A stretch of 64,000 nt of DNA, from assembly GCA_038231155.1 (NCBI GenBank), contig JBBRLY010000012.1, forward strand, positions 64,645 to 128,644. The letters run 5' to 3'. Source of the DNA: Candidatus Saccharimonadales bacterium. Its GTDB lineage: Bacteria; Patescibacteriota; Saccharimonadia; Saccharimonadales; JANWIN01. The notes beneath the pieces were generated by a model. That model was not told the origin of the DNA, ran no database searches, and saw only the letters and a program-made list of their open reading frames with translations. Below, piece by piece: positions 1 through 64,000 of this stretch (within the stretch, counting starts at the first letter, position 1; each line of letters opens with the position of its first letter). The translations under genes were made by a program, and so were the position numbers.

Positions 1-45
1 GCTCAAAAGCTAGAACTAAATATTTAAAGCCTATACCCTAGTTGT

Positions 46-1104
46 ATGATAACCGACATTAGACTGCAACACTTTAGATCTTATAAAGATTCAGCCTATG
101 AGCTGGACAAGGGTGTCAATATTATTGTTGGGCCAAATGGTAGTGGCAAAACCAACCTACTAGAGGCCTTACTGGTATTAACCAACGGTAGTTCTTACCG
201 GGCTAAAACCAGCGAATTAATTAAGTTTAAAAGTTCTTGGGCTCGCTTAGATGCCCACACAGTTGAAGGTGGCCAAAGAACTGTAAAAATAAATGCTTCT
301 GAAGCCTATCCTGTAAAAACCTTTGATATTAACTCCAGGCCATACAAGCGATTACCCCTGGCTCAAACTTTGCCGACGGTACTATTTGAGCCTCAGCATT
401 TACTACTGCTTAGCGGACGACCGGATCTAAGGCGTGAATTTATTGATGATCTACTTGAACAATCAATAATCGGCTTTGGCGAAACCCGGAGGGCCTATAA
501 GCGGGCGGTTTATCAACGCAATAATTTATTAAAAAAGGGTCCACAGCTGGCCCAGTCTCAACTTTTTGCCTGGGATATTAGAGTCAGTGAATTAGGCGGC
601 CAAATCGTTAAGCACCGACTAGAAATAGTTGAGAAACTTGCCGGTCAAATAGGCAGCCTATATAAGCATCTGTCTAGTAGTAAAGCTAATGTTAACCTAA
701 GCTATGACAGCTCATTAGCTCTACCTAACTACAGTACTAACTTACTTAATAAATTAGAGTCCAGCAGTGACCTTGATTTTATCCGCGGTTTTACCAGCCA
801 TGGGCCGCACCGCGATGACCTTAAGATTGAAATTAATAAACATATTGCTCAGGACGTAGCTTCACGCGGCGAAAACCGGACTATTTTACTGGCTCTAAAA
901 ATTATGGAACTGCAAATATTACAGAAACTGCGAGATCAAAAACCATTGCTACTTTTAGATGACGTTTTTAGTGAGCTAGATGGATCACGCCGCCGGGCTT
1001 TAACTGGCTATCTAAAAGACTATCAGACTTTTATTACTACAACTGACGCTGATTTAGTGATCCACGACTTTGCTCAAAAGTGTAATATTATTCCGCTTGG
1101 CTAG
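46..1104 (+). CDS. recF: DNA replication and repair protein RecF
   Basis: Walker A GPNGSGKTNLLEA near N-terminus, Walker B-like LLLDDVFSELD near C-terminus, ~350 aa SMC-like architecture typical of RecF. Confidence 0.9.
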   Translation: MITDIRLQHFRSYKDSAYELDKGVNIIVGPNGSGKTNLLEALLVLTNGSSYRAKTSELIKFKSSWARLDAHTVEGGQRTVKINASEAYPVKTFDINSRPYKRLPLAQTLPTVLFEPQHLLLLSGRPDLRREFIDDLLEQSIIGFGETRRAYKRAVYQRNNLLKKGPQLAQSQLFAWDIRVSELGGQIVKHRLEIVEKLAGQIGSLYKHLSSSKANVNLSYDSSLALPNYSTNLLNKLESSSDLDFIRGFTSHGPHRDDLKIEINKHIAQDVASRGENRTILLALKIMELQILQKLRDQKPLLLLDDVFSELDGSRRRALTGYLKDYQTFITTTDADLVIHDFAQKCNIIPLG

Positions 1105-1112
1105 AAGTAGCT

Positions 1113-1817
1113 TTATTCAAGCCCGCGGATAACGAAATAATCAATTCTTTCTTTTTGAGTATCTATTCCATGATCTGTCATATACTTTAGAGCTGCCGCT
1201 TTTTGGGTAGCAACTGGTGAGTTTGTCACTCTTACCAGGAAATAATCATCACTTTCGATATATTCAATTGAATAATTATCGTTGGTATATGGTAAAGACT
1301 TAATAAATTTGTTTCTGGCACTATTAACATCCTGAGTTTGATCGGTTTGATTAATTTGCTGTTGCTGTTGATCGGCAGGCAACTCATTAAACGGTACGTA
1401 CGTAACATTAAAGCTTAGTGTAATATCTGGCAGAGTTTTGCCTTGCTCTGATTTAATGTGAGTTAAGTGCATGGTATAGGGTTGGGATGTAAGTCCTTGA
1501 ATGCCGGGTTTAAAAACAACTTTTTTACCACTAATACTTACTGAACCGGGTGTCTCCGGACTGATAGCTACAATATTAAAGTCAAACCCAGTGCTGTAGT
1601 TTTGGCTATCAGTAGAGGTACTGTTAGCTTTAGCTAAGTTTTGATTAAAATAAAAGCTAACAATCTGAGTTGTTGGGACATTTTGTGAGCCATTGGCTGG
1701 ATCGGTTCTAACAAGATGAAATTGATGACCCGTTATAACGGCATAAATAATTACCAAAATAAGAACGGCCAAAATCCCAAAAATAATAACTGTACGCTTC
1801 ATTTTAGTCTGCCCCAC
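1113..1817 (-). CDS. membrane-anchored hypothetical protein, last gene of the T4SS-like operon
   Basis: Single N-terminal hydrophobic helix (VIIFGILAVLILVIIYAVI); its start overlaps the stop of the upstream hydrolase gene by 19 nt; no catalytic motif recognised. Confidence 0.5.
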   Translation of the reverse strand: MGQTKMKRTVIIFGILAVLILVIIYAVITGHQFHLVRTDPANGSQNVPTTQIVSFYFNQNLAKANSTSTDSQNYSTGFDFNIVAISPETPGSVSISGKKVVFKPGIQGLTSQPYTMHLTHIKSEQGKTLPDITLSFNVTYVPFNELPADQQQQQINQTDQTQDVNSARNKFIKSLPYTNDNYSIEYIESDDYFLVRVTNSPVATQKAAALKYMTDHGIDTQKERIDYFVIRGLE

Positions 1818-3043
1818 CCGATTATACGATTAGACGACGGATAATTAGTATAAGTGTTACGCTTGACGCTATTACTGGCATTGCCTTCAATTGTCGTGAT
1901 AGTCGTACCGCTGACGGTTTCAACTATACCAGCATGGTCAAGGTTACCACTGGTATCAGCATTACTACCGGAGTTACTAAAGATGACCACATCACCTGGT
2001 TGGGGTGCTGTCGCAGTTGGAAGGTTTTGGTAGAAGTTAGCATTGGCCTTAAACCAACTTTCTAGCCCTGGCACGCCGGGTAGCCTCCATCCACCGCTTT
2101 CTCCTCCGGTGAATGATACCCCAGCTGTCATATATACCCAACTCACAAAATTAGCACACCAGGATTGACAGATACCACCCATATACTTGTTGTTAACAGA
2201 TGGTAAACAGTTTGAGCCATCTGGCTGCTCATGAACATTAAAAGCTAACTCCGCTTCGGCAACCGCCACAATTTTACTACCCACTGCGCTACCACCAGCC
2301 GAGCAATCAACACCCGGATTTGGTTGGCTAGTTATTTTGTTGATGGTTTGAGTAGCGTTATTAACGTAATCGCTGGACTTATTTCCGACACTATCTGTCG
2401 CTCCGTTGGCATTACCGGTTAACCACTTATTGATAATCCTATCAAACGTACTAACGCTTGGATCATTAACGTATCCGGTCTTTAAACGGTTGAAAACGCT
2501 GTTACCTGCGGTCAGACTGGCTTCAAATGATGGAAAAATTATCCAAGTAAATCCACCAACCCGTAATCCAGGATCGCCACTACCAGCAGTCATACCAAAC
2601 GCGTTATGGGTGCCTTGATTAATTCCCCCGCTTCTTTGATCGGAACCTATACCAGACTCTTGAGCCCCAATCGCTATCACTAACATTGGATTCACGCCTG
2701 TGGCCTTTCCTTGGGCGACTAAAGTGGCACCTAAGGTTGGAATTTGTAAGAACGGCGAATTAGGATATGATTTTTGAATAAAACTGGTTAAAGCAGCTGC
2801 AAAAGCTGTTTCATCTGTAATATTAGGTAAACTACCGGAAATACAACCACCGGCAACACCGCTTTGTGAAGACTCATCGTTAATTTTCCAGTTTACCCAG
2901 GTACCGTTTATAGCATCAATATCATCCTGCGGAAGTGGCGCGGCGTGAACAGCTCCAGAATGGAAAACTAAACATAGCAACGTGTAGCAACAAACTACTA
3001 ATATTTGACCAGTTCTTGAAGTAGCATTCTTTAGACTTTTCAT
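1799..3043 (-). CDS. secreted peptidoglycan hydrolase, SLT/lysozyme-like N-domain plus C-terminal CHAP amidase/peptidase domain (VirB1-like)
   Basis: Signal-peptide-like N-terminus; AIGAQESGIG resembles the SLT catalytic E-S motif; C-terminal CQSWCANFVSWVY ... GDVVIF ... DHAGIVE matches the CHAP Cys/His pattern; same two-domain design as pIP501 TraG / pCF10 PrgK. Confidence 0.75.
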   Translation of the reverse strand: MKSLKNATSRTGQILVVCCYTLLCLVFHSGAVHAAPLPQDDIDAINGTWVNWKINDESSQSGVAGGCISGSLPNITDETAFAAALTSFIQKSYPNSPFLQIPTLGATLVAQGKATGVNPMLVIAIGAQESGIGSDQRSGGINQGTHNAFGMTAGSGDPGLRVGGFTWIIFPSFEASLTAGNSVFNRLKTGYVNDPSVSTFDRIINKWLTGNANGATDSVGNKSSDYVNNATQTINKITSQPNPGVDCSAGGSAVGSKIVAVAEAELAFNVHEQPDGSNCLPSVNNKYMGGICQSWCANFVSWVYMTAGVSFTGGESGGWRLPGVPGLESWFKANANFYQNLPTATAPQPGDVVIFSNSGSNADTSGNLDHAGIVETVSGTTITTIEGNASNSVKRNTYTNYPSSNRIIGWGRLK

Positions 3044-3062
3044 ATTACTAAGTCTTTAATTA

Positions 3063-6000
3063 TTACTGCCACGTTGGCCATCCATTCGGTAGAGGAATAT
3101 TGCTGACATCGCTTGTTAAGTGTCCCGGCGGTGCACCCAGACTTTGCAGAAGCTGCGAAAAGTTTATACCAAGTTGAGTGCTAAGATTCTCATGGTAAAT
3201 TGCATGAGCTAAGGCATGCTCACCAAACCCAGGTTCAGCCCAGCCAGTTTCAATACCAGGGCCTTTAGGAACTTCAAACATATTACAAATAACTGTATCC
3301 GCTGTTACACTTTGTCCAGGACCGATAGTCGGAGTACAATCCTCGGCAAAATATACAAACTTGCCAGCTGCCGGACCGTCTTTAAGTTGGTAAGAAATCC
3401 AGCCTCCACCCGGCCATCCGGCACCACTACTAGCGTCAATAACAGTGCCGTTACCCAGAGCGTAAATTGGTCCAACGCCATGGTAGTCGACGCCCTGATC
3501 TATTCTAGTCGGGCTTAAGCCTTTGACATCACGTAAAGGATTTTTATAACCAGTTGGGCTAGTCGGTGCTGTAGATGGAGTGGTTTGGGTTGCAGCAGCA
3601 CCCCCACTTAAGTCATCAGGCGTAAGCACATCAGTAGAGTAATAACCGCCATCGCTACCGACAGTTGATTGGATTAATAGGCAAGGATCAACATTGGTAT
3701 TTTCCAACTGCCCATTATCTTGATTAACACTATTAACGGAGTCTTGATTCCAGGCTTGAGTCTTGGAACTATCCTGACAGTTTTGGTTCCAGTAAGTTTC
3801 AGGATCAGTAGGGATTTGGTTGTCTGGATATCCATATTGAGTGATACCAAAAGGATCAGGACTAGTAGAAGCCGCTTCAGCTTTACCAGGTGTAAAGACT
3901 GAAGCTAAGCCATGAATTAATTTATCAAACGGATTACTAACTATGCTGCTAAATGTACCGTTGACTGCCGAGCTTTTGTCCAACGGTATCGTCATAGCCA
4001 TTCTGGATACAAGCGAAAACTGACTGTCTTTACTGAACATCCGAGCCAAAAATGGTCGCTTCTGGAATTCATACTTAGCCTGAGCAGTTTGTTCATTAAC
4101 AATATTAGCTGCTTGCTGAGACGAAATTGCTTGTGCTCCCAAACCGTGGTGGGCAAAGTCATTACCTGAAACATCAGCCCCGCCAGCCATCAGGTTGAAA
4201 GTTCGAGCTCCACTCATATCCGTACCTAAGGGATTTGGAAATACAAAGTTTGCGACAATCTTAAATATCGGCTGAGCCAGTTTACCGACTAAACTACTTA
4301 CATAACTTAAGGCGTCGGAAAAACCAGGTATATTGCCAACTATACCGCTGATAACGCTACCTACAAATCCTAAACCTTTACCTACTGTTCCATTCCAGAC
4401 CGAAGCCAAAGTCCCTATGCCTGCCAAATCACCAGAGTTTAACTGATCACTAATACTACTTAAAGTTGCGTTACCGCCGTTTAGTTGTTCTTCAGAACAG
4501 ACTTTTCCAGTGGATGGTATGCTGCCATCATTACAACTATTGGTACCAGAAATATTGTTGGGATCGGGTTTTATTGATGCTGCGTAAACTTTACTTGGTT
4601 GCGTAAAGCCAGTAGAACTAGAACCACTTGATCCATTGACTATTTGGTCATAAACAGGTGAGGCTTCAGCTGTTGCTGTACCACCTACTTGGTTCGGATC
4701 AATACCTTTGGCATTTAGACCGTCCGGATTGTGATAGCCTGGCCCCAAAGAGTCATTAAAAGAACCGGCTTCATTAGGATCAACATGCCCCGCTTTAAGC
4801 TGGTCGGCATATGTCCGGTATGTCATATATACACCCACCATCGCTGCAGCTCCAATAGCGTACTTGGCAGCTTTAGCCGCAGGACCAAGTTTTTGCAAAC
4901 CGCCAATTATTTGAGATGCCAAATTAACCCAACCAATTACTGGCAAAGCTTTATCTACTGACTGGGCAGCGGCTTGTTGAGCGGCCTCGTCTCCACCGGC
5001 TTGTCCGACAAGTGAAATGGCCAATTGTTTTACGAAATAATTACCTAGGCCATTATCAGCTACATCTTGGTAGAGTTTAAAGGCATCATCTGTGAGATAG
5101 CGGGCAACTAATTTATCCAAGGTAGTACGCATTTCCCTTTGGCCTTGGGTTTCGGCTTCTCCATTTAGTTCACAGTCTTTTCCTTCACTGCAAGGGACAG
5201 TTGTAGCATGTGATGGCTCACAATCTTTTTGGCCCAGCAAACACAGCAGAGCTGTACCTAGAATTTGACTTCTTGGTAGTATTACCCGCTGCGCTATATA
5301 TACTTGTGCTGCTCGTTTAGGTTTTTGCAAGGTATCGTTTATGCTCTCCACGGCCCTATTTTTTTTGCAACCTAAATCTGTTAGACATCTTTTAATACCG
5401 AATTTTTGCTCAATAAACTTGCCAAACTTAAAACGAAGTATTACCTGCTTCCACTTAGATTCTTTACTTATAGCATCATCAACAGCTTGTCTAACCTGGG
5501 TTCTATTAACTTGAGTAAATATATTCTCCGGCGAGGCAATATCGACCGCTGCTGGTGAGCTTAGACCTGGAGCCCGTAAAAAATACTGACGACTAACAGT
5601 ATTATATTTAAGTTCAATACCATAGGTATCACGTAGGCTACTTTCAAGTTTATTGTTATGCCATACTTTATATAAATTTGATATAGGTGATCCGGTTCCA
5701 TTCATATAAGGCGGTGTACAACCAGTTCTTACAACGCTGCCTTGACACTGCTTGGCATTAATTTTAAATAGTCCACTGACAAGGTTATTTGTTTCTTTTT
5801 GAACAGCATTTTCTTCGGAAGAGAAAAATCGGCTATGCAGGCTCTCAACAATTCCAATAATTTTAAGTGGTAAAAGTGACACGAAGCCAAAAATTATTAT
5901 TCCAATAATACCGCCACCAATGCCGGCCCCAAAGATGGCCCGGCGGCGGCCTTTACCGCCAAAAACTAGTTGCCTGCCTCGGCCAACCCTAGAATGATCT

Positions 6001-6260
6001 TCTGGGTTATAGCCCTCACCTATTTGGCCAGATTCAGATTCATCGGCCTTACTGGCAGTAGGTGATTCTGCGCCTTTTTCTTTTTTAGCCAGAGCTTCAG
6101 GTGCCGATGATTTTGAGCCACTATCTTCTGCGGCACCTTCCTGGGCCGACTGATCCATATCTGATTCTTCTTCAGGCGATATTCCAGTAAGTTCACGCAT
6201 ATGTGCATCGTCTTGATCGTCTTTGTTTTTTTCTTTATCGTATACGGATAATGCTGCCAT
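3063..6260 (-). CDS. large (1065 aa) T4SS-associated membrane protein with charged N-terminal tail, TM segment and big ectodomain; possible degenerate LytM/M23-like C-terminal domain
   Basis: Long uninterrupted ORF; acidic/lysine-rich first ~100 aa then GIGGGIIGIIIFGFVSLLPL hydrophobic segment; C-terminal DQGVDY..G.PIYALGNGTV..GIETGW follows M23 strand order but lacks HxxxD/HxH. Confidence 0.45.
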   Translation of the reverse strand: MAALSVYDKEKNKDDQDDAHMRELTGISPEEESDMDQSAQEGAAEDSGSKSSAPEALAKKEKGAESPTASKADESESGQIGEGYNPEDHSRVGRGRQLVFGGKGRRRAIFGAGIGGGIIGIIIFGFVSLLPLKIIGIVESLHSRFFSSEENAVQKETNNLVSGLFKINAKQCQGSVVRTGCTPPYMNGTGSPISNLYKVWHNNKLESSLRDTYGIELKYNTVSRQYFLRAPGLSSPAAVDIASPENIFTQVNRTQVRQAVDDAISKESKWKQVILRFKFGKFIEQKFGIKRCLTDLGCKKNRAVESINDTLQKPKRAAQVYIAQRVILPRSQILGTALLCLLGQKDCEPSHATTVPCSEGKDCELNGEAETQGQREMRTTLDKLVARYLTDDAFKLYQDVADNGLGNYFVKQLAISLVGQAGGDEAAQQAAAQSVDKALPVIGWVNLASQIIGGLQKLGPAAKAAKYAIGAAAMVGVYMTYRTYADQLKAGHVDPNEAGSFNDSLGPGYHNPDGLNAKGIDPNQVGGTATAEASPVYDQIVNGSSGSSSTGFTQPSKVYAASIKPDPNNISGTNSCNDGSIPSTGKVCSEEQLNGGNATLSSISDQLNSGDLAGIGTLASVWNGTVGKGLGFVGSVISGIVGNIPGFSDALSYVSSLVGKLAQPIFKIVANFVFPNPLGTDMSGARTFNLMAGGADVSGNDFAHHGLGAQAISSQQAANIVNEQTAQAKYEFQKRPFLARMFSKDSQFSLVSRMAMTIPLDKSSAVNGTFSSIVSNPFDKLIHGLASVFTPGKAEAASTSPDPFGITQYGYPDNQIPTDPETYWNQNCQDSSKTQAWNQDSVNSVNQDNGQLENTNVDPCLLIQSTVGSDGGYYSTDVLTPDDLSGGAAATQTTPSTAPTSPTGYKNPLRDVKGLSPTRIDQGVDYHGVGPIYALGNGTVIDASSGAGWPGGGWISYQLKDGPAAGKFVYFAEDCTPTIGPGQSVTADTVICNMFEVPKGPGIETGWAEPGFGEHALAHAIYHENLSTQLGINFSQLLQSLGAPPGHLTSDVSNIPLPNGWPTWQ

Positions 6261-6280
6261 GTGTAATTACTTATTTGATT

Positions 6281-8233
6281 CTAGACACCAGGAGTTAAGC
6301 GATTATCTAAATCGATTGTGCCTTGAGGTGGAGGAGCTACTTGACCACCAGCCACATTAAACTCACCTTGCTGTTGTTGTTCGATTTGCTGGACTTGAGC
6401 CGGATTGGTCGTAATCAGACCCATTTCGGTAGGGCTAGCGGCAATTTGGATATGTACGTGGCTCTGACCGGCAAAAAATAGACCTTGACCAACTGGAAAT
6501 TGACTTAATCTTTTCTTCTCTTCACTAGTCAGTTTAAATACATCGGTCAATACGTCAACAGCGGATGAGGACTGCTTTAAAAGTAACTGCATAGAAGCAT
6601 TAGCTACAATTGCTCGGCCCATGCGGCTGCCCATAAAATCTTCAACGTCTTGGCTGATAGTAGTTAAACCTAGGTTATATTTACGAGCTCGCTTAGCTAG
6701 ACTGAACATAAAGCTTGCTGAATCTTCATATCTCATAAGCTGCCAGGCTTCATCGATTATTAGCATGCGTCTTTTTTTATCACTCTTGGTTTTGTTCCAA
6801 ATAAAGTTCAAGACAATATACATGGCTACAGGGCGAAGCTCGTCTTCTAAATCACGGATATTAAAAACTACAAATGGATTATTAATGTCTATATTGCTTT
6901 GTTGAGAAAATATACCGGCAAAGGTACCGGACGTGTATTTGCGTAATCGCTGTGCCAATTGTGGCCCAGTGCCACCCATGTGCAGCAGTGTATCGTACAG
7001 TTCATTAATAGTTGGCGGAGTACCTATATGAGTCAATGGATCATTCGTAATCCCAGCTTTGGCATAGGTCTCAATTAAGGCTGCATCCAGATCAGCCTCT
7101 TCAACGGGGGTTAAGGCTGGCAAAGTCGCAACATTACCGCCGACCATTTGAGCTTGAGCTCCACCCATCATAAGACGCAGTAGTCCATGCAGCGTTATTA
7201 AGTTACTACGCAGGGCATTATCGGCTTCATCACTATCGACAACTTGCGGTAAATCAAACGGGTTAATGCGTGTGGCCGAGTTTAAACTCAAACGCACATA
7301 AGACCCACCAACAGCTTCACACATCCGTTGATACTCATTCTCTGGGTCAATTACAAAGATCTCAGTGCCAAACATTAAACTGCGTAGAGCTTCCAACTTA
7401 ACAGCAAAACTTTTACCGGCTCCCGATTTGGCAAACACCACACTATTGCCGTTTTCCAAACTAAATCGGTCAAAAATTACTAGTCCGGAGTTATGCATAT
7501 TAATGCCATATAAAATACCGCTATCTTGCGAAAGGTCAGCGCTAGTAAACGGAAAACTTGTACTAATTGCCCCAGTATTCATGTTGCGTCTAATTTGCAG
7601 TTGATCACTAAACTGAGGGACGGTGCTATTAAATCCTTGTTCCTGCTGAGCACTAGCCGTTTTACTATAAACTAGCTGCTGGCCTAAAATAGACTCGACT
7701 TTATGTGAAATAAACTCCAGTTCGTCCATTGAAGATCCGTAAATAGTAAAATACATACCAAAACGGAAGAAACGTTCTTCGCCAACTTGCAACTTGTCGC
7801 GCATTTCCTCAGCATCTTGAATAGCGGCTTGTTTGCCCGGGTCTCGGACCTTACCCTTCTCATTGTCAATTTGGATACCGGCTTCCAGCTGGGTAACCTT
7901 TTTACGTAAGTTTTCTAGTACCACCTGGCTTTCAACAGGATATATGAACATAGATAAGTCCATTACCTCATCTAGATTGACCATGCTACTCATCCAACCA
8001 GTAAAAATCTGACGTGGATAACCATAAACGTAGAAGGTTCTAGCAAAGCGCGTACCAAGATGAAAAAAACCATTCTCAAACACTAAAGAACTAGGTGCGA
8101 TAAAATCCCGTAGAGCAGTTACACCCTTTTGGAAGGCGGCATTAACTTCCTGTTGTTCACGCATCTGCTGCTCTTGGGCCAGCACTACCGGATCAACTTT
8201 TGGCTTTCTGCCAAACATCAGGCTTTCTCCCAA
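6281..8233 (-). CDS. virB4: VirB4/TraE/PrgJ-family type IV secretion ATPase
   Basis: Walker A FAKSGAGKSFAVK, Walker B RRMLIIDEAWQL, 650 aa, N-terminal CagE/TrbE-type domain; sits between PrgI-like and hydrolase genes. Confidence 0.9.
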   Translation of the reverse strand: MGESLMFGRKPKVDPVVLAQEQQMREQQEVNAAFQKGVTALRDFIAPSSLVFENGFFHLGTRFARTFYVYGYPRQIFTGWMSSMVNLDEVMDLSMFIYPVESQVVLENLRKKVTQLEAGIQIDNEKGKVRDPGKQAAIQDAEEMRDKLQVGEERFFRFGMYFTIYGSSMDELEFISHKVESILGQQLVYSKTASAQQEQGFNSTVPQFSDQLQIRRNMNTGAISTSFPFTSADLSQDSGILYGINMHNSGLVIFDRFSLENGNSVVFAKSGAGKSFAVKLEALRSLMFGTEIFVIDPENEYQRMCEAVGGSYVRLSLNSATRINPFDLPQVVDSDEADNALRSNLITLHGLLRLMMGGAQAQMVGGNVATLPALTPVEEADLDAALIETYAKAGITNDPLTHIGTPPTINELYDTLLHMGGTGPQLAQRLRKYTSGTFAGIFSQQSNIDINNPFVVFNIRDLEDELRPVAMYIVLNFIWNKTKSDKKRRMLIIDEAWQLMRYEDSASFMFSLAKRARKYNLGLTTISQDVEDFMGSRMGRAIVANASMQLLLKQSSSAVDVLTDVFKLTSEEKKRLSQFPVGQGLFFAGQSHVHIQIAASPTEMGLITTNPAQVQQIEQQQQGEFNVAGGQVAPPPQGTIDLDNRLTPGV

Positions 8234-8276
8234 TGGTCGAAACTAAAACCTAGATTCTGGTTTTGCTTAAAGCCGG

Positions 8277-9212
8277 TCATTTCAGTTCCCTATCTAAATT
8301 AGGTTGTCGAGCGTCACCTACTCCCTTGGTTACTACCGGCGTAGACAAATCATTGAAGTTTTTAAGTTCCTGGCGGGTAGCAGTATCGGGGTTATATACA
8401 TCATAATAAAGTTCAATTAGTTCCTGGGTATCAAGTGGTAGGCCCTGAATACCACATTGCAACAAACCACCCAACACAGCCTGAACCCGGTTACGTAGTT
8501 CGGCCTTAGCTTTTTCTAAATCATTCTCGTTAACGGTTACGTGTCGCTCCTTATTATTGAACAAAGCTGCTACACCGCTGAAAAGGTTTTTACTGGCAGT
8601 AAAGGCTTTTTGAATATCGACTGTCGGGAAATAGGGAATAATTAGGTAGAACTTCTTATCCATAATGTTGGTTTGTTGAGCCAACTGATCCATGTAGACA
8701 ATGTAATCTTCCATCATAAGCGCCAGCAGCATATTTTCATGCTCAGTCCGGATTTTATCCAACTTTTGAATGTATGGGCCGAGATCAACTTTTCGGGAGT
8801 GAATAAAAATTTGGATCGGGAAATAAAGTGAGTTTAAAAAGCCTTGGTAACTGTATTCCACAGCTTCTCTTTCTTGGGGACTCATCAGATCAAAGTTAAT
8901 AGACTTTGCCATTACTACAGAACGGAAAGAGCCATCATTCATAATTACAAAGCCATCACGAATTTCGGCAATTTGCAGGGCATTTTGAGTACTGTTGGGG
9001 TTAGCTTTAATGATTGACGGTTGAGCAGCGGGCGGCTGGCTAGAAGCTTGTGGAGATTGCTGTGGAGGCGCATATTGACCATAAGTCGGTGGCTGCACTG
9101 TCGACGGTATTGGTTGATCATACGAATTAGAATCCCGCTGAGCCGGAGCATAAGGATTATTAGGTGGTGGAGGTGGTGGTTGGTTAGTTGGGTTAGGTAA
9201 GTCTGGATTCAT
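8277..9212 (-). CDS. T4SS accessory protein, Pro/Gln-rich N-terminus plus globular C-domain (function unknown)
   Basis: Operon position between PrgI-like and VirB4 genes; N-terminal 70 aa low-complexity P/Q; no motif recognised with certainty. Confidence 0.4.
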   Translation of the reverse strand: MNPDLPNPTNQPPPPPPNNPYAPAQRDSNSYDQPIPSTVQPPTYGQYAPPQQSPQASSQPPAAQPSIIKANPNSTQNALQIAEIRDGFVIMNDGSFRSVVMAKSINFDLMSPQEREAVEYSYQGFLNSLYFPIQIFIHSRKVDLGPYIQKLDKIRTEHENMLLALMMEDYIVYMDQLAQQTNIMDKKFYLIIPYFPTVDIQKAFTASKNLFSGVAALFNNKERHVTVNENDLEKAKAELRNRVQAVLGGLLQCGIQGLPLDTQELIELYYDVYNPDTATRQELKNFNDLSTPVVTKGVGDARQPNLDRELK

Positions 9213-9378
9213 AGCTAACTCATCATAATTTTAAAGTCTTCAAAATACTGCATGTTCTTAAATTCATTGACCTTGTGCCAAATCAAAAACAAAAACGGAA
9301 ATTTATTGGCGTTATGGAGTCTAACAAAATTCATGTATATAAGGCCACCCTCTGATGTTAGACGACCTTTGGGCCAGG

Positions 9379-10515
9379 TTAGCGGAGTGGAACCACAACC
9401 TCGTTATCGGGCGGCTCCGGCTCGGGCTTTTTATTAACTTGCCGAGCAATGGTGGCCACTGATAAGTCGTCATTATTAGCAAACTCAAGTATAGCAGGGT
9501 TAAGCGTTTTGCCGCTAGTGTTGGCTTCTCTGTTGCCGGTTTGTTTGACATGATGCTTAGATTTAGAGGCTGATTTATTTCGGCGCTTGGAGTTCAGCGG
9601 CTCAATTACTCTGGTATGACCGTAAGCAACTAGAGGTTTTTCACTTTGTTTATGCAGCTGATTTAGTAAAGTTTGTTCAGTCGAGGTTAAAGGTGCGTCT
9701 GGTAAATCGCTGTCATTGGTTCCCGGTGCAACTGTTTGGGTACCAGTAAAGGTAGCGTAATCCGGTGGTACTTTTTCGGGCTTAGGCTGGTGCATAAACC
9801 AAAAATCTGGTGTTGGAGGTCGGTTTTGATGATCGGCTTTTTTAAGATGTTTAGGTGTACGGGCGTTGTCTAAAGTCTTTAAGGCAGATTGCCGATGGTT
9901 TTTAGATGAATCAGCCACCATTTGACTGAGGTGTACGGCAGTCGGGTTATTTTGTTCGTCCATAATGTCATCAGCAGCATGAACTTCAACATTGGGTACT
10001 TCACGAGCCAAAGCAGATAAATCAATTAACCTATCCGTTGTACGGTTAGCCATAGCCGAAGGCTGGTTAAACATATTAACGCTGGCGTTTTTCACAGCCC
10101 AACCACGGCTATCTATGGTATCGGCCAGGGCTTTAAGCCGGCTCTTTACTTCAACTTGACTAAGATTATTACTGACATATTGGTCTGCGGCGTGCTTGGG
10201 GGCAGTGATGGTAACCAATTCCTGCATGCCTGTTTGATCCCAAATACGGTGGCGTGGCTTTAGGATGAACCGAATTTTAGCTAAAAGCCATATCTCTGTT
10301 GGTTGATCTCTTCCCCATGGAAAAGCTAAAAAACCACTGACTAGCATAACCGGTATTAGCGGTATAGCTAAGAACCAAACATGTCTGGTTAAGAAAAAGA
10401 AGCTCATATAGCCACATACAAAAAATATACAAGCTAATATGAACTGCTTAAGCGTTAACGGTCCGACAAACTTGTCTTCTGCTTCTATATCTTGTAATAC
10501 TTTATATCCGGCCAT
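9379..10515 (-). CDS. PrgI-family (VirB3-like) T4SS membrane protein with long C-terminal extension
   Basis: N-terminus YKVLQDIEAEDKFVGPLTLKQFILA followed by two hydrophobic helices, the hallmark of PrgI/VirB3-like proteins of monoderm T4SS. Confidence 0.65.
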   Translation of the reverse strand: MAGYKVLQDIEAEDKFVGPLTLKQFILACIFFVCGYMSFFFLTRHVWFLAIPLIPVMLVSGFLAFPWGRDQPTEIWLLAKIRFILKPRHRIWDQTGMQELVTITAPKHAADQYVSNNLSQVEVKSRLKALADTIDSRGWAVKNASVNMFNQPSAMANRTTDRLIDLSALAREVPNVEVHAADDIMDEQNNPTAVHLSQMVADSSKNHRQSALKTLDNARTPKHLKKADHQNRPPTPDFWFMHQPKPEKVPPDYATFTGTQTVAPGTNDSDLPDAPLTSTEQTLLNQLHKQSEKPLVAYGHTRVIEPLNSKRRNKSASKSKHHVKQTGNREANTSGKTLNPAILEFANNDDLSVATIARQVNKKPEPEPPDNEVVVPLR

Positions 10516-10567
10516 CAGAGTTTAATTATCGTTGAATAAAACATTACAGGCAAGTCTTAAGTGCATA

Positions 10568-13500
10568 TTATTCGGCAGGTGGCGGTGGTGGCACATCTAA
10601 ACCACCAAATCGACTAGGATCTCGAGTTGCTCTTACAAGCGCTGCTTCTACTCTCTTACCAGAATCAGTAGTAGCACGACCATCAGCATCTTTTGGACCT
10701 ATAAGACTATCAAGCTTTGTTCTTAACACTTCGGCGGTTTCTGCAGGTGTGTTATAGCCATAGGCTGCTTGAGCCCATGCATCTAAAGTAGCAGTTTTAC
10801 GGGCATCTGTTACGCGCAGCTTCTGTCCTGATACAGCGTCTGTAATAGTGGCAGTTGCGTCGCTTGAAGTATCGGCGTTCAAAATTGCATCCAAAGCACC
10901 ATTTTTTAGAAAATGTCTTTCTATTTGTGCGCTTTTTGCCCCGGCTAGCTCTTGTACACTAGTTCGGGATAGCTGAATACTTCTAGCTGCAACACCTCCA
11001 GCAATGGTGCGACCAGTAGCTGCATCTACTTGTTCACTATATCCAACCTTACTCAATCCCCCTGCTTGGGCATTTATTAATCCAGCTTGAGTCTTAAAAG
11101 TATCCCCTAAACCTGGCGCAGTATCATTAAGCAAGTTAGTGTAGTTAGCGATTTCGTTATCGTCATCAGATGTAAGGAATCCTTGTTGTGCTTTAGCTAA
11201 ACCTGCAGCATAACCAATATGTGCCCGTCCGAACTCTTCAGTCCTCCAAGTTTCTTCAAGAAAAGAAGCTGAACTTTGAAGCTGATTTGCTCCGGCCAAG
11301 TTTTGTGTCCCACCCTTTGCTCTTAGATGTGCGATACTTTCATCAAGGCCGGCTCTTGTGACACGTCCTTTATTTTTGGCAGAAATACCCATAATCTCAG
11401 TTAAAGCTTCTTGATTAAAACCGGCTTGGGACATCCATTTTGCTAAATCTTGACCTTGCATAGCAGATTTTTGAGTTAATTCCGTTGCTAGGGCGCGACC
11501 CCGAGGAGTACCTAATGCAATTCTGGCGGTGTTCATAGGATCTGCTACACCTCCAGCAAGTCTATTAAGCCCTCTTAATTTTCCGGTTGGATTAAATCGG
11601 CGATTTTGAGAAGCAAATTCGTGTAACTCTTTTCTTTGTTGAGTTCGTTTCTCTCTTTGTTTATCAAAGAAACCACGTGAGCGATCATTAGCCATACCAG
11701 ATAATGTCGAGAATAGTCCACCAGCAAATCTAAATGTCAGAGGTATTAGGGCATAGGGGATAATATAAGCAAATATAACCAGTACTTGTGATTCCCAACT
11801 AGTTCCTCGAGTATCAGTAATAACTGATGCAAATATTTTACCTGAGCCTATAAGTATCAATATAAATGGGTACATTAAAAGTAATTTAAAAAATGAGTCC
11901 CACCAAAAATCCCAGCCTTTTTTAGTCCCAGGGAATATCCAGCATAAAATGGCCAGTGGTGCCAAAAGTAACAAGGCAAAAATAAGTATTTCCCGCACAG
12001 TTAGTAGCAAAAAGCCTATAAAAAGAATTGCAGCGGTTATTAAAGCTACACTTATAACAATGCCAAAGCTTATTGACCCAGCAAGTATTAATCCACCAAA
12101 TACTAGTAAACCAAGACCGGTAGTAGTTGTACTGTTACTAACTTTTATAAAATCTGCTAGGGTTTTATTAGCCACTCCAAATGGCTGAGTAATTAATCCT
12201 AATATTCCTTGCCCAAGGGAATTGGTGAATACTACCAAAAACCGAGTTATATACCAAGATACGCTGATAAACAAAACGGCTATTAAAAACCGCGGCATGG
12301 TCCGTCTAACAGTATAGGCATCCACAAAGCTGAAATTTAGAGCCGTACTAATTACCATAATTAGCATTAGGGGTACTAATATAATCAAGGCAATGTCTCG
12401 AATTCTCCCCCAGGCTTGCTTTAATTTATCGGTCTGACCATGTGTCCCTAGACTTTCAGGGTCAGGTGTTTTAAGTTGTGCCTGAATAGCAGAATCTAAG
12501 CCCTGAGTAGCTGAATCAAGTAGTTGAATAACTGGGCAAAATGCCCAACCCAATGCACCTGAGTGTGCTCCACAGCTATCAGCAGTAATTGATCCACTGT
12601 TTGCATTATTAGTTGCTAAAGCTGAACTTCCGGCTGGTTTATGACCGTTCTCTTTACCACCACCAATAACTTCTCTAAGCCCTTTTGCAATTTGACAAGC
12701 CCCATTATTTTGCAGATTTCTACCAGCATTGAAAATATCATTTGGCCAGCCATCGTTTAAATTATCATTTCTTAGTATAAGAGTACTTTTAGGTTCTCCA
12801 GGAACCGAAGCCGTAAATGATGACGAATAACAATCTGGAGGTGTTGAATTGTTTCCAACACGGCCCTCCGTGCCATAATAAGGTCCAGTTCCATTGGTTT
12901 GAACAAATATTATACTTGCCGTATTATTAGCGTCATCGGTTGAGGAAATTGTTCCAGCATCCTGCCACCAAAAATATATATCGTACGCGTCACTGCCTGT
13001 TTCCGGGTCTATGGGATTTTTAAAATTAATTGGTGAATCTTGCTCGGCACAATTATTTGTGTCGGCACCGGTAAATAAATGAATTGTGGCAGTTGCTGTG
13101 GCGAGGTGAAGGGTATCGTTGCCAATATTATTTGGCCAACTATCAATATAGTTTTTACCAGCACATCCTTGGACGTTTATAGCGCTAAAACCCAATGTGT
13201 CATCAATCTTCGGGTCTTTGTAAGTAATACCGCCTGATGTAATGGTACTGTGGTTTACCCAGGTACCTGATTGAGGTACCGGACCAGTTGGACCAGAAGG
13301 TATGGTGATAGTTATAGGAAAATTCTTACCATTAATACTGCCGCAAACGCCCCCGCTAGGAGTAATAGTAGCCTTAGTATCTTTATCTTGCCCATTGCTG
13401 GTTCTTAGATAGTAAAAACAATCATTTGACGGGTCACTACTATTACCATCTTCAAATACATATTCTCCTTTAGAATTCCATTTAAATGTAGCTTGCTTGG

Positions 13501-13666
13501 GACTGTTTGGAATATCAGGCCCGGTAATTGTTATATTAAATTCGTTTGAGTTGTCGTGATAAATGTAAGAAGAAGCAGCATTTACACTTTTTGGTTGTAA
13601 TAAGCTGGCTAATAGTGGGACAAGCAACAGGAGACTAAACCCAACAAGTAATAAGCGACGTTTCAT
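10568..13666 (-). CDS. VirB6/TrbL-like polytopic T4SS channel protein with ~400-aa secreted N-domain and ~370-aa C-terminal tail
   Basis: Signal peptide ending VNA/AS; Cys-containing ectodomain; cluster of at least 6 hydrophobic helices in the middle third; soluble tail ending PPPPPAE; operon context. Confidence 0.6.
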   Translation of the reverse strand: MKRRLLLVGFSLLLLVPLLASLLQPKSVNAASSYIYHDNSNEFNITITGPDIPNSPKQATFKWNSKGEYVFEDGNSSDPSNDCFYYLRTSNGQDKDTKATITPSGGVCGSINGKNFPITITIPSGPTGPVPQSGTWVNHSTITSGGITYKDPKIDDTLGFSAINVQGCAGKNYIDSWPNNIGNDTLHLATATATIHLFTGADTNNCAEQDSPINFKNPIDPETGSDAYDIYFWWQDAGTISSTDDANNTASIIFVQTNGTGPYYGTEGRVGNNSTPPDCYSSSFTASVPGEPKSTLILRNDNLNDGWPNDIFNAGRNLQNNGACQIAKGLREVIGGGKENGHKPAGSSALATNNANSGSITADSCGAHSGALGWAFCPVIQLLDSATQGLDSAIQAQLKTPDPESLGTHGQTDKLKQAWGRIRDIALIILVPLMLIMVISTALNFSFVDAYTVRRTMPRFLIAVLFISVSWYITRFLVVFTNSLGQGILGLITQPFGVANKTLADFIKVSNSTTTTGLGLLVFGGLILAGSISFGIVISVALITAAILFIGFLLLTVREILIFALLLLAPLAILCWIFPGTKKGWDFWWDSFFKLLLMYPFILILIGSGKIFASVITDTRGTSWESQVLVIFAYIIPYALIPLTFRFAGGLFSTLSGMANDRSRGFFDKQREKRTQQRKELHEFASQNRRFNPTGKLRGLNRLAGGVADPMNTARIALGTPRGRALATELTQKSAMQGQDLAKWMSQAGFNQEALTEIMGISAKNKGRVTRAGLDESIAHLRAKGGTQNLAGANQLQSSASFLEETWRTEEFGRAHIGYAAGLAKAQQGFLTSDDDNEIANYTNLLNDTAPGLGDTFKTQAGLINAQAGGLSKVGYSEQVDAATGRTIAGGVAARSIQLSRTSVQELAGAKSAQIERHFLKNGALDAILNADTSSDATATITDAVSGQKLRVTDARKTATLDAWAQAAYGYNTPAETAEVLRTKLDSLIGPKDADGRATTDSGKRVEAALVRATRDPSRFGGLDVPPPPPAE

Positions 13667-13751
13667 TTTATTAAACTATAGCATAATGACATGTTTGTTA
13701 TCAGATAAGATCTCCCTTGTATAATATCATATGGGCAAAGGTATATTAACC

Positions 13752-13780
13752 TTGCCCTAAATCTTTGACAGATCTATAAT
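13752..13780 (+). promoter_or_regulatory. putative sigma70-type promoter of the pilin gene array
   Basis: TTGCCC - 17 nt - TATAAT read directly; ends 8 nt before the first ATG, implying a very short leader. Confidence 0.35.
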
Positions 13781-13788
13781 CTAACTGG

Positions 13789-14205
13789 ATGATAAGTATC
13801 AAAAATAAAAAAATTCGTAAAATACTACCGGCAATAATCGCCGTTTGTTTTGTTGGGCTACTACTATTATTTATAGGCATAAATACTAGTACAGCTAATG
13901 CAGATATCCTAACAAGTAAACAATTTAACGCTCCTTGTAATGACCCCAACGGTACAATAACTGCAAGTAACTGTGGAATAGTTGCCTACTTACAACTATT
14001 TATTAATGTACTATCCGGACTAGTTGGTATAGTAATTGTTATCATGATTATCTGGGGCGGAATTGAATACTCATCGGCTGGTAATGATCCTCAAAAAGTC
14101 GGAGCGGCTAAAAGTAAAATCTCTAACGCGCTGCTTGCCTTAGTTGTCTTTATATTTATGTATTCGTTCTTACAATGGGTAGTCCCAGGGGGGATATTCC
14201 ATTGA
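13789..14205 (+). CDS. VirB2/TrbC-like pilin paralog 1
   Basis: N-terminal signal/anchor helix, then helix - WGGIEYSSAGND loop - helix hairpin at C-terminus. Confidence 0.65.
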   Translation: MISIKNKKIRKILPAIIAVCFVGLLLLFIGINTSTANADILTSKQFNAPCNDPNGTITASNCGIVAYLQLFINVLSGLVGIVIVIMIIWGGIEYSSAGNDPQKVGAAKSKISNALLALVVFIFMYSFLQWVVPGGIFH

Positions 14206-14603
14206 GCAGTCTAATCTTTATCTGGCTACATCATTTTGCTGCAGCTTGTAAGCTAGCTCCAGGTGTCGGTGGCAGCTTTTTAGGTTTCCCAACTTGGTAT
14301 AAATATATAAATCATGGCATTGGCACTACTTCTTTCGGTCAAGGAACATGTACTCCAGTTTTTAGTTTTCCAGGTGATATTGGTAATGTCCTGTTAGCGA
14401 TTGTCGAAATCTTGCTTCGTATTGCAGCATTAGTAGCTGTAGCTTTTGTGATTGTCGGTGGGTTTGGTTACATAACTAGTCAAGGTGAACCAGAAAGAAC
14501 CAGGGCTGCCCAAGGCACTATTATTAACGCTATAATTGGTCTGGTAATAGCCATTATCGCAACGTTTGTTGTAACCTTTCTAGCTACTAATATAAATAAG
14601 TAA
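14175..14603 (+). CDS. VirB2/TrbC-like pilin paralog 2
   Basis: C-terminal helix - VGGFGYITSQGE loop - helix; a TTG at about 14202 overlapping the upstream TGA (TTGA) is a more likely start than the track start. Confidence 0.6.
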   Translation: MGSPRGDIPLSSLIFIWLHHFAAACKLAPGVGGSFLGFPTWYKYINHGIGTTSFGQGTCTPVFSFPGDIGNVLLAIVEILLRIAALVAVAFVIVGGFGYITSQGEPERTRAAQGTIINAIIGLVIAIIATFVVTFLATNINK

Positions 14604-14607
14604 TACC

Positions 14608-14895
14608 ATGCCAATAATTTTTAATCACATAGCCGATATACTTAAGACCACGGACGTAAATCTACCCCACGGCGACCCCTCTAAAGCTTTGCCCAATATT
14701 CTTAAAATTGTATTCGCACTGTCTGGCGCGGTATCGCTTTTAATAATAACTATTGCTGCTCTTCGAATGGTTTTATCTCAAGGTAACCCCGATAGCATTA
14801 ATCGAGCTCGTAACACCATTTTATATGCCGTTTTGGGTCTGATCATTAGTGTTTTTGCATTTACAATAGTGGCTTACGTAATTAAGAGAATTTAA
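14608..14895 (+). CDS. VirB2/TrbC-like pilin paralog 3 (short, divergent loop)
   Basis: Two hydrophobic helices separated by SQGNPDSINRARN loop; lacks the long N-domain of its neighbours. Confidence 0.5.
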   Translation: MPIIFNHIADILKTTDVNLPHGDPSKALPNILKIVFALSGAVSLLIITIAALRMVLSQGNPDSINRARNTILYAVLGLIISVFAFTIVAYVIKRI

Positions 14896-14896
14896 T

Positions 14897-15307
14897 ATGA
14901 AATTATTAATCTCAATACTTATATCAATATTATCGGTATTTTTAGTACTACAGTTTGGTCATGCCCGAGCCGACTTTACTGGACCGTTTTCAGATGTTTG
15001 TAAAACCAACCCGAACGCTACAGTTTGTATTGACTCTAATACTAAGAATAATCCGCAAGATATTAATGGTAGTAACTCAATTTTCGGCAAGGACGGTATC
15101 TTACTCAAGATTACCAATATAGTTAGTATCTTTGTAGGTGTGGCATCAGTAATCATGATAGTTGTTGGTGGTCTTAAATATGTTTTATCTAGTGGCGACC
15201 CTAATAACACCACCTCAGCCCGTAACACGGTCATTTATGCCATAGTCGGGTTAGTAGTAGCCGTAATGGCCCAGGTCATAATTGCTTTCGTTATAAATAA
15301 GCTATAA
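14897..15307 (+). CDS. VirB2/TrbC-like pilin paralog 4
   Basis: Signal peptide, Cys pair in N-domain, C-terminal VGGLKYVLSSGDPNN hairpin; starts 1 nt after upstream stop. Confidence 0.65.
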   Translation: MKLLISILISILSVFLVLQFGHARADFTGPFSDVCKTNPNATVCIDSNTKNNPQDINGSNSIFGKDGILLKITNIVSIFVGVASVIMIVVGGLKYVLSSGDPNNTTSARNTVIYAIVGLVVAVMAQVIIAFVINKL

Positions 15308-15318
15308 TTATCAAAGTT

Positions 15319-15714
15319 ATGAAGCGCTTTTTTAACCAATTATCAGCAACTTTTATATCACTAGCACTACTTCTTGGACTAGTGGGATTAACGGCTGGAA
15401 CTGTCTATGCGGCTGGCGCAAAAGACAGTGTCTGTCAGGGCATTGGTTTGGTTAGCGGTGATAATGGCTGTGAAACTCCGGCCGGAAGTAAAGGCATAAA
15501 CGACATCACCCAAATTGTTGTCAACACGCTTAGCATTGTTGTTGGTTTTATAGCCGTAATTATGATAATTATTGGTGGCTTAAAATATGTCACCTCCTCA
15601 GGAGATTCTAATAATGTTAGCTCGGCTAAAAATACCATCCTGTATGCCATTGTTGGCCTAGTTATAGTCGCTTTGGCTCAGGTAATCGTAAGATTTGTGC
15701 TAAAGAAAGTTTAA
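15319..15714 (+). CDS. VirB2/TrbC-like pilin paralog 5
   Basis: Signal peptide, Cys pair, IGGLKYVTSSGDSNNVSSAKNTILYAIVGLVIVALAQ. Confidence 0.7.
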   Translation: MKRFFNQLSATFISLALLLGLVGLTAGTVYAAGAKDSVCQGIGLVSGDNGCETPAGSKGINDITQIVVNTLSIVVGFIAVIMIIIGGLKYVTSSGDSNNVSSAKNTILYAIVGLVIVALAQVIVRFVLKKV

Positions 15715-15793
15715 CCAAGAGGCATAAATAGTTGAAAGCCACAAAGTGTTTATGATATAAAACAAGGTAGTATAATGAAAGGTATTAACTAAT

Positions 15794-16219
15794 ATGATTA
15801 AAAAAATAAGAGCATTACTGTTTAGTCTGGCTGGGGCAATAACTTTATTATTGCCAGCGATAGCCATGCCGGTATTGGTACACGCCGATAGTATTCAGCC
15901 CGGTCTAGGATGTGGTGCTAACCTTCAGTTTACAGACAGTCCAACTACGGACTGTAGTGGTGGTAATGGCGATCCCCAGGGAACAGTCAATAATATTGTT
16001 AAAACGGTTATTAACATATTTTCCGTAGTCGTAGGTATCATTGCGGTTATCTTTATAATCATTGGTGGTATTAAGTACATAACTTCTGGTGGTGACTCTA
16101 ATAATGTTTCCAGCGCCAAAAATACAATCTTGTACGCGATTGTTGGTTTAGTAATTGTAGCTTTGGCTCAAATCTTGGTCAGATATGTTCTAGCTAAAGT
16201 TTCCCAATCAACTCAATAA
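15794..16219 (+). CDS. VirB2/TrbC-like pilin paralog 6
   Basis: Signal peptide, Cys pair, IGGIKYITSGGDSNNVSSAKNTILYAIVGLVIVALAQ. Confidence 0.7.
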   Translation: MIKKIRALLFSLAGAITLLLPAIAMPVLVHADSIQPGLGCGANLQFTDSPTTDCSGGNGDPQGTVNNIVKTVINIFSVVVGIIAVIFIIIGGIKYITSGGDSNNVSSAKNTILYAIVGLVIVALAQILVRYVLAKVSQSTQ

Positions 16220-16258
16220 GATTAAATTGTAAGGGGTCCAATCAGGACCATAAAAATA

Positions 16259-16293
16259 GAAAAAGACCCTAAATCATTACCAGGGTCTTTTTC
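16259..16293. terminator. bidirectional intrinsic terminator between pilin array and hsp20
   Basis: GAAAAAGACCCT - 11 nt loop - AGGGTCTTTTTC, A-run and T-run on either side, between convergent genes. Confidence 0.7.
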
Positions 16294-16302
16294 TAAAATT
16301 GT

Positions 16303-16782
16303 CTAAAGTACTTGGATCTTCTTAACTGTATCTTGTTTTACTTTGGTAAAACTGATAGTCAAAACACCGTCTTTTAATACAGCCTCAATCTCATCTTCTT
16401 TTACGGCTACAGGTAAGGCAATGCTGCGTGAAAATTCACCCCAGTAACATTCTTGAACAAAGTAATTCTCCACATCATCTTCATTTCCAGCAGACAAAGT
16501 ACCACGAATACTTAATGTATTGTCGGCAATACTGACATCTAGATCGTTTTTATTGACTCCAGCCACACGGCCTTTAACAACCAACTTCTCTTTAGTTTCA
16601 TAAACATCGACTGCTAACTGACCAGGTACGGCTTCTTCTTCGTCCCATTCTTCTGAGGTTGGTGCTGGTTGACCACTACTACTGGCATTATCATCACTTG
16701 CTGGTGCATCTTCTTCACCCAAAAAAGCAGCTGTTAGTTCATCTTCCATCAACAGATCATCGTCACGGCTTCTTCGAGCCAT
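16303..16782 (-). CDS. hsp20: Hsp20/alpha-crystallin family small heat-shock protein
   Basis: C-terminal alpha-crystallin pattern (AVDVYETKEKLVVKGRVAGV ... GEFSRSIALP ... DGVLTISF) with acidic disordered N-terminus. Confidence 0.85.
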   Translation of the reverse strand: MARRSRDDDLLMEDELTAAFLGEEDAPASDDNASSSGQPAPTSEEWDEEEAVPGQLAVDVYETKEKLVVKGRVAGVNKNDLDVSIADNTLSIRGTLSAGNEDDVENYFVQECYWGEFSRSIALPVAVKEDEIEAVLKDGVLTISFTKVKQDTVKKIQVL

Positions 16783-16800
16783 AGTAATTTTCCTCCTCCT

Positions 16801-16815
16801 TTAGCTGACAGCTAA
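16801..16815 (-). promoter_or_regulatory. perfect 7-1-7 palindrome TTAGCTG-A-CAGCTAA in the hsp20 leader, abutting the Shine-Dalgarno
   Basis: Read directly; shares the TTAGC...GCTAA termini of the CIRCE operator seen upstream of groES in this window. Confidence 0.35.
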
Positions 16816-16852
16816 AAGCTCTTTAACTTTTCAGCTTTTTGTCTTATAGCAA

Positions 16853-16881
16853 AGTATATCCTAGGTTATTATCGCTAGCAA
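16853..16881 (-). promoter_or_regulatory. putative hsp20 promoter
   Basis: On the minus strand TTGCTA - 17 nt - TATACT, about 70 nt upstream of the ATG. Confidence 0.45.
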
Positions 16882-16997
16882 CTGCTAAGGGTATTTATTT
16901 ACAACAGTAGCAAATACAACACACCTCTATTTTCCAGACATTAAGCTATTCGTAGGTTCCGCCCAAATGCATTAACTGATATAATCACCTCTGTTAC

Positions 16998-17088
16998 GGA
17001 AGGGTCGCATAGTTGGTCTAGTGCGCCTGTCTTGAAAACAGGTGTGCCGGCAACGGTACCGTGGGTTCGAATCCCACCCCTTCCGCCA
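16998..17088 (+). tRNA. tRNA-Ser (anticodon UGA), CCA encoded
   Basis: Hand-folded cloverleaf: acceptor GGAAGGG/CCCTTCC, anticodon stem CCTGT/ACAGG with loop CTTGAAA, long variable arm, T-loop GGTTCGAATCC. Confidence 0.9.
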
Positions 17089-17284
17089 TTTCGATAGTGA
17101 ATGGTTCTCTTTCAAACCCTTAACTCTTGTCTCGCTCTCTGTCGTAGGAACGACATCGAGCTGACCCGACGCACGACGAGAGTCAAGCTGAGGTGGTCGC
17201 ACCCAGGGGTCGTGCTCTCGGGCTGCACTCCCCAGCGTCGTCGCGCCGACCCGCGACTGTCTGACTGGCCTCTCGGAACCTCCC

Positions 17285-17668
17285 TTATCGGTCGGTGCAT
17301 TCGAGTGCGGCGAGCGCCTCGTTCGTGCTCGAAACTCGCATCACCAAGGGGTGGTAGAGAAACATCGTTGGGTCTGCGCCAGAGACGATCGCGATCACGT
17401 GCTTGCCGAGGGCCAAGGCAGCCCCGAGCTCAACGAACAGCCCGACGCCTCTCGGATGGACCATCACGATGACAACGTCCGCGTCACGGACGCCTGCGAG
17501 TTCGAGCTCCGCAGCGCTCTGCGATGCTCCCGCGTTCTTGTCGTATGGGCGAAGGTGCTCTATCGAAGTCCAGTCGAATGTCACATTGTGGCCGCGTTGT
17601 GACAAGACCGCTATCAGATCTTTGACGTCCTCGTGGTCACCGACCTTGCCGGAGACGAAAACGCGCAT
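17285..17668 (-). CDS. nucleoside 2-deoxyribosyltransferase-like protein (high-GC island cargo)
   Basis: 127 aa, MRVFVSG...DADVVIVMV...GVGLFVELGAALALGKHVIAIV resembles the Rossmann-like NDT fold pattern with conserved E; high GC3 in this frame. Confidence 0.45.
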   Translation of the reverse strand: MRVFVSGKVGDHEDVKDLIAVLSQRGHNVTFDWTSIEHLRPYDKNAGASQSAAELELAGVRDADVVIVMVHPRGVGLFVELGAALALGKHVIAIVSGADPTMFLYHPLVMRVSSTNEALAALECTDR

Positions 17669-18019
17669 CGAGCTACGGAGCGACCCCGGGATTTTTACAT
17701 CAGTCGCGAGCGGTATGCAATCGGGTGCGAGTGGTTCGTGTTGCGCCTGCTACTGCGAAGGGCGTCGACTCGCTGGCGAAGAGTGGTAGTGGCTCGTCGC
17801 TAGATGTAGACACTTCGGCGGGCCACACCTGTTCCTACGATTGAACGTCGCCGCGTGGGGGCGATCAGAATTACGTGGCCATCCCAAGACGAGCGGCCGT
17901 TCCCGACGCGATCACGATTCACGAGGTGACATTCCTGGCCTTTGCGATCGCTATGAGCGCCGCCAGCTTGCGGACGCATGACCATTCCTGGGGTCGACCC
18001 GGTTCGCCGGACATCGTTG

Positions 18020-18237
18020 CTATGCCGCGTGAGCGACTCTCCTGTTGCAGATCCTGGCTTCGTATTCGGCGGGTGTCAGGTAGTCGAGCGTGAAGTGGAG
18101 ACGCCGCCGCGCGTTTGAAAGAGCGCGATCCACCCGGATGAGCGACCGGTACCTCAGGATGGCGCCGCAACAGGGGAAACATCCGCACCGGCACCAACGA
18201 GCGGAGAGCCTGCGAGAGCTTTCAAACCCGTCAGACT
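18020..18237 (-). pseudogene. C-terminal remnant of an rve (DDE integrase-core) transposase, IS3-like
   Basis: Minus-strand frame reads ...YRSLIRVDRALSNARRRLHFTLDYLTPAEYEA..stop, the typical ...LDYLTPAE(Y/F)E transposase C-terminus; no upstream catalytic region present. Confidence 0.4.
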
Positions 18238-18338
18238 GTAAGCATTTGTAAAAATTAGAATATTTCCACCTCTGTAGATTTAAAAAGTAATTCTAATTAC
18301 CACCTGTTATCAATGTTATAAAAGTTACAAATGCTTAC
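18238..18338. repeat. 101-bp AT-rich palindromic mini-element (MITE-like) inside the high-GC island
   Basis: Perfect 14-bp terminal inverted repeat GTAAGCATTTGTAA / TTACAAATGCTTAC, inner inverted repeat ATTAGAAT / ATTCTAAT; 26 of 101 nt are G+C. Confidence 0.6.
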
Positions 18339-19036
18339 ACCCCTGGCGACCCGACAGAAATGATGCGCGAACAAGAAGTGCGACTCGAGCCGCAAGAACT
18401 CCCGGGTCAGGTCCCGTTCGCGGCCGATCACCTTCTTCACCGCGATCGTCGTGTTGTCGTAACTCGTCCGGGTCGGGACCCCGCCGAAGAACGAGAACGC
18501 GGCGACATGCGCGGCTTGGAATGTCTCGGTGCATTCGCGCGGATATGCCGACAGGTGCCACGCATCCGAAAACGGCAACGTCATCACCGCGAACGCCGCC
18601 TTGGTCCGTTCGCCGGCGATCACGACCGTTGCTTCACCGAAATCGAACTGCGCTTCGCCCGGCGGATGGCTGAGCGGCACGAAAACTTCTCTGCCATGCC
18701 GCTTCGTTTGCGCGACGTAACGGCGGACCTGAACCTCGCTGCCCCGATAGTCGTGCTCGTCACGCAGCCGGTGGAAGATCCGCCGAGCCGTGTGTCGCTG
18801 CTTCGGAGGCGCGTCCCGATCCGCCGCCAACATCTCGTCGATCAACCCGACAAACGGCCCCAGCATGGGCTGCGCCCGCGGCCCCCGGAACCGATATCCC
18901 GGCGGCTCCGCATGCTCGAGAATCTTCTCCAGCGTCTGCCAGCCCATCTTGTACTCACGACAGATCTCGCGCTTCGAGACCCCTCGACGAGCACCCTGCG
19001 CCGGATCTCTGACCACAGCTCCATATCGGTACGCAC
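18339..19036 (-). pseudogene. istA: IS21-family transposase IstA, frameshifted and 3'-truncated
   Basis: MELWSEIRRRVLVEG (HTH start) in one frame, continues as SKREICREYKMGWQTLEKIL...PLSHPPGEAQFDFGEA...LPFSDAW...GGVPTRTSYDNTTIAV in another; homology stops abruptly at the AT-rich element. Confidence 0.7.
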
Positions 19037-19129
19037 CCTTCTCCGTCCTGCTCGCCGGACTCTCCCGAGGAAGCCTCAAGGAGCCCAAACCAGCCGACGG
19101 GGACCGTCAGGTGCTGCCGTTTTCGACGA

Positions 19130-19660
19130 TCACAAACCCATCACAGGTGCTGTCGTTTTCGAAGAGCGTTTACAGGCGTGCCGCCGCTGTCGGTAGCGGG
19201 CATCGGCAGGCACTCCGGATTTCCGTATTGGATCCGGTGCCTCCGACATAGGATCGATGCCCTTATCAGCCAGCCTGCGCTGGCTCTTAGCGACTCGCCA
19301 TCTCGTGAGGCGTCCGTTCGCCCGACTGCGTGGAAAGAGAGTAGCGCCGACGGTCAGTGCGGCAAGCATATTGATCGCAGAGGCAGTCAGCAGCGACGCG
19401 TGATATAGCCCATGATCTTTTGGGAGTAGAACAGCGAGTGCAAAGCCTGCCCATACGGCGGCGGCGGCGCCGGCGGCGCACAGGAACCGGATGCCGCGAG
19501 TGAGATACGCGCCGAGATCCGAGAGGCTCGTGGTCAGAAACGCGGTGATGGCAGCGGGCGCTGCGACCAGGAGTGCACCGACCGCTGCAGCCACTTGCCT
19601 GAGGCCCTCGCCCGGCGCCAAATCAAGGGCGTAAATGGGATTTTCGTAGGAAGTAGCCAC
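19130..19660 (-). CDS. hypothetical membrane protein of high-GC origin, C-terminus probably disrupted
   Basis: Ala/Leu-rich hydrophobic helices and G/C-ending codons in this frame; the last ~50 aa are basic and run into IS-flanking sequence. Confidence 0.35.
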   Translation of the reverse strand: MATSYENPIYALDLAPGEGLRQVAAAVGALLVAAPAAITAFLTTSLSDLGAYLTRGIRFLCAAGAAAAVWAGFALAVLLPKDHGLYHASLLTASAINMLAALTVGATLFPRSRANGRLTRWRVAKSQRRLADKGIDPMSEAPDPIRKSGVPADARYRQRRHACKRSSKTTAPVMGL

Positions 19661-20086
19661 ACACGATTGCTAGTAATAAGGCGCCTCCGGCTAGCGCGAC
19701 GACGGCGCTCGTTCGCGCTAACTGCAGCTCGGCTATCGCCGTCCGTACGGTAAGCCCGATAGATGATTTGCTTTATCATGGAGAGTTTTCAGAGAGACCA
19801 CCAAGAGATCGTTGGATCTTGAAGCTCGGGTCGTTGAAACACGGAAGCCTCTGGGCACCCGTAGGTCCCGCGAGCGCTTGTCTGATTTGCCCGCTTAGGA
19901 GATAATTGCTTGGGCGGTCAGGTGTCTGACCTGCGGCGATGGGTTCGAAAGAGATCCCAGGCAGCCCGCCAATTGCCGGGACGAATTCCATTAATGTGCC
20001 AGCTTCAAAATACAACACTGAGGCAGGTTAGCGATCAGATGTTTAGAATTCACAACAGTCTGTTATAATTGGCCAGGCTAAAACCA

Positions 20087-20179
20087 GGAGAGGTACCCAA
20101 GAGGCTGAAGGGGTCGGTTTGCTAAATCGATAGGGGGAAGCAATTTCCCGCGAGGGTTCGAATCCCTCCCTCTCCGCCA
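20087..20179 (+). tRNA. tRNA-Ser (anticodon GCU), CCA encoded
   Basis: Acceptor GGAGAGG/CCTCTCC, anticodon loop TTGCTAA, long variable arm, T-loop GGTTCGAATCC. Confidence 0.9.
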
Positions 20180-20354
20180 GCATAGCTATCCAATCATTTG
20201 ACCGGTTCTTTATGTTACTAAAATTTATTCGATATTGTTTTTAGCTATAACTAATTAATTTAAAGTTTAATGGTTCAATAACTTGAAGTCGTTTAAATTG
20301 TGCTGATAAGGTAATAACTTTCAGCTTATAGTTAATAGTTGTAAAATAATACTT

Positions 20355-20939
20355 ATGGCAAGTGAGCAACCCGGGCAGGTTATCAATCCTGATGCAGTGC
20401 ACCCTCAGTCTAGTTGGCAATTTCATGCCGAAGAGTCATCAGATCCCGGCGCTTCACCCCAAGTACCTAGCAGTGATGTCGAAACCGTAAGTTGGTCGGC
20501 ATCTGAATTTATCGCCCATGATAAATCTGCTGGTTGGTACAGTTTATTAGTCCTTGGCACAATTGTGTTAGCGGCCTTGGTTTATCTTTTGAGCCATGGT
20601 GATAAGGTATCGACTGGAGTAGTCATAATTGTACTAGCTGTTTTTGGGATAATGGCAGCTCGTAAACCACGAGAGCTAAATTATAGTGTTGATGATAAAG
20701 GCTTACATATTGGTGATAAATTTTATAACTACAGTACCTTTAGATCATTTTCTATAGTTCAGCAAGATTCTGTGGAGTCAATCTGGTTAATGCCACTAAA
20801 ACGCTTCTTACCAATTATTACTATTTATTTTGACAGCCATGATGGTCAAAAAATTACCGATACTCTTAGCCAATTTTTACCAGTTGAAAATCGTCAACCT
20901 GATTTGGTTGATAAACTTATGCACCGACTGCGGTTTTAG
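20355..20939 (+). CDS. hypothetical membrane protein (two central TM helices)
   Basis: ORF with good length; WYSLLVLGTIVLAALVYLL and VVIIVLAVFGIMAA helices; no motif recognised. Confidence 0.5.
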   Translation: MASEQPGQVINPDAVHPQSSWQFHAEESSDPGASPQVPSSDVETVSWSASEFIAHDKSAGWYSLLVLGTIVLAALVYLLSHGDKVSTGVVIIVLAVFGIMAARKPRELNYSVDDKGLHIGDKFYNYSTFRSFSIVQQDSVESIWLMPLKRFLPIITIYFDSHDGQKITDTLSQFLPVENRQPDLVDKLMHRLRF

Positions 20940-21086
20940 TAAACTAAGAAATCCTCTAAATTGTAAGAAACTAATTAATTCAAGAGCTGTCTATTAAAAA
21001 CTTTATAACTTTAAATTTAGTAAACCCAAACTAGCACTACAGGTGTTTTGGTTAACAGATTAATTATGCTAAACTTCCCCTGTTAT

Positions 21087-21164
21087 GCACCCGTAGCTCA
21101 GCTGGATTAGAGTGCATCCTTGCGGAGGATGAGGTCACAGGTTCGAATCCTGTCGGGTGTACCA
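21087..21164 (+). tRNA. tRNA-Arg (anticodon GCG), CCA encoded; 3' end overlapped by recombinase ORF
   Basis: Cloverleaf folded by hand: acceptor GCACCCG/CGGGTGT (G1-U72 wobble), anticodon stem CATCC/GGATG with loop TTGCGGA, T-loop GGTTCGAATCC. Confidence 0.85.
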
Positions 21165-22748
21165 AGATTTCAAAATAGCATCTTCGGATGCTTTTTGTAT
21201 CTTATGGGGCTCGGTTCTAACCTTTTCAATTTCGTTTCTTAGAGCTTGAACCTCATTTTTTATAGGAATAAGCCATTCATTAGGGGTGATAACTAGCTTT
21301 TTGTCTATTAATATAGGGTTCTGACCAATGGCTAAAAGTATTTCTACTTTGTCATTTACATTACCAGTAACGAACTTTTCGTTAGCATTTGTTAGTGTTT
21401 CGAGTGTTTTTCCAACAATTTCGTACCAATTCTTTACTCTATCCGCTGTTTTGGATTGTTCTTTCTGTCGTTCTTTAAGCTCTTTTGCCAACTTCGTGCT
21501 TCTTTGCTGATAAACCTCTGGTGTAATGGCTCCAAACTCAGCCATGTCTAAAAGGTTATCCAATTTCTTCTGTACAGCAGCAATTGATTCGAATTGCATT
21601 GACTGAACTTCATCTCGCTCACTTATTTCTTCCTTTGCCATTTCGTTCAAGGCTTTTATGCCCCATTCATAAAGCTTAGGAGTAACCTCGTAGCAATCGA
21701 GTAATTCATTTACCTGTGCAAACAGATCTGCCTCCCGAACCGAGCTTCTTTGTGAGCAAGGCTTTTTGAGTGTGCAGTGATAGTAGGTATGATAGTTTAT
21801 TTCACCGTTAACTAACTTCTTCTTTTTAAGCTCTGCAGTTATCATGCAGCCACACTCTCCACACCTAATAAATCCCCTCAGATCAAACTGTCTTCGTGAT
21901 GCTAATCTAGGGCATCCACGCTTACCTAATATGTCTTGGACTCTGTCATACTCGTCCAGGCTAATCATCGCAGGGAAACTGGCTTTAGCATATACGCCAG
22001 GTATCTCAGGATCTGGTATTTGCCCTGCATATCTAATATTCCTAAACATACCGTAAAGAGAAGAACGATTTATTGGCCCACCACCAACTTTGGTTCGTCT
22101 AACTGTCGTATAGCCCCAGTCTTCGTTCATGATTCGTCTTATTTCTGGGACTGTATATTTACCACTAAGCAGTAGATCAAAAGCATCTCTTACTAGATTG
22201 GATCTAATTGGATCTTTAACGACTTCCTTTTTGCTCCTCTTAGTAACATTAAGATAACCCTCTGGAGCAACACCCGAAAGCTCACCGTTTCGTAGCTTAT
22301 GGTAAATACCTCGTTTAACATTTTTACGGAGTTCAAGTATATATTGATTACCTATACTTGCTTCGACACTGAAAACAACTGCATTATCATCAGGTAGGTG
22401 CTCTTTATCATGCGCTTGGATACTCTTTATCTTTTCATCTTGAAGCATTTGCTGCAAAATACCGCTTTCAGTAGGGTTTCGAGACAGTCTATTAATATGC
22501 CAGCACAAAATTCCATCTGCTTCACCTAGCTCAAGCATTTTTAACATTTGAGTAAACCCATCTCTCAGAAAAGGTGTTTTAGCAGATTTAGAATCCTCTA
22601 GCTCTTTTACTACATTGATCTTCAGTCGCATAGCCAGCTTCCTTAAAACATCTAGTTGATCAGGGATTGATTGCACTTGCTTATCTCTATCTTCAGATGA
22701 CTTTCGTGCATATAAGATGTAGCGTAAATTGTTTCTATCTTGTTTCAT
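21135..22748 (-). CDS. large serine recombinase (phage-integrase-type)
   Basis: N-terminal resolvase domain YILYARKSSEDRDKQ ... RLSRN, recombinase domain, zinc-ribbon CGECGCMITAE...YYHC, C-terminal coiled coil; final 10 codons (WYTRQDSNL) are the reverse complement of the tRNA-Arg 3' end. Confidence 0.9.
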   Translation of the reverse strand: MKQDRNNLRYILYARKSSEDRDKQVQSIPDQLDVLRKLAMRLKINVVKELEDSKSAKTPFLRDGFTQMLKMLELGEADGILCWHINRLSRNPTESGILQQMLQDEKIKSIQAHDKEHLPDDNAVVFSVEASIGNQYILELRKNVKRGIYHKLRNGELSGVAPEGYLNVTKRSKKEVVKDPIRSNLVRDAFDLLLSGKYTVPEIRRIMNEDWGYTTVRRTKVGGGPINRSSLYGMFRNIRYAGQIPDPEIPGVYAKASFPAMISLDEYDRVQDILGKRGCPRLASRRQFDLRGFIRCGECGCMITAELKKKKLVNGEINYHTYYHCTLKKPCSQRSSVREADLFAQVNELLDCYEVTPKLYEWGIKALNEMAKEEISERDEVQSMQFESIAAVQKKLDNLLDMAEFGAITPEVYQQRSTKLAKELKERQKEQSKTADRVKNWYEIVGKTLETLTNANEKFVTGNVNDKVEILLAIGQNPILIDKKLVITPNEWLIPIKNEVQALRNEIEKVRTEPHKIQKASEDAILKSWYTRQDSNL

Positions 22749-22779
22749 TTTAGCTCCTAACTAAAAAGGACGACCGGTT

Positions 22780-22880
22780 GTTCACACAGTCTGTAGCGAA
22801 ACGCAACATTCTGATACCAGTCGCCCATTTTAGGGCCCTGAAACGAAGATACGTTTCGCATGGTAACAGATCGTGTGAAC
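22780..22880. repeat. 101-nt imperfect palindrome immediately upstream of the recombinase gene
   Basis: Left arm GTTCACACAGTCTGTAGCGAAACG, right arm CGTTTCGCATGGTAACAGATCGTGTGAAC; blocks GTTCACAC/GTGTGAAC and GCGAAACG/CGTTTCGC are perfect. Confidence 0.6.
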
Positions 22881-22916
22881 GATTACCATTGTACATTAAG
22901 TATTGTTAAAGTTACA

Positions 22917-24278
22917 TCAATCTTTAAAGAGATTGTTGGCTATTTCTATGATTTCCTTGGCCTCATCTGCACTGGTAGCCCCCTGGGCCATACCTATATT
23001 GTTTTTTTCGGGGAACCATTGAGGGAATATGTGCCAGCTTCGTTTATCACCCTCTGATGGCTTTTGCTGCATTATCATGCCACTGTTCTCTAATTGGGGT
23101 AGTATCTGCCTACGCAACTGTTCATCGTTTAACATGGTGTGCTCTATTTTTAAGTAGTAACGTGCAACATCATGCCTGGTAATGCCTACTTTTCCATCTT
23201 CCATGTCGCCTGAGTAGTCCTCATCTTTCTTTTCATTAAATGCTGGTAGAATATATTTTTTGTAAAAGTTCATCAGTACAGGTGGTAGATTTAGGTCTTG
23301 GCTCTCAATAAAGTAACCCCATAATTCGAAGGCTTGATCAATGTCATCTTCAGATGCTTCATACGAATGACTGCTTTTCTTTCTTGACCATACATTTAGT
23401 AGGGCGATCGCTTTTATAAGCTTCATTAAATGAGCCATATCTCGCATATGTCGGGGCTTAACACTACTTAGCTTTTTATAGAACCGTTTTTCAACAGCTT
23501 CAGAATCAGTAATGATAATGTCATCAACTTCTTCATCTCTTATCGCTAAAATCCGTTCTTTCAGCGCTATTCTTTTTGAGTCCACATTTATAGCACTTTT
23601 AAAAGCCACTTCATTTGCTCCTCGTTGTGCTTGAAGATGCACACCTTCTTTTAACTTGCTTTCAGTAACTTCTGGACTAAGTAGGATAGCCCGGGTGGCT
23701 TCTTGCTCATCGAGTCTCATGCCGGCAGAGCAAAACACAGTTGCAGGAAATCCCTGCATTATTATCAATTGAGCTCTATGTTCACCCTTTTGGCCTTTAT
23801 TGGTAATTCTATACTTGGTTTCCCACTGATCGTGCGAAAGTACCGATCTTAGTTTGGCTTGAAGCGTTGGGTCTGGCTGCTCGTAAAAGATCAGTATCTT
23901 TCTAGATAATGAAACTATCTTCGCCTTTCTGTTTTTATCTATTACTCCCTCACCGTGAAAGAATGATGTGGGACTTGCTCCGCTGAGTTCGATCTTATCT
24001 TCTTTAGGGAATAGCTTAGCAACCTCAGTAGTTAGGTAGGATTTGCCCGACGAACTTGGTGCATTGAAACTCACGTTAATTTGGTTGCTGTGGGTATAAG
24101 CCGAGAGCATACATAGAAAAGTTACTAGCTTATTTTCATAGTCATGCTTAATTGTTAGCGACAAAACATCTGCAAGTTCATTTAGTGACATTTCTTTAAA
24201 AGGTGGGGCTTTTGGCTGCTTGCGCAGCCTTTCAAGCTTTTCCAGTTTGCCATTCAATGTTGAGTTAATTTCTTGCAT
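22917..24278 (-). CDS. P-loop NTPase, putative replication/primase-helicase-type protein of the element
   Basis: Walker A-like FNAPSSSGKSYLTTEV about 75 aa in; size and position next to the recombinase fit SF3/D5-type element replication proteins; not verified. Confidence 0.4.
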   Translation of the reverse strand: MQEINSTLNGKLEKLERLRKQPKAPPFKEMSLNELADVLSLTIKHDYENKLVTFLCMLSAYTHSNQINVSFNAPSSSGKSYLTTEVAKLFPKEDKIELSGASPTSFFHGEGVIDKNRKAKIVSLSRKILIFYEQPDPTLQAKLRSVLSHDQWETKYRITNKGQKGEHRAQLIIMQGFPATVFCSAGMRLDEQEATRAILLSPEVTESKLKEGVHLQAQRGANEVAFKSAINVDSKRIALKERILAIRDEEVDDIIITDSEAVEKRFYKKLSSVKPRHMRDMAHLMKLIKAIALLNVWSRKKSSHSYEASEDDIDQAFELWGYFIESQDLNLPPVLMNFYKKYILPAFNEKKDEDYSGDMEDGKVGITRHDVARYYLKIEHTMLNDEQLRRQILPQLENSGMIMQQKPSEGDKRSWHIFPQWFPEKNNIGMAQGATSADEAKEIIEIANNLFKD

Positions 24279-24501
24279 AGCTAGCCTCGCAGTCTGGGCA
24301 GTTACAATTTGGCCACGATATGTTAACTGTTAGTCTAGAAACTTCGTTCGATAATCGTTCAGCTTCTCGACCGTTTAGTAGGCCGCTCCCATATTGGTAG
24401 TTTATGTACGCACACATTGCACTTGCTGCTTTCTGTAGCATCTTTGGACTAGTGATTTGGTGGTGTAGTTTTCTTGGTGCTGTTTGGGTTAATGTTGCCA
24501 T
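24265..24501 (-). CDS. hypothetical small protein
   Basis: ORF only; an internal Met (about 24441) would remove the overlap with the upstream ORF. Confidence 0.3.
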   Translation of the reverse strand: MATLTQTAPRKLHHQITSPKMLQKAASAMCAYINYQYGSGLLNGREAERLSNEVSRLTVNISWPNCNCPDCEASYARN

Positions 24502-24715
24502 TGTTATTCTCCTTAAAAATTAATTGTTTATTACGTTTCTTACTTACGATAAAACGCATAATGGCAACGCCAGCTTCTTGAGCTTGTTCGGTTGTAAGGC
24601 ACAAACCGAACTCAGCTTTTAGCAAGCCCTGAAGTTCATTGATACGTTCATCACTTAGTTTCATTTGCAACCTCTCCAGTGGTTCCGTATCGACCCCAAT
24701 TCTATTTGTCGACAA
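24449..24715 (-). CDS. hypothetical small protein
   Basis: ORF only, co-directional with neighbours. Confidence 0.35.
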   Translation of the reverse strand: MSTNRIGVDTEPLERLQMKLSDERINELQGLLKAEFGLCLTTEQAQEAGVAIMRFIVSKKRNKQLIFKENNNGNINPNSTKKTTPPNH

Positions 24716-24827
24716 CGGAATTAATTGAATTGGTAGCTTAATGTTCGCAATAAAATAATAATAAATACGCTAAGCACGATTTATTCTTGCCTTAGAGGTG
24801 TTATTCTGGGATTATTCTTGATTTGTT

Positions 24828-25601
24828 CTAATTTAGAGCGGCGACTTTTATGGTATCTATTTCTGATTCGGTGAGATGCACTGTCTGTGCAACTCTTATA
24901 GAACCTGGAGTAGCATGAATAAATACTCTTAGAGCTCCATTTTTTATGTCAAAGTGAGAGTGTTGAATGGCTGCTTTAATGTTGCTAAGGCCTTTCATAC
25001 CTGGCTTGGTTTTCAATAAGCTAGAGGACACATCTCGACCAGGCGAATGATTCAAGCAGTAATTAATAATATCGAAAGCTCTGCCACCTCGCATCGAGCT
25101 TAACAGGTAAACGCTATTGCCGACAGTGACTTGGGGCCTAGAGATGTTTTCAAAACTCAGCACGGCTAAGTGATTTTTGGTTTCGAGCTCTGCTGAAAAC
25201 ATGTTTGGGTCTCCGCCTTCAGCCAGCACTCTCAGAATGTTGGGCTTTAAGTCGTTCCGTGGGAAGAGTTTGCTTGCTCTTTTCGGATCTCGTTCATAGG
25301 TTGCGTATTCTTCGTATTTCATCAGCACGTCATAAAAGGTACTGAGCAGTTTTACGTGATAGGTATCGTCTTCTGTATTGGTAAATAGATTTTTATCAGC
25401 GTCAGGCCACTTGATGATCTCGATACATCGTTTCCCCTCGATTTTCCAGAGCATTGCCATTATGTCTAGGGTGTCTGCTCTAGAAACCCCGGAACGGCTA
25501 AGCCGTAACATCGAAACAACTATTGGTTCATCGGGCCCAACTTGTTTTGACTTCTCGTCAATAAGTTCTAAAACCGTATAAACCTTTTCGACATCTGTCA
25601 T
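24828..25601 (-). CDS. hypothetical protein co-transcribed with XRE regulator
   Basis: 257-aa ORF starting 8 nt after the HTH gene stop; no motif recognised. Confidence 0.5.
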   Translation of the reverse strand: MTDVEKVYTVLELIDEKSKQVGPDEPIVVSMLRLSRSGVSRADTLDIMAMLWKIEGKRCIEIIKWPDADKNLFTNTEDDTYHVKLLSTFYDVLMKYEEYATYERDPKRASKLFPRNDLKPNILRVLAEGGDPNMFSAELETKNHLAVLSFENISRPQVTVGNSVYLLSSMRGGRAFDIINYCLNHSPGRDVSSSLLKTKPGMKGLSNIKAAIQHSHFDIKNGALRVFIHATPGSIRVAQTVHLTESEIDTIKVAALN

Positions 25602-25609
25602 TTGGCTAC

Positions 25610-25840
25610 CTAAAGACGTTTAAATATATCTTCGACTCTGGTATCAAGAGCAGAAGCAATTTTATAAATAGTTGTGACTGTTGGTCTCCTTTTGCCAGTC
25701 TCGATGTTAGCGAGTGCAACCCGATCTATATCAGCTTCCGCAGCAAGTTTTTCTTGTGTCATGCCCTTTTGTTTACGAATTGAGGCAATACGCTTGGCTA
25801 AAGCATCGAGAAATTGTTTTTCTTTGTAATCATTTGACAT
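25610..25840 (-). CDS. XRE-family helix-turn-helix transcriptional regulator
   Basis: GMTQEKLAAEADIDRVALANIETGKRRPTVTTIYKIASAL is a canonical Cro/C1 HTH. Confidence 0.85.
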   Translation of the reverse strand: MSNDYKEKQFLDALAKRIASIRKQKGMTQEKLAAEADIDRVALANIETGKRRPTVTTIYKIASALDTRVEDIFKRL

Positions 25841-25944
25841 CTACTCCTTTGGTATGTATGCCCATGAGCAAAGCCCATAATCATTTGATTACATTTGCTA
25901 ACTCAGCTAACATCAAAGTAGTCAATTGATTACAGACTACATAT

Positions 25945-26412
25945 ATGAAAATTCAGCAACTAGACACTCAACAAGTAGAAATAGTAGGTCGCAACCTACT
26001 TACTTCTTTATTGACAGCTGATGGGATCGAAGTCGCAGAACCATTAAGAGATAAAGGGGTTGATTTAATAGCTTTCAGTGATCCAACAAGTAAAAAATTC
26101 AAAGCAATACCGATACAGTTGAAAGCTTCTAGTGCATCCAGTTTTAGTATTGATAAGAAGTACGAAAAATTTCCAAACCTACAAATGGCATATGTTTGGC
26201 ATGTAAGTGAACCCCTGAAAGCAAGTGTATATATCATGACTTACGCTAATGCCGTAGGGATTGCCAAAACACAAAAGTATACAGAATCCGAATCATGGAA
26301 ATCTAATGGATATTATGTGACAAATAAACCTAGCAGAGAACTCATTAAGCTACTCGATAAGTATAGATACCAGTCTGGAAGATTACTTGGAGATATAAAC
26401 ACATTACAATAA
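25945..26412 (+). CDS. hypothetical protein, possible PD-(D/E)xK nuclease fold
   Basis: E..(GVDLIAF)..IQLK spacing resembles the D...(E/Q)xK motif; weak, sequence-pattern only. Confidence 0.3.
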   Translation: MKIQQLDTQQVEIVGRNLLTSLLTADGIEVAEPLRDKGVDLIAFSDPTSKKFKAIPIQLKASSASSFSIDKKYEKFPNLQMAYVWHVSEPLKASVYIMTYANAVGIAKTQKYTESESWKSNGYYVTNKPSRELIKLLDKYRYQSGRLLGDINTLQ

Positions 26413-26419
26413 GCAATAC

Positions 26420-26941
26420 ATGGTCAATTATTCAAAAAAATACAAACACTTCGATGCTCTAGTTGCTGATTACAAACCTATGAAGTTTAAATACTTTGGC
26501 TATATGCATGGGGAGCATTTTACGAATCCGTTATTTCAAAAGCCATTTATTGCTATCCGTAAGCAGTTAAAGTCAATGTTTGGCTTAGAGCTGACTTACT
26601 TTGACCTACGCACCTCGTTAACCACAGAGCAACGTAAAATGGGAGACATGTTATTCCTTACACATTGTGGCAAGAATCATGCCGAGGGTGCCGAGAATGT
26701 CTCGAGGGTTGAATTAATACGCTACTTTGTTATCAAAATGCACTATCTACCAGAGTTACTGCATATAAAATCAGAGATGTACACCAAACATGGCAAACCT
26801 ATATCGAAACTACCCGACTATGTAAGTATGTACCTACTGAGGTGGCATTACTTGCTGAATGTTGATCCAAAATTTGTAGAGCTGGTACACGGTATGGATG
26901 CTAACGAAGCATCTTTAAGAATTAAAGGTCTTGTCTCTTAA
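26420..26941 (+). CDS. hypothetical protein, partner of the upstream ORF
   Basis: Starts 8 nt after the upstream stop; no motif recognised. Confidence 0.4.
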   Translation: MVNYSKKYKHFDALVADYKPMKFKYFGYMHGEHFTNPLFQKPFIAIRKQLKSMFGLELTYFDLRTSLTTEQRKMGDMLFLTHCGKNHAEGAENVSRVELIRYFVIKMHYLPELLHIKSEMYTKHGKPISKLPDYVSMYLLRWHYLLNVDPKFVELVHGMDANEASLRIKGLVS

Positions 26942-27266
26942 GGCCATTACAAGACAGGCCACCGTAGATTGGTGTCGGTAAAGGTCTATCATTGCTAGTG
27001 ATATCAACTTTTGCTCCGTAGCCATATTTACCTATCAAATCAATTGCTCTAGTGTCTCCATTAATAGCTTTTGTTAGCAGCACCATGATAATTGCTTTTA
27101 TTGGAGCGCCTTTAATAATTGTTCCGTCGCTAAGCTTTTGCTCAAAGGCTTCATCTTCCATTAATTCTTGAATCCATCTTGAAAGATGCTTTGTACCTTT
27201 TGGCTTACCATTAGGATTTCCAGACTGCCCAGCTTGCCACGATTTAAGATTCTGTTCGTTTGCCAT
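26922..27266 (-). CDS. hypothetical protein with GQSGNPNGKPKG motif (DUF5681-like, common on phages/plasmids)
   Basis: N-terminal SGNPNG(K/R)PKG pattern recalled from mobile-element proteins. Confidence 0.4.
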   Translation of the reverse strand: MANEQNLKSWQAGQSGNPNGKPKGTKHLSRWIQELMEDEAFEQKLSDGTIIKGAPIKAIIMVLLTKAINGDTRAIDLIGKYGYGAKVDITSNDRPLPTPIYGGLSCNGLKRQDL

Positions 27267-27362
27267 ATTTACTCACTGTATTTTCACTGTAATGTGTCAG
27301 TAGTTGAAAGTACACTTTCACTCTAGAAAATAAGGTGTAAAAATGCTATTGTTCCATTAAGC

Positions 27363-27707
27363 ATGGACCTTGCAATATACTTCAAAAACAAGAGCCTAAA
27401 AAAAATTCCAAAAGTTGGGATTCATTTCGAGCAAAAGACTGCACATAAGGCATTAAGAACAATCGCAAGTGAGTTTCACAGGCTATTCGAACCAGACGGA
27501 ACACCATTAAGAATCGAAATATCTACAATCAAGCCAAGACAGGTATTAGTAGTAGGTAATCTAAAGGAGCTTATGAAAGGTGAAGATATAAATCTTGAGA
27601 AGTCATTGAGTTTCGAGCTCTATCGTAAATCTTTGAACGACGTAGAGATAATAACCTTTGATGAACTATATGAACGTGCGAAGTTTATTGTCGATGGCAC
27701 AGATTGA
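27363..27707 (+). CDS. hypothetical protein
   Basis: ORF only. Confidence 0.35.
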   Translation: MDLAIYFKNKSLKKIPKVGIHFEQKTAHKALRTIASEFHRLFEPDGTPLRIEISTIKPRQVLVVGNLKELMKGEDINLEKSLSFELYRKSLNDVEIITFDELYERAKFIVDGTD

Positions 27708-27795
27708 TACACTGCACCAAAAAAGATATATAGGCAAAGGTGGGGGTATAGCTTAGTTTTATAGAGTATTTAGACTAAAATTAGATAGGAATAGC

Positions 27796-27826
27796 GTTCT
27801 GACTTCAGTAAGGATGCTGTACCAAG
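27796..27826 (+). repeat. short cassette-junction motif, copy A (GTTCTGACTT..ATGCTGTACCAAG)
   Basis: Aligned by eye with copies at 28345, 29175, 29685 and with the 3' third of the 79-bp repeats. Confidence 0.6.
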
Positions 27827-27863
27827 CAAAACGTTATTAGTACATCAGTGATACTATAAATTT

Positions 27864-28334
27864 ATGAAGAAAAATAAAAAAAGAGGTAGAGTAGTTCGGC
27901 TCATATTAATATTCATTATTATTATTTTCGCAACAGGTTGGTCAGTTTATCAATCAAACCAAAAAAGTAAAGGCAACAACTCTATTAATTCTGCAGCTTT
28001 AATGACATTATCATACAGCGGTGGTAATTGTGCGGGACCTTGTAACAGCCTTGTTTATAATCTCTACGGCGACGGTAGATTCGAGGGTCATAAAAAGCTT
28101 AGTGGTTCTGAAGTGTCTGAGCTAAAGGAGATTATCAAAACCACCGATTTCTTAAATTATACTGCTAGCCCCAATCCACATTGTGAATCATTTGTAGATG
28201 GCTCAGATCAAGTTCTACTTTTCCCTCAAAAATATGGCAATAAAACATTTACAACATGTATGCTAAATATATCAAGCAATGACACAGCTTTCAGCTTTAT
28301 AAATAAATTGATCGAAACACATTCCGGACAATAA
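27864..28334 (+). CDS. membrane-anchored/secreted hypothetical protein (cassette ORF)
   Basis: Basic N-terminus plus LILIFIIIIFATGW helix, Cys-containing ectodomain; flanked by motif copies A and B. Confidence 0.5.
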   Translation: MKKNKKRGRVVRLILIFIIIIFATGWSVYQSNQKSKGNNSINSAALMTLSYSGGNCAGPCNSLVYNLYGDGRFEGHKKLSGSEVSELKEIIKTTDFLNYTASPNPHCESFVDGSDQVLLFPQKYGNKTFTTCMLNISSNDTAFSFINKLIETHSGQ

Positions 28335-28344
28335 GTTAATAAAT

Positions 28345-28376
28345 AAAGTTCTAAACTTGTATACAATGCTGTACCA
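28345..28376 (+). repeat. short cassette-junction motif, copy B
   Basis: AAAGTTCTAAACTTGTATACAATGCTGTACCA, 11 nt after the upstream stop codon. Confidence 0.6.
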
Positions 28377-28390
28377 GTTTACTTATGGGT

Positions 28391-28870
28391 TTAATGGTGC
28401 ACTAAAGCTCTTATCCACGTGCGTGCAATCGGATTTTCAGTTAGATTTATCGGTGAGCGATGACGTTCTCTTCTAAATTTTACTAGCTCACCCGGACTAG
28501 GCCGTTCACGGCCTTGAAACTCGGTTAAAAAACAATTTGCAGTTATATATTTGCTGACACGGTCAGATATATCTCCATCTTTATGCCAGCGTGATGAACC
28601 AGTCCGTTGTGACTCATTTGGTAATATCAATCCATTTTCCACCGCAAATTCTATAAACCTGATATGTCTATTAGCTGTTTCAAGGATTGGGTATAGCATT
28701 GGTTCAATAGCATCCATCACAAGTCGCTGGGTAAAACTATGGTTACCGTCTGGCCACCGCAAGCTGGCACCATTACGAATAATATTTCCTGAGATAGGTA
28801 ACGCTGCTTGTATATCAACAAACATCTGATCAGGAATTTCTGCAATTACTTCAAGGGGCATCACACGCAT
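28391..28870 (-). CDS. hypothetical protein, possible 2OG-Fe(II) oxygenase-like (HxD ... H)
   Basis: RWHKDGD and later HRSP could be a facial-triad pattern; weak. Confidence 0.3.
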   Translation of the reverse strand: MRVMPLEVIAEIPDQMFVDIQAALPISGNIIRNGASLRWPDGNHSFTQRLVMDAIEPMLYPILETANRHIRFIEFAVENGLILPNESQRTGSSRWHKDGDISDRVSKYITANCFLTEFQGRERPSPGELVKFRRERHRSPINLTENPIARTWIRALVHH

Positions 28871-28911
28871 TGTGATACTATATAATTTTTAGTATTTTAT
28901 GCAAAACAGAT

Positions 28912-28990
28912 ATTCAGTCTGTTATCTAATTTGCGCTTAAGTCAGTCTATGAAGTAATTTCATTCTAACTTGGTCTAGTGTGCCGTACCA
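28912..28990 (+). repeat. 79-bp dispersed repeat, copy R1
   Basis: 6 mismatches in 79 nt versus R2; internal hairpin TAAGTCAG-19 nt-CTAACTTG region; ends in GTGCCGTACCA. Confidence 0.85.
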
Positions 28991-29014
28991 TTTTGCTTAT
29001 GCTAAGATGTTTTT

Positions 29015-29176
29015 ATGAAGAAACTGCGAACTAATTTAATTATTATCAGTCTTGTTATTCTGCTACTAGTTTTTGGTTTAATAATTTACCTAAGACCACA
29101 TAAAAAATGTGTTAAATGGTATACCTTGGGAGCCAGGTCAGACGGACCCAGGCAATGCATTAAGTACGCAAACTAA
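29015..29176 (+). CDS. small hydrophobic peptide (53 aa), not in ORF track
   Basis: ATG 24 nt after R1; MKKLRTNLIIISLVILLLVFGLIIYL TM helix then basic Cys-containing tail; no obvious SD. Confidence 0.3.
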   Translation: MKKLRTNLIIISLVILLLVFGLIIYLRPHKKCVKWYTLGARSDGPRQCIKYAN

Positions 29177-29206
29177 AGTTCTAACTTCGTTAATGATGCT
29201 GTACCA
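29175..29206 (+). repeat. short cassette-junction motif, copy D
   Basis: AAAGTTCTAACTTCGTTAATGATGCTGTACCA overlapping the stop of the 53-aa ORF. Confidence 0.6.
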
Positions 29207-29266
29207 CACTTCAAAAATTTATAAGTCTATTAGACAAAAAAACAGTAAACTTTGCCTCTTCAAATT

Positions 29267-29345
29267 ATTCAATCTGTTATCTAACTTGCACTTAAGTTAG
29301 TCTAAGAAGTAATTTCATTCTGACTTGGTCTAGTGTGCCGTACCA
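29267..29345 (+). repeat. 79-bp dispersed repeat, copy R2
   Basis: About 92% identical to R1 and 90% to R3 by hand alignment; shares an extra AAATTATT upstream with R3. Confidence 0.85.
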
Positions 29346-29371
29346 AGCATAAGCATGTTATTATTGTTAAT

Positions 29372-29554
29372 ATGATAAAACAAAAGAATCTCGCCTATAT
29401 AATATTAGCCATTGGTATAGTTCTAGTTATTGTAGGTATCTTTTTCGGATTTTTTAAACATGATAATAGCAACTCTCATGGAACTTCTCTCTTATTTATA
29501 GCTCTTGCACTTCTTTGCTTTGCATTCTACACAAAACAAGTACGTAAGAAATAA
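29372..29554 (+). CDS. small two-TM membrane peptide (60 aa)
   Basis: ATG 26 nt after R2; the track ORF starts earlier (29333, GTG inside the repeat), which is less likely. Confidence 0.35.
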   Translation: MIKQKNLAYIILAIGIVLVIVGIFFGFFKHDNSNSHGTSLLFIALALLCFAFYTKQVRKK

Positions 29555-29684
29555 ATACTGTGTAGTCACTGATATTATTTAAAGATTGATGTATAAAATT
29601 CCATATTTAATACTTTACAATTAGAAATAATATTTTATGAAATGACCATCTATCTCTTATTTACATCCACATAAAGCTATTAGT

Positions 29685-29716
29685 AAAGTCCTAACTTCGT
29701 ACAGAATGCCGTACCA
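29685..29716 (+). repeat. short cassette-junction motif, copy F
   Basis: AAAGTCCTAACTTCGTACAGAATGCCGTACCA. Confidence 0.6.
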
Positions 29717-29726
29717 TATTATATTA

Positions 29727-30062
29727 TTAAGTTTCAACAAATAGATTGCGAAGTGTTGTAAGTACCCTATCTAACTTTTGAGTGTTCAATTCCCCATACA
29801 TTTTGCTAACTATTGATGTTTCAGCTGTGAAAAGTTTATCAGGTCGTACGTAACTTTTAACCGGAAGACTACCTTCGATAAAATCCGGTTTGGTTAGTTC
29901 AATCGCCATAGTACTCGAATATGGCTTTGAAGTAATCTGGCAGAGGATCAAGTTGTCGAAATCGACGATGGCTACGATTAGAGCCGGGCGATATTTCTGA
30001 GCTTTTAAATCTGAAAACGGAAAAGCACTAGTTACAACTTGACCTACCGTAAACTGGCCCAC
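29727..30062 (-). CDS. mazF: MazF/PemK-family endoribonuclease toxin
   Basis: GQVVTSAFPFSDLKAQKYRPALIVA ... CQITSK pattern; overlaps the antitoxin gene by 19 nt. Confidence 0.85.
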   Translation of the reverse strand: MGQFTVGQVVTSAFPFSDLKAQKYRPALIVAIVDFDNLILCQITSKPYSSTMAIELTKPDFIEGSLPVKSYVRPDKLFTAETSIVSKMYGELNTQKLDRVLTTLRNLFVET

Positions 30063-30280
30063 GCTTTATCTTCCTCGGGTCTAAGCCAATCTCTAGCCAG
30101 TAGTCTTTCAGACAAAAGTGCTGTTTCAGAAATTTTCTGTGCAGGTTTACCAGCAGTTATACGAATCTCGCCATTTTTAGCGATAATTGTTACGTCTTTA
30201 CCTAACCCGCTCTCCTTTAATAGTGGCTTAGGTATGCGCACTCCTTTAGAGTTTCCAATACTGATAATAGTTGTATTCAT
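30044..30280 (-). CDS. mazE: MazE/AbrB-family antitoxin
   Basis: IISIGNSKGVRIPKPLLKESGL SpoVT/AbrB swapped-hairpin motif upstream of mazF. Confidence 0.8.
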   Translation of the reverse strand: MNTTIISIGNSKGVRIPKPLLKESGLGKDVTIIAKNGEIRITAGKPAQKISETALLSERLLARDWLRPEEDKAWASLR

Positions 30281-30354
30281 TGTGATAACATTGTAGCTAC
30301 AATTTCAAGAACTGTCAATCGCCAAATAATACCTTATTGCATCTTTGATAAATT

Positions 30355-30433
30355 ATTGAATCTGTTATCTAATTTGCGCTTAAGTCAGTCTAAGAAGTAA
30401 TTTCATTCTGACTTAGTCTAGTGTGTTGTACTA
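30355..30433 (+). repeat. 79-bp dispersed repeat, copy R3 (3' end degenerate: GTGTTGTACTA)
   Basis: 8 mismatches in 79 nt versus R2. Confidence 0.8.
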
Positions 30434-30465
30434 TGCTGTATATACTTTTCCAATATACTGAAATT

Positions 30466-30660
30466 CTATAAATCTTTATAAGCACTTTTTCGGTGTCGGA
30501 CTCTAATAACAAAGATTAATAATTGGTTTTTGTAAATCCTGTAAATAATTCGATAAGTACCTTATCTAATACGATATACATTATTTGAACCTTTAATTTT
30601 ATTAGCCTCATACGGCACAGGGTTTCTGTAAAGACAATTTATATTATTTACAAACTTATC
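30466..30660 (-). pseudogene. RelE/ParE-family toxin remnant (5'-truncated, in-frame stop)
   Basis: Minus-strand frame reads ..LYRNPVPYEANKIKGSNNVYRIR-stop-GTYRIIYRIYKNQLLIFVIRVRHRKSAYKDL-stop, matching the YRIRxGxYRIIY...HRKxxY RelE/ParE signature; no antitoxin gene or N-terminus left. Confidence 0.6.
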
Positions 30661-30668
30661 CCTATTCC

Positions 30669-32129
30669 TTAAGTATGTATTATGACTGGCGTGCCAATTG
30701 GTGCCCAACTATACATCCACTCCCCATCACCCACTTGAATACCAACACAACCGTGCGAACTGTTAATATTGCCAAAATAACTTAATGGCCGCCAATAATT
30801 GCCATGAATAGCATAGTCTTTATAAAAGTAATTTACCCAGGGTACTTTTGGTACAAAGTAGCTACTGCCATCGGTGTTGGATCCATGCATGTCTTGTTGC
30901 ACAAACTTAGAGTAAATGGCGTATTGGCCAGTAACGGTTGGGGTTTTAGGTGCACCAGCAGATATTAGGAAAGTGCGCACCAGGTTACTTTGCTCATAGG
31001 CATACATGCGTTTATTAGTTAAATCGACCTCTATCCATTTGGGGTAATCTTTAGCAGCAACAGTTTTAAAAGAAGCGTATTGAATAGCTAAAGTCTCAGA
31101 TATATTTTTACCTTGCAGCAAACTTTGGGTTACATCTGACGCTATGGCGACTTGATTGGTGATAGCCGTTCCATTAACGCCTGGCACGATAATCTTGGCA
31201 CTACCATCAGATTGTGTGACTTCGACTTGCGCTTTGGGGGGATGGACTTGGTTACTAGTTATTTGATTGATATACGACAGTACTTTACCGCTGTTGACGG
31301 TAATATCAATTTTACGTCCATTATTTACCGTAGATATTTCTACCCAGTTAGCAATATCTGTCGGTGAGGCCGTGACTTTTTTACTTGTAAAATCAAAACT
31401 GATCTTTTGACTTAGGATGTTTTGCAACTGTGTTTGATAAGGTGCTAACTGGGAAGACAAAATTGGCGGTTTGGTGTCTAAAGTCTCCATTTTTAATGGT
31501 TGGCTTTGTAAGCGATTTACCGCTGTTAATATGGTTGAATAGGGGCTAGTTAGCCCATAGTGTTTGCCTGAAACGGCATCAGTCAGTTGAACCTTACCTT
31601 TAACTATCGATAAATTAGCGTCTTTGGCTGGTTGAATAATTTGGGTAGCTTGAGTTGCAATGAATTGATATAAAGTGGAGTTATTCACTTTTAGAACCAA
31701 ATTTGCAGTTATAGGATGCCACCACTGTATACGCTGTGAAAACTGGTGTTGTTGAGTCCTAATATTATTAACTGAAGCAACGGAATCAACCCAAATTCCC
31801 ATGGTACCAGGGCTAAAACTTTTAGTGGAGTTATCTGGATAAGTCAAATGGAGCCGATATTTAGCAACTTGATCTTGAATGATTTGGCCTAAGACCGTAT
31901 CAGATTGGCGAGTAGTTATTATGCTATTGTCTAAACGGACTTTTGACAGAAAGCTAAAGGCTAATATCCACCCTAATGCAATAACTAACAATATCGGCAA
32001 CATAGCTATGTCTAGCCAACGCCTTAACCAATGTCGCTTAATATGGGCTTCGGTTTCTACAACTTCTTTAATATGACCGTGTTCAAGTTCTAGGTCCGTA
32101 TTTATCAAGCGACTGAGCCAGTTTGGCAT
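30669..32129 (-). CDS. L,D-transpeptidase (YkuD domain) with N-terminal TM anchor and long ectodomain
   Basis: C-terminal ...YAIHGN ... SSHGCVGI catalytic His/Cys motif of YkuD; N-terminal helix ILLVIALGWILAFSF. Confidence 0.85.
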   Translation of the reverse strand: MPNWLSRLINTDLELEHGHIKEVVETEAHIKRHWLRRWLDIAMLPILLVIALGWILAFSFLSKVRLDNSIITTRQSDTVLGQIIQDQVAKYRLHLTYPDNSTKSFSPGTMGIWVDSVASVNNIRTQQHQFSQRIQWWHPITANLVLKVNNSTLYQFIATQATQIIQPAKDANLSIVKGKVQLTDAVSGKHYGLTSPYSTILTAVNRLQSQPLKMETLDTKPPILSSQLAPYQTQLQNILSQKISFDFTSKKVTASPTDIANWVEISTVNNGRKIDITVNSGKVLSYINQITSNQVHPPKAQVEVTQSDGSAKIIVPGVNGTAITNQVAIASDVTQSLLQGKNISETLAIQYASFKTVAAKDYPKWIEVDLTNKRMYAYEQSNLVRTFLISAGAPKTPTVTGQYAIYSKFVQQDMHGSNTDGSSYFVPKVPWVNYFYKDYAIHGNYWRPLSYFGNINSSHGCVGIQVGDGEWMYSWAPIGTPVIIHT

Positions 32130-32221
32130 TTTTTAACTACCCTTTAACTTCCCAAATTATTGTATCCAAGTATAATCCAAGAACTGAATATCCATTAGTA
32201 GTTTAACTCAGCTCAATATAT

Positions 32222-32253
32222 AAAGTACTAACCTTGCATATAATGCTGAACGA
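32222..32253 (+). repeat. degenerate copy (H) of the short junction motif
   Basis: AAAGTACTAACCTTGCATATAATGCTGAACGA; matches the 5' block and ATGCTG but not GTACCA. Confidence 0.35.
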
Positions 32254-32339
32254 TTGAAACCTTCCCTATACTGTGATCAATATCATTTAATTATGGCTTG
32301 ATTTTTAGCATTGCTTTTATATAATTAATTGCATGATTT

Positions 32340-32720
32340 TAAGAACATTCCAGTCGCAATTCGTAGTCCGGGGAGCTATATAGCTTCAAATACTAACCTT
32401 AAAAGTTTGTTCGATACTAGTTTCAAGCCTGGCGTCACCTAATAAGTTGCAACGCAGGACTAAGGCCAGTTAAGCGCCCGAGAGGGTATGAATGACCACG
32501 AAATAGTCAAAGGTGGCCAACCAGGGTAGCAATACTGCTAAACGTGCATTCCCAAAACCAATAAAGTGGTTTTGCACGTTCGACTCGTGCTCCTACTGCG
32601 GGGGGGGAATGTGATGATAGGCAAGGTCGTCTCATTTGCTTGACGGCGTAAGTTGATCTGGGGAAACCTGGTGAGACCGCTGCGTGGAATGGCGGTGGGG
32701 TGATAGTCTTATCCGCTAGG
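32340..32720. ncRNA. candidate structured ncRNA of unknown class in a 610-bp gene-free gap
   Basis: G+C-enriched relative to flanks, G8 run, nested hairpin AACGTGC..AAAACCA-ATAAA-TGGTTTT-GCACGTT, stems ACCGC/GCGGT and GTCGTC/GACGGC; no ORF; strand undetermined. Confidence 0.3.
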
Positions 32721-32740
32721 TTAGAATTTAATATCGAGCT

Positions 32741-34105
32741 TTAATTAATAGTTGCACAGGATTGGGGACTTATAGCTGGTCCAGTACCAGGTCCCCCAGC
32801 AACGTTAAACCAGATAGCATGGCAATATTTTTCACCTGATGTGGCAGTAGTTGGGATGGTGAAGGTATCGCTAAAGAAATATACTCCGCCTTTTCCAGTA
32901 CTAGTACTTGTAATATCGGTTTGAACGAATGCCAGCAATGAACCCGAGGCAGAATAATGATATGAATCTACATGAAGTGGGTAACTAGCAGTAATCGGGC
33001 CTAGATTGGCAACATCATGATAAAACCATAAAGGTTGACCAGCATTGGCATTTATATTGGCAGAACGGGGCGCAGTTGATGATCTAACACTTGCAAATCC
33101 GGCAAGTTGCCACCAATGATTTATTGCCATGTAATTCGAGGCTGGAACCGACCAGTAACCGAGGTTATGTTGGACGTTAAAGTTGGCATCACTATAAACT
33201 GTAACTGGACAATTAGTTGTTTTAAAACCATTTGTGCCGGTATTAGTGCCACCGGAATTAGTAGATTTTGTTAAACTTGAAGGTAATATATTGCCATTTG
33301 CAGAGATATTTAAGGCGGCCATTGCGGAATTTTGGAAATTACGGCAACTTGTGTATTTCACATCACCGTTAAGCGTCTGCCACCAATGTGTATCTTCGCC
33401 GAACATAGAAGTATGTCCAGACCAGAGAGTAGAACTTAAGCCGTTTATAGTCGCCGGTACTCTTTGCTCACCAATAAATGTTACCGCACCAGAATTTTCA
33501 TCACTCACCCAAAGCCCCCACCAATTTCCTAAAGAATCATTTACACTTGGGCCGGCTTTCAATTGAAAACGATACTTGTGCCCAGGAGTCCAGGGGTACT
33601 TATACATTATTTGATAGCCACCACTTTCACTATTTGCAGGATTAATTAAACCGCTACTATTACCACCATTGGAACCCCATATACTGAAATTTATTACCTT
33701 ACCCTCAGGTGCTCCATTAAAAATGCCATTTGTTTGAAAACCAGCATAGCCAGTGCCCACGCTACCATTGCTGTTAACCAAACTAAAGTTATAGGCGTAG
33801 TAGTGCAACAATCCGGCTTGAGCCAAGCTGGACGGCGGATCTTGAACGGGTACGAATGTCCATTCTAGGCTTTGATAGCCTGGTCTAGCGGGGAAATACC
33901 AGTCGCTATAGGTCCCACCCGGGCTGAAATATGTTAAGGCCGAAGCAAAAAATAATCTGTAAACCCCGATTGTCATAAATAGCAGTACAAAAACTCCGGC
34001 CAGAACTATTTTTTTATTGTCTAAATCTTTAATCTTTTTTTGGAAACGTGATAGCAGGTCTTTATTACCAGAACTTGCCGATTTTTGTTTAAAGTTTGAA
34101 ATCAT
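32741..34105 (-). CDS. secreted/anchored hypothetical protein
   Basis: 454-aa ORF, N-terminal anchor VLAGVFVLLFMTIGVY, Trp/Gly/Asn-rich beta-type ectodomain; function unknown. Confidence 0.55.
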   Translation of the reverse strand: MISNFKQKSASSGNKDLLSRFQKKIKDLDNKKIVLAGVFVLLFMTIGVYRLFFASALTYFSPGGTYSDWYFPARPGYQSLEWTFVPVQDPPSSLAQAGLLHYYAYNFSLVNSNGSVGTGYAGFQTNGIFNGAPEGKVINFSIWGSNGGNSSGLINPANSESGGYQIMYKYPWTPGHKYRFQLKAGPSVNDSLGNWWGLWVSDENSGAVTFIGEQRVPATINGLSSTLWSGHTSMFGEDTHWWQTLNGDVKYTSCRNFQNSAMAALNISANGNILPSSLTKSTNSGGTNTGTNGFKTTNCPVTVYSDANFNVQHNLGYWSVPASNYMAINHWWQLAGFASVRSSTAPRSANINANAGQPLWFYHDVANLGPITASYPLHVDSYHYSASGSLLAFVQTDITSTSTGKGGVYFFSDTFTIPTTATSGEKYCHAIWFNVAGGPGTGPAISPQSCATIN

Positions 34106-34266
34106 ATTTGTTATGTTTAGTTATCATTATCTTATAGTGAGTCTTAACAGATTGCAAGAAGGTCAACATTTATCTAAGTTGGTTAAACCAGATATATTTC
34201 CTGCGACACATATAAGCATAACTACTATTGATTACTCTGTTAACAACCAGTAACATAAATACTTAG

Positions 34267-34782
34267 ATGCTGACAAAAAAATCAACCGCTAATTTATCAA
34301 AACATGTAGCCATCTTGCGCGTTATTTTCGGATTTATGTGGGGAATCAACGCTGCCTTAAAGTGGCAGCACACCTTCAGAGATGGTTTTTTAGACCAAAT
34401 AAAATCTGCTGCTGATGGGCAACCTAGCTGGCTGCACGGATGGTTTAGTTTTTGGATTCACTTTTTTTCAAACAACCCGCATTTGTTTGCTGCTTTTGTT
34501 GCTTTAGTCGAAACCGCAATTGCACTAGCCTTAATATTTGGTATAGCACGTAGAACTACATATTTATTGGCTGCAGTCTTCAGTTTATTTATCTGGGCAA
34601 TAGCTGAGGGCTTTGGTGGTCCATATAGCGCAACTTCAACCGATATTGGCACGGGTATTATTTATGCTGTAGTTTTCTTCTCAATATATGGGCTAGACAG
34701 ATTAGCATCTCAGAGTTCATGGTCGCTAGATAATTATATAGTCAAGCGATTACCCTGGTGGTCAATTGTTGCAAATCCTTAA
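34267..34782 (+). CDS. DoxX-like integral membrane protein
   Basis: Four hydrophobic helices, size and pattern (ILRVIFGFMW ... ALIFGIARR) like the DoxX family. Confidence 0.45.
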   Translation: MLTKKSTANLSKHVAILRVIFGFMWGINAALKWQHTFRDGFLDQIKSAADGQPSWLHGWFSFWIHFFSNNPHLFAAFVALVETAIALALIFGIARRTTYLLAAVFSLFIWAIAEGFGGPYSATSTDIGTGIIYAVVFFSIYGLDRLASQSSWSLDNYIVKRLPWWSIVANP

Positions 34783-34815
34783 ACTCTCACTTCAGATTGT
34801 GACAACATAGGGAAG

Positions 34816-35430
34816 ATGCAAACTTCAAAAAATAATAAAACTCTATACCTTAAGCAAAAGTTGCCATACATATTCTTAATAGCTGGGATTATTGGTTGTA
34901 TTGCTTCTTTTGCTTTAACTTACGATAAAATACAGATTCTTAAAAATCCAGCATATATTCCGGCATGTAATATCAATCCAATATTAAGCTGTGGTTCAGT
35001 TATGAAAACCGCGCAAGCCAGCATATTCGGTGTACCAAACACAATATTTGGATTAATGGCCTTTACTGCCTTAAGCGTATTGGGACTCGGTCTTTTAGCT
35101 GGTGCCTCATTTCGTAAATGGTTGTGGCAGGCTATAAACATCGGGGCATTGGTAGGTTTTGCTTTTTTCATTTATCTTTTTTTCGAAGCAGTTTTTCGTA
35201 TTAAAGCCATATGTCCTTACTGCTTTGTTGTCTGGATGATTGTGCCACCGGTTTTTTGGTATACCAGTCTATATAACATAGGCGAAGGAAACATCAAACT
35301 AAATTTCATATCTGTAAAAGCTAAGACTTGGTTGCAACGACATCACGGGGATATTCTTTTGCTTTGGTATCTTTTTGTATTCATACTCTTATTAACTCGC
35401 TTTTGGTATTACTGGAAAACTGTTATTTAA
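34816..35430 (+). CDS. vitamin K epoxide reductase (VKOR) family protein
   Basis: Loop cysteines CNINPILSCGSV and active-site CPYC inside a TM helix, 4-5 TM topology. Confidence 0.8.
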   Translation: MQTSKNNKTLYLKQKLPYIFLIAGIIGCIASFALTYDKIQILKNPAYIPACNINPILSCGSVMKTAQASIFGVPNTIFGLMAFTALSVLGLGLLAGASFRKWLWQAINIGALVGFAFFIYLFFEAVFRIKAICPYCFVVWMIVPPVFWYTSLYNIGEGNIKLNFISVKAKTWLQRHHGDILLLWYLFVFILLLTRFWYYWKTVI

Positions 35431-35512
35431 TATCCAAGTAGTTAGATCTTAGCTTGCTTAAGTGAGCTATAACAGATGTATACTAAAAGAAGTTAACTTA
35501 TCAGGAGGAATT

Positions 35513-35929
35513 ATGGCAACTAAACTAAATCCCTATCTAGGATTTAAAGATAATGCTCTTCAGGCTATGGAATTTTATAAATCAGTTTTTGGCGGCAAAC
35601 TAGACGTAAGCACTTTCAAAGAATTCCATGCTTCAAAAGATCCTAGCGAAGACAATCTTGTAATGCACTCCGTCTTAGATGCCGGTGATAATCTGACATT
35701 TATGGCATCAGATACACCTAAGCGAATGGAATATAAACCAGGCACTACAATGAGCCTGTCGCTGAGTGGTGAAGATGATGCCGAACTGAGTGGTTATTTC
35801 CAGAAATTAGCAGATGGCGGCACGGTTACAATGCCACTTGAAAAAGCCATTTGGGGCGATAAGTTCGGCATGTGTATCGATAAATTCGGCGTACAGTGGT
35901 TAGTTAACGTTACTGCGCCAAAGAAATAA
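35513..35929 (+). CDS. VOC/glyoxalase-fold protein (PhnB/YjdN-like)
   Basis: MATKLNPYLGFKDNA...EFYKSVFGG...FGVQWLVN pattern; ATG at 35513 is preceded by AGGAGGA, preferred over the track GTG at 35462. Confidence 0.7.
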   Translation: MATKLNPYLGFKDNALQAMEFYKSVFGGKLDVSTFKEFHASKDPSEDNLVMHSVLDAGDNLTFMASDTPKRMEYKPGTTMSLSLSGEDDAELSGYFQKLADGGTVTMPLEKAIWGDKFGMCIDKFGVQWLVNVTAPKK

Positions 35930-36066
35930 AATTAACTATATATAGTTCAGTTTGCGACAAATATCACACAAAATTTGTTAGATAACTAACAGCTATTCCT
36001 AGTCCTTCAGTGTGTAATGAGGACATGCTTGATTGATGTGCCCGAATCATTTTAGGCGTCAAGCAT

Positions 36067-36103
36067 AAAACCCTGCTCAGCGTGTGTTGTGAGTGGGGTT
36101 TTT
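36067..36103 (+). terminator. intrinsic terminator
   Basis: AAAACCC...GGGGTTTTTATTT hairpin plus T-run downstream of the VOC gene. Confidence 0.55.
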
Positions 36104-36342
36104 ATTTGATTATTGAAATTTTCTGATAACTAGATTCTCAACCAAAGCATTAATATTAGGTCTAACTCAAGTTCACCGCTATTGCTGCAGCTAAAAAGTA
36201 TGTTATATTAGCGTTACTAGAGAAAGCTGCTAAGTTGTCTCTTGAGACAGTTCTAGGTCTATAAATTAAGTGTTTCGTTTGAGGAGCAGCTAACAAGGTA
36301 GAAGCCAAGTTACCTCCGAGCCAGTAAAGTAAAGAGGAACAA

Positions 36343-36600
36343 ATGGCTACCAAGCTATTCGTAGGCTCAATTGCCTACAGCGTTAACGACAGCCAACTAC
36401 AAGACTTTTTTGCGTCTGTAGGTACTGTCGTATCAGCAAAAGTAATTATGGACCGTGATAGCGGCCGTTCTAAAGGCTTCGGCTTTGTAGAGATGAGCAG
36501 CGACGAAGAAGCGGCCCAAGCCGTTAAAGAACTCAACGGTAAAGATCTAGGCGGCCGTGCCCTAGTAGTCAATGAGGCTCGACCTCGCGAAGAGCGCTAA
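36343..36600 (+). CDS. RRM-type RNA-binding protein
   Basis: RNP2 KLFVGSI and RNP1 KGFGFVEM motifs, 85 aa. Confidence 0.9.
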   Translation: MATKLFVGSIAYSVNDSQLQDFFASVGTVVSAKVIMDRDSGRSKGFGFVEMSSDEEAAQAVKELNGKDLGGRALVVNEARPREER

Positions 36601-36624
36601 AGCGTCAGATTTACTAAAAACAAT

Positions 36625-36659
36625 AAACCCCACTTGCGGAGCAGTCCGCGGTGGGGTTT
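36625..36659 (+). terminator. intrinsic terminator
   Basis: AAACCCCAC..GCGGA-GCAG-TCCGC..GTGGGGTTT long hairpin followed by T-rich tract. Confidence 0.7.
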
Positions 36660-36672
36660 ATAATGTTTAGCA

Positions 36673-37551
36673 ATGCTTAGTTTTTTTCAAGCCATAATCA
36701 TTGGGCTGATACAGGGCATAACTGAATTATTCCCAATATCCAGCCTGGGCCACTCCGTACTTCTATCAGATCTTTTTGGTTGGCACAATCTGCTGAATCA
36801 GCAACAATCCAACGAATCTCTGTTTTTATCTTTTTTGGTAATATTACATCTGGCTACTGGACTAGCTCTATTTATTTTCTATCGCCGTGAATGGTTTAAA
36901 ATCATAGGTGGTTTTTTTAGTTCAATTAAAACTCGTAAAACCGAATCGTCTTATCAAAAACTTGCCTGGTTACTGATAATTGCCACCATACCGGCTGGAC
37001 TTACCGGCTTAATCTTTGAACATAGCCTCAGGCGGCAATTTGCAAAGCCAATGTTTGCGGCCGTCTTTTTAACGATCAATGGTTTAATTTTGCTTTATGG
37101 TGAGCATATCCGCCGATCCAAACATGATCGTAGTGACTTCTCACTGGAACAAACCGTCAAGAACACCACTAAGATTAGTTTTAGCCGAGCTGGATTGATT
37201 GGACTGGCTCAAGTATTTGCCTTTTTTGCCGGAATTAGCCGTTCTGGCATTACTATGGTAAGTGGTTTGGCCAGTGGTTTGGACTACGAAGACGCTGCCC
37301 GTTTCTCATTTTTACTAGCTACTCCAATAATTTTTGCCGCCGGTCTATATAAATTACCAGATTTTTTAGGGCCTTTGGCTAACGGTTTAAGACCTCAGAT
37401 TTTAGCTGGTGGTGTGGCCGCCGGAATAGCTGCCTATTTTTCAGTCAGATTTTTAGACAGATACTTTAAAAATAAAAGCCTTAGGCCGTTTGCCATCTAT
37501 TGTCTATTATTTGGACCCATAATGATTATCTATATCCTATTGAAGGGTTAA
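36673..37551 (+). CDS. uppP: undecaprenyl-diphosphate phosphatase
   Basis: N-terminal GLIQGITELFPISSLGH and later SRSG(I/A)T motifs of BacA/UppP, 8-TM profile. Confidence 0.9.
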   Translation: MLSFFQAIIIGLIQGITELFPISSLGHSVLLSDLFGWHNLLNQQQSNESLFLSFLVILHLATGLALFIFYRREWFKIIGGFFSSIKTRKTESSYQKLAWLLIIATIPAGLTGLIFEHSLRRQFAKPMFAAVFLTINGLILLYGEHIRRSKHDRSDFSLEQTVKNTTKISFSRAGLIGLAQVFAFFAGISRSGITMVSGLASGLDYEDAARFSFLLATPIIFAAGLYKLPDFLGPLANGLRPQILAGGVAAGIAAYFSVRFLDRYFKNKSLRPFAIYCLLFGPIMIIYILLKG

Positions 37552-38202
37552 ATGCAGCAAGCAATTGGCCAAAGATTAAATATTATCGCCTGGATTTTGA
37601 GCGGGTTAGTTATGGTAATCGCCTTTTTAGCCTGGGGCCAAAGCTTCAGTTGGCAATTTAGCCACTTAGATAGTTTCAGAATTTTCCCAATCCTGGGGCT
37701 GACTGCTTTTAGCTTAATGTGGGGACATTACATAATGAGTGCAGCCCGTCAGTACCTAGCTGTTCCTAAGCAAGCTTTACACAGATACTTTGAAGTAACC
37801 AGTTTAGCAGTACTAACAGCCATATTGCTGCACCCAGGACTACTTTGGTGGCAACTATGGCGCGATGGCTTAGGATTACCACCAGGTAGCTACTTAAATC
37901 ACTATGTGGCCCCTAGCCTGCGCTGGGCCGCCATACTTGGTACTATCAGCTTATTTATATTCTTAGGTTATGAATTTAGGCGACTTTTTTCTACCAGGTC
38001 CTGGTGGCACTATGTCGAGTACGCCACGGACGCCGCTATTATTGCGATTTATATCCATGCCCTAAAGCTTGGAACCCAATTGCAATCCGGTTGGTTTAAA
38101 TTAGTCTGGTGGTTTTACGGCCTAACCTTATTAATATCTCTTATCTATATTTACTATCGGCGTTTTAAAGACCAAAGACCCAAACTTCCCACACCTACCT
38201 AA
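37552..38202 (+). CDS. polytopic membrane protein, possibly ferric-reductase/MsrQ-like heme-binding domain
   Basis: Six hydrophobic helices with conserved-looking His in helices (WGHYIMS, LLHPGL, IYIHAL); ATG directly abuts the uppP stop. Confidence 0.35.
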   Translation: MQQAIGQRLNIIAWILSGLVMVIAFLAWGQSFSWQFSHLDSFRIFPILGLTAFSLMWGHYIMSAARQYLAVPKQALHRYFEVTSLAVLTAILLHPGLLWWQLWRDGLGLPPGSYLNHYVAPSLRWAAILGTISLFIFLGYEFRRLFSTRSWWHYVEYATDAAIIAIYIHALKLGTQLQSGWFKLVWWFYGLTLLISLIYIYYRRFKDQRPKLPTPT

Positions 38203-38288
38203 CAAAATCCAAACCTAAAACTTTGCTTACTTGCGCATTTACTTAAAAACCCGAATAATAATATATACAAAATTAAACGGAGAATAGC

Positions 38289-38750
38289 ATGAGTAGAACT
38301 GGTATATATACAGGGGTGGTCATAATATTAATCATTATCTTAGGGGCCATAGTACTAGCCTTAAAAGGGAATAATAAAACAACTCCTACTACGTCTACTA
38401 AAACAACTACACAAACAAACTCTACAAAATCTACGACACCAAGCTCTACCAGTCCAAGCAGCACTTCAACTCAAACAACTTCAGCCTCTACCATTACCTA
38501 TACGGATAGTGGTTTTAGCCCAGCAACTCTTACAGTAAAATCCGGGACCAAGGTCACGATTAAAAACAGTTCATCCCAAGCTATCAGCTTTAACTCTGAT
38601 CCTCACCCGGTTCACACCGATGACCCCCAGCTTAATGTCGGCGAAATTGCCGCTGGCCAAAGCAGCAGTTTCACACCTACCACCACCGGTTCGCATGGTT
38701 ATCACAATCATTTAGATCCTACCCAAAAAGGTACCCTAGTTGTAAACTAA
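38289..38750 (+). CDS. membrane-anchored cupredoxin-fold-like protein with Thr/Ser-rich linker
   Basis: FSPATLTVKSGTKVTIKNSS...HGYHNHLDP..GTLVV beta-sandwich pattern; no Cys, so not a canonical type-1 copper site. Confidence 0.45.
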   Translation: MSRTGIYTGVVIILIIILGAIVLALKGNNKTTPTTSTKTTTQTNSTKSTTPSSTSPSSTSTQTTSASTITYTDSGFSPATLTVKSGTKVTIKNSSSQAISFNSDPHPVHTDDPQLNVGEIAAGQSSSFTPTTTGSHGYHNHLDPTQKGTLVVN

Positions 38751-38754
38751 ACAG

Positions 38755-39120
38755 ATGTCAAAACCAAGCGGCGGGCAGCAAAACTATGCATCAATCCTAT
38801 TGCGTATTGGCTTAGCTGTTATTTTCGGTTATGCCGCTATCTCATCATTCAAAAACCCCCAGGACTGGATTGGCTACCTACCGCATATCCTAAGCAATCA
38901 CTTCGATAAGCATACTCTGCTGAAAATATTTTCAGTTTACGAATTAATTTTGGCTGTTTGGTTAATCAGTGGCAAATACCTAAAATACGCGGCATTATTA
39001 GCAACTTTGACCTTAGCCGGTATCGTTACCTCTAACTTTCATCTATTCGCCATAACATTTCGTGACATTGCCCTTATATTTGCAGCTCTAGCTTTGTTTA
39101 GCTTAAATTGGGATAATTAA
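38755..39120 (+). CDS. DoxX-family membrane protein
   Basis: LLRIGLAVIFGYAAISSF start and four helices, ~120 aa. Confidence 0.5.
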   Translation: MSKPSGGQQNYASILLRIGLAVIFGYAAISSFKNPQDWIGYLPHILSNHFDKHTLLKIFSVYELILAVWLISGKYLKYAALLATLTLAGIVTSNFHLFAITFRDIALIFAALALFSLNWDN

Positions 39121-39129
39121 AGCCCATAA

Positions 39130-39221
39130 GGAGAGGTGGCCGAGTCCGGTTTAAGGCGCTGCTCTCGAAAAGCAGTGTGTCAGCAATGATACCGTGGGTT
39201 CAAATCCCACCCTCTCCGCCA
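39130..39221 (+). tRNA. tRNA-Ser (anticodon CGA), CCA encoded
   Basis: Acceptor GGAGAGG/CCTCTCC, anticodon stem CTGCT/AGCAG loop CTCGAAA, long variable arm, T-loop GGTTCAAATCC. Confidence 0.9.
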
Positions 39222-39247
39222 AGCTTATTATTTACCTGTATACGAGT

Positions 39248-39424
39248 TTATCTCCTGGGCTGCGAAGTTAGGTGGTAACCGTTACAAACCGGGCATTTAT
39301 AAACACGGTATGGCTTTTTAAGCCTTCTGGCGGGATTAATTTTCTTTAGGGCAGCTTGGGCGGCTGCATCATTGGAATAACGGACTTTTTTCTTACAAGA
39401 CCTTTTTTCATTATCACTAAACAT
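39248..39424 (-). CDS. small basic zinc-ribbon-like protein (58 aa), not in ORF track
   Basis: ATG overlaps upstream stop (TAATG); MFSDNEKRSCKKKVRYSNDAAAQAALKKINPARRLKKPYRVYKCPVCNGYHLTSQPRR with C..(31)..CPVC. Confidence 0.45.
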   Translation of the reverse strand: MFSDNEKRSCKKKVRYSNDAAAQAALKKINPARRLKKPYRVYKCPVCNGYHLTSQPRR

Positions 39425-40620
39425 TAGACACTATCATAAACCATGCGAAGGTCCATATTTGTAGTTTTTTGGTTTGCTAACTTATGATCAATATCAGCTT
39501 TTTTGGCAGTTGCAGCGGTAGGTACTTTAGGCTTAGTAAAATGCTGAATCAGCCAAATAACCAAACCTATCACAGCGTAGCTGACTGCAAACCAGATGAT
39601 AACCTGTTGAATTGAACTATAGATTGAATAAATAAATTTAATAATGGTTTGTTGAAAACTACTATTAACTCCGCTACTTATAAAGCCATGTAGGTTGGTA
39701 GTTTTATGCAGTCCCCATCTGACTATTAACACGCTTATAAGTAGGATTATGGCAGTTCCTGCCAGTGAGTAGGCAATACTGCGCCAACCAGGTCGTTTAG
39801 GCTGGTACAGCCAAATAGTTAAGCCGCCACAAATAACTGCCAGTAAACCAATTACCCATGGTGAACGCTTAAACAATTTAAAGTACTTTGGAGCCTTAGA
39901 AAATTTATCAAAAACGGTTTGGCCTCGGCTATCTTTTGGCAAATTCTGGTAAGTAATGACCGGATTTTGTAAAAAATCCTTACTGCTAGATGCATCACTG
40001 ACAACTTGGGCCCTCTCAGTTGCAATATTCAAGTTGGATGGACGACAGGGCAAGTTATACCAGTAAATATCCGAACTTAATTGCCGCAGTTGACTTAGTG
40101 TACAGACCGGTAAGCTAGTTATTTTTTGAGTAGCGAATGTACCAACATCTTGGGCAAAGCTTTGTTTAGCATTAGTTAAGTCAATTGTAAAATTAGGCTG
40201 TAAGGTCTTCCCCCCTAGCCAATCGTAAGTGCCATTTATTATACTGTCACCACTGTTTTGAAGTAGCTGTGGGTTAAAAGCTTTTTTAGCAGCCGCTTGA
40301 ATGGCTGGATCATCAATTGGTAAATTGTTGGATGAATTATTAATACTGCTAGTTTGTTTGGTTTGGGCAATGGCATTATCGATGAAAGTGTTATAGATAC
40401 CGCTAGAGGCTAAAGCTTTTTCTATTTTCTGAGGCGAATGAAAAGTTAGCACTAAGCCGCTGACAAGGGCTAGAAGTAAAATAAATAATCTAAAAAGATA
40501 TGACGTCAGCCCTCGTAGAAACCTTTTTAGCAACGACATAAGGGTTATTCTACTCTTTTGGTACCCTTTATTAAATCTTCGGTTTACAATAAAAGCCATG
40601 GCTGACTCAATCTTTAGCAA
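39424..40620 (-). CDS. hypothetical membrane protein
   Basis: 398-aa ORF, N-terminal and several C-terminal hydrophobic helices. Confidence 0.55.
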   Translation of the reverse strand: MLKIESAMAFIVNRRFNKGYQKSRITLMSLLKRFLRGLTSYLFRLFILLLALVSGLVLTFHSPQKIEKALASSGIYNTFIDNAIAQTKQTSSINNSSNNLPIDDPAIQAAAKKAFNPQLLQNSGDSIINGTYDWLGGKTLQPNFTIDLTNAKQSFAQDVGTFATQKITSLPVCTLSQLRQLSSDIYWYNLPCRPSNLNIATERAQVVSDASSSKDFLQNPVITYQNLPKDSRGQTVFDKFSKAPKYFKLFKRSPWVIGLLAVICGGLTIWLYQPKRPGWRSIAYSLAGTAIILLISVLIVRWGLHKTTNLHGFISSGVNSSFQQTIIKFIYSIYSSIQQVIIWFAVSYAVIGLVIWLIQHFTKPKVPTAATAKKADIDHKLANQKTTNMDLRMVYDSV

Positions 40621-40993
40621 AATAATTAAAGGTGAAATCCCCAGTCATAAAATTTACGAAGATGACTATAGCTTTGCCTTTTTAGATATTCATCCGGTAC
40701 AACCAGGTCATACTTTAGTTGTTACCAAACGGCAAGTCCAAGAATTTACCGAGCTTAGTGATGAAGAACTAGCTCAACTAATGATTAGTGTCAAAAAGGT
40801 TGCGATTAGATTAAAACAAGCCTTCCCCGATAAGAAACGCATTGGTGTACAGATTGAAGGACTGGACGTGCCGCACGTGCATGTTAAGTTAATACCAATT
40901 AATAGCGGAGCAGAATTTAGAGCCGAGCCAGACATGAGTTCGGAACCAGATCATGTCGCCTTATCTGAAATGGCTAAGCAACTGGCTTTTTAG
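40598..40993 (+). CDS. HIT-family (histidine triad) nucleotide hydrolase
   Basis: FSKIIKGEIPSHKIYEDD start and PHVHVKLIP histidine triad. Confidence 0.9.
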   Translation: MADSIFSKIIKGEIPSHKIYEDDYSFAFLDIHPVQPGHTLVVTKRQVQEFTELSDEELAQLMISVKKVAIRLKQAFPDKKRIGVQIEGLDVPHVHVKLIPINSGAEFRAEPDMSSEPDHVALSEMAKQLAF

Positions 40994-41089
40994 TTTCGTA
41001 AAGCTGCCAAACCATTACGTAACATTGACTTTTTGTGAAGTCCTTTACTACGGCCCGTCAAGTATAAGTGATTAATAATACTAGCGATG

Positions 41090-41725
41090 CTATTCAATAT
41101 CCCTAACTTTGAGCGGCGGCTCTCTTCTTGTCCCATCAGGATTTGAATAAGGACTTTGCCATAACTCGCCAGCATCACCTTCAATTCTAATAACTTCCGA
41201 TATTTGTGAAAGTGCAATCCTTTCATCAAATTCATGACCTCTGTCCTGTAAATTAAATATCGATCCAGGATGAGGCATCCTAGCTTCAGGGTAGAAAAAG
41301 ATTCCGGAACTAACGGTAGAAAACGCCCCTTGCGGTAATCGCATTTTGTATAAAGGTTTACCTTCTGCTTCTCCTACTTCTGTTAGAACTGGACTAAACA
41401 TAGTTACTGGTTTAGACTTTAGCCACTCCTCAATCCTATTCCGAGCCGAACTTCTTACCAATGCTGTTAAGCCAACTGCCATACTTACTTTGTCATTATG
41501 CAATCCTTCGTTTCTGTCTTTTTCGTACTTGGCAATTGCCCTAGCCTTTTGTCTTTTAGCAACAGAATCAACTTGATTAGGCTTTAGGTCGTCTTCATCT
41601 GAACCAATGAATCTGTTTAAATCTTTATGGGCTCTATCAAAAGCTAGCTCACCTATATCTTTTGCAAGTTTTTGGGTCCGTTTTGCTACAGCCTCATTAC
41701 CACCAAGCATTTCGATACTTGCCAT
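41090..41725 (-). CDS. hypothetical protein
   Basis: 211-aa ORF, no motif recognised. Confidence 0.5.
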   Translation of the reverse strand: MASIEMLGGNEAVAKRTQKLAKDIGELAFDRAHKDLNRFIGSDEDDLKPNQVDSVAKRQKARAIAKYEKDRNEGLHNDKVSMAVGLTALVRSSARNRIEEWLKSKPVTMFSPVLTEVGEAEGKPLYKMRLPQGAFSTVSSGIFFYPEARMPHPGSIFNLQDRGHEFDERIALSQISEVIRIEGDAGELWQSPYSNPDGTRREPPLKVRDIE

Positions 41726-41866
41726 AAATCAACTCCTTAATTTAGAGCGACTTTAGTACTATTGTCTTTCATTTGCAAGCGTAGGCTTTTTGATTACAAA
41801 ATAATTTTACATCTGTTCTGCTATAGTCTGCCGCAGTAGATTATTTAACTCTGATAGAATAAACTT

Positions 41867-42046
41867 ATGTCTAACTTTGTAATTTCCCTGCTCCTAGCAG
41901 CTGGAATAACCGGTTGGCTTTACTCCAAATTAGCTCGCCGCAGTGGTGAGGGTAATGCTAGTCGCGTGGTCATCGGTACCGCCGTAGCCAGCATAGGTCT
42001 ATTCATAGTTATATATTTAACGCTTAGCGTTGTTTTAAAAAAATAA
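41867..42046 (+). CDS. small two-TM membrane protein (59 aa), not in ORF track
   Basis: MSNFVISLLLAAGITGWLY...VIGTAVASIGLFIVIYLTLSVVLKK; read by hand. Confidence 0.4.
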   Translation: MSNFVISLLLAAGITGWLYSKLARRSGEGNASRVVIGTAVASIGLFIVIYLTLSVVLKK

Positions 42047-42088
42047 GCCACTATTTAGCTACCAATATCTCGTAAATTAATCTGTAAA

Positions 42089-43036
42089 TTGGTATTATAT
42101 GGCTATATGGAATTAAATGGGGTGGATCCCGTCACAACTCAGACGGACTATAAAACAGTGAGTCCAAATGACGCTGAAGAAAAAGATTTAGCCAGACGCC
42201 TGCAAAAAGCCCGCAAACAAGCCGGACTAACCCAGCAACAACTTTGTCAAAAAGCCAGTCTTAGTTATTCAACTCTGGCTAAGATTGAGCGTGGGGCCAT
42301 CAAAGCACCATCAATCTTTACGATTAAACGGATAGCCGCGGTACTCGGTATATCATTAGACGAGTTAACTGGTGCAACAACAGCAGTCCCTGAAGTAGCT
42401 ACCGCCAAACTGCAGTCCAAAAGTGGTGTTAAGTTTGTCTTTTTCGATATTAACGGTTGCTTGGTACGGTTTTTCCCTAGGGCCTTTACAAAACTAGCCG
42501 AAGACAGTGGTATCCCAGCTGATGTTATTGAAACGGCCTTTTGGCATTACAACGACCTGGTCTGCAAGGGTGAAATGAGCTTAGAAGATTTTAACCAGAA
42601 ACTGGCTGAACATCTTAAGCTAAGTCATGTCGACTGGCAGAAGTATTACATGGAGGCGGTTGACCCGATTCCGCAAATGCACGAACTGCTGCGCTGGGCC
42701 TCAGAACGTTACCATGTCGGACTGCTCAGCAACATTATGCCCGGTTTTATAGAGATTATGCGATCTCGAGGGCTGATACCGGACATTCCTTACAGTGCCA
42801 TAATAGATTCATCGCAAATAGGTGCCATCAAACCAGAACCCAGAGCTTATGAAATTGCCCAACAACAGACCAACTGTCAACCGGCCGAGATACTATTAGT
42901 TGACGATAGCAATGCCAACATAATTGAGGCTGAAAAATTAGGTTGGCATGTTATTTGGTTTGATGATTACCGGCCCGGAGAGTCGGCTCAGCATGTCCGG
43001 GCGGCTCTTCAACCGGCCGATCAACCTATTAGCTAA
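42089..43036 (+). CDS. fusion of XRE-type HTH domain and HAD-superfamily hydrolase
   Basis: GLTQQQLCQKASLSYSTLAKIERG HTH, then FFDINGCL (motif I-like), LLSN, and LLVDDS (motif IV) of HAD. Confidence 0.7.
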   Translation: MVLYGYMELNGVDPVTTQTDYKTVSPNDAEEKDLARRLQKARKQAGLTQQQLCQKASLSYSTLAKIERGAIKAPSIFTIKRIAAVLGISLDELTGATTAVPEVATAKLQSKSGVKFVFFDINGCLVRFFPRAFTKLAEDSGIPADVIETAFWHYNDLVCKGEMSLEDFNQKLAEHLKLSHVDWQKYYMEAVDPIPQMHELLRWASERYHVGLLSNIMPGFIEIMRSRGLIPDIPYSAIIDSSQIGAIKPEPRAYEIAQQQTNCQPAEILLVDDSNANIIEAEKLGWHVIWFDDYRPGESAQHVRAALQPADQPIS

Positions 43037-45584
43037 AACGCTTATGTTGCAGAGTTAGCTTATCTAACAGAGTTTCCTCGTCTTCCAATTGACGGCGCGT
43101 TTGATCAACCAAGGACTTTGGTGCCTGTTTAATGTAGGCTTTATTGCTTAGTCGACCTTTCAAGTGTTTAACATGCAGTTTTTGGTCTGCAATACGCTTT
43201 TTTAACTGTACTGAGTAACTATCTATAGTTTTTTTATCTATTGCTAGCCAAACCTGGTAGTTTGTCTGGGTTAGTTGGATTCCCTGCCCTTTATTTACTT
43301 TTGTCATAGTGCCAACCTTTAACAGACTCTTAATAAGCTCCTTATTAGCTTCTAATAATGGTGTAGGTAAATAAATCACTGGTGGGCTCTTTAGCTGCAG
43401 CTCGGTTTTTAAGTAACGAATCTCACTAACGATAGTTTTAATTTGCTCAAATTCTTTAGCGGCGGCTGCATCACCGGCTGTAGGTTTTGGCCAAGGACTT
43501 ACTGCCAATAGCTGACGGTCGCCAAAACCTAATTGTTGCCAGATAGTTTCAGTTACAAAAGGTGCAAATGGGTGAGCTAATTTTAAGACTGTCTGAAGTG
43601 AATAGGCTAAGACATCAGGATTTAAAGTCTGCTTGGATGCTTCTATGTACCAATCGGCTAAATCATCCCAAACGCTGTGATAGAGCTTGTCGTAAGCTTC
43701 CGCGAACCGATATTTGTCCAAATCAGCAGACATTACCTCTGTCAAGTGTTGTAATTTAGTCAATATCCAGTGATCAGCATTGCTATGAGGTTTAGGGCTA
43801 ACACTGGGTTCTTTATCTAACTTATCTTCAATATACCTAGCGATATTCCAAAGCTTATTGGCAAAGTTACGCCCAGCAATTGTTTTAGATTCATCGTAAG
43901 GCCGGTTAATCGCCGCGGCCCGGCCATCAATTAGTCCCAATCGCAGCGCATCAGTGCCATACTTTTGACGGATTCCAGCTGGGTCAACGACATTGCCAAC
44001 GCTTTTACTCATTTTGGAACCATCAGCGGCCAGTACATAGCCATGGATATAAACTTCCGTAAATGGCACCTGCCCAGTTACGTACAGCCCTAACATAATC
44101 ATGCGACTAACCCAGGGGTAAAGAATTTCACCACCAGTTTCCATCAAGTTGGTCGGATAGAACTGTTTAAAATCTGGACTGTGCAAAGGCGATAAGGTAG
44201 CGTAAGGCCATTGGCCACTACTAAACCAAGTATCAAATACATCCAAGTCGCGCCGGTAGGTTTTGCCACCAACGGTTATTTCCGGCTGCCCTACCCTTTC
44301 GTCATAAATCCAGTCGTCTGGGTCATCAACATTTTGAAAAGCCGGTATCGGAATACCCCAGGCAATTTGACGACTAATGTTCCAATCTTTCAAACCTTCT
44401 AAGTAACCAATTAATTGATTTTTCTTAACAGTCGGATAAAACTTAATTTTATCTTGCCTGAGCACTTTTATAGCACTCTCGGCTAATGGTTTCATATCTA
44501 TAAACCACTGATCTTTCAAAAGAGGCTGAATAATCGTGCCACATTTATAACAATGGCCGACGCTGTGGGTTATGGCTTCGGTTTTTACAAGTAACCCCTG
44601 CCCTTTTAGATGGTTGATAACTTCGGTACGGACGGCTTCCAATTTTTTACCGCGATAAGCTTCGCCGGCTTCAGTTGTAATCAGTCCTTCATGATCAATG
44701 ACAGAGATCATCGGTAAATCATGACGCCTGGCCACCTCAAAGTCATTAGGATCATGAGCTGGAGTAATCTTTAGGGCACCACTACCATATTTGATATCGA
44801 CATAGCTATCAGCAATGATTGGAATTTCTCGATTTGTCAGAGGTAATTTTACGGTTTTGCCAACAAACTGCTTATAACGTTTATCATTCGGATTGACGGC
44901 CACAGCCGTATCGCCGAGCATCGTTTCGGGACGGGTTGTAGCTACTACTAGCGAACCACTGCCATCTGTTAAAGGATATTTTATGTGCCATAAATGTCCC
45001 GGTTCTTCTCTATGTTCGACTTCAATATCGGCAAAGCTGGTCCCGTGAAAAGTACAAAAGTTAACTAAGCGTTCACCTCTATAGATCAAGCCCTCATCCC
45101 ACATCTGTTTAAAGGTGTCATTAACCCGGCGGGTAATTTTATCGTCAAGCGAGAAAGTAAAACGGGTCCAATCAACACTCGCGCCTAGCTCCCTAAACTG
45201 ATTTTCAAAAGTTTGCCTAAAACTAGCTACAAAGTCCCAAACTTGGCTGTATAACTGCTCACGCGTGAAATCAAAGCGACTCTTCCCCTGTTTAGCTAGC
45301 TCTTTTTCATAAACTACCCAAGTTTCAAAGCCGGCATGATCGGCGCCCGGTAGCCATAAAGCCTGCTTGCCCTTCATCCGCTGATAACGAGTCACTATAT
45401 CTTGTAAAGTTATAAATAGTACATGACCGATATGCAGTTTGCCATTGGCATTTGGCAAAGGCATCATAATCGTAAAACTGTCTTTATGACTTGCCTTTTT
45501 AGGGGTAAAAGCTCCAGATTTTTCCCATAGAGAATAAATCTTAGTTTCTTGTTTATTTGGTTCGTAAACTTTAGACAATTTCAA
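43029..45584 (-). CDS. valS: valine--tRNA ligase
   Basis: PNANGKLHIGHV (HIGH), KMSKSVGNV (KMSKS), 851 aa with C-terminal coiled coil; TTG start. Confidence 0.9.
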   Translation of the reverse strand: MKLSKVYEPNKQETKIYSLWEKSGAFTPKKASHKDSFTIMMPLPNANGKLHIGHVLFITLQDIVTRYQRMKGKQALWLPGADHAGFETWVVYEKELAKQGKSRFDFTREQLYSQVWDFVASFRQTFENQFRELGASVDWTRFTFSLDDKITRRVNDTFKQMWDEGLIYRGERLVNFCTFHGTSFADIEVEHREEPGHLWHIKYPLTDGSGSLVVATTRPETMLGDTAVAVNPNDKRYKQFVGKTVKLPLTNREIPIIADSYVDIKYGSGALKITPAHDPNDFEVARRHDLPMISVIDHEGLITTEAGEAYRGKKLEAVRTEVINHLKGQGLLVKTEAITHSVGHCYKCGTIIQPLLKDQWFIDMKPLAESAIKVLRQDKIKFYPTVKKNQLIGYLEGLKDWNISRQIAWGIPIPAFQNVDDPDDWIYDERVGQPEITVGGKTYRRDLDVFDTWFSSGQWPYATLSPLHSPDFKQFYPTNLMETGGEILYPWVSRMIMLGLYVTGQVPFTEVYIHGYVLAADGSKMSKSVGNVVDPAGIRQKYGTDALRLGLIDGRAAAINRPYDESKTIAGRNFANKLWNIARYIEDKLDKEPSVSPKPHSNADHWILTKLQHLTEVMSADLDKYRFAEAYDKLYHSVWDDLADWYIEASKQTLNPDVLAYSLQTVLKLAHPFAPFVTETIWQQLGFGDRQLLAVSPWPKPTAGDAAAAKEFEQIKTIVSEIRYLKTELQLKSPPVIYLPTPLLEANKELIKSLLKVGTMTKVNKGQGIQLTQTNYQVWLAIDKKTIDSYSVQLKKRIADQKLHVKHLKGRLSNKAYIKQAPKSLVDQTRRQLEDEETLLDKLTLQHKRFS

Positions 45585-45903
45585 ATTCTATCCCCATAGG
45601 CTATTTGGTCAATCTCAATAATCATAACACCTCATAGAAAAATGCGAAATAACAGAGGTAGATTTTTCACATGAAACGAGACAAATAAAAACCAAGGCTT
45701 GTCTATTTCAAAACCCTCGTCTCTAACTGCCACAACTGGTTTTTGCTTTTGGCGCAGTCCTGCATAACATATCTGTTAGACAGCGATACAGGACTGCCTT
45801 AGGATGTTTGTTTTCCCTGTTAGCATAGCACAAAGCATAAGCGTTGCAATATTGACAAAGCACAAGTATATTGCTATAATAGTAAATCTAAATAAAACTC
45901 TAT

Positions 45904-46557
45904 ATGACTAACTTAGAACCCCAGCCCCAAGAACCAAAATTTCCGGTAGATCCTGAACTATTAAGGGAAGTTTGCTTAGACAGTGATCGTTTACTAGCTG
46001 GCATAGTAAGTGACACAGACGTTTATCCTCCGGATGTTGCTGGTGAAGATTATATGGTAGCAGTCAAGGAGGCTTATTTTCCATTTAATAGGGGTAGTAG
46101 TGGCGGTGAAGTGTGGGTCAAACAAGCAGTTGATAATCTCGAAATAAACACCGAAGTTCATTTAATAACTCAGGATCCGGAACTATCAATTGGTGGCTAC
46201 GAAGTGCATGTATTTAATAATCTTGAAGTTACTCAAGAGCATAGCGGTAAATTGCTGAATGCCCACTTTGATGTTAGGCGAGAAGTTTCCGAAAAGGGTA
46301 GTCATCTAACTGGTGTTGTCGACCCTGATAAAAATTCTTCAAAAGAAGAATTAAAAGTATATAACCTGGATTGGGATAAGATTAAAGAAAAAATGCATCA
46401 AAGGCTTATCGAAAAGGAAGCTTTAAGAAGAATAGATCCTAAATCTTCAGATCAAAGAGTCCAAGAAATGCTAGATATATTAAAAATACTTGATATTGCT
46501 AATCGTACAATAGAGATTGGTACAGAAGACGTGCGAGACATTGATCTGCGTAATTAG
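45904..46557 (+). CDS. hypothetical acidic protein
   Basis: 217-aa ORF preceded by TTGACA-17-TATAAT about 25 nt upstream. Confidence 0.5.
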   Translation: MTNLEPQPQEPKFPVDPELLREVCLDSDRLLAGIVSDTDVYPPDVAGEDYMVAVKEAYFPFNRGSSGGEVWVKQAVDNLEINTEVHLITQDPELSIGGYEVHVFNNLEVTQEHSGKLLNAHFDVRREVSEKGSHLTGVVDPDKNSSKEELKVYNLDWDKIKEKMHQRLIEKEALRRIDPKSSDQRVQEMLDILKILDIANRTIEIGTEDVRDIDLRN

Positions 46558-47622
46558 CTACATACTTAAATTCGGTGCAATATCTAGGCTATAAGAGTTA
46601 GCAACTGATTGTTTTTGCATAGCTTTAAAACACCCCAGGGCCGCAACCATAGCACCGTTATCGGTGCACAGTTTGGGGTCAGTATATTCAATAGGCAAGG
46701 GTAGACGAGCAGATAGCTGTTGCCTAAGCTCCAGGTTAGCCGCCACCCCTCCGGCAATTACTACACTTTTAGGATTGAACTGCTGATAAGCAGTAAAAGT
46801 TTTATCTACTACCATTTCAACGGCAACACGTTGAAAACTAGCAGCAATATCGGCTCGTTGAGCCTCATTTAGAAGCTCTGCCAGCTTAAAACTCGGGAAA
46901 TCATAAGATTTACCACATAAAGACTGAACTTCACGCAAAACGGCTGTTTTAAGCCCAGAAAAGCTAAAGTCGTATTTAGCTTGAAGCTTTGCTTTAGGTA
47001 AACTTAAAAAATTAGGATTGCCGGCAACTGCCGCTTTGGCAATACTGGGACCGCCGGGGTAGGGCAGTCCAATAACTTTAGCAACTTTATCAAAAGCCTC
47101 GCCAATGGCATCATCATGAGTTTGACCGAGTAGTTCATATTTAAAATGATTTTTAAATAATACCAGTTGAGTATGCCCACCACTAACTATTAGAGCTAAC
47201 ATCAGAAAGCGTGGTTGTTTAGCTGGCAGATTATAGCTTTTGCTGGCTGCCGATTCAGTAATGAAGTTAGCGTAGACATGGCCTTCGACATGATTAACTG
47301 CGTACAAAGCTTTATTTTTAACGATTGCTAAAGTTCTGGCAGCTAAGACACCTACCAACAATGATCCACCTAAACCAGCACCGTAGGTTACAGCGATGCC
47401 ATCAAGACTAGGCCAATCAAGTTTAGATCTTGAAATAGCTTGGTCAATAACTGGAATAATTGCTTCAATTTGGGCGCGGGCAGCCACTTCTGGCACTATG
47501 CCCCCGTATTTAACATGCAAATCCATACTACTTGCTACGACGCTAGATAAAAGTCGCTGGCCATCTTCAACAATGGCTGCGGCTGTTTCATCACAACTGG
47601 TTTCAATGCCCAAAATTCTCAT
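46558..47622 (-). CDS. tsaD: tRNA N6-adenosine threonylcarbamoyltransferase
   Basis: MRILGIETSCDETAAA start, HVEGH metal site, Kae1/Gcp length. Confidence 0.9.
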   Translation of the reverse strand: MRILGIETSCDETAAAIVEDGQRLLSSVVASSMDLHVKYGGIVPEVAARAQIEAIIPVIDQAISRSKLDWPSLDGIAVTYGAGLGGSLLVGVLAARTLAIVKNKALYAVNHVEGHVYANFITESAASKSYNLPAKQPRFLMLALIVSGGHTQLVLFKNHFKYELLGQTHDDAIGEAFDKVAKVIGLPYPGGPSIAKAAVAGNPNFLSLPKAKLQAKYDFSFSGLKTAVLREVQSLCGKSYDFPSFKLAELLNEAQRADIAASFQRVAVEMVVDKTFTAYQQFNPKSVVIAGGVAANLELRQQLSARLPLPIEYTDPKLCTDNGAMVAALGCFKAMQKQSVANSYSLDIAPNLSM

Positions 47623-47644
47623 CCGCTACAGTATACTTTAGATA

Positions 47645-48946
47645 ATGGGTACTAGAGCAGTCGTAAAGAAATTTATTCCTAAAAAAGTTTTTAAAGTAGT
47701 GGAACCTTACGGTCATTTAACAGAGGCAGTTCTATTTAATACGCTATCCGGAATGCCAGCTCATAAGTTTAAAATTATTGGCGTTACCGGTACTAATGGA
47801 AAAACTACCACTTGTTTTTTAATTCACCGCATGTTGCATGAAGCTGGATTTAAAGTTGGCCTGATGACCACCGTCGGTTACGGGGTAGGTGAAGCAATTA
47901 AAGCCCAAGACGTACATATGACTACAGTACCGGTACCTATATTAATAAAGCGGTTTAAACAACTCAATCAAGATGGTGCTGAATGGCTAGTCATGGAAAC
48001 AACTTCCCACGCCTTAGCTCAACATCGAGTATGGGGCATGCCTTTTTATTTAGCCGTTTTAACTAACTTAACCCACGAGCATCTGGATTATCATGGTAGC
48101 TTTGAAAAATATCGCAGCGCTAAACTCAGATTATTTAATTTAGTAGCCAAAAACAGGGGTAGTTTAGGGGTCGGAGTAATAAATGCCGACGATCCTTCGG
48201 CGGCTGTTTTTGAAGCGGCAGCACCAAAGCCCCTAACTTACGGGATTAAAAACGGCGATATTCAGGCCATTAACATTAAGCAATCAGCAGATGGTAGCGA
48301 TTTTATGGTAAAGACTAGTAGTGGTGATTTACAACTTCGGGTTAACTTACCTGGACTTTTTAATATCTATAACAGCCTGGCGGCAGTTGGAGTAGGGCTG
48401 GCTCTAAATTTAAGTTCACAGCAAATAGAGCAGGGGATTGCTGCACTTAAGAGTGTACCTGGGCGTATGACTCGGATCGATGAAGGCCAAGCCTTTAATG
48501 TAATTGTCGACTATGCCGTGACACCTGATGCCCTAAAAAATGTTCTACAAACTACCCGTGAAATAACGCCTGGACGATTAATTCTGGTTTTTGGGGCAAC
48601 TGGAGATCGGGATAAAACTAAACGACCCCAGATGGGTCAGATTGCTGGTAAGTATGCCGATTTAATCTTTTTAACTGATGATGAAACTTATACTGAGGAT
48701 CCGGCTGCCATCCGCAAGGAAGTGTTTGAGGGTATCAAGGAAGTCGGTGACTCAAGCAAAACTCAAGAAGTGCAGGACCGCTTAAATGCCATTAAACAAG
48801 CCATAGAAAATGCTCAAAATGGCGATACCATACTTCTTACCGGTATTGGCCACCAAACTACCCGCAATATGGGCGGTAAAGAAGTTGCCTGGAACGAAAT
48901 TGAGATAATCCATAAGCTTTTAAAAGACAAAAAGCCATCTAACTAA
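47645..48946 (+). CDS. murE: Mur ligase, most like UDP-MurNAc-L-Ala-D-Glu:diamino-acid ligase (short N-domain)
   Basis: GVTGTNGKTTT P-loop, DYAVTPDAL, LTDDETYTEDP (cf. MurE DNPR.E.P). Confidence 0.7.
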   Translation: MGTRAVVKKFIPKKVFKVVEPYGHLTEAVLFNTLSGMPAHKFKIIGVTGTNGKTTTCFLIHRMLHEAGFKVGLMTTVGYGVGEAIKAQDVHMTTVPVPILIKRFKQLNQDGAEWLVMETTSHALAQHRVWGMPFYLAVLTNLTHEHLDYHGSFEKYRSAKLRLFNLVAKNRGSLGVGVINADDPSAAVFEAAAPKPLTYGIKNGDIQAINIKQSADGSDFMVKTSSGDLQLRVNLPGLFNIYNSLAAVGVGLALNLSSQQIEQGIAALKSVPGRMTRIDEGQAFNVIVDYAVTPDALKNVLQTTREITPGRLILVFGATGDRDKTKRPQMGQIAGKYADLIFLTDDETYTEDPAAIRKEVFEGIKEVGDSSKTQEVQDRLNAIKQAIENAQNGDTILLTGIGHQTTRNMGGKEVAWNEIEIIHKLLKDKKPSN

Positions 48947-49067
48947 CAGCTTGCAAGTTTGACAAGTTAGGATATAATAAAAATGATTTAATTGAGCATA
49001 AACACTTTTTGTGCTACTTAATTAATTCCGAATACGCTCCTTGAGCTAAACAGTTCGGACGTATTAG

Positions 49068-49751
49068 TACGTTGAGATTGTAGCTCCTTGGAAGTAATAA
49101 GCGCCGGTTATTAACGGACGTTTGTTACTTCCAAGGGGGGAAGTGAAAACAGGTTCAGGGATGATCATCCAACAAGAAGGGAAATACCCTGATGCGAAAC
49201 AGTGCTAAGGCACTCGAAGTCTCCGTAGCCGATGAAATCGGTGTCGAAGAAATCGAGTCTAAGCCACAACCCAAGCCTGGGACAAAGCGTCACAGCGACA
49301 CCTGGGCAAGACGGAACGGAAGAAGAGCAAAAGATCGCAAGCGCGACAGAAAGCTTCTGAGCAGTCAGAAAGCCAACAAGCGCCGGCGAGACTTCGGACT
49401 CAAGTTCGAACACCAGTATGTGCCTCTTCTCGTGACGTCGGGCGATCGTCTCAACGATCTGTTCGCACAACGCTGATCTTCCAGATCGCAAGCAACTCCA
49501 TGGATGGACTAGTAGAAAGGAGATGCCAACGCAAAGAGACCGTGCTTGATCGGATCGTAGACGGACCTGCAGCCTTCAATTGCATCGAACCATGCTGCAG
49601 ACGATGTACGTCTCTCTGATTGACCACTAAACTACGACAGACGCTGAGTCGACCGGGCCCCGCCCAAGAAATGTCCTGCAAAGGGATCGGTCGGCTCAGC
49701 GCGTCTGCTTCTCTCTATATCCCCATCCCCCCCAGCCGCAATCTCAACGTA
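49068..49751. other. 684-bp GC-enriched, TIR-bounded, hairpin-dense element (MITE-like or large ncRNA)
   Basis: Termini TACGTTGAGATTGTAGCT / AGCCGCAATCTCAACGTA (16/18 complementary); 12-bp perfect stem CCTTGGAAGTAA..TTACTTCCAAGG; ~16-bp stem GACGCTGAGTCGACCG..CGGTCGGCTCAGCGCGTC; sample lines 36/60 and 31/60 G+C versus 15/60 in the flank. Confidence 0.6.
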
Positions 49752-49805
49752 ATTTCACCCAAGTTATTTTAGGCAACCTAACATGGTTGTCTTTATATTT
49801 GAGGC

Positions 49806-49835
49806 TTGACAGCCACTTCAGATTTAAAGTAGTAT
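49806..49835 (+). promoter_or_regulatory. groESL promoter
   Basis: TTGACA - 18 nt - TAGTAT, just upstream of CIRCE. Confidence 0.6.
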
Positions 49836-49846
49836 TGATCTGAAAG

Positions 49847-49873
49847 TTAGCACTCTAACCATCAAAGTGCTAA
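49847..49873 (+). promoter_or_regulatory. CIRCE operator (HrcA-binding inverted repeat)
   Basis: TTAGCACTC-N9-AAGTGCTAA versus consensus TTAGCACTC-N9-GAGTGCTAA, 38 nt before groES ATG. Confidence 0.85.
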
Positions 49874-49911
49874 CACACAATCCAAGGGACTAATTTACAG
49901 GAGGAATACAA

Positions 49912-50178
49912 ATGAGCGTACCGGTTCAACCATTAGGTGACTTTGTAGTCGCCCAACAGCAAGCTGCCGAAACTAAAACGGCTAGCGGCCTATATTTACC
50001 CGACGCCGCTAAAGAAAAGCCTAAAGTAGCTAAGGTTTTAGCTGTTGGTAAAGAAGTTAAAGATCTTAAAGCTGGTGACAAGATTATCTACGGTGGCTAT
50101 AGCAACGAAGATATCAAAATTGAAGGCCAGGAATATATATTAATCAAGCAAGAAAACATCTTTGCAACCATTAAGTAA
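49912..50178 (+). CDS. groES: co-chaperonin GroES
   Basis: 88 aa, PLGDFVV..ASGLYLPD..GKEV..GDKIIY pattern; AGGAGGA SD. Confidence 0.95.
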   Translation: MSVPVQPLGDFVVAQQQAAETKTASGLYLPDAAKEKPKVAKVLAVGKEVKDLKAGDKIIYGGYSNEDIKIEGQEYILIKQENIFATIK

Positions 50179-50191
50179 GAGGAGGAATTAA

Positions 50192-51847
50192 ATGTCCAAG
50201 AAAGTATTTTATGATGATGATGCCCGTCGACGAGTATTAGCTGGCGCCGAGATTTTATATAACGCCGTGAAAACAACTTTGGGACCAAAAGGCCGTAACG
50301 TAGTAATAAGTAAGAGCTTTGGCGGACCTACGGTTACACATGACGGAGTAACAGTGGCCAAAGGCGTCGAAATTGCCGATGTTGATGATGAAACACTAGG
50401 TTACAAAGTCGGTGCCGAACTAATTAAGCAAGCGGCATCGAAGATGAATGATGTGGCTGGTGACGGTACTACAACCGTAACGATCTTGACCTACCATATT
50501 TTAAGTGAAGCTAATAAATTAATTGCCGCCGGTCATAATCCAATGTTACTGCGTAAAGGTCTAGAACAAGCCGCTCAAGAGGTTATGGCTAAACTATCGA
50601 CTATGTCCGAAGACATTAAAAGTAATCAGCAGCAAGTTGCTGAAGTTGCAACCATCAGTGCTGGAGATGCCGAAATAGGCAACCTAATAGCCGATGTTAT
50701 CGACAAGGTTGGCAAAGATGGAGTTGTAACAGTTGAAGAAGGTCAAAGCTTAAAACTGGAAAGTGAAGTCGTCGAAGGTTTTACCATGGACCGCGGATTT
50801 ATAAGCGCCTATATGGTAACCGATCCTACGCGCATGGAAGCCGTATACGATAAGCCAGCGATTGTTGTTACTGATAAAAAAATCACATCGATTCAAGAAT
50901 TCTTACCGCTTTTGGAAAAACTAGCCCAAGCTGGTAAAAAAGATTTGGTGTTAATAGCAGAAGACGTAGAAGGCGAAGCTCTAGCTACTTTAGTACTTAA
51001 CCGCCTAAAGGGGGTCTTTAACACCGTAGCAGTTAAGGCTCCGGCTTTTGGTGATCGTCGTCAAGACGTTTTAGAAGACATTGCCGTGCTAACTGGCGGA
51101 ACGGTTATTAGTGAAGACCGAGGCTACACTTTTGAAAATACTGAACTGGAGATGATTGGTAACGCCCGTAAAGTCATTGTCACCAAAGATGACACCACTA
51201 TTATTGAAGGTAGCGGTGCTTCAACTGCAGTTAAAGCTCGCATCAGCCAAATAAATGAGCAAATCAAACAGGCGACCAGTGAATATGATCGAGAAAATTT
51301 GGAAAAGCGCCGAGCTGCCTTGCAGGGCAAAGTAGCGGTTATAAAAGTTGGTGGAGCTACTGAAACCGAAATTGAAGAGAAGAAATTTAGAGTTGATGAC
51401 GCCGTAAACGCCGTTAAAGCGGCCTTAGAAGAAGGCATTGTAGCCGGTGGTGGCGTAACCTTAGTTAACCTTATTTCAGCTATAAACTTGAAAATTGGAA
51501 GCGATAAATCGATTAGTGCCGGCCGGGATATTTTAAGAAGTGCTTTAGAACAGCCATTTAGAATCTTACTTGCCAACGCTGGCATTAACCCTGACGCCTG
51601 GTTACCTAAAATTATGGATGCTAAACAGGGACAGGGTGTAGATGTAAATAACCCGACCGAACTAGTTGACTTGAAAAAAGCCGGTATTGTCGACCCATCT
51701 AGGGTCACTAAAGAGGCTATTCAAAACGCGGTATCGATTGCCGCCACAGCTAGTACCATGGGTGCCTTAGTGACTGATGTACCAGAAAAGCAATCACCAA
51801 TGCCAATGCCTGGCGGAGGCGGCATGGATATGGGCGGAATGATGTAG
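50192..51847 (+). CDS. groEL: chaperonin GroEL
   Basis: AGDGTTT, VEEG, GGG(V)..., C-terminal GGM repeat tail. Confidence 0.97.
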   Translation: MSKKVFYDDDARRRVLAGAEILYNAVKTTLGPKGRNVVISKSFGGPTVTHDGVTVAKGVEIADVDDETLGYKVGAELIKQAASKMNDVAGDGTTTVTILTYHILSEANKLIAAGHNPMLLRKGLEQAAQEVMAKLSTMSEDIKSNQQQVAEVATISAGDAEIGNLIADVIDKVGKDGVVTVEEGQSLKLESEVVEGFTMDRGFISAYMVTDPTRMEAVYDKPAIVVTDKKITSIQEFLPLLEKLAQAGKKDLVLIAEDVEGEALATLVLNRLKGVFNTVAVKAPAFGDRRQDVLEDIAVLTGGTVISEDRGYTFENTELEMIGNARKVIVTKDDTTIIEGSGASTAVKARISQINEQIKQATSEYDRENLEKRRAALQGKVAVIKVGGATETEIEEKKFRVDDAVNAVKAALEEGIVAGGGVTLVNLISAINLKIGSDKSISAGRDILRSALEQPFRILLANAGINPDAWLPKIMDAKQGQGVDVNNPTELVDLKKAGIVDPSRVTKEAIQNAVSIAATASTMGALVTDVPEKQSPMPMPGGGGMDMGGMM

Positions 51848-51978
51848 CAGCACTGGTAACAAACCAGCCTGCGTCGTTACATTCAAGTATCCTTAGCACA
51901 AGCGTTCTATCATCTATCAGATCATTGCAAAATAAGCCACAATGTACTATTGTAGGCTTATAAACTAGGAGTTGTTTT

Positions 51979-52548
51979 ATGTGGCCGTTTAATCGCCGCA
52001 AAAAATCTTTAGAGGCTAACCAGGAAATGCCGCCAGAGGTTAAAAGGTTTTATGAAAGCGAGCACCGCGAAAGAACTGGTCTGGCTTGGGTAATTGCCTT
52101 TGTATCTTTAGTTGTAACAATAGCGGTAATTATTGGCTTATTCTTTGGGGGCAGGTGGGCTTACCGCAAAATTGCCCATACCGGCAATAAAACTACGGCC
52201 ACTAAGCAAACTACTAAAACTACCACTAAAACAACCCAACCAGCAGCTACAAACCAGCCTGCCAAGTCCAGCTCTCAAGCTGCAAACGGCCAATCACAAG
52301 CAAATGGCTCCCAACCAACGCCTTCGACCTCAACTCCTAATAATGCAACTAAACCTACTACGCCAACTCCAACAGCAACTACCCCATCACCCACTCCTAG
52401 TACTACAACCCCAACCTCAACGCCAAATAAGCTTTCTAACACCGGTCCTGGCAATACCTTAGCTATTTTTGCTATTGTAAGCCTGGTAGGAGCCCTAGCT
52501 CACTCCAGCTTCTTACGTTTCAAACAAGCTAAGAACTTCAAGATCTAG
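51979..52548 (+). CDS. Thr/Pro-rich surface protein with N-terminal TM and C-terminal LPXTG-like (LSNTG) sorting signal
   Basis: KLSNTGPGNTLAIFAIVSLVGALA + basic tail FLRFKQAKNFKI is the tripartite sortase signal. Confidence 0.6.
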   Translation: MWPFNRRKKSLEANQEMPPEVKRFYESEHRERTGLAWVIAFVSLVVTIAVIIGLFFGGRWAYRKIAHTGNKTTATKQTTKTTTKTTQPAATNQPAKSSSQAANGQSQANGSQPTPSTSTPNNATKPTTPTPTATTPSPTPSTTTPTSTPNKLSNTGPGNTLAIFAIVSLVGALAHSSFLRFKQAKNFKI

Positions 52549-52552
52549 CAGA

Positions 52553-53137
52553 TTAATCGGTTTGACTATCTTTGGGTTGAGTAAAGTAGTTTATTTCGTT
52601 AACAATATCAAGTAGGGCTTGGGCTTTGGCTTTTTCGTCAGTAATTTGCTCCGCCGCCTGGTAAGCTTCTTTAATTAGAGCTTGGTTATCGCTGGCTTGG
52701 ATCATCATCATAAGAGTCCTGAATTTTTCCTCAGGCGATTGATCTAAGTGACTGATAATTGGCGAAAGCTGGGTTAAAGCTTGTTGCTTTATATCAATTA
52801 GTTCATTGTCGTTTTTGTTAGCAGGGGTATTATCAGCTGAATTGTCAGCTGAGTCTTCACCGGCCAGGTCTTCATCTTCGTTAGCTGTACCAGGACTAAG
52901 CGGTGCAGAAGTTACCGGTTCATCAGTAACTGGCGCTGAACCATCAACAGCTGGCATGTCAGTCGGCGGTGGTGTATCAATTGGATTACTAGGCCCGAAG
53001 CCTTTATGTATAAGTGGAGGATTCATACTGAAAGTTGTCATATCGCTAACCGGGGGAGCTGTAGTGTCCGCCGCCGGCGCTTGGTTATCATTTGACTGTA
53101 CATTTTTATTCTTGTTGTCGTTACCGAACATTTCCAC
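52553..53137 (-). CDS. hypothetical acidic protein
   Basis: 194-aa ORF, disordered acidic N-half, helical C-half. Confidence 0.45.
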   Translation of the reverse strand: MEMFGNDNKNKNVQSNDNQAPAADTTAPPVSDMTTFSMNPPLIHKGFGPSNPIDTPPPTDMPAVDGSAPVTDEPVTSAPLSPGTANEDEDLAGEDSADNSADNTPANKNDNELIDIKQQALTQLSPIISHLDQSPEEKFRTLMMMIQASDNQALIKEAYQAAEQITDEKAKAQALLDIVNEINYFTQPKDSQTD

Positions 53138-53244
53138 CCCTGCCTTTTTATGGCAATTAGCAATTTAGGCTTTTACATTTACAATATGTATAGTAGCAAA
53201 TTAACTATTTAAGCAAAAGCGGTACTTATAAAAGGAGCCACCCG

Positions 53245-54276
53245 GTGCTGGACGATCTTAAATATATTCATCAAAAAGACGGGCAGGATGCGCTTGGGAT
53301 TGCCCAAAAACAATGGCAGCAACTACAGTACAAGTTTGAATTACCGGAACTAACGTTTCCGGTAGACAATATTGTTTATGCCGGCATGGGTGGTTCAGCA
53401 CTAGCGGCCTTGATATCCCAGACATGGCCTAGCTACCGTTTACCGTTTGAAGTTGTCCGTGGCTACGAATTACCAGTCTACGTATCCTATAAATCACTTT
53501 GTATTATTGCCAGTTATTCTGGTAATACTGAAGAAACGATCGAATGTTTTAACCAAGCTAAGGCCCAAAATGCTCATATTTTAGTGATCACTAGTGGTGG
53601 TAAATTACAAGAATTAGCCCAAGTTAACAATTATCCAGTAGCACTAATTCCCAATGTTGAACAACCCAGGTTCGCAGCTTTTTATATGCTTAAAGCAATT
53701 GTTACAATTCTAGAAAAAGTCGGACTAGTTGCCTCTGAAGGAGCGGAGTACAGCTTACAAGAAACCGGACAATTTTTGCAAAAAGCCGGACAAAGCTGGC
53801 TACCGACAGTAGCTACGGCTAACAACCAAGCCAAGCAAATCGCCCAAGAGTTAATGGGAAAATCAATAGTAATTTATAGTGGACCGAAACTATTCCCAGC
53901 AGCTTATAAATGGAAGATTAGTTTTAACGAAAACGCCAAGCATATTGCCTGGTGCAACCAATTACCGGAAGCTAACCACAATGAAATCTTGGGTTGGACC
54001 GAGCAACCAGTCCAAAAACCGTATGCCGTAATTGATTTGCGAAGCTCATTAGACCACCCTAGGATTAAAAAACGCTTTGAGGTTACTGAACGATTACTAT
54101 CTGGAAAACGACCGACAGCAATTGTAATTAACACCCAGGGTGAAAGCTTATTAGAACAAATGCTGTGGGCCATAAACCTGGGCGATTTTGTGAGTATTTA
54201 CCTGGCCCTACTCAACGGTCTTAACCCGACACCAGTAGAGTTGATAGAAAAGCTTAAAAAAGCCATGAATGAGTAA
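53245..54276 (+). CDS. bifunctional phosphoglucose/phosphomannose isomerase family (SIS domain)
   Basis: YAGMGGSALAA, IASYSGNTEET SIS motifs, ~340 aa; GTG start. Confidence 0.75.
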   Translation: MLDDLKYIHQKDGQDALGIAQKQWQQLQYKFELPELTFPVDNIVYAGMGGSALAALISQTWPSYRLPFEVVRGYELPVYVSYKSLCIIASYSGNTEETIECFNQAKAQNAHILVITSGGKLQELAQVNNYPVALIPNVEQPRFAAFYMLKAIVTILEKVGLVASEGAEYSLQETGQFLQKAGQSWLPTVATANNQAKQIAQELMGKSIVIYSGPKLFPAAYKWKISFNENAKHIAWCNQLPEANHNEILGWTEQPVQKPYAVIDLRSSLDHPRIKKRFEVTERLLSGKRPTAIVINTQGESLLEQMLWAINLGDFVSIYLALLNGLNPTPVELIEKLKKAMNE

Positions 54277-54282
54277 AATACT

Positions 54283-54852
54283 ATGGATCCTAAAATACTT
54301 TTCAAATCAGCCTTAGAACAAGCCACCGCCATGGTCAAGTGCGTTGATAGCCACCACTTTAAAAATTCTACTCCTTGCACCGATTGGGACTGTAAAACTC
54401 TAGTCAATCACTTACTATATGAGCTATCTTGGGTGCCAGACGTCTTAGCTGGTAAAACAATTGCTGAAGTAGGCAATAAATATGATGGTGACTTAATTGG
54501 TAAAGACCATATTGGCAATTGGCAAAAAGCTGCCGATAAAGCCCTTATTGCCGTTAATAAAGCCAAACTGGATAAACAAATCCATTTATCTTACGCAGAT
54601 AAACCCACCAGCTATTATTTATACGAAGCCGGTGCTGATTTACTGATCCATTCCTGGGATATTGCTCAGAGTTTCCAGTGTTCTTTAATTCTAGATGATT
54701 CCTTAGTCCAGGCCGTTCATGATAATATTTACCCCAAGCGGGGAAGTTATGTAAGCAGCGGTTTATTTGGTAAACCTTTAGAGGTAGCTAAAACTGCCAG
54801 GTTGCAAACCAAACTACTTGCCATGTTAGGTCGCCGTGAACCATCATTATGA
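54283..54852 (+). CDS. DinB/MDMPI-N-like (TIGR03086-type) metal-binding protein
   Basis: PCTDWDCKTLVNHLL..., W.KAAD.. pattern recalled from this family. Confidence 0.45.
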   Translation: MDPKILFKSALEQATAMVKCVDSHHFKNSTPCTDWDCKTLVNHLLYELSWVPDVLAGKTIAEVGNKYDGDLIGKDHIGNWQKAADKALIAVNKAKLDKQIHLSYADKPTSYYLYEAGADLLIHSWDIAQSFQCSLILDDSLVQAVHDNIYPKRGSYVSSGLFGKPLEVAKTARLQTKLLAMLGRREPSL

Positions 54853-55580
54853 AGCAAATTACATCGACTGATGATATAAAGCGTTTGGGCACAATTTTAT
54901 CTATTTGGGCTCACCCCGATGATGAATCATTCACCTGCGGCGGAATTATGAACGCGGCTGTTAGTAACGGTCAAAAAGTTGTCTGTATTACAGCTACTAA
55001 GGGTGAAGCCGGTGTACAGGATGAATCACGCTGGCCGGCAAAACAATTAGCTGCAATCAGGGCCAAGGAACTTTTAAAAGCTCTAAAATTTATCGGTGTT
55101 ACTGATCATCACTGGCTGGGCTATAAAGACGGCCAATGCAATAGTGTATCAAGTCGCGAAGCTGTTAATAAAATAAAAGCTTTAATAAAGAAGTATCAAC
55201 CAGACACCATTTTAACTTTCGGACCTGACGGTATGACTGGGCACTCTGACCACCAAACTATCTCAAAATGGGCAACTGCAGCCGCTAAAGACATGAACGT
55301 TGCGGTGTACTACGCCGTTGAAGAAAAACAACGCTACATTAAGTATATGAGGCAGGCTGATAAACAATTTAATATTTACTTTAATATTAAAAAGCCACCA
55401 GTCCAATCTGCTGCTAAGTGTGACATTGCTTTTAGGCTGGCCAGAAAAAATCTAGACTGCAAGTGCAATGCGCTTAAATCTATGACTTCACAAACTGAAG
55501 CCTTAATCGAAAATACACCACCAGATATTTTTGAAGCTATGCTTAACCCAGAATGTTTTTTACTGTCTTCAACAAAGTAA
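54849..55580 (+). CDS. PIG-L family deacetylase
   Basis: LSIWAHPDDESF and GHSDH motifs. Confidence 0.8.
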   Translation: MKQITSTDDIKRLGTILSIWAHPDDESFTCGGIMNAAVSNGQKVVCITATKGEAGVQDESRWPAKQLAAIRAKELLKALKFIGVTDHHWLGYKDGQCNSVSSREAVNKIKALIKKYQPDTILTFGPDGMTGHSDHQTISKWATAAAKDMNVAVYYAVEEKQRYIKYMRQADKQFNIYFNIKKPPVQSAAKCDIAFRLARKNLDCKCNALKSMTSQTEALIENTPPDIFEAMLNPECFLLSSTK

Positions 55581-55661
55581 CCAGGGGTATCTAATAAACA
55601 GAGCGACCGAACCTAGTTACATATTGACAACTTTATAAAGTTTTGATAACATTATAAAGTT

Positions 55662-56576
55662 ATGAATTACTCTGGACAACTTAAATCCATACTCAAAGCC
55701 AGCGGCTGGTCACAAGAAGACTTAGCTCACCGGTTTGGTGTCTCATTTGTGACACTAAACTCTTGGGTCAATAACAGATCCAAACCCCGCGATGCAGCCC
55801 GTGAAGCTATACAGTTGCTATACTTTGAAATTCTTGGAGCTGACAGCTTAGATGTGGGCATACTAAAGAAGCAAAAGCTAAAAGCAATATCACTGAAGAC
55901 TTCTGTAACTAAGATTTCAGATAATCAGGAAGTGCTAGATAAATTAATCCTACATCTGACCTATCACACAAACACTATCGAAGGCAGCACAATGACACTA
56001 GCTGATACAGCTGATGTATTGTTTCGACACAAAGTTCTTAGTAACAGAACGCAAATCGAACAGGCCGAAGCCCGCAATCATCAGGCAGCTCTGTTATGGT
56101 TGTTAGCTGAGTTAAAGACCAAGAAATTTTCTATCAATGAAAATCTTGCCAAGGGGCTACATCTTCGATTGATGAACGGTATCATGGAAAACGCCGGGCA
56201 ATACCGTAATCATTCGGTTCGCATCATAGGCACAAATGTAACGCTTGCAAACTATCAAAAAATACAAAATTTGATGGATGATTTATTTAAGAATCAGCCA
56301 AATATATCAAACGATCCAATTGCTAAGCTTGCCAATATGCATGCCTCATTTGAAAAGATCCATTCGTTTAGTGATGGTAATGGTCGGGTTGGACGATTGA
56401 TAATGCTGGCACAAGCTCTTCAGGTAGACCTTGTGCCGCCACTTATTCTCAAGGAGAGAAAATTCGCATACTACAAATATCTTGAGCTTGCCCAAACGAC
56501 TGAGAATTTATTACCGCTTCAACTTTTTGTTGCAGAATCGATGATTACAGCCAGTCAATTACTTTCCGAAAGCTAA
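55662..56576 (+). CDS. Fic-domain protein with N-terminal HTH
   Basis: Fic motif HSFSDGNGRVGR; N-terminal SQEDLAHRFGVSFVTLNSWVN HTH. Confidence 0.85.
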   Translation: MNYSGQLKSILKASGWSQEDLAHRFGVSFVTLNSWVNNRSKPRDAAREAIQLLYFEILGADSLDVGILKKQKLKAISLKTSVTKISDNQEVLDKLILHLTYHTNTIEGSTMTLADTADVLFRHKVLSNRTQIEQAEARNHQAALLWLLAELKTKKFSINENLAKGLHLRLMNGIMENAGQYRNHSVRIIGTNVTLANYQKIQNLMDDLFKNQPNISNDPIAKLANMHASFEKIHSFSDGNGRVGRLIMLAQALQVDLVPPLILKERKFAYYKYLELAQTTENLLPLQLFVAESMITASQLLSES

Positions 56577-56652
56577 ACTAAGAGCCGGGGTTATCATTAA
56601 AAAATATACTAGCTCAATTCTCTGATCCCGAGTATCTAGTATAATATCTGTT

Positions 56653-57327
56653 ATGAAACGGATTGCGGCAAGCAATCAATTGCTAACCGCCTTGGTGGTT
56701 TCCAGCTTAACAAGCGTATTTTTGTATCTAATAAGCGCCCGTTATTATGGAGCCGGACCATTCTGGTATTTAAACTGGAACTTATTTTTAGCCTGGCTGC
56801 CGCTTTTATTTGCCCTCTTATTAGTTAAATATCTGAAAGATAACCTTTGGGTTAGCTGGCGGGGCATATTACTGACATTACTTTGGCTGGCTTTTTTACC
56901 CAATAGTTTTTATTTAATTAGTGATCTAATTCATTTGAGTTACACCGATTATTCGCAAACGCTTTACTACGCCATTATGATATTTTCGTTTAGTTTTAAC
57001 GGACTGATACTAGGTTATATAAGCTTATATCTTCTGCATAAACAGTTACTCAAACGCTTAAAAGCTATATCAGCTCATAGCTGGATCGCAGTAGTACTCG
57101 CCCTTTGCAGTTTTGCAATTTACTTAGGCAGGTATTTAAGGTGGAGTACATGGGACGTGGTATTAAACCCGGCTGGTGTACTATTTGATATTTCCGACCG
57201 CATTATTAATCCAGTAGCCTTCGGCCAAACTTTTCAAGTCACATTTATGTTTTTCGTATTACTGACCAGCATATACTTCATGTTATGGCATTTGACGAAA
57301 GCTATCAAAGGACAAAAGCGTGTCTAA
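56653..57327 (+). CDS. polytopic membrane protein (DUF1361-like)
   Basis: Six to seven hydrophobic helices; WYLNWNLFLAW pattern. Confidence 0.45.
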   Translation: MKRIAASNQLLTALVVSSLTSVFLYLISARYYGAGPFWYLNWNLFLAWLPLLFALLLVKYLKDNLWVSWRGILLTLLWLAFLPNSFYLISDLIHLSYTDYSQTLYYAIMIFSFSFNGLILGYISLYLLHKQLLKRLKAISAHSWIAVVLALCSFAIYLGRYLRWSTWDVVLNPAGVLFDISDRIINPVAFGQTFQVTFMFFVLLTSIYFMLWHLTKAIKGQKRV

Positions 57328-58060
57328 ACCAACCATAGCAATTATTGGCTATGGCGAGTTTTCAAAGTTGATGATCCGTATACTTCAACCTTACGGCGAT
57401 TTTGTTGTTAACTCTCGTCAAGAGATTTTAAAAACCCAGGGACTATCATTCAAACCAGTAGATTTAGCTACTGCACTTTCTCAAAATATTATTATTCCCT
57501 CGATGCCGGCTCAATTTTTGGAAGAATTTTTCACGAAAAATAAACAATTAGTTAATCCCAATGCTTTAGTCGTAGACGTTTGTTCAGTTAAAGTAAAACC
57601 AACTGAGGTACTACTTAGAGTGTTGCCCAAAACCACCCAGATCCTAGCTACTCACCCGCTGTTTGGACCGTCTAGTACCCTTGGTGGTTTAAGTGGTCAG
57701 AAAATTATGCTCTATCCAGCTCGGATACCTAAAGCTAGATATAAACGACTTAAAACTTTTTTAGTCGGTGAACTTAAACTGCAGGTTATTGAAGTCTCAC
57801 CCAAAGAACATGACCAAGTTATGGCCTATGCTCAGGGACTCAGCCACTATATTGGTCGGGCCATGCAACTTATGGACATTCCAAGGAGCCAGTTATCTAC
57901 TAAAGCCTATAACGATTTACTAGATATGAAACAGGTTCAGGGAAGTGATAGCTGGGCTTTATTTGAATCAATTATGTTTGAAAACCCTTACGCCCTGGAA
58001 ATAAATAAAAAATTTAAACAAACCCTGCACCAGTTAGACCGCCAACTCGGTATCAAGTAA
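57320..58060 (+). CDS. prephenate dehydrogenase family protein
   Basis: IAIIGYGEFS dinucleotide fold and THPLFGP motif. Confidence 0.65.
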   Translation: MSKPTIAIIGYGEFSKLMIRILQPYGDFVVNSRQEILKTQGLSFKPVDLATALSQNIIIPSMPAQFLEEFFTKNKQLVNPNALVVDVCSVKVKPTEVLLRVLPKTTQILATHPLFGPSSTLGGLSGQKIMLYPARIPKARYKRLKTFLVGELKLQVIEVSPKEHDQVMAYAQGLSHYIGRAMQLMDIPRSQLSTKAYNDLLDMKQVQGSDSWALFESIMFENPYALEINKKFKQTLHQLDRQLGIK

Positions 58061-58070
58061 ACTAAAAGTA

Positions 58071-59681
58071 ATGGAAGAAATTAAACGGGCCATTGGCGCA
58101 GCTGCCAAAGAACTATTTAATGTTGACGTGCAACCGGAACTTACGCGGCCAGATGAAAAGTTCGCTGATTATTCTACCAATATTGCTTTGCAACTGGCTA
58201 AAAAGTTGAATCAAAAACCACATGACCTGGCCATTCAACTATCTGACAAAATAAAAGCGGATTCAATCCTAAAGATAGATGTTGCAGGGCCAGGCTTTTT
58301 AAACATTACTTTGCACGATGAATCACTTTTAAAGCTACTAGATCAAAAACCAGACAGGCCACTGGAAGCTAATCAAGTTCTAGTAGAGTTTGGTGATCCA
58401 AATCCGTTTAAAGAAATGCATATTGGACATTTATATGCCGCAATTACCGGAGATGCGATTGCTAATTTATTGGCGTCCAGTGGCGCAGATGTCAAAAGAC
58501 TAAGCTATCACGGTGACGTCGGCATGCATGTCGCCAAATGGCTGTGGGGTAAACAGCACGCTGGGGGCAAGGACAATGAAGCCCTGGGACATTACTATGC
58601 ACTAGGTGCCAAAGCCTTTGAGGAAGACGAGCAGGCTGCCAAGGAAATTAAGGATTTAAACCAAAAAGTCTATGCCCAGTTTGTATCGATCAAAGATCTT
58701 TACGAAAGTGGTAAGGCCCAAAGTTTTGAACAGTTCAAGTCTATATTTTCCGAACTCGGTATAATTTATGACAAACAATATATGGAAAGTCAGGCATCAC
58801 ACATCGGTATGGACTTCGTAAGAAAATATACTGGCAAAGTGTTTGAAGACAGTCAAGGTGCAGTTATATATAAAGGTGAAAAAGTTGGTCTACACACCCG
58901 TGTATTCATTACCTCACAAGGCTTACCGACTTATGAAACTAAAGATCTAGGACTGGCTGAACTTAAGAATAAAGATTTTCCTAAAGCCACTCAGTCAGTA
59001 ATTATCACGGCTAATGAACAAACTGAATATTTCAAAGTCATGCTAGCGGCCCTTAAAGAAATTGATGCACCATTAGCTGCAAAAACTGTACATATAGCGC
59101 ACGGCTTCTTAAGTCTATCAACCGGTAAGATGAGTTCTCGAACCGGAGATGTGCATGCCGCTGCCGATTTACTAAGTAGCGTGCACCGAGCTGTTAAAGA
59201 TCAATATCCAGATTCTAAAGTTCAACAAGAAACTTATCTAGCTGCTGTAAAGTATACGTTTTTAAAACACCGTATAGGTGGCGATATAGTCTTTGACATC
59301 AAAGAATCAGTTAACTTAGAAGGCAATAGTGGTCCTTATTTACAATATGCTCATGCCCGGGCCCGCAGTATTTTAAGTAAAGCTCAACCGCCAACCAAAT
59401 CAGAAACTAAAAATTGGAAACTAGAACCTGGAGAACGTAGTTTAGTTAGAAAACTCGGCGAATACCCAGAGGTAGTAGATAAAGCTGTTAAAGAACTGAT
59501 GCCCCACCTGGTGGCCAACTATTTATTTGATTTAGCTCAAACTTTTAACCATTTTTATGAAAATAACCGGGTGATAGATGACCCTCGCAGGGACGTGCGA
59601 CTGCAACTTGTTGAAACTTACGCAACCACCCTAAAAAACGGCTTACAGCTACTGAATATTCCGGCTCCGGAGCAAATGTAA
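58071..59681 (+). CDS. argS: arginine--tRNA ligase
   Basis: PNPFKEMHIGHL (HIGH), MSSRTG (KMSK variant typical of ArgRS), C-terminal DALR anticodon-binding pattern. Confidence 0.9.
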   Translation: MEEIKRAIGAAAKELFNVDVQPELTRPDEKFADYSTNIALQLAKKLNQKPHDLAIQLSDKIKADSILKIDVAGPGFLNITLHDESLLKLLDQKPDRPLEANQVLVEFGDPNPFKEMHIGHLYAAITGDAIANLLASSGADVKRLSYHGDVGMHVAKWLWGKQHAGGKDNEALGHYYALGAKAFEEDEQAAKEIKDLNQKVYAQFVSIKDLYESGKAQSFEQFKSIFSELGIIYDKQYMESQASHIGMDFVRKYTGKVFEDSQGAVIYKGEKVGLHTRVFITSQGLPTYETKDLGLAELKNKDFPKATQSVIITANEQTEYFKVMLAALKEIDAPLAAKTVHIAHGFLSLSTGKMSSRTGDVHAAADLLSSVHRAVKDQYPDSKVQQETYLAAVKYTFLKHRIGGDIVFDIKESVNLEGNSGPYLQYAHARARSILSKAQPPTKSETKNWKLEPGERSLVRKLGEYPEVVDKAVKELMPHLVANYLFDLAQTFNHFYENNRVIDDPRRDVRLQLVETYATTLKNGLQLLNIPAPEQM

Positions 59682-59716
59682 TTATGCAAACAAGTTAACC
59701 AGAGTCACTCAAGACT

Positions 59717-60268
59717 ATGAAAGTCATAATTATTCCAGGTTACGGCGATAGACGTGATTATATTGATTCGGCAGCTCGTCATTGGTCAAAACGCTATAAA
59801 CTAGAACCCGATATATTTGTCTTTAATTGGTCAGATGATCCCAGTACTTACCCGGCCAAATGGTCAAAACTAGAAAATATTATCCAAAGTAGTGAAAAAC
59901 TAGCGCTAGTTGGTATTAGCGCCGGTGCATCCGTAGCACTGCGCGCCTTACAAGACTTTCCCGGTAAAGTTTCGTCGGTTGTCAGTATCTGCGGCCCAGC
60001 CCGGTTGGAGGACCTAAATCCAATTACTGTAAAAACTAAGTATCCATTACTGGGTAGATCGCTCAGCGAAGTATCAATTAAGCGATTACCAGCTCAAAAG
60101 ATTTTGACTCTGCGACCGCTATTTGATAAGACTGTATCACCAGCTTCAGTTGTCATAGATGGTGCTACAAATATAAGGATGTTCACTGCAGGTCACGGTT
60201 ATAGCATAGTTTGGGCTTTATTTGCCAGGAACAGGTCAATAACTAAGTTTATTAATGCCCAGTCTTAG
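59717..60268 (+). CDS. alpha/beta hydrolase
   Basis: Nucleophile elbow GISAGAS, 183 aa. Confidence 0.6.
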   Translation: MKVIIIPGYGDRRDYIDSAARHWSKRYKLEPDIFVFNWSDDPSTYPAKWSKLENIIQSSEKLALVGISAGASVALRALQDFPGKVSSVVSICGPARLEDLNPITVKTKYPLLGRSLSEVSIKRLPAQKILTLRPLFDKTVSPASVVIDGATNIRMFTAGHGYSIVWALFARNRSITKFINAQS

Positions 60269-60373
60269 TCAGATTAATTATTAACTAGAAATACAATTTG
60301 AAAGCTACTAAAATTTTCAGATAACTAGTCTATTTGCCTCAGATATGACGCAGGCTTTACAATAGAGTAAATC

Positions 60374-60529
60374 ATGAGGTACTTTTTTGTGTTCTTAGCG
60401 ATCACTGCCGTTTGGGTAGCGGTTATTGCTATTGCCGCTCTCATTCCTAGTGCCAGGGGAATTAGTTTATATTTTTCAGCCCAAGTATTAACCGTATTTA
60501 TGTTTTTCATAGGTTTTTATAAAAAATGA
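60374..60529 (+). CDS. small two-TM membrane peptide (51 aa), not in ORF track
   Basis: MRYFFVFLAITAVWVAVIAIAAL...; stop overlaps the next ATG (ATGA); preferred over the antisense track ORF 60325-60510. Confidence 0.45.
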   Translation: MRYFFVFLAITAVWVAVIAIAALIPSARGISLYFSAQVLTVFMFFIGFYKK

Positions 60530-61605
60530 AACAATTTCGAACGATTCGCATAATTAAGTTAATGACAAGCGTAGTTACATCAGTACTGCGTGGTGACAAA
60601 CTAGTGCTCGATCAAAACAGCGCTAAATTAGAGGAATTAGGCGGTATTTATATTAAATTCTTACAGCTGGTAGTGTTAAATCTCGATCCTAATAATCAAT
60701 CTAGCTATAAACAGCTGCTGAATGTTTATGAGAACAGCCAACCAGATCCAATTACTATTCGGACATATTTATCTAGGGAACTATCTACTGATTCATGGGA
60801 TATGTTTAAAACTATCGAGGAACAACCTTTTGCCACAGGCTCATTTGGCCAAGTCTATAAGGCCCAGCTATGGAATGATAAACCGGTAATTATAAAAGTC
60901 TTACGACCCAGCGTAATTAGATACTTGAACTATGACCTGCGACTAATGGGTTTTTTGAGTTGGATATATAGCGTATTTGATAGACAAAAAATGCTGAATT
61001 TTAGGGATATATTTAAAGACTTTAAACGGACCTGTTTAGACGAAACAAATTATATTAGAGAAGCAACGGTAGCTAGATCGTATTATGAAGATTATAAAAA
61101 CCATCCATATCTAGTGATCCCTCAAACTTATCTTCAGCTTTGCAGTTACAAAGTTATTACTCAGGACTATGTTCAGGGTTTATCGCTAACAAGTTTACTA
61201 GAAATGCACTCAGGCGGTGTCGATCCAGTAACTAAGCCTTACTTTAATCAACTGATAGAACACCGAATGTTTATGAAAGCCTTATTCTTTGGCATAAACA
61301 AAGGTAATCGCTTTGGTTTTAGTTTTGACCTTAATGCCACAAGTCTTTGGAAGGCGATTCAGACTTATTTTGTATTAATTGGACGATTTGATAATAACGG
61401 AGATAATCGCAGTGTCCAAGTCGTTTTAGAAATGCTCAATGAAATTATCTGGTTTGCTGAGAATAATTTAGCCAAAATAATAGAAAGCCTCAAGACTGAA
61501 ATTAACCCTACAGAAGTACTGGAAACGCTATCATGTTGGTTTGATAAAATGGCCCGTAACGACCCATGGCTTATGAGTCGCTTAGTGTCGGGGTATATTG
61601 AATGA
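60526..61605 (+). CDS. ABC1/UbiB-type atypical kinase family protein
   Basis: PFATGSFGQVYKA ... VIIKVLRP N-lobe motifs. Confidence 0.6.
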   Translation: MKQFRTIRIIKLMTSVVTSVLRGDKLVLDQNSAKLEELGGIYIKFLQLVVLNLDPNNQSSYKQLLNVYENSQPDPITIRTYLSRELSTDSWDMFKTIEEQPFATGSFGQVYKAQLWNDKPVIIKVLRPSVIRYLNYDLRLMGFLSWIYSVFDRQKMLNFRDIFKDFKRTCLDETNYIREATVARSYYEDYKNHPYLVIPQTYLQLCSYKVITQDYVQGLSLTSLLEMHSGGVDPVTKPYFNQLIEHRMFMKALFFGINKGNRFGFSFDLNATSLWKAIQTYFVLIGRFDNNGDNRSVQVVLEMLNEIIWFAENNLAKIIESLKTEINPTEVLETLSCWFDKMARNDPWLMSRLVSGYIE

Positions 61606-61778
61606 AAAAGTTAATCTTATTTTCAACTGCCTATCCTTACACAACTGGCATTATTGCGGTATTATGGTTAGGTAGTGTAGTGCTGTTAGGGCTAGACCAC
61701 AGTCTGTCTGCTAGCTGGGTTTTATTTACAAATGTATTAGTAACATTACTAATAGCCGTGGTGGGATTTCGAAGGTAA
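61602..61778 (+). CDS. small two-TM membrane peptide (58 aa), not in ORF track
   Basis: ATG overlaps upstream TGA (ATGA); MKKLILFSTAYPYTTGIIAVLWLGSVVLLGL... Confidence 0.45.
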   Translation: MKKLILFSTAYPYTTGIIAVLWLGSVVLLGLDHSLSASWVLFTNVLVTLLIAVVGFRR

Positions 61779-61788
61779 GGAGTTTTTA

Positions 61789-62184
61789 GTGGCTGAAGAA
61801 CGAAAAAAAGTAATTGAACGTCGAGAAGTGGTAGTTAATTTACCAGTTATTAAGGCACCTGGTTGGCTACAAGGATTTGTCGATTTTTTCCGCGAACAAG
61901 GTGTAGTAGGGGTAGCTGTAGGACTAATTCTGGGTTTGGCAGCTAAGAGTTTAGTTGATTCATTTGTGACCAATTTCGTGAATCCAACGCTTGGAGTCAT
62001 TTTAGGTGGCACTGACCTAGCTAGAAAATTCGTATGCGTACAATACACAAACAGCGTTTGTGCTTCCAAAATTGGTTATGGTAGATTCATCAGCGATTTA
62101 ATCAGTTTTATAATTATCGCCTTTATAGTTTACATACTTGTCAAAATGCTCAAACTAGAAAGGCTGGACAAAAAAAGAGAATAA
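61789..62184 (+). CDS. mscL: large-conductance mechanosensitive channel
   Basis: FVDFFREQGVVGVAVGLILG...FVNP... and FLI.AF.VY pattern; GTG start. Confidence 0.85.
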   Translation: MAEERKKVIERREVVVNLPVIKAPGWLQGFVDFFREQGVVGVAVGLILGLAAKSLVDSFVTNFVNPTLGVILGGTDLARKFVCVQYTNSVCASKIGYGRFISDLISFIIIAFIVYILVKMLKLERLDKKRE

Positions 62185-62190
62185 CAAACT

Positions 62191-62775
62191 ATGAATTTGC
62201 CAATCGAATTGGTGGCAGCTTTGTCTCGTAATCCAGACGCTAAAGTAAAGTTCGAAGCCTATAGTCCATCACATAAATCTGAATATATAAAATATATAAC
62301 CGACGCTAAAAGACCTGATACCCGCCTCAAGCGAGCCGATCGTGTAGTTATGATGATTACCGCTAAAAAACTGGCCACAGTTTATAAACCCAAAACTAAT
62401 CCAGAGGTTTTTGGATTGCAGCCAGAAATGTACACCAAGGTTATTAACCAGCCTAAAGACTATAACCAAATTATGAGTAACTGGAATTTTAAGAACCCGG
62501 TAAATAATAATGCAAAGCCCCTAGACTTTGTTCATCTGTTTGTTAAAAGCCAAACTGAGCTACACAAATGGTTACCAATTGTTAAACGTCAACTTCAACC
62601 TAGCGGCATGATTTGGGTAAGTTGGCTTAAAAAAGCCAGCGGAATTGCTACAGATGTTACTGAAAATGAAATTCGTGACTTTGCTATTGAAATTGGGCTA
62701 GTAGATGTCAAAATCTGTGCAGTAAGTGATATATGGTCCGGTTTAAAGCTAGTAATCCCGCTCGCTAAGCGGTAG
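62191..62775 (+). CDS. YdeI/OmpD-associated-like N-domain fused to DUF3052-like C-domain
   Basis: YSPSHKSEYIKYITDAKRPDTRLKR pattern; low certainty. Confidence 0.4.
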   Translation: MNLPIELVAALSRNPDAKVKFEAYSPSHKSEYIKYITDAKRPDTRLKRADRVVMMITAKKLATVYKPKTNPEVFGLQPEMYTKVINQPKDYNQIMSNWNFKNPVNNNAKPLDFVHLFVKSQTELHKWLPIVKRQLQPSGMIWVSWLKKASGIATDVTENEIRDFAIEIGLVDVKICAVSDIWSGLKLVIPLAKR

Positions 62776-62813
62776 TATTTAAGCATAAACACTAATAAGG
62801 AGGTTGAGCCCTT

Positions 62814-63101
62814 ATGTATACTATTAAAGTTTTAAAGCGCAAAGACGCATCTTCAGTAATTGTAGCTGTAGTTATTGCCACTATAATTGGTCCGCTACTA
62901 GCCAGTTTAGTCGGTAATTTAGCTGGATGGATTTCGGGACTGGCAAGAGGCCAATACGTGTCAACAACTATTTCAGTAGCTGGTGCTGGTTGGCAAGCAG
63001 ACTATCTATACCCGTTCGTAGTAGCCATACTAGAACTAATTGCACTGGAAATTCTAGTTTTTCTGTACGTAATGATTCATGAAGCCGTAACTAAAAAATA
63101 G
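62814..63101 (+). CDS. small membrane protein
   Basis: Two hydrophobic helices, AGGAGG SD upstream. Confidence 0.5.
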   Translation: MYTIKVLKRKDASSVIVAVVIATIIGPLLASLVGNLAGWISGLARGQYVSTTISVAGAGWQADYLYPFVVAILELIALEILVFLYVMIHEAVTKK

Positions 63102-63110
63102 GAAGTCCGA

Positions 63111-63497
63111 GTGGCTGATAAACCAAAAATTAATCCTAATTTAACCGCTGAGCAAAAGGACGTACTTTTTAATAAACATACCGAAGCTCCCTTTACAGGT
63201 GAATTTTTGCATAACAAAAAGACCGGTATGTATACCTGTGCTAATTGCGGCAATCCGCTTTTTGCTAGTGGTACCAAGTTTGATAGTGGCAGTGGATGGC
63301 CCAGCTTTTATGATGTGGCCACTAAAGGTGCCGTAAAGCTTGAAAAAGACAGCTCCATGGGTATGAATAGGATAGAGGTAGTCTGCGCCAATTGCGGCAG
63401 TCACTTAGGTCATGTCTTCAATGATGCACCGGATCAGCCTACTGGGCAGCGTTACTGTATTAACTCTTGCGCGCTTGGATTTAAACCTAAAAAATAA
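63111..63497 (+). CDS. msrB: peptide-methionine (R)-S-oxide reductase
   Basis: Two CxxC pairs (CANCGNPLF, CANCGSHLGHVF) and RYCINS catalytic Cys. Confidence 0.95.
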   Translation: MADKPKINPNLTAEQKDVLFNKHTEAPFTGEFLHNKKTGMYTCANCGNPLFASGTKFDSGSGWPSFYDVATKGAVKLEKDSSMGMNRIEVVCANCGSHLGHVFNDAPDQPTGQRYCINSCALGFKPKK

Positions 63498-63510
63498 TTA
63501 CTAAAATAAC

Positions 63511-63843
63511 CTAGTTGTGATATTTGGTGCCCCAGGCCGCCATTTGCCTAAGTATTGGTATAAAGTCGTAGCCTTTTTTAGTCAGTTTATATTGCACCCT
63601 TGGAGGGGCTTCAGCAAAAGTTTCTCGACTCAAAATCTGATGTTCAACTAACTCATCCAACCTCTTAGTCAGGGTGCGAGGGTTTATACCACTAACATCT
63701 TTCTCAATTTGGCAAAATCGTTTTGGTTGCTCAGCGGTTTCTAAAAGTATTAAAGCTGTCCATTTATTACCAAGTATTTTAAGAGCACTAGCGACACAAC
63801 CTTCGCGCGGTTCAATTCGGTGATTAATTTGGTTAGTTTTCAT
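63511..63843 (-). CDS. HxlR-family transcriptional regulator
   Basis: C.VA.ALKILGNKWT..IL... winged-helix pattern, ~110 aa. Confidence 0.85.
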   Translation of the reverse strand: MKTNQINHRIEPREGCVASALKILGNKWTALILLETAEQPKRFCQIEKDVSGINPRTLTKRLDELVEHQILSRETFAEAPPRVQYKLTKKGYDFIPILRQMAAWGTKYHN

Positions 63844-63914
63844 ACTTTACAAAGTATAGTATCAGGCCTATACTACCTTATTACTATACAAAGTATATCA
63901 TCAAAGGGAATTAA

Positions 63915-64000
63915 ATGGTAACCAAAGATTATAGCCAAGTAGCCAATGATACATCAATTGATTTGGCCGTAAAGTCACTTATCCAAAACGGCATTAAAGC
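63915..64000 (+). CDS. 5' end of an ORF running off the window, divergent from the HxlR gene
   Basis: MVTKDYSQVANDTSIDLAVKSLIQNGIK..; too short to assign. Confidence 0.3.
   Translation, partial: MVTKDYSQVANDTSIDLAVKSLIQNGIK

Follow-up and report, generated by a model that had tools for sequence, protein, structure and literature searches.

Organisation of the locus

The locus lies at positions 1113-16219 of the window, by which we mean the whole 64-kb stretch of DNA analysed, taken from a Saccharimonadales MAG with a genome of ~1 Mb. It consists of a co-directional block of seven minus-strand genes facing six pilin genes. By coordinate, the block encodes an Ig-like exported protein, a lysozyme-like+CHAP hydrolase, a 1065-aa protein with an M23-like end, VirB4, a TrsD-like protein, PrgI/VirB3 and a 1032-aa TrbL/VirB6-like protein. 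The first-pass annotation had counted five minus-strand components, omitting the Ig-like (Big_5) and TrsD-like proteins; every component that it did name was recovered in place and backed by HMM searches, including a Pfam check. No VirB8-like component was found. The GC content of the locus (0.39-0.45) is the same as that of the remaining window.

The conserved left flank is recF (46-1104, plus strand; Pfam SMC_N 8.4e-22), which had also been named as the left neighbour at first pass. On an identical public contig, the order is DnaA C-terminus–87 aa–DnaN–RecF, its first three members falling just left of the window. The conserved right flank is hsp20 (16303-16782, minus strand; HSP20 2.1e-19), which is not part of the T4SS and is followed by tRNA-Ser. 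Just right of the locus and 0.9 kb from the pilin array, a 2.9-kb block of 60% GC lies between two tRNA-Ser genes and contains an Actinomycetota-like IS21 fragment and a nucleoside 2-deoxyribosyltransferase-like gene.

VirB4 and its predicted membrane partners

The motor of the system is the VirB4 ATPase (6281-8233, minus strand), a product of 645 aa by gene calls on the identical public contig. It matched the NCBIfam model conju_CD1110 at 5e-105 (352 bits, cutoff 325; model positions 177-733), the VirB4 structure PDB 4AG5 at 7.6e-52, and Pfam P-loop_TraG (3.2e-28) and AAA_10. The motifs SGAGKSF and LIIDEAW, read from this gene at first pass, were both found. The nearest plasmid VirB4s, in Actinomycetes and Bacillota, are 35-37% identical. 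VirB4 has no TM helices and its usual N-terminal domain is missing. Directly upstream of virB4 lies the gene for a 311-aa protein with a Pro/Gln-rich N-terminus (8277-9212, minus strand), which covers positions 4-119 of the CD1110 VirB4 model at 5.5e-5 and matches NCBIfam TrsD (NF041427) at 4.8e-6, both sub-cutoff, and has a precomputed Pfam match to PF26593 (TraC-like). We accept the TrsD-like call despite the sub-cutoff matches since position and conservation agree, the protein being found in 78 of 80 related loci at 59-82% identity. It is homologous to the N-terminal domain of VirB4 and has a gene of its own.

The 378-aa PrgI/VirB3-like membrane protein (9379-10515, minus strand) matched PF12666 over aa 5-91 at 5.4e-11 (43.3 bits, cutoff 27). 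Its hydrophobic stretch at aa 16-65 probably forms two TM helices and is followed by a long, low-complexity C-terminal extension. The 1032-aa polytopic protein (10568-13666, minus strand) has the layout of an 'extended VirB6'-like protein, with a signal peptide, a beta-rich ectodomain of ~400 aa, 5-6 TM helices and a helical cytoplasmic tail of ~390 aa. Precomputed Pfam matches assign TrbL_3 (PF19590, E<=1e-5) to this protein and to 11 of the 12 listed homologues. Our own hmmscan, from which PF19590 was absent, gave a weak match to TrbL (PF04610, 0.22), which five of the 12 homologues also matched (best 0.0019). The AF2 model had a mean pLDDT of 53, too poor to confirm the fold, and Foldseek returned nothing significant, with R388 VirB6 ranked 47th (E 2.3). 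The putative VirB6 assignment thus rests on the precomputed Pfam match and on topology. Collectively, VirB4 with a separate TrsD-like N-domain, PrgI/VirB3, the putative extended VirB6-like protein and the wall hydrolases make up a core that resembles a monoderm (MPF-FATA-like) conjugation machine.

Wall hydrolases and an Ig-like protein

Three exported or anchored proteins are encoded between recF and virB4, all on the minus strand. The 234-aa Ig-like protein (1113-1817) matched Big_5 at 1.1e-7 and has one N-terminal TM helix (aa 10-28); it is fast-evolving and was detected in only five of the 80 loci. The secreted 414-aa cell-wall hydrolase (1799-3043) has a signal-like N-terminus, a lysozyme-like N-domain and a CHAP domain. 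It had been described at first pass as 'SLT-like+CHAP', of which the CHAP part held (1.6e-12) and the SLT part did not: the N-domain belongs to the lysozyme superfamily but is not called SLT by the HMMs, its matches being Glucosaminidase/GH73 at 1.1e-4, below the Pfam cutoff, and FlgJ, weakly, at 0.021. This hydrolase is the VirB1 analogue of the system.

The 1065-aa anchored protein (3063-6260) begins with a disordered cytoplasmic segment, crosses the membrane once (TM helix at aa 117-135) and continues into a large ectodomain and an M23-peptidase-like C-terminal domain. There was no direct Pfam or PDB match for the protein itself. A profile of the C-terminal domain matched PDB 9GY1, an M23 peptidase, at 1.4e-4, and Pfam M23 was matched by five of seven homologues (best 8.4e-6). 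The metal-ligand motifs are altered, with no HxH seen, and catalytic competence is doubtful because DxxxD stands in place of HxxxD.

Six divergent VirB2-like pilins

The divergent genes had been called VirB2/TrbC-like at first pass, and all six products scored above the PF18895 cutoff. In order along the plus strand they encode pilin 1 (13789-14205, 138 aa, 6.7e-10), which has a signal/TM helix and two C-terminal TM helices; pilin 2 (14175-14603, 142 aa as listed, its start being uncertain, 5.5e-11); pilin 3 (14608-14895, 95 aa, 6e-9), with no obvious signal peptide; pilin 4 (14897-15307, 136 aa, 4.6e-10); pilin 5 (15319-15714, 131 aa, 3.5e-13), which also matched TrbC at 8.6e-5; and pilin 6 (15794-16219, 141 aa, 3.1e-13). 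Pilin 6 in addition matched TrbC above cutoff (1.5e-6) and the NCBIfam model for Mbov_0395 pilin-like conjugal transfer proteins (1e-9). Pairwise identity among the paralogues ranges from 22 to 70%, the latter between pilins 5 and 6. The paralogue order 1-2-3-4-5-5/6 is retained in at least 40 of 55 arrays, and the paralogues represent an ancient, non-redundant diversification.

The divergent VirB6-like and pilin-1 genes are separated by 122 bp of intergenic DNA (13667-13788) in which promoter-like hexamer pairs cluster on both strands, in a scan that as a whole was not above chance; we infer that promoters for both directions probably lie there. A terminator-like hairpin with a 16-bp stem (16257-16295), located where the pilin-6 and hsp20 genes converge, is likely to be a bidirectional terminator.

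The locus is conserved at the same chromosomal position

Related loci were compared using the best 80 of 397 VirB4 relatives, almost all of them from Saccharibacteria or Saccharimonadales MAGs. In this comparison of synteny, which had been proposed at first pass, the order hsp20–pilins–VirB6-like–PrgI–TrsD-like–VirB4–variable hydrolases–recF recurs across the 80 species loci as far as each contig extends. recF adjoins the locus in 66 of the 80, the PrgI-like protein was found in 74, and hsp20 lies beside the pilin array in 37 loci (71-98% identity). VirB4 is 80-90% identical across the 80 species (median 84%; identities somewhat inflated, as the loci were picked on VirB4 similarity), compared to a median of 55% for RecF in the same genomes. 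The other medians are 70% for the TrsD-like protein, 43% for PrgI, 41-50% for the pilins and 33% for the VirB6-like protein; the hydrolases are at or below 33% or undetectable. The combination of a highly constrained motor and rapidly evolving surface parts fits a machine at the host interface. The recurrent order and the conservation of VirB4 are the opposite of the patchy distribution of an ICE.

Search for a relaxase, a coupling protein and an integrase

We scanned every ORF of at least 300 aa in the window for domains, and every ORF of at least 120 aa for Walker-A motifs. Among the ORFs scanned against Pfam, NCBIfam and PHROGs (64 kb of the ~1 Mb genome), none matched a relaxase family. 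Neither a relaxase nor a coupling ATPase was found in the 64 kb, as the first-pass annotation had claimed, nor in the adjoining 2 kb leftward, where dnaA-dnaN lie. The Walker-A ORFs were recF, VirB4, a chance match in PGI and one 453-aa orphan. The orphan was considered as a T4CP and rejected: it has no T4CP HMM match and no TM helices, and its family is of primase-helicase type with N-terminal T7-gp4/DnaG-type primase domains. VirD4 homologues are frequent in Patescibacteria and usually lie far from virB4 (PMC12102498), and a distant VirD4 homologue elsewhere in the ~1 Mb genome, of which 64 kb and 2 kb were seen, is quite possible.

The statement that no integrase flanks the locus was literally wrong, as a large serine recombinase (21135-22748) lies beside tRNA-Arg, 4.9 kb to the right of pilin 6. 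The recombinase lies beyond the conserved hsp20/tRNA-Ser flank and so is not part of the locus; it belongs to a separate serine-integrase island that also contains MazF, a Shedu fragment and the 453-aa protein of primase-helicase type. No bounding att/integrase pair was found at the locus, which in the 80 species loci is bordered by conserved housekeeping genes as far as each contig extends.

Proposed function and alternatives

We put the probability at about 78% that this is a vertically inherited, origin-proximal T4SS of Saccharibacteria (class Saccharimonadia), with SEML1_0004-0019 of Southlakia epibionticum and the T4SS region of TM7x as its orthologues, that serves as a contact/translocation organelle for epibiotic growth and not for conjugation. 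The earlier suggestion of a resident, non-conjugative T4SS of an epibiont is supported by the Saccharimonadales origin of the MAG, the flanks, the recurrent order and the lack of a relaxase, a T4CP and an att/integrase pair. In such a machine, VirB4 would be tethered to the membrane via PrgI and would drive pilins to assemble into a filament or conduit through the putative VirB6-like channel. The wall of the epibiont itself, and perhaps that of the host, would be opened by the lysozyme/CHAP hydrolase together with the M23-like protein, and the machine would carry proteins or other macromolecules between epibiont and host. No substrate or effector was recognised in the window.

An ordinary ICE or integrated plasmid, with its relaxase, T4CP and integrase just outside the inspected region or too divergent, is extremely improbable. 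Although the core (CD1110-family VirB4, TrsD, PrgI) has its homologues among monoderm conjugation genes and a serine recombinase does lie to the right, the dnaA-dnaN-recF and hsp20/tRNA-Ser flanks occur here and throughout the comparison set as far as contigs extend, and this synteny effectively refutes an ICE. Since the gene order recurs in 80 loci and VirB4 is more conserved than RecF, we regard the locus as resident; its GC content is native, the window holds no relaxase or T4CP HMM match, and the integrase sits in its own island. Use of the system for DNA, with partners such as a distant VirD4 encoded elsewhere and with uptake or release as in ComB, the gonococcal genetic island or archaeal Ced, is unlikely. 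Saccharibacteria depend on external nucleotides, which would suit such a role, as would the foreign Actinomycetota-like block near the pilin array; however, tRNA genes are common insertion sites, so the position of the block beside the T4SS may be coincidence. VirB4 also matched CedB and CedD, two ATPases of DNA import, weakly and below threshold, but these matches are far under cutoff and reflect only the common P-loop fold. The frequency of unlinked VirD4 homologues in Patescibacteria points towards DNA, yet the distant t4cp of Southlakia is non-essential whereas its T4SS genes are essential (PMC12102498). Competence in Southlakia needs T4P and ComEC, and a ΔcomEC mutant is viable (reviewed in PMC12857230), so DNA uptake through ComEC is not what makes the T4SS essential.

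It is also improbable that the system is mainly an adhesion or contact organelle, in which a VirB4-driven pilin filament attaches the epibiont to its host without translocating a substrate. Six conserved pilins beside a minimal core, the lack of a T4CP to recruit substrates, and surface-exposed parts that evolve fast, as expected for host recognition, would all agree with adhesion. Saccharibacteria, however, already adhere with two type IV pili (PMC12857230), the putative extended VirB6-like channel and the wall hydrolases are retained here and essential in Southlakia (PMC10633639), and the T4CP-less Ptl and Brucella VirB systems still secrete proteins (PMC12102498). A further reading, which we consider a long shot, is a coupling-protein-free import or two-way conduit, in which an obligate heteromeric six-pilin filament draws host macromolecules, possibly DNA, into the epibiont and the 2.9-kb block is its footprint. 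If this were true, the block would record host-to-epibiont DNA flow and could help to identify the uncultured host.

Comparison with known systems

The locus shares with the MPF-FATA systems of monoderms (pGO1 Trs, pIP501 Tra, pCF10 Prg and the C. difficile CTn of CD1110 type) a VirB4 that scores above cutoff for the CD1110 family, PrgI, a TrsD-like protein, a two-domain muramidase+CHAP hydrolase like PrgK/TraG and, putatively, a polytopic protein of VirB6/PrgH type. Unlike those systems, it is a vertically inherited chromosomal locus near the origin, its VirB4 is at best 35-37% identical to theirs, and it lacks a relaxase, a T4CP, genes for oriT processing and a surface adhesin. It also has VirB2-like pilins, which the Gram-positive systems are without (PMC12102498, PMC12857230). 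Bordetella Ptl and Brucella VirB secrete proteins without a coupling protein (PMC12102498). An analogy between arrays of small signal-peptide proteins beside apparatus genes and T4CP-less effector T4SSs was drawn by McLean 2020, in the first description of a Saccharibacteria T4SS, that of TM7x with its 'Sec-secreted array' (PMC7427843). Ptl and Brucella VirB, however, belong to the MPF-T systems of diderms and have outer-membrane cores of VirB7/9/10, whereas the small proteins here are VirB2-family pilins and not toxin subunits.

The closest likeness is to the T4SS of Southlakia epibionticum ML1 (SEML1_0004-0019; Wang et al. 2023, Cell, PMC10633639), and SEML1_0003-0020 correspond to the locus almost gene for gene. 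Common to both, in order and orientation, are recF, an Ig-like protein, a lysozyme/cysteine-peptidase hydrolase, a ~1100-aa peptidase-ended protein, VirB4, a ~300-aa TrsD-like protein, PrgI, a ~1000-aa putative TrbL/VirB6-like protein, six divergent pilins, hsp20 (in the position of SEML1_0020) and tRNA-Ser. The Southlakia cluster likewise lacks a recognisable relaxase or T4CP (PMC10633639). The positional counterpart of the 234-aa protein is SEML1_0005, an Ig-like exported protein scored as essential (PMC10633639); the hydrolase counterpart SEML1_0006 has two lysozyme-like domains and a cysteine proteinase where ours has one lysozyme-like domain, and SEML1_0007, the counterpart of the 1065-aa protein, ends in a DD-peptidase-type fold (PMC10633639). 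Southlakia differs in having an extra gene, 0004, and in encoding a non-essential NTF2-like protein (0012) between two large polytopic ones (0011 and 0013), whereas here there is a single VirB6-like protein and no NTF2-like protein. The Southlakia T4SS, including all six pilins, was essential by Tn-seq (PMC10633639), a score that for clustered genes may include polar effects. Essentiality for epibiotic growth on an actinobacterial host is known for Southlakia only, and the conservation seen here is consistent with it.

Patescibacteria T4SSs were surveyed phylum-wide by Quiñonero-Coronel 2025, covering their MPF-FATA relation, TrsD, pilin arrays and proximity to oriC (PMC12102498). The locus shares the features of that clade: an MPF-FATA-related VirB4 with an adjacent TrsD homologue, a PrgI-type VirB3, a putative VirB6, a VirB2-like array (2-11 genes averaging ~25% identity across the clade), an absent relaxase, an unlinked T4CP and a position near dnaA/dnaN. 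The functional inference drawn here was published before for the orthologous Southlakia locus (PMC10633639) and phylum-wide (PMC12102498); the cluster type, the absent relaxase and coupling protein and the essential epibiotic role are all already known. Together, these comparisons suggest that the locus is a typical Saccharimonadia example, with no substantive difference from the surveyed Patescibacteria T4SSs.

Gene content of the type IV secretion locus

The gene content of the type IV secretion (T4SS) cluster (1113-16219) was determined from the ORF listing and from HMM searches against Pfam and NCBIfam. On the minus strand, the gene beside recF (46-1104) encodes a protein of 234 aa (1113-1817) that combines a TM helix at its N-terminus with an Ig-like Big_5 domain. 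Next on this strand come a secreted hydrolase of 414 aa (1799-3043), in which CHAP (1.6e-12) is joined to a lysozyme-like domain at the N-terminus, and a 1065-aa protein with one TM helix (3063-6260). These are followed by VirB4 (6281-8233, NCBIfam conju_CD1110), a 311-aa TrsD-like protein (8277-9212), a 378-aa PrgI-family protein (9379-10515, PF12666 5.4e-11) and a 1032-aa polytopic protein (10568-13666) named VirB6-like from its topology and a precomputed TrbL_3 assignment. A divergent spacer of 122 bp separates this block from six plus-strand pilin genes (13789-16219), each of which scored above the cutoff for the T4SS pilin family PF18895. The sixth pilin also reached the TrbC/VirB2 cutoff and matched the NCBIfam 'pilin-like conjugal transfer protein' model. 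For the N-terminal domain of the hydrolase, the matches were a sub-cutoff one to Glucosaminidase/GH73 (1.1e-4) and a weak one to FlgJ. A promoter and terminator scan across the locus gave results overall at chance level. The first-pass annotation had described five minus-strand components facing six pilin genes. All of these were confirmed by the ORFs and HMMs, but the minus-strand block holds seven genes, the Ig-like and 311-aa proteins having been overlooked.

VirB4 scored 352 bits against conju_CD1110 (cutoff 325), and the match covered model positions 177-733 only. Its best solved relative was the C-terminal domain of Thermoanaerobacter VirB4 (PDB 4AG5, 7.6e-52). The 311-aa protein matched the TrsD model (4.8e-6) and also positions 4-119 of the conju_CD1110 VirB4 model, which indicates that the VirB4 N-domain is encoded as a separate protein, as in pGO1-type systems. 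In precomputed Pfam annotation the 311-aa protein is TraC-like (PF26593), and a PDB sequence search with it returned nothing relevant. The 650-aa VirB4 had no exact match in a sequence look-up, in which the recF protein and the VirB6-like protein were matched instead; in gene calls on identical public contigs the VirB4 product is 645 aa.

The 1032-aa protein has a predicted topology of a signal peptide, a ~400-aa ectodomain, 5-6 TM helices and a ~390-aa cytoplasmic tail. Precomputed Pfam annotation assigns TrbL_3 (PF19590) to it and to 11 of 12 listed homologues; in our own hmmscan, the protein and its homologues gave weak TrbL matches only. Neither PF19590 nor PF26593 appeared in our hmmscan, even at E<=10, and the precomputed and in-house Pfam sources evidently differ. 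PDB sequence and profile searches with the 1032-aa protein returned nothing relevant. An AlphaFold2 model from a 12-sequence alignment had a mean pLDDT of 53.5 and a pTM of 0.31. A Foldseek search of the PDB with this low-confidence model gave no match at E<0.25, with R388 TrwI/VirB6 at rank 47 (E 2.3). VirB6 is a reasonable, putative label for this protein.

A possibly degenerate M23-like domain in the 1065-aa protein

The whole 1065-aa protein gave no direct match, and a PDB sequence search with it found nothing relevant. A profile was built from its last ~160 aa (3063-3560) and six homologues from related loci. This profile matched an M23 peptidase (PDB 9GY1, 1.4e-4), and Pfam Peptidase_M23 was matched by five of the seven members of the set. 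The HxxxD zinc motif is replaced by DxxxD (RIDQGVDY) and an HxH motif is not evident, suggesting that the domain may be a degenerate LytM-type module. Such a module may regulate the adjacent lysozyme/CHAP hydrolase instead of cleaving peptidoglycan. Since only 6 of 80 relatives share the C-terminal module, the 1065-aa protein is modular.

The locus is conserved in position and order among relatives

A search of species-representative genomes identified 397 candidate stretches with a VirB4 relative. Of these, the best 80, labelled almost exclusively Saccharibacteria or Saccharimonadales, were compared, and all 15 window proteins were mapped onto these loci. Wherever the contig reaches, a single order was observed: hsp20, pilins, VirB6-like, PrgI, TrsD-like, VirB4 and recF, the last two separated by a variable 5-9 kb block. 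This is the outcome of the synteny comparison that the first-pass annotation had proposed. A public contig of identical sequence reaches 2 kb further left and carries the DnaA C-terminus, an 87-aa ORF and DnaN before RecF, placing the locus near the origin.

Conservation was graded across the locus. Median identity across the relatives was 84% for VirB4, 81% for hsp20 and 70% for the TrsD-like protein, compared to 55% for RecF; the VirB4 value is biased upward because the loci were picked by VirB4 similarity, but the contrast with RecF is still large. The pilins (41-50%), PrgI (43%) and the VirB6-like protein (33%) were less conserved. The 1065-aa protein (31%) was detected in 33 of the 80 loci, the hydrolase (33%) in 17 and the Ig-like protein (27%) in 5, so that the extracellular parts of the T4SS are at most 33% identical or undetectable across loci. 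The GC content of the locus is genome-like. Taken together, the conserved order, the conservation gradient and the native GC content indicate that the locus encodes a core machine that is inherited vertically and whose surface parts evolve rapidly, and is not an integrative conjugative element (ICE).

The six pilin paralogues share 22-70% pairwise identity. Each pilin-like ORF of the relatives was assigned to its best window paralogue, and the order 1-2-3-4-5-5/6 was kept in at least 40 of 55 arrays from the 80 loci. This suggests that the diversification is old and that each position has been retained. In Southlakia epibionticum ML1, which has an orthologous T4SS (SEML1_0004-0019), all six pilin genes were scored essential by Tn-seq, with polar effects possible (Wang et al. 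2023, PMC10633639). Because the order is conserved and all six genes are essential in Southlakia, we favour old, position-specific, non-redundant subunits over interchangeable antigenic variants or a recent amplification.

DNA-processing genes and a separate serine-integrase island

Relaxase and coupling proteins were searched for among all ORFs of at least 300 aa and most smaller ones across the window, and none was found among the scanned ORFs of the 64 kb. The HMM and Walker-A scans thus agree with the first-pass annotation, which had noted no relaxase or coupling ATPase. Apart from recF and VirB4, the Walker-A scan returned only a 453-aa orphan (22917-24278) and a chance match in PGI. The orphan was considered as a divergent coupling protein and rejected, its family being a primase-helicase-type replication protein. 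The family has more than 1,300 representatives. In the longer ones, a primase domain of T7-gp4/DnaG type lies at the N-terminus (profile versus PDB 1NUI, 5e-5); this domain is usual in the family and missing from the orphan. A single-sequence AlphaFold2 model of the orphan was unusable (pLDDT 33). Window proteins outside the locus include ValRS, TsaD, Mur ligase, GroEL, PGI, ArgRS, BacA and L,D-transpeptidase. Among such housekeeping genes lie a 304-aa Fic/DOC-family protein with an N-terminal HTH (55662-56576) and a 315-aa HTH–HAD hydrolase fusion (42089-43036).

The earlier statement that no integrase flanks the locus is not strictly correct, as a large serine recombinase with Resolvase, Recombinase and Zn ribbon domains is encoded at 21135-22748 (phrog_95, 2e-62). 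It belongs to a small island (21087-30062) that adjoins tRNA-Arg(gcg) and also holds the 453-aa orphan, DUF5681, a Shedu SduA C-terminal fragment (27363-27707), an Mrr/DUF4365-like ORF and a MazF toxin (29727-30062). The island is probably what remains of an integrated element that carried defence genes. It is separate from the T4SS and unrelated to it.

A GC-rich block to the right of the locus

Directly right of the locus, a foreign ~2.9-kb block of 60% GC (17089-19990; genome ~40% GC) separates tRNA-Ser(tga) (16998-17088) from tRNA-Ser(gct) (20087-20179). The same two genes lie 17-234 bp apart in six relatives. The block contains an intact nucleoside 2-deoxyribosyltransferase-like ORF (17285-17668, PF05014 1.9e-9), a hydrophobic ORF (19130-19660) and a truncated IS21 left end (18340-19174, 838 nt). 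The IS21 fragment has 89.6% nucleotide identity to an IS21 left end on a contig of which 8.5 kb is 64% GC, and its best named protein relatives are IS21 transposases of 'Actinomycetota bacterium' (73-87% identity). Exactly at its truncation point sits an AT-rich palindromic element of ~100 bp (18237-18339), bounded by TA on either side and with imperfect inverted repeats of 28 nt as its arms. The element looks like a mariner/IS630-type MITE, and no second copy was found in the window or the 80 related loci.

Short contigs from two independent sequencing runs were 100% identical to the block and also included its junction with the final 26 nt of tRNA-Ser(tga), which argues against a binning or assembly chimera. 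To our knowledge, all cultivated Saccharibacteria grow on Actinobacteria, and the block may for this reason be host-derived DNA; we offer this as a lead only.

Possible mechanism and alternative functions

The steps proposed here go beyond the observed parts list, residency, conservation gradient and lack of linked DNA-processing genes, and draw on T4SS biology and Southlakia genetics. VirB4 and its separate N-domain protein would dock on PrgI/VirB3, and VirB4 would supply the energy for building a filament or conduit of VirB2 type through an extended VirB6-like channel. Peptidoglycan would be remodelled by the lysozyme/CHAP enzyme together with the giant M23-like protein. The apparatus could then move proteins or other macromolecules from epibiont to host or the other way in a contact-dependent manner.

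The nearby serine recombinase might suggest that the locus is an ICE; this reading is rejected given the shared order, the gradient and the native GC content, and the recombinase belongs to the unrelated island. DNA transport using distant partners is possible but disfavoured. In Patescibacteria, relaxase is absent and homologues of the coupling protein are usually distant from virB4 (Quiñonero-Coronel et al. 2025, PMC12102498). The Southlakia T4SS has no recognisable coupling and relaxase proteins and a non-DNA role was suggested for it (PMC10633639). A ΔcomEC Southlakia mutant is viable, so ComEC-dependent DNA uptake does not account for the essentiality, and the 2025 review reporting this speculates on a pilus conduit for host exchange (PMC12857230). 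A role in adhesion only is possible. A resident, non-conjugative T4SS, as the first-pass annotation had proposed, is supported by the synteny, the conservation pattern and the lack of linked DNA-processing genes. Few molecular machines are known to be indispensable for epibiotic life in Saccharibacteria/CPR bacteria, and this T4SS is one of them. Among Gram-positive-type T4SSs, it alone is known to have VirB2-like pilins. Its substrate and direction of transport are a question of real interest.

Comparison with published systems

The Southlakia run starts with dnaA, dnaN and recF (0003) (Wang et al. 2023 Table S1/S2, PMC10633639). In that report, 0004 and 0005 are small, exported and have a fold that is Ig-like or prealbumin-like, 0006 has two lysozyme-like domains and a cysteine-proteinase domain, and 0007 is 1114 aa long and has a DD-peptidase-type fold at its C-terminus. 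VirB4 (0008), a 294-aa protein (0009) and PrgI (0010) are followed by two polytopic T4SS/TrbL-VirB6 proteins of ~1000 aa (0011 and 0013) with an NTF2-like protein (0012) between them, six pilins (0014-0019), hsp20 (0020), one further gene (0021) and tRNA-Ser (0022) (PMC10633639). Nearly all genes of the run were essential by Tn-seq, and the system was described as closest to Gram-positive conjugative T4SSs and unusual in its essential pilins (PMC10633639). Across Patescibacteria, the VirB4 clade is allied to MPF-FATA, with TrsD beside VirB4, VirB2 arrays of 2-11 genes and a position near dnaA/dnaN (PMC12102498), and an earlier study described a conserved T4SS region in which 4-6 small secreted proteins form an array (McLean et al. 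2020, PMC7427843).

The first-pass observation, confirmed here, and its interpretation, supported here, both restate published findings. Our comparative numbers, namely a motor more conserved than RecF, fast-evolving surface parts and a kept pilin order, sharpen the published picture slightly and leave it unchanged. Gene for gene, the locus corresponds to that of Southlakia; the differences are its single VirB6-like gene and its lack of an NTF2-like gene. It is no new kind of system but a further example, slightly more compact, from the genome of an environmental member of the Saccharimonadales.

Follow-up and report, generated by a model that had tools for sequence, protein, structure and literature searches.

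The 64-kb stretch of DNA that was analysed (hereafter the window) carries a patch of about 2.9 kb between the genes for tRNA-Ser(UGA) and tRNA-Ser(GCU). The patch spans window positions 17089–19984 and has a G+C content of about 61%, compared with about 41% for the window. The features of the locus are listed below with the strand, where one applies, and the basis of each call.

16998–17088, forward strand: tRNA-Ser(UGA), native left border (ARAGORN; Rfam RF00005, 59.9 bits)
17089–18236: foreign segment A, 1148 nt, 61% G+C (composition; Logan contigs L002 and L003)
17285–17668, reverse strand: NDT (nucleoside 2-deoxyribosyltransferase)-like gene, 127 aa (Pfam PF05014)
18030–18170, reverse strand: possible C-terminal remnant of an rve-type transposase, ending in RRRLHFTLDYLTPAEYEA (translation)
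18237–18339: AT-rich element of 103 bp bounded by inverted ends, TGTAAGCATTTGTAA ... TTACAAATGCTTACA (sequence, folding)
18340–19174, reverse strand: IS21-family left end, with IRL at 19174, plus the 5' portion of istA (NF033546; alignment to contig L012)
19175–19745, reverse strand: internal fragment of a gene for a 600–690-aa protein (phmmer; tblastn)
19746–19984: foreign DNA without assignment, about 55% G+C, reaching the right composition flip (composition)
19985–20086, forward strand: native AT-rich leader of tRNA-Ser(GCU) (promoter-like site and motifs)
20087–20179, forward strand: tRNA-Ser(GCU), native right border (ARAGORN; Rfam RF00005)
21087–21164, forward strand: tRNA-Arg(gcg) (ARAGORN; Rfam RF00005)

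The G+C content was 0.60 in the 1-kb bins covering 17001–20000 (n = 3), and all remaining 1-kb bins of the window lay between 0.33 and 0.49. Values of 0.50–0.66 were obtained within the patch at a resolution of 300 nt, and no stretch outside it exceeded 0.57 when the 64 kb were scanned at 200 nt. The right flip in composition was placed at 19984 by a two-segment likelihood fit and did not fall within conserved sequence, while the left flip begins at the G+C-rich tRNA-Ser(UGA) itself. Together with the tRNA calls, the bins and the fit confirmed the high-GC island that an earlier note, made from the letters alone, had placed between the two tRNA-Ser genes. The GC3 profile, which was also checked, was 0.73–0.81 in the patch versus 0.28–0.35 for native genes.

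Both bordering tRNA genes are of the native type: the 3' part of tRNA-Ser(UGA) has the same sequence as in the relatives L010 and L011, and tRNA-Ser(GCU) differs from its counterparts in the variable arm only. The leader of tRNA-Ser(GCU) contains a predicted extended −10 promoter (TTTAGA-16-TGtTATAAT, 20042–20069), the best promoter-like site of the region, of which TGnTATAAT is kept in relatives. ACAACA motifs were found in the leader at 20008–20018 and 20048–20059, and again upstream of tRNA-Ser(UGA) at 16897–16922. An 80-aa ORF in the unassigned stretch 19746–19984 had no family match in the Pfam and NCBIfam profile searches. At the neighbouring tRNA-Arg, a second element of about 13 kb with a large serine recombinase was observed.

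The NDT-like gene is the sole intact gene of the patch. It had been described as an intact-looking ORF of 127 aa, and this was borne out by its match to PF05014 (38.1 bits, cut-off 28.8, E 1.9e-9) and its full length against homologues; its GC3 is 0.73. The best non-self homologue of the protein is 59% identical and is encoded in a mobile/defence-like stretch of a 58%-GC contig. Phages yielded no match to it, and a role in defence was rejected, as just a weak ThsB/TIR-like match was obtained (E 0.008). The region at about 18030–18170, previously read as the C-terminal stub of an rve/IS3 transposase, resembles one at the level of a motif only: no Pfam or NCBIfam match was found even at E ≤ 5, and the tblastn matches were weak (E 0.3–0.9).

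The fragment at 19175–19745 is derived from a gene of about 650 codons. Four phmmer homologues, 65–49% identical, were matched at about residues 350–581; the fragment itself corresponds to about residues 394–581 of proteins of 600–690 aa, and tblastn homology extended over 19175–19745 in two frames, with a frameshift near 19640. The 5' part of the gene is missing and its 3' side is broken by the IS21 end at 19174/19175. No Pfam family and no match among plasmids were found for it. The earlier note had taken this ORF for a high-GC3 membrane-protein gene with a disrupted end; the piece is an internal fragment that bears the IS21 cut and the frameshift, and its GC3 of 0.64 is only moderately high. 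A 17-nt inverted repeat (17103–17119 and 19941–19957, 15/17 identical), which may resemble the ends of IS6-family elements, was tried as a pair of transposon ends and rejected: chance alone would yield an estimated 0.5 such pairs in 3.6 kb, a target duplication is lacking, and GC-rich DNA continues beyond the right copy.

The istA sequence scored 187.6 bits against NCBIfam NF033546 (cut-off 160) over profile positions 5–223 of 294. It stops at 18340 and, compared with its closest relative, has lost 1 nt from a G run near 18979, so that the gene is both truncated and frameshifted, as had been stated. The IS21 sequence is 89.6% identical at the nucleotide level over 838 nt to L012, a 64.6%-GC contig carrying BTAD, Tad and DarT genes, from the end of that element onward, and the left end TGTAAACGCTCTTCGAAAACGACAGCACCTG at 19174 lines up with the point where the copy in L012 begins. 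The terminal inverted repeat starts with TGT, and internal repeats were located at 19108–19129 and 19144–19165. The best protein matches of IstA were 93, 88 and 85% identical, and the named ones were 'IS21 family transposase [Actinomycetota bacterium]' (MAG proteins). The right end of the IS is missing from the patch, where no IstB match was found either; cut at 18340 and lacking IstB, it is therefore an IS21 fragment and not a functional IS. In blastn searches of plasmids, istA was matched at 66–70% only; with no phage match for the NDT-like protein and no plasmid match for the gene fragment, a plasmid or phage origin of the patch was rejected. An antisense ORF at 18360–19196 is recorded on the 259,535-bp NCBI contig, together with the flanking genes.

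The patch is bipartite, which is a new observation: its two parts, segments A and B, are joined and at the same time separated by the 103-bp AT-rich element, which was overlooked in the first reading of the sequence. The element has 25% G+C, perfect inverted ends of 15 nt (28 nt at 82%) in the form TGT...ACA, and no ORF. In folding predictions for the single strand, it forms a 15-bp terminal stem and an inner stem of 9 bp that is conserved (z −4.4 to −5.0). Logan contigs cross it unbroken. It occurs once in the 64-kb window, within which no low-GC istAB was found.

The only relatives of the element that were found form an array in a groundwater Patescibacterium (contigs L016 and L100; sources: Patescibacteria MAG, 0.1-μm groundwater fraction). 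Four identical 103-bp units lie on one strand of L100 with spacers of 263, 101 and 871 nt, and their reverse complement is identical to the element of the window at 85/103 positions, ungapped and with equal length. The units have 25% G+C, the pieces between them 52–62% and the flanks 42–44%, and nearly every unit is flanked on both sides by GC-rich pieces. One piece consists of a complete gene, after which a unit follows, and three of the four pieces have no ORF. A low-GC IS21 istA-istB pair is located 760 nt from the last unit (IstA 219.2, NCBIfam cut-off 160; IstB 202.6, cut-off 200). When the element was compared with the presumed end of this IS21, of which the right end is off the contig, the similarity was marginal, with 26/500 shuffles reaching the score; similarity to the end of the high-GC IS21 was absent. 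The L016 contig breaks 54 nt into a unit, and its GC-rich piece had no match among the sequences compared here. Because identical repeats of 103 bp exceed the usual short-read k-mers, the order of the pieces in L100 could be mis-assembled. A strict pattern of the element had no match in viral or JGI contigs, and a relaxed 18-base pattern gave chance single matches (39/40 genome, 66/67 metagenome, 4/4 viral) with no extended similarity. The apparent link of the element to GC-rich DNA rests on two loci.

Capture of foreign DNA from a high-GC lineage into a low-GC genome, as the earlier note had proposed, is supported by composition, GC3 and the Actinomycetota-type IS21 matches. Judged by these sequence matches, the donor was probably actinobacterial; the host, which the earlier note held to be conceivable as donor, is no more than a candidate. 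Its genome was not found, and the best relatives stand at 89.6% for DNA (IS21 only) and at 59–65% for protein (NDT-like gene, gene fragment). The content is mostly pseudogene debris, namely the broken istA and the internal gene fragment, as had been noticed before, and some of the damage, for example the insertion of IS21 into the large gene, may be older than the transfer. The former idea of a single fragment now decaying is not supported, as the patch consists of two unrelated, non-contiguous foreign segments joined via the Patescibacteria-type 103-bp element.

The explanation to which we give slightly better than even chances is that foreign DNA was genuinely inserted into a Saccharibacterium chromosome (class Saccharimonadia) and was fixed or rearranged via the 103-bp element. 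Foreign DNA would have entered the cell, natural competence being known in Saccharibacteria, and fixation or rearrangement through the element would have followed. This may have happened by IS21-type transposition or cointegration, or by recombination of element copies with one another, rather than through a tRNA-targeting integrase. The patch would now be functionless and decaying, with the possible exception of the NDT-like gene.

It is somewhat unlikely that one environmental or host fragment was inserted beside the tRNA by illegitimate recombination and that the 103-bp element is a later MITE, accompanied by an adjacent deletion, with no role in the capture. Such recombination would suit the absence of an integrase and of an att repeat, and the debris is what a random fragment might contain. 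As in a MITE, the element is small, has terminal inverted repeats and no ORF, and is present once in the window; the target duplication of a MITE is lacking. None was found at any of the five copies (one in the window, four in L100), and simple transposition is consequently not shown. The sequences to the left and right of the element are moreover not collinear, and the copies in L100 are identical, in one orientation, without duplications and surrounded by GC-rich pieces, which random insertion would not predict.

A bolder and unlikely reading takes the 103-bp units for the sites at which a DNA-capture system of Patescibacteria, perhaps with an IS21-type IstA/IstB pair as its driver, stitches foreign (perhaps host) fragments into cassette-like arrays; the patch of the window would then be a two-piece array and L100 a four-unit array.

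The patch is almost certainly real. It sits on the deposited 259,535-bp contig, and an independent check was made with the Logan per-run assemblies of SRR24807096 and SRR19962015, whose contigs match the patch at 100% identity. L002 (17063–18602) and L003 (17063–18369) came from two runs, and thus the AT-rich Patescibacteria-type element was recovered twice inside high-GC DNA. On the right, L006 (19116–20180) runs unbranched through 870 nt of high-GC DNA, the native AT-rich leader and the complete tRNA-Ser(gct), which is of the Saccharibacteria type. The left and right Logan pieces end inside one IS21 copy, and their order and spacing are in register.

The earlier note had offered a mis-assembly as the alternative, in which DNA of a high-GC organism was threaded in via shared tRNA sequence. 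Breaks of the Logan contigs do fall in the 3' ends of both tRNA-Ser genes: on the left, L001 stops at 17084 and L002 and L003 begin at 17063; on the right, L006 stops at 20180 and L004 and L005 begin at 20152. Across the left joint, the only contigs are those holding 26 nt from the 3' end of tRNA-Ser(UGA) plus TTTC; as these begin 26 nt inside the tRNA gene, the left joint is not independently proven, and a donor tRNA with the same 3' end could in principle have given a graph join there. Community assemblies are, however, expected to break at tRNA genes. A tRNA repeat within the genome was rejected as the cause of the breaks, because tRNA-Ser(cga) differs at several positions and so has no 31-mer in common with the broken tRNA. 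With the deposited contig, the agreement of two runs, the passage of L006 across a right flip that lies outside conserved sequence and the shared IS21 copy, mis-assembly is very unlikely.

In the relatives L010 and L011, the gene order at the locus is T4SS pilins, Hsp20, two tRNA-Ser, a 192-aa gene and tRNA-Arg. The spacer between tRNA-Ser(UGA) and tRNA-Ser(GCU) varies widely among relatives. The two genes are 20 nt apart in L010 and L011, which represent one related species; the spacing is 229 nt in L053, where part of a tRNA-Ser 3' end is present as an inverted copy, and 3,382 nt in L055, where the spacer holds three native-GC genes. Integration via the tRNA 3' end, suggested previously, would make the patch a decayed integrase-mediated island or element targeting tRNA-Ser(UGA), and this is highly improbable: the patch does begin directly after the tRNA CCA, and the tRNA-Arg element and the inverted copy in L053 speak in its favour, but no integrase gene or fragment was found in the patch by Pfam and NCBIfam profile searches, the patch contains debris of an IS and of genes and not island modules, and the tRNA-3'-end-like stretch at 19939–19971, rejected as attR, scored no better than shuffles (best local match 19940–19959, its score reached by 121/300), had no tRNA model match at E ≤ 10 and thus provides no significant att-like repeat.

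Unameliorated 61%-GC DNA in a 41%-GC ultrasmall genome represents a clean and recent case of cross-phylum flow into an epibiont lineage. A donor matched in the same samples could indicate the physical host. The Patescibacteria-specific palindrome, twice linked to GC-rich inserts, hints at a defined entry route for foreign DNA. For MAG curation, it follows that composition-based decontamination would wrongly remove such regions.

Several known systems share features with the locus. Like integron attC arrays, L100 has imperfect, nearly identical palindromes about 100 bp long in one orientation between unrelated pieces of deviating G+C, and the 103-bp unit, like attC, has a predicted single-strand fold. 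Unlike in integrons, no IntI-type tyrosine recombinase is encoded within 10 kb (L100 ORFs; surroundings of the patch in the window), the core sites RYYYAAC and GTTRRRY are absent at the unit ends (window and L100), three of the four L100 pieces are ORF-less and the window has a single unit. With tRNA-associated integrative islands the patch shares its position next to a tRNA 3' end and its deviating composition; it differs from them in having neither an integrase nor a significant direct repeat of the tRNA end.

The high-GC fragment agrees with the IS21 family in having a bona fide IS21 left end and istA. The 103-bp element, being small, ORF-less and of the form TGT...ACA, is reminiscent of the non-autonomous derivatives of IS21 (MITEs, compound transposons, tandem-junction cointegration), and the L100 units lie beside an istA-istB pair above the NCBIfam cut-offs. 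In contrast to such derivatives, no copy has target duplications, the ends cannot be firmly matched to those of the neighbouring IS21, and the copies in L100 are arrayed in one orientation and alternate with unrelated GC-rich pieces.

In a survey of genomic islands in Patescibacteria MAGs, 131 transfers were reported, one of them from Actinomycetota to Patescibacteria (PMC12455944, mSystems 2025). In contrast to those islands, the patch is 2.9 kb long, consists nearly entirely of pseudogene debris, has an unameliorated G+C content (61% vs 41%), carries no integrase, occupies the spacer between two tRNA genes and is divided by a palindromic element of the Patescibacteria type. What it has in common with them is DNA of atypical composition in an ultrasmall genome, contributed by donors of other phyla.

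G+C content was 0.60 in the three 1-kb bins spanning 17001-20000 and 0.33-0.49 in all 61 other window bins, and ranged from 0.50 to 0.66 inside the patch (300-nt windows). The left composition flip starts with tRNA-Ser(tga) itself and the right one was placed at 19984 by a likelihood fit; the patch proper is 17089-19984, and 19985-20086 is native DNA. The earlier note's description, a composition flip between two tRNA-Ser genes, was borne out by the G+C bins, ARAGORN and Rfam. The sole other stretch at 0.55-0.57 G+C (200-nt windows) was 49200-49750. All recognisable coding remnants of the patch lie on the minus strand.

Features of the patch and neighbouring tRNA genes (tRNA calls concordant between ARAGORN and Rfam)
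16998-17088: tRNA-Ser(tga)
17668-17285, minus strand: intact 127-aa NDT-like gene (PF05014)
within 18236-17669, minus strand: possible rve-type C-terminal remnant
18339-18237: 103-bp AT-rich element
19174-18340, minus strand: IS21-family left end and first ~229 istA codons (NF033546)
19745-19175, minus strand: internal gene fragment (homologues 378-688 aa)
19984-19746: DNA without assignment
20087-20179: tRNA-Ser(gct)
21087-21164: tRNA-Arg(gcg)

The high-GC piece at 18340-19174 is an IS21-family fragment, not a functional member. Its istA scored 187.6 bits against NF033546 (cut-off 160) and, as first read, is both frameshifted (a 1-nt deletion within a G run) and truncated. The best protein matches were 93, 88 and 85% identical, the named ones being Actinomycetota MAG proteins, and in DNA the fragment was 89.6% identical to a copy on the L012 contig (64.6% GC), which carries BTAD, Tad and DarT genes; this affinity is only suggestive of an Actinomycetota donor. 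The L012 copy (1547-4100; Logan ERR15949093, 36.5-kb contig, 65% GC) is degenerate too, with istA and istB each in two ORFs, and adjoins DarT/ADP-ribosylglycohydrolase, BTAD regulator and Tad pilus genes. The gene fragment at 19745-19175 matches residues ~394-581 of a 688-aa homologue, with a frameshift near 19640; its four homologues were 65-49% identical, and a Pfam family was found in none of them. The NDT-like ORF proved intact as described, its nearest relative (59% identical) being found on a 58%-GC contig, within a stretch of mobile or defence-like character, and the supposed rve-transposase stub, recognised by no profile in 18236-17669, is listed as a possible remnant only. GC3 was 0.73-0.81 in the NDT-like gene and istA versus 0.28-0.35 in native genes; this contrast and the broken contents mark the patch as foreign DNA that has not ameliorated and is for the most part dead. 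Four copies of a motif resembling GG(A/T)TC..CTCTTTC(A/G)AACCC occur in the patch (17103-17119, 18113-18133, 18214-18229 and 19941-19957); the outer two, each close to one end of it, pair as an inverted repeat (15/17). Of the four places in the window where CTTTCAAAC or its complement occurs, three are in the patch.

Around the patch lie a cluster of T4SS pilin and TrbL/PrgI/TraC-like genes, Hsp20, and a gene for a 194-aa protein with named homologues in Saccharibacteria, Saccharimonadales and Patescibacteria MAGs (closest only 64% identical). Five similar small T4SS-pilin-like genes (PF18895) run through 14300-16220 immediately before Hsp20, an arrangement shared with relatives, so the patch sits just past a conserved Patescibacterial T4SS cluster. 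An almost empty site is present in one related species (loci L010 and L011), where 20 nt separate the two tRNA-Ser genes in the order pilins, Hsp20, two tRNA-Ser genes, 192-aa gene, tRNA-Arg, VKOR, BacA. In two further relatives the spacing is wider: 229 nt with reversed order in L053, and 3,382 nt in L055, with three native-GC genes in the gap (DAHP synthase and two others). Compared with L010, the pair has the opposite orientation in the window (intervals compared: window 16998-20179, L010 6701-6903, L053 1087-1496, L055 350-3914). Because orientation, order and spacing vary among relatives, the interval is a recurrent rearrangement and insertion site in this lineage, a recombination hot spot.

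Between the tRNA-Ser genes of L053 (1175-1372), part of the tRNA-Ser(GCU) 3' end is repeated in inverted orientation (GTTCGAATCCCTCCCTCTCCGCCA) at the close of a ~150-nt stretch opening with GGGAGGGA, possibly as a former att site or the remnant of a tRNA-like sequence. In the window, ~13.6 kb of low-GC (33-40%) DNA absent from syntenic L010 begins at tRNA-Arg(gcg) (21087-34800). Its first gene encodes a large serine recombinase of 537 aa (21135-22748, minus strand) and overlaps the tRNA-Arg 3' end with its own 3' end; ORFs with no Pfam match follow. The stretch resembles an integrated prophage or other mobile element; a direct repeat of the tRNA-Arg end of at least 11 nt was not found downstream.

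The 103-bp element (25% G+C) is single-copy in the window. Its ends are perfect inverted repeats over 15 nt (TGTAAGCATTTGTAA) and, when extended, match at 82% over 28 nt; no target duplication flanks it. The DNA on its two sides is not collinear: istA stops at codon ~229 on one side, and the other has no similarity to the remainder of the IS21. Pattern scans of public collections returned mostly single chance matches and one real relative, on a contig (JBBTTS010000065.1) of Patescibacteria MAG H51-bin331_1. The whole of that contig recurs, at 100% identity, within L100 (10.4 kb; ERZ1292623 contig 5249), which derives from the 0.1-um groundwater fraction of Hainich well H51. L100 carries four identical units in one orientation (5720-5822, 6086-6188, 6290-6392 and 7264-7366; array region including following genes, 5597-10308), preceded by a 13-nt partial site and with a target duplication at none of them. 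The pieces between sites (110, 263, 101 and 871 nt) have 52-62% G+C, against 42-44% in the flanks; their sole gene, an alpha/beta hydrolase, lies in the 871-nt piece, which is followed by a unit. Directly after the array come a DUF5343 gene and a low-GC istA-istB pair passing NCBIfam IS21 cut-offs. The window unit matches the reverse complement of the L100 unit at 85/103 positions, ungapped; in the predicted fold of both, the termini pair over 15 bp and a conserved 9-bp stem lies further in (z -4.4 to -6.3).

The analysis shows that foreign DNA of Actinomycetota-like affinity has genuinely been inserted into a tRNA-tRNA spacer that varies among relatives, and that the insert comprises two unrelated segments. 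The element joining them has otherwise been found only in another Patescibacterium. The earlier interpretation is partly supported: real, foreign and mostly dead DNA stands, a single captured fragment is less likely, and flow from host to epibiont is a possibility only. Since the element brackets GC-rich pieces at both known loci, one adjoining an istAB pair, it probably takes part in the fixation or rearrangement of DNA that enters the cell, a thinly supported link drawn from two loci with no target duplications. The route might be IS21-type compound transposition or cointegration, or alternatively recombination between element copies. The element ends resemble the neighbouring L100 IS marginally (26/500 shuffles reach the score), and the 64-kb window holds no istAB pair. 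Illegitimate insertion of one random fragment, with a MITE arriving later and deleting adjacent DNA, is simpler and plausible, if rather unlikely. An integrase-mediated tRNA island, corresponding to the earlier appeal to tRNA 3' ends as integration hot spots, is unlikely, as the patch has no integrase and no significant att repeat.

Exact-protein look-ups placed Hsp20, the 194-aa protein, the recombinase and an antisense ORF within the patch (18360-19196) on one 259,535-bp NCBI contig. Logan assemblies of two runs, made independently per run, gave pieces 100% identical to the window.

Extent of the matching Logan contigs (SRR24807096, SRR19962015)
L001: ends at 17084
L002: 17063-18602
L003: 17063-18369
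L006: 19116-20180
L004: starts at 20152
L005: starts at 20152

The contigs break at the 3' ends of both tRNA-Ser genes and inside the IS21 fragment, sequences that other members of the community are likely to share. L006 settles the right joint: this single unbranched contig joins 870 nt of high-GC DNA to an AT-rich leader and the complete tRNA-Ser(gct). The leader holds the region's best promoter-like site (TTTAGA-16-TGtTATAAT; TGnTATAAT is conserved in relatives), and the tRNA differs from its relatives' counterparts only in the variable arm. The left pieces hold just 26 nt of tRNA-Ser(tga), leaving the left joint without independent proof. A metagenomic chimera, the earlier note's alternative, is nevertheless very improbable: besides L006, the left and right pieces terminate in one IS21 copy, in register, and are tied to two tRNAs adjacent in relatives, and the Patescibacteria-type element between the segments argues for rearrangement inside a Patescibacterial genome. 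Logan contigs also traverse the unit unbranched, so it is no mis-join-causing repeat in the window's samples.

MAG surveys have already described genomic islands in Patescibacteria and transfers into them from other phyla, one with an Actinomycetota donor (PMC12455944), so the kind of feature is known. As a horizontally acquired islet the patch is moderately novel. The palindromic element is the more interesting, unproven lead: it differs from a MITE in lacking target duplications, and the L100 array resembles an integron cassette array but has no IntI and no RYYYAAC or GTTRRRY cores.

Follow-up and report, generated by a model that had tools for sequence, protein, structure and literature searches.

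A family of predicted serine-integrase elements at the CCA end of tRNA genes in Saccharibacteria

Introduction

Transfer RNA genes are regarded as the territory of tyrosine integrases, and for the insertion of large DNA the principal tools are serine integrases. In the genomic islands of tyrosine integrases, the identity blocks are typically tens of base pairs long and a displaced tRNA fragment is found at the far end. Serine integrases recombine attP with attB through a 2-bp staggered crossover that needs no host factors, and the two sites differ in motif spacing; a palindromic crossover dinucleotide is unusual among them, and canonical members do not target attL or attR. The SCC/Ccr elements of staphylococci are located at the extreme 3' end of rlmH/orfX without inactivating the gene, and SCCmec forms tandem composite islands with recombinase-less cassettes bounded by direct core repeats. 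Of 297 serine integrase (S-Int) islands, 14 were predicted to lie at t(m)RNA genes by Mageeney et al. 2020 (PMC7192596), who considered t(m)RNA use by S-Int to be previously unreported and in need of experimental proof.

We analysed a 64,000-nucleotide stretch of DNA from a Candidatus Saccharimonadales bacterium (the window), in which a large serine recombinase (LSR) gene runs into the 3' end of a tRNA-Arg gene. Comparison with related loci makes it very likely that a serine-integrase element has inserted precisely after the CCA of an intact, native tRNA-Arg(GCG), and that it belongs to a family targeting many tRNA ends through a P arm-core-P' site.

Results

The integrase gene ends within a tRNA-Arg gene

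The tRNA gene, the int element that follows it and the genes of that element are as follows.

21087..21164, + strand: native tRNA-Arg(GCG) with encoded CCA and a G1.U72 pair (ARAGORN, Rfam, cloverleaf fold)
21135..22748, - strand: LSR (integrase) gene, 537 aa (Pfam, phrog_95)
21165..27824: int element, 6.66 kb, directly after the CCA of tRNA-Arg(GCG)
22917..24278, - strand: P-loop NTPase (GKS motif), 453 aa, putative replication protein
within 24265..25840, - strand: small element ORFs of 78, 88 and 257 aa
25610-25840, - strand: XRE-type HTH regulator (HTH family matches)
25945..27707: variable cargo of DUF4365/Mrr-like, 173-aa, DUF5681 and Shedu SduA C-terminal-like ORFs (Pfam)

The LSR ORF overlaps tRNA-Arg(GCG) by 30 nt, and the initial annotation was correct in describing the end of the ORF as the antisense of the tRNA 3' end (21135-21164). 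The protein terminates in ...KSWYTRQDSNL-TGA, and the TGG codon of W529, at 21162-21164, is the complement of the tRNA CCA. The final eight codons and the TGA are antisense tRNA, and the conserved protein stops at W529. No in-frame stop was read in the LSR ORF ahead of the tRNA; the TGA at 21135-21137 lies within it, at nucleotides 49-51.

By its domain content the LSR is a serine integrase, possessing a catalytic Resolvase domain (PF00239, 1.9e-16, residues 11-156), a Recombinase domain (PF07508, 23.2 bits against a cutoff of 21.1) and a zinc ribbon (Zn_ribbon_recom, PF13408, 29.5 bits against a cutoff of 25.3) with its cysteines. In an alignment of 34 family sequences, R15, the catalytic serine S17, the cysteines C296, C299, C325 and C331, and W529 are invariant. 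The protein matches the phrog_95 integrase at 2e-62, and its sole PDB match is to a catalytic domain (8e-7). The region 340-480 is long enough for a putative coiled-coil insertion in the zinc-ribbon domain, the feature that controls directionality in LSRs. No Phage_integrase match was found in the scanned ORFs of 20355-35430, where the LSR is the sole recombinase found.

Related loci repeatedly contain the combination of int, NTPase and small ORFs: the NTPase gene adjoins int in 28 of them, the 88-aa ORF is found in 15 loci, the HTH regulator in three and the 257-aa ORF in two. Many NTPase homologs of ~730 aa contain Toprim (PF13155, PF13662, PF13362) and many contain PF27228; the Toprim fusions indicate that the 453-aa protein functions in replication. 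The cargo ORFs have no homologs in the related loci.

One integrase family at many tRNA genes

At all 47 related Saccharibacteria loci with an adjacent tRNA, int directly adjoins the CCA, always in one register, and since W529 is also invariant, the overlap of LSR and tRNA is not due to chance. The proposal that this is a tRNA-targeting serine-integrase element thereby extends to a whole family, which is found at the 3' ends of 14 different tRNA genes by anticodon (nine amino acids), one member being at an intron-containing tRNA. A tmRNA was considered as the target in locus L013 and rejected, Rfam identifying a group I intron within a tRNA. Integrases that are 90-94% identical are found at Arg-gcg, Arg-tcg and Tyr-gta, and the T-arms of int-adjacent tRNAs vary among loci whose element ends are near-identical. 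The family is encoded almost entirely in Saccharibacteria MAGs. A single-sequence scan of viral contigs with the LSR detected nothing and an alignment scan detected relatives at ≤34% identity only; elements of this family are absent from IMG/VR. The family is apparently large, with ~1,300 homologs, and undescribed, the comparison with the 14 t(m)RNA S-Int islands of PMC7192596 being by description only.

Anatomy of the attachment site

The sites bounding the int element in the window consist of the following parts.

ending 21164, + strand: B arm of attL, the last ~20-25 bp of tRNA-Arg(GCG)
21158..21164, + strand: core common to attL and attR, TGTACCA, equal to tRNA positions 70-76 (identity block)
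21165..21200, + strand: P' arm, within the int 3' coding region (terminator search, fold)
21213..21222, + strand: GGTTCTAACC motif (P' consensus, junction listing)
27796..27824, + strand: attR of the int element, with P arm GTTCTGACTTCAGTAAGGATGCTGTACCA, ending in the TGTACCA of the tRNA

All four site types were reconstructed by comparison alone. For the Arg type, attB is represented by empty sites, among them L159 and the Arg-Ser(cga) neighbours L103 and L133, attL and attR by the window and L017, and attP by L204, a 9,720-bp circle with an intact attP. In L017, what lies beyond the distal site is a native-type terminator and next tRNA-Ser(cga), the same order as in the empty sites. L204 has a 30-nt terminal overlap, the sole case among about 215 loci, and its RT-trypsin ORF closes across the contig ends; a circular assembly could in principle derive from a tandem repeat instead. 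Exact-protein look-ups found no empty-site variant of the window's strain, only identical fragmented contigs. Logan contigs of two further samples have the same sequence as the window, and no excision was seen in the strain.

The distal end of an element is a 29-nt site composed of a P arm, GTTCTAACTTCG-N9, followed by 6-9 nt that match the tRNA end through the CCA. The P arm of the window equals that of the intact L204 attP at 23 of 29 positions (hand count). We found 25 P-arm sites in 15 loci, every one on the tRNA strand and on the element side, and none in a 1.26 Mb control comprising the opposite strand and the upstream side. With the search pattern used, such a site was missing from 18 of the 32 loci whose element-side flank exceeds 9 kb. 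In each of the 25 sites the final 6-9 nt (N71-A76) are identical to the tRNA end of the same locus, following the occupied tRNA: CTGCACCA for Tyr, CCCCTGCCA for Trp and GTACCA for Arg. At the first two positions past the CCA, attL and attR have different bases in 11 of 15 listed loci (hand count). As bracketed by these alignments, the crossover must lie within N71-A76.

The P' arm contains a hairpin (21177-21192) followed by TTTTTG that is predicted to be able to terminate the tRNA transcript. Folding recovers the hairpin, which with its T-run is the sole terminator-like site in 20900-23000, and such a structure is kept at the equivalent position in 48 junctions. The same DNA encodes, on the minus strand, the conserved integrase sequence QKASE(D/E)A. 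The GGTTCTAACC motif, which nearly all family members have at ~50 nt from the CCA, codes for VRT of the integrase. The distal arm is not the reverse complement of P', a search for which gave only chance-level matches (13-15/22), but a conserved motif of its own. In a consensus alignment, a T-loop-like motif in the P arm, GTTCTAAC, is 5 bp farther from the core than the T-loop DNA of the tRNA, GTTCGAAT, an offset that would fit the way in which the spacing of attP and attB is expected to differ for serine integrases. By eye, no mirrored copy of this motif is evident in the P' consensus. The B and P arms are dissimilar in their inner region, and the inner arms of the window and L204 are complementary at just 3 of 9 positions, compared by hand.

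We propose that the attachment site spans the int 3' end and reads P arm, 6-9 nt core (N71 N72 N73 CCA), P' arm. The last conserved int codon is always TGG because the CCA belongs to the core. In the integrated form the int ORF continues into the antisense tRNA up to a stop, and in the circular form it continues into the P arm; among 120 LSR homologs the C-terminal tails are tRNA-antisense in 69, ≤4 aa in 28 and P-arm in six. Strand exchange would take place within N71-A76, so that the tRNA would be regenerated unchanged and its terminator replaced by the element hairpin. With the junction at the CCA and only 6-9 nt shared, the host is the source of the T-arm, of most of the acceptor strand and of the ORF tail.

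A rather less likely variant of this scheme, although the strongest competitor, keeps the same element and family and places the exchange at the universal CC or CA of CCA, such that the whole tRNA would be host DNA and one dinucleotide would serve all tRNAs. Both dinucleotides are non-palindromic and present in every target, whereas positions 71-72 of the Tyr/Gly types (GC) or 72-73 of the Arg type (TA) would offer a palindromic dinucleotide, and exchange at CC or CA would account for the ease of switching between tRNAs and for the invariant TGG codon. However, it leaves unaccounted for the match of P-arm positions 71-73 to the target tRNA in 25 of 25 sites. For axes within CCA, the dyad symmetry of the reconstructed attP is no more than background; it has its peak at 71|72, driven by TTCTAGACG-type elements.

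Int-less cassettes follow the int element

The int element is followed by at least five cassettes without int, giving six intact P-arm sites in the window.

27825..29716, + strand: array of five cassettes without int, each closed by a P-arm site
29717..32253, + strand: two further segments with decayed P-arm sites at 30405-30433 and 32225-32253 (repeat families D1, D2)

The cassette-ending P-arm sites of the array end at 28376, 28990, 29206, 29345 and 29716, and the cassettes contain small secreted or membrane ORFs and a 159-aa ORF. The two further segments, whose membership of the array is uncertain, encode a MazF/MazE-like pair (Pfam PemK, MazE) and an L,D-transpeptidase (YkuD). Rfam detected nothing in 32150-32800, and a plasmid search with the GC-rich block was also negative. 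Comparable arrays are found in L002, L006, L009, L017, L031, L013 and L102, the int-less cassettes of L102 lying at the tRNA, and tandem int elements are present in L200 and L201. In synteny with relatives, the left flank is conserved and the genes at 30-39 kb are nearly without counterparts in the flanks compared. Accretion may extend over all 18 kb up to tRNA-Ser(cga).

It is improbable that the 29-nt sites at 27796-29716 are instead promoters or regulatory repeats of small genes and the array an ordinary gene cluster. Several copies do lie just upstream of small + strand ORFs, and three share a longer 93-nt repeat. Two copies, however, precede the 3' ends of minus-strand genes, the final 6-9 nt vary with the occupied tRNA in other genomes, the P-arm site abuts int in circular L204 and in tandem junctions, and the 1.26 Mb control is devoid of copies on the other strand or upstream side.

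The arrangement points to repeated insertions at one tRNA, by analogy with the composite islands of SCC. Against it stands that canonical serine integrases do not target attL or attR. The 5-bp offset of the T-loop-like motif suggests that Int reads generic tRNA 3'-end DNA, with tRNA compatibility decided by the short core. Taken further, recognition of a generic tRNA 3' end (T-loop region plus CCA) as the chromosomal half-site, with specificity set mainly by a 2-6 nt core in attP, would be combined with tRNA hopping, array building by reuse of occupied sites and two Int C-termini, a composite reading that we hold as tentative but reasonably possible. If it is true, elements hop among tRNA species with an almost unchanged enzyme, the reuse of occupied sites builds integron-like or SCC-like arrays in the reduced genomes of Saccharibacteria, and, the int frame crossing attP, free and integrated forms yield integrases with different C-termini.

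The G1.U72 pair and the GCG anticodon

The acceptor stem of tRNA-Arg(GCG), GCACCCG / CGGGTGT, places G1 opposite T72 and the anticodon loop is TTGCGGA. ARAGORN also calls the anticodon as GCG, and the initial annotation had read both the pair and the anticodon. With an Rfam score of 63.7 bits, the gene is the top scorer among the four tRNAs of the window. A metagenome scan for tRNA-Arg(GCG) returned at least 120 stretches with 113 readable copies. T72 is present in 103 of the 113, counted from the metagenome matches listed, and nearly all are unoccupied; the downstream sequence is unrelated, mostly plain terminators or a tRNA-Ser gene. Relatives without the element thus have the same T72 in a different downstream context, and the earlier suggestion that the wobble pair might be an integration scar falls away. 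The expectation that bacterial tRNA-Arg normally has ACG and that GCG is rare does not hold here either: GCG is also the tRNA-Arg anticodon in L011, L014, L017, L018, L021 and L059, and tRNA-Arg(ACG) is absent from the 60 loci scanned. Judged by these sequences, GCG is the usual tRNA-Arg anticodon in the lineage of the window, and it and G1.U72 are native lineage traits, not integration damage.

These data bear on a model resembling tyrosine-integrase islands, in which the crossover lies far inside the tRNA, the element's own copy makes up the last ~30 nt and G1.U72 is the scar of an imperfect copy. We consider it very improbable. The ORF does overlap the last 30 nt of the tRNA, and T72 is present in 12 of 13 int-adjacent tRNA-Arg genes compared with 2 of 6 free tRNA-Arg genes of the same loci; yet this enrichment follows from target choice, which is dictated by the GTACCA core, and the prevalence of T72 in mostly empty genes (matches listed) speaks against a scar. 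A search of the window for a second copy of the last 25 nt of the tRNA (≤3 mismatches) found only the tRNA itself and therefore no displaced 3' fragment, just 6-9 nt are common to the element ends and the tRNA, and int-adjacent T-arms differ between loci with near-identical element ends. The claim that the T-arm/acceptor/CCA part of the tRNA is element-derived is consequently abandoned in favor of insertion after the CCA. It is scarcely credible that the recombinase is a non-mobile resident host gene convergent with the tRNA by accident, as the lack of observed excision in the window's strain might suggest, given that an LSR relative is present at only two of the scanned tRNA-Arg(GCG) loci (among the matches listed), that the family occupies 14 tRNA genes by anticodon, that a circular form exists (L204) and that the gene is accompanied by a replication-type NTPase and variable cargo.

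Discussion

Our analysis indicates an entire family of serine integrases whose targets are the CCA ends of many tRNAs and whose att sites follow a simple, readable grammar. If confirmed, it would be a natural case of an easily retargeted serine integrase. It would also supply candidate tools for integration in Saccharibacteria and other Patescibacteria, in which genetics is difficult, and reveal a route by which tiny genomes gain defence, toxin-antitoxin and surface genes in tRNA-linked arrays.

Phage-type LSRs (Bxb1, phiC31, A118/LI, TP901-1) share with the window LSR the Resolvase, Recombinase and Zn ribbon domains, and with the window element the short att sites and the position of int at the element edge. 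In both, the outer P-arm motif is 5 bp farther out than its attB counterpart, and we take the offset seen here to be akin to that of the zinc-ribbon-domain motif of LI integrase sites. The window LSR is nevertheless distant in sequence from the phage-type enzymes. Its family differs in targeting tRNA 3' ends instead of protein-coding or intergenic sites, in an attP core inside the int ORF such that integration would alter the Int C-terminus, in an attP/attB identity of 6-9 nt compared with about 2, in the use of different tRNAs by near-identical enzymes, and in arrays that suggest reuse of occupied sites.

Composite arrays and recombinase-less cassettes, the pattern typical of SCC, are found in the window, L017, L102 and L200. 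The window LSR is not a Ccr, scoring 38-49 bits with the NCBIfam CcrA, CcrB and CcrC models against cutoffs of 700-900; the element has a single recombinase, its target is tRNA-Arg(GCG) and not rlmH, and the host belongs to another phylum. No IntI/tyrosine recombinase was found here as would be the case in an integron, and in place of attC hairpins the sites are P arms of 29 nt.

The tRNA islands of tyrosine integrases (P4-like elements, tycheposons) likewise target tRNA 3' ends, restore the gene, carry int beside the tRNA and accrete in arrays at one tRNA. The elements described here differ from them in recombinase family, in an identity of 6-9 nt and in a distal site that appears to be an element-specific mimic. 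The S-Int islands predicted at t(m)RNA genes in PMC7192596 are a precedent, described there with no family, att-site anatomy or Saccharibacteria context.

An integrase family that overlaps tRNA genes

The reading frame of the large serine recombinase (int) and the tRNA-Arg gene share their ends, as the initial annotation had described. The codon for W529, the last conserved residue, is the complement of the tRNA CCA (21162-21164, read from the sequence), and the eight codons that follow (YTRQDSNL) and the TGA stop (21135-21137) are antisense tRNA. No in-frame stop precedes this TGA that would end int upstream of the tRNA. The G1-U72 pair (acceptor stem GCACCCG/CGGGTGT, G1.T72 in DNA) and the GCG anticodon (loop TTGCGGA) were also correctly read, and the tRNA has the top Rfam score of the four in the window (63.7 bits).

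Features of the integrated element and the adjoining array
21087-21164 (+), tRNA-Arg, anticodon GCG (ARAGORN)
21135-22748 (-), int, 537 aa (ORF and Pfam domains)
21165-27824, int element, 6.66 kb, with small ORFs, an XRE-type regulator and variable cargo (Mrr-like, DUF5681 and Shedu C-terminal-like ORFs)
22917-24278, P-loop NTPase, beside int in 28 loci
Ends at 28376, 28990, 29206, 29345 and 29716, five further intact copies of the distal element end (P arm)
30405-30433 and 32225-32253, two decayed P-arm sites

The int protein is a bona fide but divergent large serine recombinase. Its Pfam domains are Resolvase, Recombinase and Zn_ribbon_recom, and phrog_95, a phage integrase family, matches it at 2e-62; it scores far under the cutoffs of the NCBIfam XisF and Ccr models, and its PDB match covers the catalytic domain only. 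There are more than 1,300 homologs. In the best 120 of these the conserved part closes with "...QKASEEAxxxxW" and a variable tail follows, which is antisense tRNA in 69 (x4-[DE]SN, corresponding to the T-loop), stops within four residues in 28 and reads "x6-VRT" in six; the other 17 fell outside the classifying pattern. W529 is invariant in an alignment of 34 sequences.

With each GTDB species represented by one genome, a scan gave 79 loci with integrase relatives, almost all in Saccharibacteria or Saccharimonadia MAGs. A tRNA lies antisense at the int 3' end in 47, and in all 47 the element begins directly after CCA, which supports the earlier reading of a tRNA-targeting serine-integrase element and extends it to the whole family. 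The targets are tRNA-Arg (gcg, tcg, tct), Tyr, Trp, Gly (tcc, gcc, ccc), Gln (ctg, ttg), Leu (caa) and Asn. The family also uses intron-containing genes, since the tRNA occupied in locus L013 holds a group I intron (11657-11847; Rfam 73.6 bits) and was missed by ARAGORN. A more distant recombinase (L182, 34% identity) likewise overlaps tRNA-Arg(GCG).

The element side of this junction (P') has the consensus tT.TaGACg.A.aGCCTCTtcggaGgCtTTTTgtATCTGTTGaGgcatgGTTCTAACC, in which the tRNA is immediately followed by a hairpin and a T-run. The window hairpin (21177-21192) is the sole terminator-like site within 20900-23000, and its opposite strand codes for the conserved peptide QKASEDA. At locus L052 int and tRNA-Gly(gcc) are separated by a G+C-rich insert of about 230 nt (9735-9976), and a duplicated stretch of 21 nt from the tRNA 3' end flanks this insert.

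The window itself has another case of high-GC DNA at the end of a Saccharibacteria tRNA gene, a 3-kb block (17100-20010; 60% G+C in a genome of about 39%) directly after tRNA-Ser(tga) and before tRNA-Ser(gct), with an IS21-family transposase ORF (18297-19088, 1e-55). The same two tRNA-Ser genes are just 32-36 nt apart in the relatives L014 and L017. The block could be an assembly chimera or DNA of foreign origin, a high-GC host bacterium being one possible source.

The distal end and the free circular form

The P arm is a conserved 29-nt site, GTTCTAACTTCG-N-...CCA, on the tRNA strand 1.5-11 kb downstream. Defined as the motif plus CCA plus at least 5 nt identical to the tRNA end of the same locus, it was found 25 times on the element side in 15 loci and not once in a 1.26-Mb control made up of the opposite strand and the upstream side. 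The identity to the tRNA end is 6 nt in 11 sites, 7 in five, 8 in five and 9 in four, with no convincing site below 6 nt. The P-arm end co-varies with the target, reading ...CTGCACCA at tRNA-Tyr, ...CCCCTGCCA at tRNA-Trp and ...GTACCA at tRNA-Arg. At L022 the first base of tRNA-Thr comes directly after the site, so that an 11.3-kb element lies exactly between two tRNA genes. At L017 tRNA-Ser(cga) comes after the distal site, with ATGAAAGA-hairpin-TTTTTTCAT in between, which is the arrangement of empty tRNA-Arg(GCG) sites (L159) and of Arg-Ser neighbours (L103, L133).

Many empty tRNA-Arg(GCG) sites (L080-L199) have, after CCA, a long palindromic terminator closing in TGG, often with a convergent tRNA gene next, so that ACCA pairs with the downstream TGGT. 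These terminators are bidirectional, shared between convergent tRNAs. At L023 (11570-12948), where no tRNA was detected, a further serine recombinase gene (29% identity) comes after int and its P arm and is convergent with them.

A free form is represented by L204, a complete 9,750-nt contig whose integrase is 65% identical to that of the window. Its ends overlap by 30 nt, uniquely among about 215 loci, and an ORF for a reverse transcriptase-trypsin fusion is whole only once the ends are joined; together these indicate a circle of 9,720 bp. Its intact attP reads GTTCTAACCTCGGATAAGATGCTGTACCA joined to ATTATTCAAAAGTGACCC..., leading into int, and the first P-arm site of the window (27796-27824) matches its P arm at 23 of 29 positions (hand count). 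The L204 cargo, which comprises this fusion to a trypsin-like protease, a Macro-domain protein and an S24 (LexA-like) peptidase, looks like defence-type cargo.

The remaining "VRT-tail" homologs read as junctions of the L204 kind, with a P arm next to int. In L200 and L201 that P arm is part of another element, which has a recombinase of its own, hence two elements in tandem; a Gln-type P arm adjoins int in L216 and a Tyr/Gly-type in L217. For the Arg type, putative attB, attP, attL and attR are thus all identified.

Crossover position and target recognition

In 11 of 15 loci (our count) attL and the proximal attR do not agree in the two bases that follow CCA, and upstream identity ends at position 71 in 11 sites, which places the crossover within N71-A76 of the tRNA. 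In attP reconstructed from the proximal P arm and P', the best dyad axis is N71/N72, with 4.87 of 9 complementary positions at distances 6-14, where most other axes give about 2.2; the signal is due mainly to TTCTAGACG-type elements. In this register a 2-nt crossover and the 4 nt restoring the tRNA (discriminator and CCA) would form the minimum block. As crossover dinucleotides, however, GC at 71-72 (Tyr/Gly types) or TA at 72-73 (Arg type) would be palindromes, which serine integrases normally avoid. The main alternative is strand exchange at the universal CC or CA of the tRNA end, but this would leave the co-variation of positions 71-73 with the target without explanation.

The P-arm motif GTTCTAAC lies at -29 to -22 and the T-loop DNA GTTCGAAT at -24 to -17 in CCA-anchored consensus, a shift of exactly 5 bp, which would correspond to the distance by which attP and attB half-sites of LI/A118 integrase differ in the placing of their outer (zinc-ribbon-domain) motifs. 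The integrase would then read the T-loop as its target; being common to all tRNAs, the T-loop would explain why near-identical integrases sit at different tRNAs (90-94% identical at Arg-gcg, Arg-tcg and Tyr-gta; 83% at Gly-tcc). Compatibility with a tRNA seems to be set by the short core, not by the integrase protein. Against a simple symmetric model, the P' consensus has no mirrored T-loop-like motif (by eye), and the B and P arms are unlike each other in their inner regions. All these mechanistic steps are inferred from comparative anatomy.

Origin of the tRNA 3' part

It had been proposed that the 3' part of the tRNA is element-derived. The tRNA and the P-arm sites have only 6-9 nt in common, which does not support this: the T-arm and positions 66-70 are host DNA, and T72 falls within the block identical in attP and attB, whatever the crossover register.

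Nor is G1.U72 likely to be an integration scar. A metagenome scan returned at least 120 stretches with tRNA-Arg(GCG). Among the matches listed, 113 copies were readable, all with unrelated downstream sequence, and just two loci encoded a recombinase relative. C72, the state that the scar reading predicts for an empty site, does occur (10 copies), but T72 is found in 103, nearly all without a recombinase, so that relatives lacking the element share G1.U72 and the pair is the normal state of this tRNA. T72 is commoner in int-adjacent tRNA-Arg genes (12 of 13) than in free ones (2 of 6), which reflects target choice because the core is GTACCA. The GCG anticodon, thought rare, is normal in these genomes, being present in L011, L014, L017, L018, L021 and L059 as well as those metagenome stretches, while no ACG was seen among the Arg tRNAs of 60 loci scanned.

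Element content and cassette arrays

The P-loop NTPase is probably a replication protein, since fusion to Toprim primase-type domains, or the presence of PF27228, is common among its homologs. Other elements of the family measure 5-11 kb, too small for prophages, and are better called integrative plasmid-like elements. Two cargo ORFs of the window may be defence-gene remnants: one, the size of a fragment, matches the C-terminal domain of Shedu SduA (27363-27707, 1e-10), and the other is DUF4365/Mrr-like (25945-26412, weak matches below Pfam cutoffs).

The int-less segments bounded by the further P-arm sites of the window are short. Their genes are a MazF/MazE-like pair, an L,D-transpeptidase and small ORFs for secreted or membrane products. 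Multiple sites, two or three per locus, are likewise present in L002, L006, L009, L013, L017 and L031. The inner cassette of L017 starts with a P'-like hairpin segment that recurs in L102 (49 nt, 88% identical) directly after tRNA-Arg, with other cargo and no int. The int-less segments look like non-autonomous two-armed cassettes stacked by repeated insertion at one tRNA.

A 93-nt repeat is present at 28911-29003, 29266-29358 and 30354-30446 (81-86% identical to the first copy). All three copies close with a P-arm site, which means that some 50 nt beyond the site are common to three cassettes; the repeat is also where Logan contigs from this organism are broken. An ORF-free, G+C-richer segment between the L,D-transpeptidase and DUF3472 genes (32390-32745, +) folds better than shuffled sequence, with z = -2.7 as against -1.2 for the minus strand. 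Rfam gives no match to it, even at E = 1, and it may represent a structured RNA not yet described.

The genes at 32.7-39.1 kb (DUF3472, DoxX, VKOR, BacA, cupredoxin) have no flanking sites. They might be old accreted cargo too (within 21165-39129), because tRNA-Arg(GCG) and tRNA-Ser(cga), in the same orientation, are 10-70 nt apart in several genomes and 18 kb apart here.

Comparison with known systems

Site-specific integration by serine integrases is of a kind already known. Of 297 S-Int islands, Mageeney et al. 2020 (PMC7192596) placed 14 at t(m)RNA genes, a use that they described as unreported before and in need of proof. Our full-text search, of incomplete coverage so that an earlier description elsewhere is possible, found no account, for Saccharibacteria or Patescibacteria, of a serine recombinase at a tRNA gene. 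What is unusual here is the target class, the att core inside int, the tRNA-mimicking P arm and the cassette arrays. For the stacking of int-less cassettes at one tRNA, the closest analogue known is the SCC composite islands.
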